A program made the position numbers and the translations under genes. 21,786 bases of DNA. Origin: a bacterium (GTDB lineage: Bacteria; Sysuimicrobiota; Sysuimicrobiia; Sysuimicrobiales; Kaftiobacteriaceae). The notes below the pieces were generated by a model. That model saw nothing but the letters and a program-made list of their open reading frames with translations, was not told the DNA's origin and made no database searches. Shown one piece after another: positions 1 through 21,786 of this stretch. The DNA is taken from positions 1 to 21,786 of the forward strand of contig JBIOWP010000110.1 of assembly GCA_044868695.1 (NCBI GenBank). The letters are read 5' to 3'. Each line of letters opens with the position of its first letter. Positions within the stretch are counted from its first letter, which is position 1.

Positions 1-2079
1 GAGTGCCGTCTCACTCCGCTCGCGATGGAGCTGCTGGCCGACATCGACAAGGACACCGTTAACTTCATCCCCAACTACGACGAGTACGAGAAAGAGCCGG
101 TGGTGCTGCCGGCGAAGGTGCCGCACCTGCTGATGAACGGCGCCGCGGGCATCGCGGTCGGCATGGCCAGCAACATTCCCCCCCACAACCTGGGCGAACT
201 GGTGGACGGCCTGGTGGCGATGATCGATGAGGCCGACACCACCGACGAGCAGCTGATGAAGATCATCAAGGGCCCCGACTTCCCGACCGGCGGCGTCATC
301 CTCGGGCGGGACGGCATCAAGGCGGCCTACACGACCGGCCGCGGCAGCATCACGGTGCGGGCGAAGGCGGAGATCGAGGAGATGAAGGGCGGCCGCACGG
401 CCGTCATCGTGACCGAGCTGCCGTTCATGGTCAACAAGGCGGCGCTGATCGAGCGCATGGCCGAGCTGGTGCGCAACAAGAAGCTGGCCGGGGTCAGCGA
501 CCTGCGCGACGAGTCTGACCGCCGCGGGATGCGCATCGTCATCGAGCTGCGCCGGGACGCGAACCCGCAGATCGTCCGCAACCAGCTGTACAAGCACACG
601 CAGCTGCAGGCGACCTTCGGCGCCAACATGCTGGCGCTGGTCGACGGCGTGCCGAAGACCCTCAAGCTGCGGGATATGCTGGAGCAGTACCTGCGCCACC
701 GCCGGACGGTGGTCATCCGGCGCACGAAGTTCGAGCTGGCCCGGGCGGAGGAGCGGGCGCACATCCTGGAGGGTCTGCGGACCGCGCTGAAGCACCTGGA
801 CGACGTGATTGCGCTGATCCGCAAGTCCAAGGACGTGCCGGAAGCCCGCGCGGGACTGATGAAGCGGTTCAAGCTCAGCGAGCGCCAGGCCGACGCGATC
901 CTCGAGATGCGGCTGCAGCGTCTTACCGCGCTGGAGCGCGACAAGATCGACGAGGAGTACAAGCTGCTGGTCAAGGACATCGCGCGCTACAAGGAGATGC
1001 TGCGGGATGCCACCTCGGCGCGGCCCAAACTCATCATGGCGGCGGTGCGCGCGGAGCTGCTGGAGATGAAGGAGAAGTACGGGGACCCGCGGCGCACCAA
1101 GATCACCAGCCGGGAGGCGGAGGAGTTTGAGGCCGAGGACCTGATCCCCGACCTCGATGTGGTGATCAGCCTCACCCACAACAACTACGTCAAGCGCCAG
1201 CCGCTGGAGACCTACCGGCTGCAGCGGCGTGGGACGCGCGGGGTCGTGGGGATGACCACCAAGGAAGAGGACTTCGTCCAACAGGTCCTCACCACGACGA
1301 ACCACGCGTTCCTGCTGTTTTTCTCCGATCGCGGCAAGGTGTACCGGATGAAGGCGCACGAGGTCCCGGAGGCCGGCCGGACGGCCCGCGGGACCGCGAT
1401 GGTAAACCTGCTGGCGCTCGCGCAGGGGGAGCGGATCAACGCGATCATCGCCATCCGCTCGTTTGAAGATGAAGGCACCATCTTCATGGTGACCCGCAAG
1501 GGCATCGTCAAGCGGACCGGGTTGATGGAGTTCATCAACGCCAAGCGGGCCGGCATCTTCGCCATCGCGCTGCGCCGGGACGACAGCCTGGTGGCCGTGA
1601 AGCTCATTGCCAAGAACGCGGAGATTGTCCTGGCCACCAGGCAGGGCAAGGCCATCCGGTTCAAAGCCGGGCAGGTGCGCGAGATGGGCCGCGCCGCCCG
1701 CGGGGTCACCGGCGTCCGGCTGCGCGGCGGTGACGAGGTCGTCGGGGTGGCGGACGCCAAGGAGGGCAAGGCGCTGCTCACGGTGACGGAGCTCGGGTTG
1801 GGCAAGCGCACGCCGATGGGCCAGTATCCGACCAAGAGCCGCGGCGGCATGGGCGTGATCAACGTGAAGGTCACCAAGAAGACCGGCGCGGTGGTGGGCG
1901 TGCGGGCGGTCGACGATGACGACGAGATCCTGCTCGGCACCACCGGCGGCGTCTTCAACCGCATCCCCGTGTCCCAGATCTCGGTGATGAGCCGGCACGC
2001 GCAGGGCGTGCGCGTGCTGAAACTGGGCGAGGGCGAGCACCTGGCGGCCGTGGCTCACATTCCTGGGAAAGAGACCTGA
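1..2079 (+). CDS. gyrA: DNA gyrase subunit A (5'-truncated by the window edge)
   Basis: Frame 1 is open from base 1 ([12 protein letters not shown]..., just after the usual catalytic RYTE motif). Motifs [36 protein letters not shown] and [17 protein letters not shown]. The C-terminal beta-pinwheel repeats carry a GyrA-box-like QRRGTRG (1222-1242), favouring GyrA over ParC. Confidence 0.92.
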
Positions 2080-2741
2080 TGGGCTCACACCGCTGGGCCG
2101 ACTTCCTGACGGCGCTCGGCGTCATCGGCGCGACGGTCGCTCTGCACGAAGCCGCGCACGCGGTCGCGGCGGTCCGCGCCGGCGGGACGGTGAAGGAAGT
2201 CGGGGTCGGCTTCGGTCCTGCCCTGCTTCGCCTGAGAGTAGGCCGCCTGCCTGTGGCGGTACGCGCGCTGCCGATGGGGGGCTACGCCGCTGTCGATGCC
2301 GGGCACATCGCTCCACTCCGGCGAATCCCGATGCTGCTGGCCGGTCCGCTGACCAACATCATCGCGGGCGCAGCCCTGCTGCTGGCGTTTCGCAGGCATC
2401 CGGTCTCGCTCCCGACCAACGGCCGGCAGGTCGGCGTGACCGGGGTCGTGGGCGCGCTGTCGGCGCTCGCGCACGCGGCGAGGCTGGGCCCCGGCGCCGT
2501 GGCGCGCCTGGCCGGATCGATCAACCTGGGGCTCGGCGTTATGAACCTGCTCCCGGTGTTCCCGCTCGACGGCGGGCACGTCGCGCTGAACTTGATGGAG
2601 GCGCGCGGCATTTCGCCCAAGACCCGCACCGTGTTCAGCCGCATCACCGCTGCGGTGTTCCTGACGATCGCCCACGCGGCGCTGGTCGGCGATCTGCGCC
2701 GCCTGGCAGGGACCAGGGATCGGGGACCAGGGACCAGATGA
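2079..2741 (+). CDS. Site-2 protease / M50 family intramembrane zinc metalloprotease (RseP-like, no PDZ domain)
   Basis: HEAAH zinc motif, GFGP and PMGGY loop motifs, LAGPLTN and NLLPVFPLDGG. TGATG overlap with the gyrA stop. Confidence 0.88.
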   Translation: MGSHRWADFLTALGVIGATVALHEAAHAVAAVRAGGTVKEVGVGFGPALLRLRVGRLPVAVRALPMGGYAAVDAGHIAPLRRIPMLLAGPLTNIIAGAALLLAFRRHPVSLPTNGRQVGVTGVVGALSALAHAARLGPGAVARLAGSINLGLGVMNLLPVFPLDGGHVALNLMEARGISPKTRTVFSRITAAVFLTIAHAALVGDLRRLAGTRDRGPGTR

Positions 2742-2764
2742 TTGTCCCAGTCCCGTAGTTTCGT
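2709..2764. repeat. GGGACCA-type heptamer tandem/inverted repeat element (right arm truncated)
   Basis: GGGACCA GGGATCG GGGACCA GGGACCA (2709-2736), then TTGTCCC AGTCCC (2742-2754), then GTAGTTTCGT. The 15-mer 2750-2764 is identical to 15678-15692. Confidence 0.85.
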
Positions 2765-2766
2765 TG

Positions 2767-3630
2767 ATGTCCGTCGTCATCCGCCTCGCGTCTTCTGACA
2801 CCACACCACTGCCCCGCATTGTAGGCGGCCGGGCCGCCGCGCCCGAGGAGTGGGACCAATGGAGCGAGGAGCCCGGCCATGAACTGGTCGCCCAGGACGG
2901 GACGCGCGTCGTCGGAAGCATCCACGTCAGCCTCGTTGGGCGCAGCGAGGCCTGGATGGAGAACCTCCGCGTGCAGCCCGATGCCCGGGGGCGAGGCGTC
3001 GCTGCGCAGCTGGTCCGGGAGGCCGAGACCGTCGCCCGCCGCTACGGAGCGGCGGTGGTGCGCACCGCGGTGCCCGCCCACGAGTACGCCGCGCTGGGTG
3101 TAGCCGAGCGCGCCGGCTACCACGTGCTGCTGCGCGCGGCGGTCGTCGAGACGGCCCCGGCCGCAGTGCCGGCGCACATCCCGTATGACGCGCCCGTGCA
3201 CGTGCCGCCGGTGGAGCAGACGCCAGTTCTCCTCACATTTGTCGAATCCGGGCAGACGTCGCAGGCGTGGCGCCGGCTGGTCCCGCTCGGGTGGCGGTTC
3301 CGCCGCGTGACGGCCGACCTGGTGCGTGGGCTGACCAAAGATCGACGGGTCGTGGCCGCGCTGCACCCGGGATCGAAAGCGGTGCAGGCAGCTGCGCTGT
3401 TTGCGCTGCGGGCCGACGCCCTCGTGGTCTCGCTGCTCGACGGAACTCCCCCCGGAGTCCAGGCCGTCTTCGGCACGGTCGCCGAGGACGCGCGCGCACA
3501 CGGCGCCTCGCGCGCAGTGATCTTCACTCCCGATCCGCAGGTCCTCAAGCCGCTGGATGTCCGCGGGTGGACGCCCCACCCGTGGTGCCCCGAGGGGTTT
3601 CTGGTCGTCGAGAAGAGCATCGCCTCGTAG
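2767..3630 (+). CDS. GNAT family N-acetyltransferase
   Basis: Acetyl-CoA-binding motif A (WMENLRVQPDARGRGVAAQLV) and AALGVAERAGY, followed by a second degenerate domain. Start ATG 2767, alternatively TTG 2764. Confidence 0.8.
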   Translation: MSVVIRLASSDTTPLPRIVGGRAAAPEEWDQWSEEPGHELVAQDGTRVVGSIHVSLVGRSEAWMENLRVQPDARGRGVAAQLVREAETVARRYGAAVVRTAVPAHEYAALGVAERAGYHVLLRAAVVETAPAAVPAHIPYDAPVHVPPVEQTPVLLTFVESGQTSQAWRRLVPLGWRFRRVTADLVRGLTKDRRVVAALHPGSKAVQAAALFALRADALVVSLLDGTPPGVQAVFGTVAEDARAHGASRAVIFTPDPQVLKPLDVRGWTPHPWCPEGFLVVEKSIAS

Positions 3631-3727
3631 CCGACAGGAAGCCTCCGCTCCCGCGCCGAAACGCACCCCACAACCCTGCCTGTCGGTCCCACAGCCAGTG
3701 CCGGTGGACTTCGGGGGTGGTGCGAGC

Positions 3728-5074
3728 ATGAGCAACGGTCCATCTCGGGCCCCAGTTACGCAGATCGTGATCGCCGTCATTGTGGCGGCCGCGGTGGCTG
3801 GCGGCGCCGGCTACTGGGCCGGCGCACAGCGCCGCGCCCCGCAGGCGGTCGAAGCGCGCAAGGTGGAAATCTTCCACTGGTGGACGGCCGGCGGGGAGCG
3901 CGAAGCCGCCGACGCGATGTTCAAAGCCCTCAAAGGCGCCTATCCCGATGTCGAGCTCGTCGAGAATCCGGTTGCCGGCGGCGGCGGCGTGAGCCACCGT
4001 GTCGTCCTGCAGGCGCGGCTCTCCGCCGGGATCCCGCCGGACACCTGGCAAACACTGGGCGGCGCCGAGCTGAAGTCGTACGTGGACGGCGGCTATCTGG
4101 TGCCGCTGGACGACGTGTACGCGCAGCTGAAATACGCAGATGCGATTCCGAAGCCGCTGGCCAATGCCGTGACCATCGCCGGCCACCCATACGTCGTTCC
4201 GCTAAACATGCACATTCAAAACATCCTGTACTACAACAAGAAGCTGTTTGACGAGCTCGGCCTGCAGCCCCCGACCACGGCGGACGAGCTGCTGGCGGTC
4301 GCCCGGAGGATCAAGGCCGCGCGACCGCGCATGTCGCCGTTGGCGTTGGGCACCAAGGAAAAGTGGGAAGCGGCCTTCGTGCTGGACAGCATCCTCCTGG
4401 AGGCCGGCGGACCTGAGTATTACGTAAGATTGTATAAGGGTGAGGTCGATGTCGCCACCGACCCCACTTTCAAGGCGGCGCTGGACAAACTCAACGCGCT
4501 GCGCCCGTACATCTATCCGTTCCATGCGGGACTGACGTGGGATGAGTCCTGCGGTCTGGTCGTGTCCGGGGACTCGGCGATGGTGATCATGGGGACGTGG
4601 GCGATCGGTTACTTCAAGAGCCGTGGGTGGAACCCCGGCACCGACTTCGGCGCGGTCACCTTCCCGCAGAAGCCCGACCGCATCCTGCTCTTCCACCCGG
4701 ACACCTACGGTCTGGCCAAGGGAGCGCCGCACCCCAAGACAACGATGGACTGGTTGAAGGTGGTGGCGTCGCCCGAGCTGCAGGTGCCCACCGACGTCAC
4801 GCAGGGCGGACTGTTCGCGCGCATTGACATCGACCCGGGACAGTTCCCGGACCCCATCCGCCAGGAGCTGCAGAATTACGTCCGCAACAATCCGGGGAAA
4901 CTGATCCTGGACCAGCACGGGAGCATCGCGCCGTTCAGCTTCACGCAGGCCTACTGGGACGTTGCCGCGGCGTTCACCGCCAAACCCGACGTCGCCGGCA
5001 CCGTAAAGACGGTCGCCGAACTCTTCACGAAGTACAACGTCGGGGAAGGGGCGGCGTGGTATCAATGGCCTTGA
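3728..5074 (+). CDS. Carbohydrate ABC transporter substrate-binding protein (family 1, glucose-binding-like)
   Basis: Hydrophobic N-terminal segment, then EIFHWWTAGGE, ENPVAGGGG, PPDTWQ, NILYYNKKLF and AMVIMGTW. ATG 3728 follows a G-rich SD-like GGGGTGG; the longer 3557 start overlaps the GNAT gene. Confidence 0.9.
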   Translation: MSNGPSRAPVTQIVIAVIVAAAVAGGAGYWAGAQRRAPQAVEARKVEIFHWWTAGGEREAADAMFKALKGAYPDVELVENPVAGGGGVSHRVVLQARLSAGIPPDTWQTLGGAELKSYVDGGYLVPLDDVYAQLKYADAIPKPLANAVTIAGHPYVVPLNMHIQNILYYNKKLFDELGLQPPTTADELLAVARRIKAARPRMSPLALGTKEKWEAAFVLDSILLEAGGPEYYVRLYKGEVDVATDPTFKAALDKLNALRPYIYPFHAGLTWDESCGLVVSGDSAMVIMGTWAIGYFKSRGWNPGTDFGAVTFPQKPDRILLFHPDTYGLAKGAPHPKTTMDWLKVVASPELQVPTDVTQGGLFARIDIDPGQFPDPIRQELQNYVRNNPGKLILDQHGSIAPFSFTQAYWDVAAAFTAKPDVAGTVKTVAELFTKYNVGEGAAWYQWP

Positions 5075-5104
5075 ATGTGACGGCGGAGCCACCCGGCTGC
5101 TAGT

Positions 5105-5145
5105 CCAGGGGTCCCTCACGGTGTGCTCCATCGTGAGGGACCTGG
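5105..5145 (+). terminator. Strong intergenic hairpin between binding-protein and permease genes (mRNA stabiliser or partial terminator)
   Basis: GGTCCCTCACGGTG (5110-5123) pairs with CATCGTGAGGGACC (5129-5142) with one G-U, extended by flanking CCA/TGG across a 2-nt bulge. Only a weak U-tract (TTCATT) follows. Confidence 0.6.
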
Positions 5146-5169
5146 TTCATTGTCCTCCCCCCTGATGTC

Positions 5170-6066
5170 GTGAACGCCTCCAGTCTGCTCCTGCGCCGCG
5201 CGCGAGAGGCGGCCGTGTTCGCGCTGCCGCTGCTGTTCTTTCTGCTGATCCTATACGGAATGTTGTTCTGGACGTTCTACACCTCGGTGTCGGACTGGCA
5301 GGGGACCGCGCCCGACTACTCGTTCGCCGGGCTGAAGTGGTACCGGTTCATGATCGGGCTGGACCGCTTCTGGGTCGATCTGGGTAACAACGTGCGGTGG
5401 CTGGTGCTGGGCGTCGTCCCCACGGTGGTGCTGGCCGTCTTCCTCGCCTACCTGCTCGAGATCGGCTCGATCAAGGGGCTCGAGGCCTACCTGCGAACGC
5501 TCGTGCTCTACCCGGCCGCGATGTCCTTCGTGGTGACCGGCACGATCTGGTCGTGGATGTACCAGCCCGACCGTGGCGTTTTGAACACGCTGCTTCGCGC
5601 GGCGGGCCTGGACGCCCTGACGAGCGGCTACACCACCAATCCGTCCACCGCGACGTACTGGCTTATCCTGGTGTTCGTGTGGCAGTACCTCGGGCTCGCG
5701 GTGCTCATCGTGCAGGCGTCGTTCCGGAGCGTCGAGCTTGCGGAGATGGTCGAGTCATCGATGCTCGACGGCGCGTCCCGGCTGCGGATTCTCTTCAACG
5801 TCCTCATCCCGAACATCCGGGGCGGCATCCTGGTCGTGGTGTCGCTGCTGCTCATCTCGGCGCTGAAGGTGTTTGACATCGTGTACGTGGTGACGTTCGG
5901 GGGTCCGGGATACGCGACCGACGTCCTCGCCTTGTTCCAGTTCATTGCCACGTTTCAACAGCACCTGGTCGCACTGGGCGCGGGGCTCGCGGTGGTGATC
6001 TTCGCCCTGGCGTTCATCATCATCGTCCCCTACACCATCTACGCGCTGCAGCGGTGGTTTGAATGA
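5170..6066 (+). CDS. Carbohydrate ABC transporter permease (MalF/UgpA-like)
   Basis: Multiple TM segments, PDRGVLNTLL, EAA-like loop (EMVESSMLDGASRLRILFNVLIP) and LKVFDIVYVVTFGGPG. Confidence 0.9.
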   Translation: MNASSLLLRRAREAAVFALPLLFFLLILYGMLFWTFYTSVSDWQGTAPDYSFAGLKWYRFMIGLDRFWVDLGNNVRWLVLGVVPTVVLAVFLAYLLEIGSIKGLEAYLRTLVLYPAAMSFVVTGTIWSWMYQPDRGVLNTLLRAAGLDALTSGYTTNPSTATYWLILVFVWQYLGLAVLIVQASFRSVELAEMVESSMLDGASRLRILFNVLIPNIRGGILVVVSLLLISALKVFDIVYVVTFGGPGYATDVLALFQFIATFQQHLVALGAGLAVVIFALAFIIIVPYTIYALQRWFE

Positions 6067-6884
6067 GACCCTCCCGGGCGCTGCGGCTGCTGGTGGCGGC
6101 GACGGTGGTCGTGGTCTCCGCCGTCTACATCCTGCCGGTGTATGTCATGGGGGTGACGTCGCTCAAGACGCCCCTGGAGATCACCCAGCGGCAGTACCTG
6201 GTGCCGGGCGGGCGCCTTCAGGTAGGCAACTACGCGACCGCGCTGCGCCTCGTGGTCCCCGCGCTTGTCAACTCGACCATCATCTCCGTGACCGTCACCG
6301 CGCTGTCGGTCTTCGTGGGCGGGCTCGGAGGTTACTTCCTGGCCCGCTTCCGCTGGCCCATCACGAAGGTGATCTTCGTCCTGCTGGCGGTGGCGCTGTA
6401 CCTGCCCTACCAGGCCGTGCTGATTCCGCTCGTGCAGATTATCGCGAAGACGCACCTGGCGCTCAGCCACGCCGGGCTGATCCTCAGTTACCTGATCCTC
6501 AACGTCCCGCTGGCCGCGGTCCTCATGGCCACGTTCTTCTTCTCCGTCCCCCGGGAGCTGGAGGAGTCGGCCCAGGTGGACGGCGCGTCGCGGCTGCAGA
6601 TTTTCTTCCGGATTGTCTCCGTGGTGGCGCTCCCCGGCTACGCGTCGACCGCCATCCTGGTGTTCATCCAGGTGTGGAATGAATTCTTGCTGGCCTTGAC
6701 GCTGTCCACGCCGTACACCACCACGGTGCAAGTGAAGCTGGTGGAGATCAAAGGCAGCTATGTGGCGTTGTACAATTTGCAGATGGCGGCCGCGCTGATG
6801 ACGGTGCTGGTGCCGCTGCTGTTTTTCCTGCTGCTCGGCAAGTACTTCATCCGGGGCATTCTGGCGGGCGCCCTCCGAGGCTGA
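6063..6884 (+). CDS. Carbohydrate ABC transporter permease (MalG/UgpE-like)
   Basis: TSLKT, EAA loop (VPRELEESAQVDGASRLQIFFRIV), WNEFLLAL and KYFIRGILAGALRG. ATGA overlap with the previous gene. Confidence 0.92.
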   Translation: MRPSRALRLLVAATVVVVSAVYILPVYVMGVTSLKTPLEITQRQYLVPGGRLQVGNYATALRLVVPALVNSTIISVTVTALSVFVGGLGGYFLARFRWPITKVIFVLLAVALYLPYQAVLIPLVQIIAKTHLALSHAGLILSYLILNVPLAAVLMATFFFSVPRELEESAQVDGASRLQIFFRIVSVVALPGYASTAILVFIQVWNEFLLALTLSTPYTTTVQVKLVEIKGSYVALYNLQMAAALMTVLVPLLFFLLLGKYFIRGILAGALRG

Positions 6885-6890
6885 TGCACC

Positions 6891-7598
6891 ATGGCGGAGC
6901 TGCTGTACCTGCATGACAGCTATATGCGGGAGTTTGACGCCACCGTGACCGCGGTCGACGGGCAGGCGATCGCGGTGGATCGCAGCGCGTTCTTTCCGGG
7001 CGGCGGCGGACAGCCTGCGGACACGGGGGACGTACTGTGGACCGGCGGTCGCGCGCGTGCGGTGGAGATCCGCCGCCAGGGAGACGAGATCTGGCACGTA
7101 CTGGATACTGCCGCGCCGGCGGTGGACACGGCGGTGCGCGGCGAGCTCAACTGGGATCGGCGCTACGCGATCATGCGCCACCATTCCGCCCTGCACGTGC
7201 TCGTCGGTGTAGTGTACAAGCAGTTCAACGCGCTGGTCACCGGCGGCGCCATCTATCCCGACCGCGCGCGGATGGATTTCTCCCTGGAAGATCTCAACAA
7301 GGAGCGCATCGGCGTGATTGAAGCGGAGGCGAACCGGGTCATTGGCGAGCGCCGGCGGATTCTGGTGCGGTTCGTGTCGCGCGAGGAGTTCGAGCGGTCG
7401 GACCTGTCACGCCTGGCGAGGCACTTGCTGCCGCCGGAGATTCGGGAAGTGCGCGTGATCGAGATCGAAGGGTTCGACGCGCAGGCCGACGGCGGCACGC
7501 ACGTGGCGACCACCGAAGAGATCGGCCGCCTGACCGTTACCAAGACCGAGAACAAAGGGAAGATCAACCGCAGACTGGAAATCGCGCTGTCCAAGTGA
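6891..7598 (+). CDS. alaX: Alanyl-tRNA editing protein AlaX (AlaX-M type)
   Basis: LYLHDSYMREFDA, FFPGGGGQPADTG, MRHHSALH (HxxxH), ARMDF and ADGGTHV; 235 aa. Confidence 0.88.
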   Translation: MAELLYLHDSYMREFDATVTAVDGQAIAVDRSAFFPGGGGQPADTGDVLWTGGRARAVEIRRQGDEIWHVLDTAAPAVDTAVRGELNWDRRYAIMRHHSALHVLVGVVYKQFNALVTGGAIYPDRARMDFSLEDLNKERIGVIEAEANRVIGERRRILVRFVSREEFERSDLSRLARHLLPPEIREVRVIEIEGFDAQADGGTHVATTEEIGRLTVTKTENKGKINRRLEIALSK

Positions 7599-7680
7599 AG
7601 CGCACCGGGCCCAGAGCGGCAGGACTCCATCCCGTCGTCCGCCAACCCTAGTCAGTGCATTCCCGGAGGTCTAAGTCCTC

Positions 7681-8076
7681 ATGCAATGGCATGCGGCGGG
7701 CGATCTGTTCAACCGGTTGCGCCGAATCGTGCGCGCCCTCAACCTCGGCTACATCGACGTGCGCCGCATCACCTGCGTGCGGGTCGTAGGCTCGCGCGCC
7801 AACGCCCTGGCGCGGATCTGGGGACTGCCGCCGGTGTTCCAGGACGCGCTGAGGCTGCGGCCGCATTACGTCATCGAGTTCATGGTGCCGGCGTTTGACC
7901 GGCTGAGCCGGCAGGAACAGGATCGCGTGATCATCCACGAGCTCCTGCACATCCCCAGGACATTTAGCGGCGGCATCCGCCCGGAACGCTCGCTGTCCCT
8001 CAGCATCACTCCCCGCGCGGTGGAGCGGTATTACCGGCAGTACCTCGCAGCGATGCGCAGCCGCCGTACGCGGTGA
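7681..8076 (+). CDS. Putative small zinc metallopeptidase (HExxH; COG4900-like)
   Basis: ARIWGLP...YVIEF...FDRLS...IIHELLHIP pattern; SD GGAGGT about 10 nt upstream. Family assignment is from memory. Confidence 0.7.
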   Translation: MQWHAAGDLFNRLRRIVRALNLGYIDVRRITCVRVVGSRANALARIWGLPPVFQDALRLRPHYVIEFMVPAFDRLSRQEQDRVIIHELLHIPRTFSGGIRPERSLSLSITPRAVERYYRQYLAAMRSRRTR

Positions 8077-8678
8077 CGCGGCTCTACCTCCTCCGGCACG
8101 CCGAATCCACGTGGAACGCCGAACGCCGCTGGCAGGGCGCGATGGATCCGCCCCTGAGCGACGCTGGGCGGTTGCAGGCGGCGCGCACGAGCGAGGCGCT
8201 GCGGTCGGTTCCCCTTCAGGCCGTCTACACGAGTCCGTTGCAGCGTGCGGTCGCCACCGCGGCCGCCGTGGCGGCGCCACATGCCCTATCCGTAGAGTCC
8301 GATCCCGACTTGCGGGAGATCGCGTTCGGGGAGTGGGAGAGCCTGCTGGGCGAAGAAGTCGAGCAGCGGTTCGGCGCGCTGCTCCGGCAGTGGTGGGAGC
8401 GGCCGGATCAGGTGCAGATCCCGGGCGCGGACTCGCTGGAGGACGTGAGGGTCCGGGCGACCGGCGCGCTGCGCAGGATCGTAGCCCGGCATCGTGAGGC
8501 CCCGGTCGCCGTCGTGGCCCACGGAGGTGTGAACAAACTGATATTGCTTACGCTGGTGGGCGCGCCGCTGTCGTCATTCTGGCGCCTCGCGCAGACCAAC
8601 GCCTGCGTGAATGTGCTGGAGTTCGCCGGTGACCGCGGCCGCGTGTTCGTGGCGAACGCCACGGCGCATCTGAAGTAA
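8073..8678 (+). CDS. Histidine phosphatase family protein (GpmB/CobC-like)
   Basis: LYLLRHAESTWN, D.PLS..G..QA, YTSPLQRA, LREIAFGEWE and VVAHGGV. GTGA overlap with the previous gene. Confidence 0.9.
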   Translation: MTRLYLLRHAESTWNAERRWQGAMDPPLSDAGRLQAARTSEALRSVPLQAVYTSPLQRAVATAAAVAAPHALSVESDPDLREIAFGEWESLLGEEVEQRFGALLRQWWERPDQVQIPGADSLEDVRVRATGALRRIVARHREAPVAVVAHGGVNKLILLTLVGAPLSSFWRLAQTNACVNVLEFAGDRGRVFVANATAHLK

Positions 8679-8684
8679 CGGGGT

Positions 8685-8700
8685 TGCTATAATCTCCACA
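8685..8700 (+). promoter_or_regulatory. Extended -10 sigma70 promoter, probably producing leaderless aroE mRNA
   Basis: TG-C-TATAAT at 8685-8693 (perfect TGnTATAAT in very GC-rich DNA), 7 nt upstream of the aroE ATG (8701); no SD sequence. Confidence 0.75.
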
Positions 8701-9597
8701 ATGACCGCTATCGACGGCAGGACCACCCTGGTCGGCATCATCGGCGATCCTGTGGCCCACTCGCTGTCGCCGCGGATGCACAACGCCGCGTTCGAGGCGC
8801 TGCAGATGAGCTGGGTATACGCGGCGTTCCGGGTGAGCGCGGGCGCGCTGCCGCAGGCGCTGCGGGGGGTCGCAGCGCTGGGGCTGGCGGGAGTGAATGT
8901 GACGATTCCGCACAAAGAGGCGGCCGCCGGCCTCGTGGATGATCTCGATCCCGCTGCGCGCCAGATCGGAGCGGTGAACACGGTGCAGGTGACCGGCGGC
9001 CGGCTGCGCGGGTTCAACACCGACGGGGCCGGCGTGCTGGACGCGCTTGCCGCCGACGGGGGAGTGCGGCCGTCAGGACGGGCATGCGTGATCCTCGGCG
9101 CGGGCGGCGGCGGTCGCGCGGCGGCGGTGGCCCTGGCATCCGCGGGCGCTGCACGCGTCACTGTCCTTAACCGCACGGAGCCCAAGGCCGTTGAACTGGC
9201 GAAGACGGTCGGCCGTGCGGCGCCGGCCTGCCGCGTGAGCGCAGGCCCGTTGACGGTGGACGCCGTCGAGCACGCCCTCGAGGGTGCCGACGTGGTCGTC
9301 CATGCCACAGCGGCGACGATGTCGGCGGCGATGGGCGGGGGAGGCGGCCGTGCCGAGTGGCTGGCGGCTCTGTCGGCCAGGCTGCGGCCCGGCGTGGCCG
9401 TCCTGGACATGGTCTACACTCCCGTGTGGACCGAGCTCCTGGAGGGCGCGAAGGCGGCCGGCGCCCGGGCGGTGAGCGGGCTGTCGATGCTGCTGTTTCA
9501 AGGCGCCCGCAGCTTCGAGCTGTGGACGGGACGGCCGGCGCCGGTGGACGTCATGCGGCGGGCACTGGGGCTAGACGAACTACCGTTGAAACGTTGA
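8701..9597 (+). CDS. aroE: Shikimate dehydrogenase
   Basis: IGDPVAHSLSPRMHN, GVNVTIPHKE, IGAVNT, GFNTDG, LGAGGGGRA, DMVYTP and GLSMLLFQGARSFELWTG. Confidence 0.95.
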   Translation: MTAIDGRTTLVGIIGDPVAHSLSPRMHNAAFEALQMSWVYAAFRVSAGALPQALRGVAALGLAGVNVTIPHKEAAAGLVDDLDPAARQIGAVNTVQVTGGRLRGFNTDGAGVLDALAADGGVRPSGRACVILGAGGGGRAAAVALASAGAARVTVLNRTEPKAVELAKTVGRAAPACRVSAGPLTVDAVEHALEGADVVVHATAATMSAAMGGGGGRAEWLAALSARLRPGVAVLDMVYTPVWTELLEGAKAAGARAVSGLSMLLFQGARSFELWTGRPAPVDVMRRALGLDELPLKR

Positions 9598-9687
9598 AGA
9601 GCCGAACTGCTGTTGGAACGTTGGAGCGAAACATGCCGAGGCCACATCGAGGGCACAACGTCTCAACGTTCCAACATTTCAACGTTC
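9584..9687. repeat. Octamer (CGTTG(A/G)AA-type) tandem/inverted repeat element
   Basis: Left units CGTTGAAA CGTTGAAG (9584-9599) and TGTTGGAA CGTTGGAG (9611-9626). Right, inverted units CAACGTCT CAACGTTC CAACATTT CAACGTTC (9656-9687). Confidence 0.85.
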
Positions 9688-9706
9688 GAGCGGGGTGTGC
9701 GGCCGA

Positions 9707-10828
9707 ATGTTGAGGTTTCTCACCGCCGGCGAGTCTCACGGCAAAGCGCTGACCGCCGTCATCGAGGGCCTGCCGGCAGGGCTCGCCCTGAGCGAAGAAG
9801 ATATCACCCCGCAGATGGCCCGCCGCCAGCGCGGCTACGGGCGCAGCGCCCGCATGAAGCTCGAGACCGACCACGTTGAAATCGTGTCAGGGGTGATGGG
9901 CGGGCAGACGATCGGCGGCCCGGTGGCGCTGCGTATTGACAACCGCGACGCGCGGACCGAGGAACCCCCGCTGACGCGGCCGCGGCCGGGGCACGCCGAT
10001 CTGGCGGGCTCGATGAAATACGGCTTTGACGATGCCCGCCGGGCGCTGGAGCGGGCGAGCGCCCGCGAGACTGCGGCGCGGGTGGCCGTCGGCGCCGTGT
10101 GCCGCAAGCTGCTCGGCGAGTTCGGCATCCAGGTGTTCAGCCACGTGGTGGAAGTCGGCGGCGTGGCCATCCGCACCCGGCCCTCGCGATGGGAGGAGAT
10201 CCCGCAGACCGCGGAAGCCTCGGAACTGCGCTGCGTGGATGCCGCCTCCGAGGGGGAGATGCGGAGCGCGATCGAGGACGCGAGGAAACGCGGCGACACG
10301 CTCGGCGGCGTGTTCGAAGTCGTCGCGCTCGGCGTCCCTCCAGGCCTCGGCTCCTACGTTCACTGGGACCGCAAGCTGGACGGCCGGCTCGCTCAGGCCG
10401 TGATGTCTATCCACGCGGTGAAGGGCGCCGAGGTCGGCCAGGCGTTTGAGATCGCGCGCACGCCGGGCTCGCAGGCCCACGATGAGATCTTCTGGGAGCG
10501 CGACCGCGGATTCTACCGGGAGACCAACCGCGCCGGAGGATCGGAAGGGGGGGTCACGACCGGCGCGCCGCTTGTCGTCCGCGGCGCGATGAAGCCCCTC
10601 TCCACCCTGATGTCACCCCTGCGCTCCGTGGACATGCAGACCAAGCAGCCCAGCGCCGGCGCGGTCGTCCGCAGCGATGTCTGCGCGGTGCCCGCGGCCG
10701 GCGTGGTCGCGGAGGCGATGGTGGCGTACGTCCTCGCGGACGCGCTGCTGGAGAAATTTGGCGCCGACACCATCCGCGACATCCGAGTGGCCTACGATGC
10801 GTACCTCAAACGGATCAAGGAGATGTGA
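9707..10828 (+). CDS. aroC: Chorismate synthase
   Basis: MLRFLTAGESHG, RRQRGYGR, PRPGHADL, ERASARETAARVA, GDTLGG, TNRAGG.EGG.T.G, MKPLSTL and RSDVCAVP. Confidence 0.97.
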   Translation: MLRFLTAGESHGKALTAVIEGLPAGLALSEEDITPQMARRQRGYGRSARMKLETDHVEIVSGVMGGQTIGGPVALRIDNRDARTEEPPLTRPRPGHADLAGSMKYGFDDARRALERASARETAARVAVGAVCRKLLGEFGIQVFSHVVEVGGVAIRTRPSRWEEIPQTAEASELRCVDAASEGEMRSAIEDARKRGDTLGGVFEVVALGVPPGLGSYVHWDRKLDGRLAQAVMSIHAVKGAEVGQAFEIARTPGSQAHDEIFWERDRGFYRETNRAGGSEGGVTTGAPLVVRGAMKPLSTLMSPLRSVDMQTKQPSAGAVVRSDVCAVPAAGVVAEAMVAYVLADALLEKFGADTIRDIRVAYDAYLKRIKEM

Positions 10829-10850
10829 ATAGACACCATCTACTTCCGAA

Positions 10851-12476
10851 ATGCGGAACGTAGTGCTGATTGGGTTTATGGGCACGGGCAAAAGCGAAGT
10901 CGGGCAACTGCTGGCCCGGCGGCTGGGCTGGACCTGCGTCGACACCGACCGCCGGGTGGAGGCCCGGGAACGGGCGACGGTGGCGCAGATCTTTGCCCGG
11001 CGGGGTGAGGAGTATTTCCGCGACGCCGAGGCCAGAGTGGTCGCGGAGGTCGCGGGCCGCACCGACACGGTCGTCGCGACCGGCGGGGGCGTCGTGCTGC
11101 GGCCGGAGAACATGACCCGCCTCCGGCGGCAGGGGTGGGTCGTGTCGCTGACCGCGCCCGTCGACGTGCTGGTCAAGCGGCTGGGTGATGCGAAGGCGAG
11201 GCCGCTGCTGCGCGGGGACCTGCGGGAGAATCTCGTCCGGATCCTCGACCAGCGCCGGTCCCTCTACCGCGACGCCGATCTCCTGGTCGACGTCTCCGAC
11301 GCCGCGCCGCAGGGAGTGGTCGAGGCCATCATGGCATTTCTCCGCTCGCGCGAACGCACCACGATTACCGTCAGGCTGGGCGACCGCGCGTATCCGATTC
11401 ACGTCGGCGACGGCATCCTTCCCCTGCTCCCCGCTGACCTGCGCGAGTTGGGCGCGGGCCGCGGCGTCGCCGTGCTGTCCCACCGCGCGCTGCTGCGCGA
11501 GCGGTCGTCGCGAATACGCGGCGGCGCCAGGCTCCTGGCCGCGTTGAAGGGAGACGGGTTCGACGTGGTGCCGCTGGAGGTGCCCGCCGGCGAGTCGAGC
11601 AAGAGCCTGCCGGCGGCATCCCGGTTGTACACGCGGCTGGCCCGCGCGCGCATCGACCGGTATGGGACGCTGATCGCGCTGGGCGGCGGGGTGATCGGCG
11701 ACCTCGGCGGATTTGTGGCGGCCACCTATATGCGGGGGATCCGGTTGGTGCAGGTGCCGACGACCCTGCTCGCCATGGTCGACAGCAGCATCGGCGGCAA
11801 GACCGCCGTCAACCATGCCCGGGCGAAAAATCTGATCGGTGCCTTCTACCAGCCTGCGCTCACGGTCGCCGACGTACGGATGCTGACGACCCTCCCGGAT
11901 CGGGAACTGCGCAGCGGGCTGGCGGAGGTAATCAAGACCGCGGTGATCGGCGATGCCTCGCTCTTCGAGTATCTGGAGCAGCAACTGCCCGCCGTGCTCC
12001 GCCGGGACACCGGCGTGCTGGTCGAGGTGATTTCGCGCTGCGCGGCCTTCAAGGCGCGGGTGGTGGAGGCCGATGAACGGGAGCAGTCGGAGCGCCGCAT
12101 TCTCAACTACGGCCATACCATCGGCCATGCGATCGAGGCAGCGGCCGGTTTCCGCCGGCTGACGCATGGGGAAGCGATCGCGATCGGCATGGCCCTGGAG
12201 GGACGTCTGGCGCAGCGGCTTGGGCTGGCGGAGGCGGCCATCGTCGAGCGCCAGAACGCGCTGCTGGCCCGTGCGGGTCTGCCGACGAAGCTCGGCGCGG
12301 TGAACCGGCGCGCGGTGTGGCGGGCGATGACGCTGGACAAGAAGATCCGCGACGGCGTGCTGCGGTGCCCCCTGCCGGTAGGCATCGGCGAGGTGGTGCG
12401 AGAACAGGAAGTCCCGGAACCCTTGCTGGCGGAGGTGCTGGTCGGTGTCCAAAGTTCTCGTCGTCTACGGGCCTAA
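10851..12476 (+). CDS. aroKB: Bifunctional shikimate kinase / 3-dehydroquinate synthase (AroK-AroB fusion)
   Basis: The N-terminal ~165 aa have LIGFMGTGKS (P-loop), GEEYFR, ATGGG and RPLL. The remainder has GESSKS, LGGGVIGDLGGFVAATYMRG, VPTTLLAMVDSSIGGKT, LNYGHTIGHAIE and HGEAIAIGM. No stop between domains. Confidence 0.95.
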   Translation: MRNVVLIGFMGTGKSEVGQLLARRLGWTCVDTDRRVEARERATVAQIFARRGEEYFRDAEARVVAEVAGRTDTVVATGGGVVLRPENMTRLRRQGWVVSLTAPVDVLVKRLGDAKARPLLRGDLRENLVRILDQRRSLYRDADLLVDVSDAAPQGVVEAIMAFLRSRERTTITVRLGDRAYPIHVGDGILPLLPADLRELGAGRGVAVLSHRALLRERSSRIRGGARLLAALKGDGFDVVPLEVPAGESSKSLPAASRLYTRLARARIDRYGTLIALGGGVIGDLGGFVAATYMRGIRLVQVPTTLLAMVDSSIGGKTAVNHARAKNLIGAFYQPALTVADVRMLTTLPDRELRSGLAEVIKTAVIGDASLFEYLEQQLPAVLRRDTGVLVEVISRCAAFKARVVEADEREQSERRILNYGHTIGHAIEAAAGFRRLTHGEAIAIGMALEGRLAQRLGLAEAAIVERQNALLARAGLPTKLGAVNRRAVWRAMTLDKKIRDGVLRCPLPVGIGEVVREQEVPEPLLAEVLVGVQSSRRLRA

Positions 12477-12906
12477 CCTCAACCTACTCGGTGAGCGTGA
12501 GCCGCACATCTACGGCCGCGACACGATGCAGGATATCAGCGCGAAGCTGACCGACCTGGCCGCCCGGGAAGGCGCCGACGTGGAGTTCTTTCAGTCCAAC
12601 AGCGACGGCGCCATCATCGACCGCCTGCAGGCGGCCCGCAAGACCTGCGACGCCGTCGTGATCAACGCGGGGGCGCTGTCCCACTACAGTTACGCCCTGC
12701 GCGACGCCATCGCCGCGATCCAGATCCCCGTCATCGAAGTGCACATGACCAACGTCGTCGCGCGAGGCGAGTTCCGATCGACCCTCGTCCTGGCGCCGGC
12801 CTGCCGGGGCGTGATCTACGGATTCGGGGTGAACAGTTTTCTGCTTGGGCTGCGCGCCGCACTGGACCTGGCGCGCGACCGCGCGGCGGCGCGACCGCGG
12901 GAGTAA
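12445..12906 (+). CDS. aroQ: Type II 3-dehydroquinate dehydratase
   Basis: GPNLNLLGEREPHIYG, FFQSN, INAGALSHYSYALRDAI and IEVHMTN. SD GGAGGT at 12431-12436, GTG start; overlaps the aroKB 3' end by 32 nt. Confidence 0.95.
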   Translation: MSKVLVVYGPNLNLLGEREPHIYGRDTMQDISAKLTDLAAREGADVEFFQSNSDGAIIDRLQAARKTCDAVVINAGALSHYSYALRDAIAAIQIPVIEVHMTNVVARGEFRSTLVLAPACRGVIYGFGVNSFLLGLRAALDLARDRAAARPRE

Positions 12907-12909
12907 CGG

Positions 12910-13278
12910 GTGCACATCCGAGGCGTCCGGGGAGCCATCACCGTGGAGGACGACTCCGAACGGTCGATCCTGGAGGCGACCCGCGAACTGCTGCAGCAGA
13001 TGGCGCAGTCCAACAACGTCGAGACGGACGAGATTGCCGCGATCCTGTTCACTTCGACCCCGGACCTCACCGCCGCGTTTCCTGCCGAGGCCGCGCGGCA
13101 GTTGCAGTGGACGACCGTACCGCTGATGTCTGCCACCGAGGTCGCCGTCCCCGGGGCCCTGCCGATGTGCATCCGGGTGCTGATGCTGTGGAACACGCCC
13201 CGGGCGCAGGAAGAGATCGAGCACATTTACCTGCGGCGGGCATCCGCGCTGCGGCCCGATCTCCGGTCCCGCCGATGA
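12910..13278 (+). CDS. aroH: Chorismate mutase, AroH class
   Basis: IRGVRGAITV, FTSTPDLTAAFPAEAAR, VPLM...E..VPGAL..CIRVL and HIYL..A..LRPD. Confidence 0.94.
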   Translation: MHIRGVRGAITVEDDSERSILEATRELLQQMAQSNNVETDEIAAILFTSTPDLTAAFPAEAARQLQWTTVPLMSATEVAVPGALPMCIRVLMLWNTPRAQEEIEHIYLRRASALRPDLRSRR

Positions 13279-13282
13279 ATGT

Positions 13283-13363
13283 CGGATTGCGGATTGTCGA
13301 TTTCGGATTGCACCAGATCAAGATGGGAATCAATTCGCAATCGCCAATCCGCAATCCGCAATT
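13283..13363. repeat. CGGATTG-type heptamer tandem/inverted repeat element
   Basis: CGGATTG CGGATTG TCGATTT CGGATTG (13283-13310), a 20-nt spacer, then CAATTCG CAATCGC CAATCCG CAATCCG CAATT (13331-13363). Confidence 0.9.
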
Positions 13364-13372
13364 GTTATTCTG

Positions 13373-14653
13373 ATGGACCTGACCGTGGCGCCCGCCGGCC
13401 GGCTGGCCGGGCGGCTGCGCGTCGGCGGAGACAAATCTATCTCGCACCGGGCGGCGCTTGTTGGCGCGCTCGCGCAGGGCGACACCGTCGTCACCAACTT
13501 TCTCCGCGCCGGCGACTGCCTGTCCACGCTGGGCTGCCTACGCGCGCTCGGGGTTTCCATTGAAGAAGACGGGCCCCGGGTCCTCGTACACGGCGCCGGG
13601 CTGCGCTGGCGCGCGCCCGCGGGGCCGCTGGACGCCGGCAACTCAGGCACGACGATGCGGCTGCTGGCGGGGATCCTCTCGGGTCAATCTTTCACCGCGG
13701 AGCTGACCGGGGATGCATCGCTGCGCGCGCGCCCCATGGACCGGATCGTCGAGCCGCTGTCGCAGATGGGAGCCCGCATCGTGGCGCTTGGCGGGGGAGG
13801 CCGCCACCCGCCGCTGCGCATCACCGGAGGGCCGCTGCGCGGCATCTCCTACACGCTGCCGGTCCCCAGCGCACAGGTGAAGTCGGCGGTGCTGCTGGCC
13901 GGGCTGTTCGCGGACGGCGAGACCACCGTCATCGAGCCCGTCCCGTCTCGCGATCACACCGAGCGCATGTTGGAATGGTTCGGGGGACGCGTGACGCGCC
14001 GGGCCGGCGGGATCTCCGTCACCGCCGGGGAGCTGCGCGGCCGCGACGTGAGCGTGCCCGGCGACATCTCGTCGGGGGCGTTTCTGCTGGCGGCGGCTGC
14101 GGCGCAGCCGGGGTCGGATGTCGTCGTCGACGATGTCGGCCTCAACCCCACGCGGACCGGCGTGCTGGATGTGCTGCGCGCCATGGGAGCGGAGGTCCTG
14201 GTCCGAAACTCGACGGCGCGCGGGGGCGAACCGGTGGGGACCGTCCAGGTGCGCGGGCGGACGCTGCACGGGGTGGCCATCGCTGGCGAGACGATCCCCC
14301 GCGTGATCGACGAACTCCCCGTGCTGTGCATCGTTGCGGCGGCCGCGCGCGGGGAGACGACCATCGCCGATGCCGCGGAGCTCCGCGTCAAAGAGTCGGA
14401 TAGAATTGGGACGATGGCGGCGGGGCTCCGCGCCCTGGGAATCACGGTGCACGAGCACCCCGACGGCCTGACGATCAACGGGGGACGCCTCCGGGGCGGC
14501 CACGTGCGCAGCGAGGGGGATCACCGCGTGGCGATGGCGTTTGCGGTCGCGGGACTGCTGGCCGACGCGCCGGTGACCGTCGACGGGGCGGAGGCGATCG
14601 CGGTCTCCTTTCCAGAGTTTGTGGATGCCGTGCGGGCGGTGACCGCCCCATGA
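13373..14653 (+). CDS. aroA: 3-phosphoshikimate 1-carboxyvinyltransferase (EPSP synthase, class II-like)
   Basis: GDKSISHRA, DAGNSGTTMRLL, GDASLRARPM, SAQVKSAVLLAGL, RDHTERML, PGDISS, LNPTRTG, IDELP, ELRVKESDRI and DHRVAMA. Confidence 0.97.
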   Translation: MDLTVAPAGRLAGRLRVGGDKSISHRAALVGALAQGDTVVTNFLRAGDCLSTLGCLRALGVSIEEDGPRVLVHGAGLRWRAPAGPLDAGNSGTTMRLLAGILSGQSFTAELTGDASLRARPMDRIVEPLSQMGARIVALGGGGRHPPLRITGGPLRGISYTLPVPSAQVKSAVLLAGLFADGETTVIEPVPSRDHTERMLEWFGGRVTRRAGGISVTAGELRGRDVSVPGDISSGAFLLAAAAAQPGSDVVVDDVGLNPTRTGVLDVLRAMGAEVLVRNSTARGGEPVGTVQVRGRTLHGVAIAGETIPRVIDELPVLCIVAAAARGETTIADAAELRVKESDRIGTMAAGLRALGITVHEHPDGLTINGGRLRGGHVRSEGDHRVAMAFAVAGLLADAPVTVDGAEAIAVSFPEFVDAVRAVTAP

Positions 14654-15603
14654 CCGCGCTGTCCACGGTCGCAGACGTCGCCGTGCGGATCCGCGCCAAC
14701 ATCGAGCGCGTGCTCGTGGGCAAGAGCCAGGTGATCGACCTGGCCCTGGTCGCGTTGTTGTGCGAGGGGCACCTGCTGGTCGAAGATGTCCCCGGCATCG
14801 GGAAGACGATGCTGGCGAAGACCCTCGCCAAGTCGCTGGGCTGCGCGTTCCGCCGCCTGCAGTGCACCCCGGACCTGCTGCCGGCGGACGTCACCGGACT
14901 GCACTATTTCAATCAGAAGACACAGGAGTTCGAGTTCCGGCCGGGACCGGTGTTTACGAATGTCCTGCTGGCGGACGAGATCAACCGGGCCACGCCGCGC
15001 ACCCAGGCCGCGCTGCTCGAATGTATGGAAGAACGGCAGGTGACGCTGGAAACCGGGACGGTGCCGCTGGCGCGGCCGTTCATGGTGATCGCGACCCAAA
15101 ACCCTATCGAACTACAGGGGACGTTCCCGCTGCCGGAGGCCCAACTCGATCGGTTTCTCATGCAGCTGCCCGTGGGCTACCCCACGGCGAACGACGAAGT
15201 GGAAATCCTGCGGCGCTTTCGCTCAACCAATCCACTGGACGACCTGGAGGCGGTCACGTCAGCCGACGAACTGCTGGCGATGCAGCGCGCGGTGCGCGAC
15301 GTCCACGTCAGCCCCGCCGTGGAAGAGTACATCGTCAGCATCGTCCGGGCGACCCGGTCGCACCCGGAGATTGAGCTCGGCGCGAGTCCGCGCGGGAGCC
15401 TCGGCCTGCACCGCACCGCGCAGGCGCTGGCGGCGGTTCGCGGCCGAGCGTACGTGCTGCCCGATGACGTCAAGATGCTGGTTCCTTCCCTGCTCCCCCA
15501 CCGGCTCATCACGACCTCCCAGGCGCGCCTCCGCGAGCGCGGAGCCCGCGAGATTGCCTCGGAAATTCTGAAGAGCGTGCCGGCGCCGGTGGAAGCCGAA
15601 TGA
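14650..15603 (+). CDS. moxR: MoxR family AAA+ ATPase
   Basis: GHLLVEDVPGIGKT (Walker A), QCTPDLLPADVTG, LLADEINRATPRTQAALLE, ATQNPIE..GTFPLPEAQLDRF and GASPRG. ATGA overlap with the aroA stop. Confidence 0.93.
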   Translation: MTALSTVADVAVRIRANIERVLVGKSQVIDLALVALLCEGHLLVEDVPGIGKTMLAKTLAKSLGCAFRRLQCTPDLLPADVTGLHYFNQKTQEFEFRPGPVFTNVLLADEINRATPRTQAALLECMEERQVTLETGTVPLARPFMVIATQNPIELQGTFPLPEAQLDRFLMQLPVGYPTANDEVEILRRFRSTNPLDDLEAVTSADELLAMQRAVRDVHVSPAVEEYIVSIVRATRSHPEIELGASPRGSLGLHRTAQALAAVRGRAYVLPDDVKMLVPSLLPHRLITTSQARLRERGAREIASEILKSVPAPVEAE

Positions 15604-15604
15604 C

Positions 15605-15692
15605 GGGACCAGGGACCCGGGACCAGGGACCGGAAAATGCGCCGGCGTCCTTGCTGGTCCCCGGTCCCCGGTCCCCGGTCCCGTAGTTTCGT
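15605..15692. repeat. GGGACCA-type heptamer tandem/inverted repeat element (complete)
   Basis: GGGACCA GGGACCC GGGACCA GGGACCG (15605-15632), a 22-nt spacer, TGGTCCC CGGTCCC CGGTCCC CGGTCCC (15655-15682), then GTAGTTTCGT directly before the next ATG. Confidence 0.92.
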
Positions 15693-16922
15693 ATGTACAC
15701 GCAGGGCTGGCTCTTCCTCGCGTGGTTCCTCATCGCCGTCGGCGTGGTGACGCGCCATGCCTTTGCATTCCTCCTCGGGATGGTCGTCATGCTCAGCGCC
15801 GCGGCGTCCTACCTGTGGGACCGATACTGTCTGTCCAGGGTCGAGTACCGCCGCGCGTTCTCGCCGAGGCGGGCGTTCTACGGAGAGACGGTGACCTTCA
15901 CGATGGAGGTCACCAACCGCAAACCCCTCCCTCTGGCGTGGCTCGAAGTCGTCGATGAGCTGCCGCAGGAGCTGATGCCGCTGCGCGGCCGGGTGATTCC
16001 TGCGCTGCGCCAGCGCCGGCATCATCTCGTCAACCTGTTCAGCCTGCGCTGGTTCGAGCGGGTGCGGCGGCATACGGCGGTGCGGTGTGACGCCCGCGGC
16101 TACTTTGCCCTAGGTCCGGCGCGGCTGCGGTCCGGCGACATCTTCGGGTTCACCGTGCGGGGCCGCGACGTCGACCGGGTGGATCACCTGCTCGTGTATC
16201 CGAAAGTTGTGCCGCTGGCCGCGCTGGGGTTGCCCGCGCTGCATCCGATGGGCGACCTCCAGCGCCGCCATCCCCTGGATGATCCGACGCGGGTGATCGG
16301 TGTGCGCGAGTATGCGCCGGGGGATCCGCTGCGGGCCATTCACTGGAAGGCGACCGCGCGCACCCAGGGGCTGCGCTCCAAACAATACGAGACCTCCGCC
16401 AGCCACCGGGTGGCGATCTTCCTGAACCTGGACACGCTGGGACGGTATGCGGAGTATCGTGGATTTGTCCGGCCGCTGCTGGAGTTAAACATCATGACCG
16501 CCGCCTCGATTGCGAACTGGGCGGTCGAGGGCGGCCACCACGTGGGGCTCTACGCCAACGGCTACCTGCCGCAGGGGCTGCGCTGGGTGCGTGTCCTGCC
16601 CGCCGCTGGGGCCGGGCAGCTCGCCTCGATGCTGGAGGCACTCGCCAAGATCTTCCCGACCCCTGTCATGCCTGTTGGTGATCTGATGCAGCTCGAAGCC
16701 ACCGCGCTGCCGTGGGGGACGACCGCGATCGTGGTCACCGCGGTGACAGACGAACCCCTGGAGATCGGCCTGTCCCGCCTGCGGGAGGCCGGACACGGGA
16801 CCGTGGCCGTGCTTATCGGCGACGACCCCGCGACCCCCTCTACCGCGACCGCGACCTATCGAGTGAGCGAGGTGCGGGGATGGCAGGCGCTCGACAGCCT
16901 GACCGCGGAGGCGATCGGGTGA
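15693..16922 (+). CDS. DUF58 domain protein (MoxR-associated, N-terminal TM segments)
   Basis: NRKPLPLAWLEVVD, RGYFALGP....GDIFG, LLVYP and GVREYAPGDPLRAIHWKATAR; typical position directly after moxR. Confidence 0.88.
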   Translation: MYTQGWLFLAWFLIAVGVVTRHAFAFLLGMVVMLSAAASYLWDRYCLSRVEYRRAFSPRRAFYGETVTFTMEVTNRKPLPLAWLEVVDELPQELMPLRGRVIPALRQRRHHLVNLFSLRWFERVRRHTAVRCDARGYFALGPARLRSGDIFGFTVRGRDVDRVDHLLVYPKVVPLAALGLPALHPMGDLQRRHPLDDPTRVIGVREYAPGDPLRAIHWKATARTQGLRSKQYETSASHRVAIFLNLDTLGRYAEYRGFVRPLLELNIMTAASIANWAVEGGHHVGLYANGYLPQGLRWVRVLPAAGAGQLASMLEALAKIFPTPVMPVGDLMQLEATALPWGTTAIVVTAVTDEPLEIGLSRLREAGHGTVAVLIGDDPATPSTATATYRVSEVRGWQALDSLTAEAIG

Positions 16923-18331
16923 CGATCCTCCGCCGCGCCCTTCCCCTCACGCTGGTTGCGCTGGAGTTTTCCTGGGCCTACCCATGGGTGCTGCTGCTCA
17001 GCGGCACGTTCTATGGGTCGCCCACCATTCCGCTGCTTCCGGCGGGATCGGTCCTGGCCCTGCTGGCTGTCGGACATCTGACCGTGCGGGCTGCGCTGGC
17101 GCGGCCCTGGATGCTCTCCACGACCAGAACCGTGGTCGTCGCGGCGGGCTGCGCGGTGGGATTGACCGCGGTCAAGCTTGCGTACTACCCGCAGGCGCCG
17201 TGGGATGCGCGGTGGATCGGTGCGCTGCTGGTTGCCGCGCACGATGCCCTTCCTGCGATCACTCCGCCCGTCGTGGCCGCGCTGGCCGCCACCGTCTTGT
17301 GGTGGCGGGGAGTGGTGCTGGGGGAACGGGAGTTCGGCTACTTCGAAGTGGATCGCGCGTTCCGCCGCGGCATCGGGTGGAGCGTTGTGTTCGTGTTCCT
17401 GCTGGCACTGTACGGGGACACCCGAGGCTTCGCCCTGGCCGGTCCGGCGCCGGCGTACCTGCTGGCGTTCTTCTCGGTCGGCCTGAGCGCACTTGCCGTC
17501 ACCAGGCTGCTAGCGCTATGGGAAGAAGGGCAGGCCGACCCGGCTCAGGCGCTGGCCGCCAACCGGCACTGGCTGCTGATGCTGCTGGGGGTCGTGGGCG
17601 CGATCTTCTCCGCGGCCGCCATGGTCGCCGGCCTTGTGCACGTCGAGATGCGGCCGGTGCTGGGGAAACTGCTCCACCCGCTGGCCCCCGCGGCCGAGTT
17701 CATCTTCTATGTCTTGTTTGCCGTCGCCATGGTGGTCGCCCGTCTCCTGGTCTTCGTGTTTGCGCGGCTGCCGTTCCGGCGGATCGTCATGCCCGCGCCG
17801 GCGGCTGTGGCTCCGCCGTCGTTTCGGGATCTGCTGAAGGACCTCCCGCCTGAGGTGGTCAGCGGCGCACGCTGGGGGATGGTGGTCCTGGTGGTGGCCG
17901 TCCTGGTGATCCTCGTTGCCGTTTCGATCGTGCGGGCACGGCGGCGGGCGCGCAAGAAAGACGATGATGAACGGGAGTCGGTGTGGTCGGGTGAGGCGGT
18001 GGTCGGCGGGCTCGGATCCATCTGGAGGAGACTGTGGGCGCGGTCCCGGACGGGGCCGCGCGCCGACCTGCCTGCCGTGAGCGCCATCCGGGCGATCTAC
18101 CGGGAGATGCTGCTGGTCGGCGAGGCCCTGACCGCACCCCGCGCGCCGCACCAGACGCCCCACGAGTACCGGCCGGTCCTGACCGCGCGGCTCCCGGGCT
18201 GCGAGGTGGATATCGCGTCCCTGACGGAGGCGTATGCGCACGTGCGGTACGCGTCGGTCCTCCCCGACGCGGCTGCAATCGAGCGCGCGCAGGCCGCGCT
18301 GGACCGCATCAAGGCATCGGTGAGCCCTTGA
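16919..18331 (+). CDS. Multi-pass membrane protein with C-terminal DUF4129-like domain
   Basis: GTG 16919 (GTGA overlap, SD GGAGG 16907-16911); many hydrophobic segments; C-terminal IRAIY...PRAPHQTPHEY...LTEAYAHVRY pattern typical of DUF4129. Confidence 0.8.
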   Translation: MTILRRALPLTLVALEFSWAYPWVLLLSGTFYGSPTIPLLPAGSVLALLAVGHLTVRAALARPWMLSTTRTVVVAAGCAVGLTAVKLAYYPQAPWDARWIGALLVAAHDALPAITPPVVAALAATVLWWRGVVLGEREFGYFEVDRAFRRGIGWSVVFVFLLALYGDTRGFALAGPAPAYLLAFFSVGLSALAVTRLLALWEEGQADPAQALAANRHWLLMLLGVVGAIFSAAAMVAGLVHVEMRPVLGKLLHPLAPAAEFIFYVLFAVAMVVARLLVFVFARLPFRRIVMPAPAAVAPPSFRDLLKDLPPEVVSGARWGMVVLVVAVLVILVAVSIVRARRRARKKDDDERESVWSGEAVVGGLGSIWRRLWARSRTGPRADLPAVSAIRAIYREMLLVGEALTAPRAPHQTPHEYRPVLTARLPGCEVDIASLTEAYAHVRYASVLPDAAAIERAQAALDRIKASVSP

Positions 18332-18335
18332 CAGC

Positions 18336-18346
18336 TGTGTTATAAT
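18336..18346 (+). promoter_or_regulatory. Extended -10 promoter of the T-box leader
   Basis: TGTG-T-TATAAT at 18336-18346, about 20 nt upstream of T-box Stem I. Confidence 0.75.
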
Positions 18347-18367
18347 TCCCGTTACCACTTGCAAACA

Positions 18368-18645
18368 GGCCGATGACCGGGGGAAGTACCCGGCGGCGCG
18401 CTCAGGAGAGAGCCGCGGAACGGTGAGAACGCGGCAGCGCGACGGCGAGGGAATGGGCCCGGGAGGCGCGCACCGAAGGCGTGATGCGCAATACAAATCA
18501 CGCCAGTAGGTTGCGCCGGCATCTCCGCCGTGACCATCGGAGACAGGACCAGCGAGCGCCGGCCAGCGGGCCGGAAGCCGGGTGGCACCGCGGGAGTTGT
18601 GGATCACCTCTCGCCCCTTGGTAGGGGAGAGAGGTGTTTGTATTT
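18368..18645 (+). ncRNA. T-box riboswitch, transcriptional type, Trp specifier
   Basis: K-turn GA motif (GATGA 18372-18376 / GA 18463-18464); AGTA 18385-18388; AG box GAGAGAG 18406-18412; apical GGTGAGA 18422-18428; specifier loop GAA-TGG-G 18451-18457; Stem II with GAA/AGTA S-turn (about 18467-18517); T-box GGGTGGCACCGCG 18580-18592; GCGGGAG/CTCTCGC antiterminator helix. Confidence 0.93.
18605..18645 (+). terminator. Intrinsic terminator of the T-box leader
   Basis: CACCTCTCGCCCCT-TGGT-AGGGGAGAGAGGTG followed by TTTGTATTT; the left arm overlaps the antiterminator 3' strand. Confidence 0.9.
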
Positions 18646-18658
18646 CTGGAGGGCTGGG

Positions 18659-18715
18659 ATGCTCACGGAGAAGGAACCGTCGGGATGGCGATCTTACACG
18701 GGGGCGAGACGATGA
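18659..18715 (+). CDS. Candidate 18-aa leader peptide [18 protein letters not shown]
   Basis: SD GGAGG 18648-18652, 6 nt before ATG 18659; its TGA (18713-18715) overlaps the aroF ATG (18712). Translation is unproven. Confidence 0.4.
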
Positions 18716-19752
18716 TCATCGTCATGGAGCCGCGCGCGCCGCGCGAACAGATCGACGCGGTCGTCAAGAAGATCCAGGACGCCGGCCTGGGCACGCATCT
18801 CTCGGTGGGCGTCGAGCGCACCGTGATCGGCGTCGTCGGCGACAGCCACACCAAGGAGTCGCTGCGCCAGTCGCTGGAGGCGACCCCCGGCGTGGAGAAG
18901 GTCGTCCCGATCCTCCAGCCGTTCAAGCTCGTCAGCCGGGACTTCAAGCCGGACAACACGGTCGTCACGGTCAAGGGCGTGCGGTTCGGCGACGGCCCGG
19001 TCACCGTCGTCGCCGGTCCCTGTTCCGTGGAGAGTCTCGAGCAGATCGTGGGGACCGCGAAGGCGGTCAAGGCGGCGGGCGCGGTGATGCTCCGGGGAGG
19101 CGCGTTCAAGCCGCGCACGTCGCCGTACACGTTCCAGGGGCTGGAAGAGGAAGGGCTGCGCTATCTGGCGGAGGCGCGCAGCGCGACGGGCCTGCCGGTC
19201 GTTACCGAGGCGATGGACGCGTACCAGCTCCAGTTGGTGGTGAGGTACGCCGACATGGTGCAGATCGGCGCGCGCAACATGCAAAACTACACCTTGCTGC
19301 GGGAAGCCGGCCGGGCCAAACAACCTGTCCTGTTGAAGCGCGGACCTAGCGCGACCATCCAAGAGCTGTTGCTTGCGGCAGAGTACATCATGAACGAGGG
19401 CAACTACGACATCGTGCTCTGTGAGCGGGGCATCCGCGGCTTCGACAACTACACCCGGTACCTGCTCGATCTCAGCGCGGTGCCGGTGCTCAAGGAGTTG
19501 ACGCACCTGCCGGTGATCGTGGATCCCAGTCAGGGCACCGGCAAGCGCAAGTACGTGGCGCCGATGTCGCGGGCGGCCGTGGCCGCCGGCGCCGATGGAC
19601 TGATCGTGGAGGTCCATCCCGATCCCGAGAAGGCCCGCAGTGACGGCCCGCAGCAGCTTACCCCCGACCAATTCCGCGCGCTCATGAACGAGCTCGGGCC
19701 GCTTGCGAAGGCTCTCGGCCGCAAGGTCCAGGAGCCCGCGTTGTCGAGATAA
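18712..19752 (+). CDS. aroF: DAHP synthase, type I-beta with N-terminal ACT/ferredoxin-like regulatory domain
   Basis: MIIVM...[11 protein letters not shown]-terminal domain; [56 protein letters not shown] and [15 protein letters not shown]. An alternative in-frame ATG lies at 18685. Confidence 0.95.
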
Positions 19753-19828
19753 TTGCGAATTGCGGATTGCCGATTGCGGATTGAAACTGCGCAGTTCAAT
19801 TCGCAATTCACAATTCGCAATCCGAAAT
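19749..19828. repeat. CGGATTG-type heptamer tandem/inverted repeat element
   Basis: ATAATTG CGAATTG CGGATTG CCGATTG CGGATTG (19749-19783), palindromic spacer AACTGCGCAGTT (19785-19796), then CAATTCG CAATTCA CAATTCG CAATCCG AAAT (19797-19828). Confidence 0.92.
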
Positions 19829-19839
19829 AGGGTGTTGCC

Positions 19840-20670
19840 GTGGACCGACTTGGAACAGTGGGTATCGTCGGTGTCGGCCTGATCGGCGCCTCTCTGGGCC
19901 TGGCGCTGCGCCGCGGACACATCGCGGACCGGGTGGTGGGGATGGACGTTGACGGCGACGCCCTGGCCGTCGCGCGGGAGGCTGGGGCGATCGACGCGGG
20001 CGCGACCGGCCTGGACATCTTGAAGGGAACAGATCTGGCGGTGGTCGCGGTGCCTCCCGACGACGTTATCCCCACGGCGGTCAGGGTCGCGGACGTGATG
20101 AAGCCCGGCAGCGTCCTCACCGACGTGGCGAGCACCAAGGCCGCCATCGTGCGCGCGCTGGAAGAACGTCTGCCGCCGCGGGTCCGCTACATCGGCGGTC
20201 ACCCCATGGCGGGCTCGGAGGGACGCGGGGCCCGGAATGCCGATGCCGCGCTGCTGGTGGGCCGGCCGTTCCTCCTCACGCCGACGGAGCACACCGATCC
20301 AACGGCCGTCTCCGTGATGACGGAGCTCGCCGAGCGGCTGGGGATGCAGCCCGTGCTCCTGTCCCCGGCCGATCACGATGATCTGGTGGCGCAGATCAGC
20401 CACCTCCCGTACCTCCTGGCCACGGCGGTAGTCGCGGCGGCCACGGACCGGGCGATCGGCATCAGCGGTCCTGCATTCGCCAGCCTCGCGCGCATCGCGG
20501 GCAGCCCGGCGGAGCTGTGGACGCAGATCTGCCGGGGCAATCGCGCCGCTATCAAGCAGGCGCTGAAGCAGTTCCGCCGCGAGCTGGACCGCCTGGAGCG
20601 CGCGCTGGATGGCGAGGAATCTCTGGAAGCGCTGCTGCAGCGGAGCCGGCGGGCCCAGGACAACCGGTGA
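19840..20670 (+). CDS. tyrA: Prephenate/arogenate dehydrogenase (no C-terminal ACT domain)
   Basis: GIVGVGLIGASL (Rossmann), TDVASTK, IGGHPMAGSE, HDDLVAQISHLP and RIAGSPAELW; GTG start. Confidence 0.93.
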   Translation: MDRLGTVGIVGVGLIGASLGLALRRGHIADRVVGMDVDGDALAVAREAGAIDAGATGLDILKGTDLAVVAVPPDDVIPTAVRVADVMKPGSVLTDVASTKAAIVRALEERLPPRVRYIGGHPMAGSEGRGARNADAALLVGRPFLLTPTEHTDPTAVSVMTELAERLGMQPVLLSPADHDDLVAQISHLPYLLATAVVAAATDRAIGISGPAFASLARIAGSPAELWTQICRGNRAAIKQALKQFRRELDRLERALDGEESLEALLQRSRRAQDNR

Positions 20671-20674
20671 CGTG

Positions 20675-21786
20675 ATGGCGACGGTGCTCGACATCGAGCC
20701 GACGAAGACGGAATTTCTCAGCCGCACGCGCGGCGGGAACCTGATCCCGGTGTCATGTGAGCTACCGGCCGACCTGGAAACGCCGATCTCGACCTTTCTG
20801 AAAATCCGCGGAGACGGCGACGCGTTCCTTCTGGAGAGTGTGGAAGGCGGGGAGCGCATCGGACGCTACTCGTTCATCGGCAGCGGTCCGGTCGCCAGCA
20901 TCGTCTCCCGCGGCGATCAGGTCGACATCCGCGACGGCAGCCGGCGGGAGCGGCGCACCGCGGACGTGCTCGACGTCACGCGCGAGATCCTGCGCCGGCA
21001 CCGGCCGGTGGTCGACCCGTCCCTGCCACGATTCACGGGCGGCGCCGTCGGATACTTCGGATACGATTTGGTGCGGTCGTGGGAGCGGTTGCCGCGCCGC
21101 CCCGCGGACGATCTGGCGCTGCCGACCTGCTATCTGGCCGTGGCCGACACCGTCGTCATCTTCGACCACGTGCGCCACACGATGAAGATCGTCGCCAACG
21201 CGGCGGTCGACGGAGACGGCGGATCGGCGTACCGGAGCGCCGTCGAGAAGGTGGAGCGGCTCTACGACCAGCTGCGGACCCCGGCCGCGCCTCCGCCCGG
21301 CGGCGGCAGGGTCCTGCCGGTCATGGACAGCGACATGCCGGTGGCGACGTTCCTGCAGGCGGTGGAACGCGCCAAAGAGTACATCCGCGCGGGGGACATC
21401 TTCCAGGCCGTGTTGTCGAGACGGTTCTCCGCCGTCGTTGAGGACGTGGATGCCCTGGACCTCTACCGGGCGCTGCGGACGGTGAACCCGTCGCCGTACA
21501 TGTTCTTCCTTGACTTCGAGGGCGTGAAGATCATCGGGTCGTCTCCGGAGCTGCTGGTCCGGCTCGAGGGGGACGTAGTGGAGACGCGGCCCCTGGCCGG
21601 CACCAGACCGCGGGGGACAAGTGACGAGGACGACCGCGCGCTGGAAGCGCAGCTGCTGGCCGACGAGAAGGAGCGCGCGGAGCACGTGATGCTGGTGGAT
21701 CTGGGCCGCAATGACCTGGGCCGCGTCTGTGAATACGGGACGGTGCGCGTGACCGACCTGATGAGCGTGGAGCGATTTTCCCACGT
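20675..21786 (+). CDS. trpE: Anthranilate synthase component I (3'-truncated by the window edge; absent from the ORF track)
   Basis: Manual translation: MATVLDIEPTKTEF...ADLETPIS...FLLESVEGGERIGRYSFIG...FTGGAVGYFGYD...AGDIFQAVLS...NPSPYMFF...GSSPELLV...RPLAGTRPRG...DEKERAEHVMLVDLGRNDLGRV...ERFSH. The LLES and NPSPYM Trp-feedback motifs and the upstream Trp T-box favour TrpE over PabB. Confidence 0.92.
   Translation, partial: MATVLDIEPTKTEFLSRTRGGNLIPVSCELPADLETPISTFLKIRGDGDAFLLESVEGGERIGRYSFIGSGPVASIVSRGDQVDIRDGSRRERRTADVLDVTREILRRHRPVVDPSLPRFTGGAVGYFGYDLVRSWERLPRRPADDLALPTCYLAVADTVVIFDHVRHTMKIVANAAVDGDGGSAYRSAVEKVERLYDQLRTPAAPPPGGGRVLPVMDSDMPVATFLQAVERAKEYIRAGDIFQAVLSRRFSAVVEDVDALDLYRALRTVNPSPYMFFLDFEGVKIIGSSPELLVRLEGDVVETRPLAGTRPRGTSDEDDRALEAQLLADEKERAEHVMLVDLGRNDLGRVCEYGTVRVTDLMSVERFSH

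Follow-up and report, generated by a model that had tools for sequence, protein, structure and literature searches.

The 21,786-nt stretch of bacterial DNA analysed here (the window) carries, at five gene junctions, short tandem repeats followed by inverted copies of the same units, and the locus raises the question of what these hairpins are and how they came to lie there. A sequence-only reading had described one conserved architecture built from three unrelated units at junctions inside operons, had regarded the hairpins as the empty form of a gene-bearing element, and had proposed a genome-wide scan and a comparison of orthologous junctions. All five elements were found where it placed them and with the units it named, the first of them half decayed (Table 1).

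Table 1. Hairpin elements of the window and the positions of their parts
Element	Positions	Junction	Left part	Right part
Copy 1	2709..2764	M50 peptidase / GNAT	GGGACCA x4, 2709-2736, inside the M50 frame (M50 stop codon 2739-2741)	Decayed arm 2742-2754; end motif GTAGTTTCGT, 2755-2764
Copy 2	9578..9687	aroE / aroC	End motif AACTAC, 9578-9583; two CGTTGAAN units; end motif AACTGC, 9605-9610; two further units	Arm at about 9656-9687, after the spacer
Copy 3	13283..13362	aroH / aroA	CGGATTG-type arm, 13283-13310	CGGATTG-type arm, 13331-13362
Copy 4	15605..15692	moxR / DUF58	GGGACCN x4, 15605-15632	Four inverted units, 15655-15682, after the spacer; end motif GTAGTTTCGT, 15683-15692
Copy 5	19754..19828	aroF / tyrA	CGGATTG-type arm, 19754-19783	CGGATTG-type arm, 19797-19828

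The elements do sit at gene junctions, but not strictly between the genes: the frame upstream extends over all of the left arm in copy 1 and over the first 14 nt in copy 2. Copy 3 begins 4 nt past a stop codon. Copy 2 looks like a nested arrangement, all three variable bases of copy 4 are unpaired, and the 13-nt spacer of copy 5 consists of two end motifs in inverted orientation (AACTGC at 19785 and GCAGTT at 19791). The degenerate end motif, AACTRC / CTRAC, was found at copies 1, 2 and 4 and within copy 5. The copies are not assembly artefacts, since contigs from public runs of two studies, one run possibly being the window's own source, bridge them. A joint that skips copy 5 in three runs, with differing letters between and short sides, is taken to come from another organism.

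The whole genome contains 294 arrays with a repeat period of 7 or 8, compared with 7 in a triplet-shuffled genome, and 252 of them lay no more than 100 nt from a called gene end (24.5% of random positions). They make up about 225 elements, 107 of 226 being scored as single arms. Four units was the mode (197 of 304 arms), and 185 of 186 paired arms had one fixed polarity; nested and mismatched arms also occur. Arms begin no more than a few bases from stop codons, with stop-to-arm distances peaking at 4 and 11 nt. The arrays (about 300) sort into some 20 unit families, the commonest unit being GGGACCN with 74 arrays here, and the variable bases appear to be drawn nearly independently in each unit. 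The three units of the window proved to be related, as 70 of the 81 unit variants each seen at least three times form one single-edit network joining all three. The supposed tie to operon interiors was not borne out either: the per-junction rate was 7.8% for convergent, 4.7% for co-directional and 2.5% for divergent genes. That the architecture is conserved and the sequence is not was correct for the constant layout and the unrelated spacers, but the end motif is common to several unit families. Roughly a quarter to one third of ends carry it (19 of 58 filled flanks, 2.8 in shuffles; 112 of 418 empty flanks, 20 in shuffles), and some families lack it. A master arm with position-specific unit variants was rejected, the signal being weak in two of seven families and absent in five. 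A G-quadruplex was likewise rejected as a common basis, as the CGTTGAAA, CGTGAAT, AATCTATTG and CACAACCTA families keep the layout without GGG.

The hairpins contain no gene but belong to a cassette family in which a PF05635 gene lies between inverted four-unit arms. Three of the four PF05635 genes in the genome are flanked by arms, and PF05635 was the sole cargo found inside matched arms in this genome. The filled form encloses a four-helix-bundle gene, in agreement with the sequence-only reading, which had also been right to set the hairpins apart from slippage microsatellites. Its other proposed cargo, GxxExxY (PF13366), was not found in the 95% complete assembly, nor was DUF559 (PF04480). 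The CGGATTG unit family of copy 3 also flanks the PF05635 gene on C157; no filled cassette with the GGGACCN unit was found in the assembly. Filled and empty forms agree in their units, in polarity, in copy number and in the end motif, and in some cases they occupy the same junction. Automatic detection in relatives gave 26 armed PF05635 loci, and related units stay with protein clades across differing junctions (Mantel rho = 0.28, P = 0.008, 21 junctions).

The neighbours of filled cassettes are protein genes or a tRNA gene, and none of the cassettes lies in an rRNA gene. No reverse transcriptase was found beside any of the four PF05635 copies, reverse transcriptase genes being located on small contigs apart from the cassettes. 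The closest solved structure to the protein is 2GSC, with five chains, and we know of no catalytic activity for PF05635. Matches to PF05635 were absent from 50,697 phage records and present in 25 of 72,556 plasmids, and viral contigs held no relative of the C157 protein. For a genome with three such armed genes, about 225 empty elements whose spacers are unrelated is a large number.

Comparison of orthologous junctions revealed presence/absence and unit switching among relatives, with the unit swapped at the same junction in 41 of 57 cases. The copy 1 junction holds an 8-mer GGGAACGC pair in two relatives, a GTGACTC-type pair in one and nothing in the g7 genomes. At the copy 2 junction, the unit and part of the spacer are kept in G005 and G015, a related unit occurs in G011, and the element is absent in g7. 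The copy 3 junction carries 9-mer arms or nothing; at the copy 4 junction four genomes have four different units, and G015 and five g7 genomes are empty. The copy 5 junction has a related unit in G015, the element being absent from six other relatives. Elements persist at orthologous junctions though four-fold sites are saturated (42-52% identity). Fourteen junctions are filled in a relative but unfilled here; at five of them this genome has an arm, a pair or a remnant. At C29 genes 14/15, the empty spacer can be aligned to the leader of the filled cassette (scores 41 and 32 versus a shuffled maximum of 24); a second candidate remnant, on C145, aligned no better than shuffles. Genus g5 has filled cassettes, yet only 0-1 matches to the two units counted.

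Empty and filled forms differ in how their arms pair. In empty GGGACCN elements the variable base pairs with its partner in 1 of 45 cases versus 11 expected, an avoidance not seen in filled cassettes. Empty elements, but not filled cassettes, also avoid long perfect helices, and they keep regular one-base internal loops; their helix length was not predicted by spacer length. The mismatch rule was not significant in the families with two variable bases (GGRAACNN, ATTKNGR, GGAARAR and GTTGRANN) or in relatives with filled and empty forms pooled, and among 13 GTTGRANN pairs from relatives, filled cassettes included, it ran the other way. Metagenome contigs were uninformative: the 80 of 137 stretches used came down to 7 different arm pairs, most of them long and nearly perfect arrays, which showed no pairing deficit. 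Wobble pairs were balanced on the sense strand, with 92 G-U versus 93 A-C and, in a second count, 66 versus 68. This absence of sense-strand bias points to DNA rather than RNA; the CGGATTG family is an exception (19 G-U versus 7 A-C).

The same balance weakens the idea, also raised from the sequence alone as a structure-recognised RNA element, that the empty elements form mRNA hairpins which the host retains at gene junctions for a role in processing, stability or translational coupling. A nuclease or an RNA-binding four-helix-bundle protein would read them, and the filled form would resemble excised 23S rRNA intervening sequences. RNA folding was better than that of dinucleotide shuffles in four of the five copies (z = −2.3, −4.4, −6.2 and −2.5) and no better in copy 1, whose right arm is decayed (z = +0.35). 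Stable folding fits mRNA hairpins, as do arms starting a few bases from stop codons, persistence at saturated distances, regular internal loops and the related Xanthomonas repeats, which are mostly transcribed according to the cited part of PMC4692102. We nonetheless judge this explanation unlikely: apart from the CGGATTG family the strands are balanced, nearly half of the elements are scored as single arms, units are swapped and elements missing in many relatives, and no Rfam family covers the hairpins at gathering score.

A 20-bp box is common to cassettes and DNA-uptake genes. It precedes comEC, yraN-comM-dprA, radC, ssb and recA, and the cargo gene of filled cassettes outside operons has this upstream box in common with them. 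At a threshold of at least 10 bits, the box was found at 20 of the 24 armed cassettes that run against at least one neighbour (the model was trained on 10 of these 20), at none of 13 co-directional armed cassettes and at none of 9 armless paralogues, with a background of 28 of 2320 genes. In relatives it recurs at fixed distances before radC (6 of 21), yraN (6 of 18) and comEC (8 of 16). It also precedes a helicase, two Y1 transposases (Y1_Tnp) and a LAGLIDADG nuclease, as well as unrelated genes at about a dozen sites. Beyond the host's family (families f4, f5 and f7 and Xanthomonadales) the search for the box was negative, and Xanthomonadales cassettes showed no CRP-S-like site. PF05635 occurred in 18 of 53 ComEC-positive genomes, being missing from 35, versus 2 of 28 ComEC-negative genomes, which are essentially two lineages. 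We infer that the box is a competence operator. Since it also lies before recA, ssb and the helicase, it could be a DNA-damage box; its identity as a LexA box was rejected because it was not seen upstream of either lexA gene at 14 bits. The mismatch rule, the absent wobble bias and the box common to cassettes and competence genes are new here.

Because many filled copies carry the box of DNA-uptake genes, our preferred reading, with a probability of roughly 0.55, is that the five hairpins belong to a PF05635 cassette family for which natural transformation is the likely route of spread, with arms left behind. The cassette gene would be switched on together with the DNA-uptake genes, and its putative pentameric protein would bind its own repeat unit, acting on arms that arrive as single-stranded DNA. 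Folded arms would loop out the gene, and recombination between conserved flanks or resident arms would insert the cassette. Gene loss would leave empty elements, of which only imperfect hairpins would persist; these may be docking sites, or may bias recombination in the manner of uptake sequences. The model predicts the expression timing of the gene, the target bound by its protein (the protein's own unit in single-stranded form) and a phenotype in simple transformation tests. This genome joins two open questions, the excess of heptamer repeats in bacteria and the role of the widespread PF05635 protein, and spread by transformation would explain, in a way that can be tested, why bacterial genomes contain 7-base repeats that have so far lacked an explanation. 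If the model is correct, it describes selfish spread without a transposase, and a small-protein family with many natural specificities for single-stranded repeats.

A more speculative and, at present, doubtful extension is that four-helix-bundle pentamers act as competence-induced readers of four-unit arrays on incoming single-stranded DNA, each clade driving its own repeat "dialect" through biased protection or integration. The cassette would then be a transposase-free selfish element and the common source of bacterial 7-9-base arrays and ORF-bearing rRNA intervening sequences.

The cassettes might instead be non-autonomous elements moved in trans by a transposase, for example the resident Y1/RAYT-like proteins, with the box marking a DNA-damage regulon. 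The end motif common to both forms, the preferred stop-to-arm distances, the box before both Y1_Tnp genes and the nested and mismatched arms would suit such movement. However, no two of 86 spacers were related (best score 13 versus 18 in shuffles), so the empty elements are not MITE-like copies, and the non-autonomous family first envisaged is not supported in the classical form that multiplies by self-copying. Direct repeats around arms showed no excess (12 versus 12 expected, for single arms and with relatives too diverged for clean empty-site comparison), and outer flanks of the same element were no more complementary than shuffled partners. The two Y1_Tnp genes are themselves flanked by a different palindrome rather than by array units, and the box stands before comEC and dprA but, at 14 bits, before neither lexA gene. 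We consider this account improbable. REP/RAYT systems (REPINs) have many inverted pairs just past stop codons and few gene-bearing copies; the cassettes resemble them in both respects, but no tyrosine transposase lies within the arms and the empty elements are not near-identical. Local polymerase slippage yielding neutral arrays, with inverted partners made by template switching and an incidental link to genes, would account for unrelated spacers, independent variable bases, a mutational continuum of units and common decayed or single arms, but it is already largely refuted and very improbable given the fixed polarity and four-unit mode, the 74 arrays of a unit that is rare in 21 relatives, a variable base that avoids pairing where template switching would make perfect pairs, and armed loci in relatives whose units track the protein tree.

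Several known systems resemble the cassettes. In the cited part of PMC11893778, the NTS-ssnA-NTS arrangement likewise places a small gene between copies of its own repeat, alongside hundreds of solo repeats and many protein-repeat pairs, and the Ssn nuclease was shown to act on single-stranded DNA during natural transformation, an activity that we infer here. Ssn is a GIY-YIG nuclease and each of its repeats a 20-50 nt hairpin, whereas the cargo here is PF05635 and tandem-array arms pair only with the other arm. DNA uptake sequences, as described in the cited part of PMC3630211, share lineage variants around a conserved core, intergenic inverted pairs, the tie to transformation and co-variation with a binding protein; each is a single 10-12-mer that occurs thousands of times, often inside genes, and is read by a pilin, unlike the arrays here, which have four units, number in the hundreds and have a suspected cytoplasmic-type reader. 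ORF-bearing 23S rRNA intervening sequences and Avd of diversity-generating retroelements have the same family or fold (PF05635, 2GSC) and a gene within inverted arms (PMC10053308, in part), but the cassettes lie between protein genes without a neighbouring reverse transcriptase. Beggiatoaceae TAACTGA repeats, which resemble the end motif, are also intergenic heptamer sets of unexplained origin at operon junctions, although they almost never form inverted pairs (PMC4679880, in part); the main text of that paper contains neither "four helix" nor "helix bundle".

A further parallel among heptamer arrays is provided by the four-unit GGGAATC repeats of Xanthomonas and the GGGGA(C/T)T repeats of Nostoc. 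As in this genome, they prefer four units, lie between genes near stop codons, often form inverted pairs (70-75 per genome) and are rare between divergent genes (PMC4692102, in part). The cited part of that paper leaves their role unresolved and proposes G-quadruplexes, with no link to mobile elements and no four-helix-bundle gene named. Here, by contrast, many units lack a G-run, many unit families coexist and filled forms occur. PF05635 genes also occur in five Xanthomonadales genomes, with GGGACCN arms in four.

On re-check of the window sequence, all five hairpin elements (copies 1-5) lay where the sequence-only reading had placed them, and in two studies contigs span them and show few differences. 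Four of the five folded better than shuffles; the exception was copy 1, because its right arm has decayed. Copy 2 has a nested look. The elements are real and fall outside every family tested; the nearest kind is repeat-flanked small-gene elements such as NTS-ssnA, the closest working analogue, described in PMC11893778.

Features located in this genome (G000; C, its contigs; L, loci fetched from relatives); the box is a 20-bp palindrome
Feature	Location	Strand	Basis or remark
Copy 1	M50/GNAT junction		Pfam
Copy 2	aroE/aroC junction		Pfam
Copy 3	aroH/aroA junction		Pfam
Copy 4	moxR/DUF58 junction		Pfam
Copy 5	aroF/tyrA junction		Pfam
Shikimate kinase/3-dehydroquinate synthase fusion gene	window 10851-12476	+	
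T-box leader upstream of aroF	window 18364-18621	+	Rfam RF00230, E 5e-9, under gathering score
Armless, box-less PF05635 paralogue	G000 C27:15513-15818; orthologues L075-L077, L088, L107-L111	-	one locus, fixed across family
Box, yraN-comM-dprA	upstream		genome-wide box scan
Box, comEC	upstream		genome-wide box scan
Box, radC	upstream		genome-wide box scan
Box, ssb	upstream		genome-wide box scan
Box, recA	upstream		genome-wide box scan
Box, GspH-like pilin	upstream		genome-wide box scan
Box, DEAD helicase	upstream		genome-wide box scan
Box, two Y1 transposases	upstream		genome-wide box scan
Box, LAGLIDADG nuclease gene	upstream; G000 C109:11513-12122		flanks are a possible rRNA intron
Box, C157 cassette (filled, CGGATTG arms)	upstream		genome-wide box scan
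GGTGCCWGGCACC family sites	G000 C20:15700-16284, C2:12300-13090, C158:1-300, C161, C35, C120, C78		
GAAGGAGGGGACTGTCCCCTCC family sites	G000 C83:15400, C107:34700 and 48360, C149:7440, C72:7860, C78:3750		

The genome, in which a purpose-made caller found 2418 genes, contains 294 arrays with 7- or 8-nt periods (7 in shuffled DNA) and a further 56 with 9-nt periods (8 in shuffled DNA). Twenty unit families take in 304 of these 350 arrays, 197 of the 304 having four units. Of the elements formed by the arrays, 119 are pairs and 107 seem to be single arms; in 185/186 paired arms the unit points towards the centre of the pair. The units had been regarded as unrelated, but 70 of 81 common variants join in one single-edit network. 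Nor did a special link to operon interiors hold: pairs occupied 86/1848 co-directional, 16/206 convergent and 5/202 divergent junctions (12 further pairs were unassigned), and arrays were tied to stop codons instead. A gene end lay within 100 nt of 252/294 period-7/8 arrays, stop-to-first-unit distances peaked at 4 nt and at 11 nt, and the stop codon TAA was in excess (24/78 versus 410/2323). Several families carry a degenerate end motif (AACTRC, CTRAC) outside the arms, common to filled elements, which hold a PF05635 four-helix-bundle gene, and empty ones. According to spacer comparison, the empties are not copies of each other.

Arms surround three of the genome's four PF05635 genes, one set being built from CGGATTG, which is also the unit in copies 3 and 5; no other cargo was found inside matched arms in this genome. 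PF05635 matches occur in 17/22 genomes of the family. The loci examined (47 of 48 fetched) are spread over some 20 distinct junctions beside housekeeping genes, and two of them adjoin pilus-assembly (T2SSF) genes. Relatives have filled cassettes at 14 junctions where this genome has none, and at 5 of these it carries a pair, arm or remnant. One empty spacer aligned to the filled-cassette leader in 2/4 relatives tested (scores 41 and 32; shuffled maximum 24), and therefore some empties, at least, come from gene loss. A second candidate remnant retains the box only, its alignment to the filled cassette not being significant. The suggestion that the hairpins are the empty form of a four-helix-bundle gene cassette is supported by shared units, some shared junctions and one spacer-leader alignment; empties and filled cassettes very probably have one identity.

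In the protein tree, related 9-mer arms at four junctions fell in one well-supported clade and GGGCWC-type arms at two junctions in another, while three different PF05635 lineages occupied one junction. The armless paralogue is vertically inherited and apparently domesticated. Unit distance, with units assigned by hand, tracked protein distance over 21 junctions (rho = 0.28, P = 0.008), which is co-inheritance, not binding. PF05635 matches were absent from the phage collection and numbered 25 in plasmids, mostly cyanobacterial. Four Xanthomonadales genomes (L433-L436) carry a GGGACCN-armed PF05635 gene, in three directly upstream of carB; the preceding gene we take to be carA. Among the papers searched, mainly open-access main texts, none was found to connect genes for four-helix bundles with repeat arms or with competence, although competence-regulon gene lists in supplements might name the family. 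PMC4692102, PMC4679880 and PMC10053308 describe, respectively, the empty form in Xanthomonas, a related repeat and the likeness of PF05635 to Avd.

Presence/absence and unit switching at orthologous junctions, both anticipated, were observed. At the moxR/DUF58 spot four genomes had four different units, one a minimal hairpin, and six nothing. Across 603 junction comparisons (five relatives, 65 fetched stretches), arrays were present in both genomes at 57, here only at 47, in the relative only at 139 and in neither at 360 (odds ratio for joint presence 3.1, at a lenient threshold and with non-independent kin). The unit differed in 41 of the 57. Four-fold sites were saturated between the genera compared; same-unit orthologous arms matched at 279/325 aligned bases in six selected pairs, barely above unrelated arms of one family, and two arms were identical over 30-36 nt. 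Another hairpin family (CCCTCTCCC...GGGAGAGGG) occurs at like junctions in two relatives (L012, aroE/aroC, G002; L045, aroC/aroK, G004).

Six positions of GGGACCN arms were 96-99% invariant and the seventh variable (A138, G104, C33, T22). This base was complementary to its in-register partner in 1/45 cases versus 10.9 with shuffled partners (15 strict pairs; 0/5000 as low), and at 0.07 versus 0.29 in 23 looser pairs. The GGGCNYC family also avoided pairing (0/36 versus 0.28); the tendency was weak in GGGAKYN and not significant in families with two variable bases. A hand-derived transcription-oriented count gave 3/63 versus about 18, and off-register deficits were smaller and not significant. 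The deficit was weaker in 25 Xanthomonadales pairs (28/75 versus 36.7, P = 0.009); by hand count, four filled Xanthomonadales GGGACCN cassettes matched at 9/12 positions. Sense-strand G-U and A-C were equal (92 versus 93 in one count, 66 versus 68 in another), the CGGATTG family alone being uneven (19 and 7). Long helices in relatives' empties numbered 13 versus 19.3 (P = 0.03). Perfectly paired runs one base short of two units occurred in 11/29 filled versus 19/209 empty elements, leaving out two false pairs (of 31) and four long-spacer pairs without PF05635 shown. We infer a constraint at the DNA level; in its simplest form, perfect short-loop hairpins would be lost after the gene is gone. 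A protein requiring the loops is a less probable alternative.

Filled-cassette leaders share the box, AATRRCYCANNTGRGYYATT, 70-110 nt upstream of the gene. A model trained on 10 such sites found 32 in the genome, 29 outside called genes. In relatives, at fixed distances and 10 bits, it recurred before radC (6/21), yraN (6/18) and comEC (8/16), against a background of 28/2320 genes. It was present at 20/24 armed cassettes that differ in direction from one or both neighbours (the training sites of the model came from 10 of these 20), at 0/13 co-directional with both and at 0/9 armless paralogues. Outside the family it was not found in the other lineages examined. Further sites lay in two other repeat families and upstream of unrelated genes. 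The set comEC, dprA, comM (so named here: the Mg-chelatase-family gene flanked by yraN and dprA), radC, ssb and recA is the classical competence regulon; a DNA-damage regulon is the alternative reading. The GGTGCCWGGCACC palindrome family flanks both Y1/RAYT-like transposases and bears the competence-type box; the GAAGGAGGGGACTGTCCCCTCC family directly adjoins it at six intergenic sites, without a cargo gene.

The best explanation as a whole is a cassette spread by natural transformation, gene loss leaving the arms (probability roughly 0.55); spread by transformation, taken singly, is a tentative reading. The gene would be switched on at competence, via its own box or together with the host operon. 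The protein, a putative pentamer (structure 2GSC has five chains), is predicted to recognise the four-unit arms of single strands as they enter; the arms would fold, the gene loop out, and recombination follow at the flanks or at resident arms. Empties would result from loss of the gene. The imperfect ones would persist, change unit and take in other cassettes, as nested and mismatched arms suggest. Dialects of uptake sequences are treated in PMC3630211. Among 81 genomes of the order, PF05635 occurred in 18/53 with ComEC versus 2/28 without, both <90% complete, from few independent lineages. ComEC matched in 0/3 genomes of genus g2 (G001, G007, G013), which also lacks PF05635 and both counted units, and in 0/22 of family f3; natural competence was likely lost in both. 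Several reverse transcriptase genes (370-630 aa open frames) lie on small contigs of this genome (C32, C44, C47, C86, C100).
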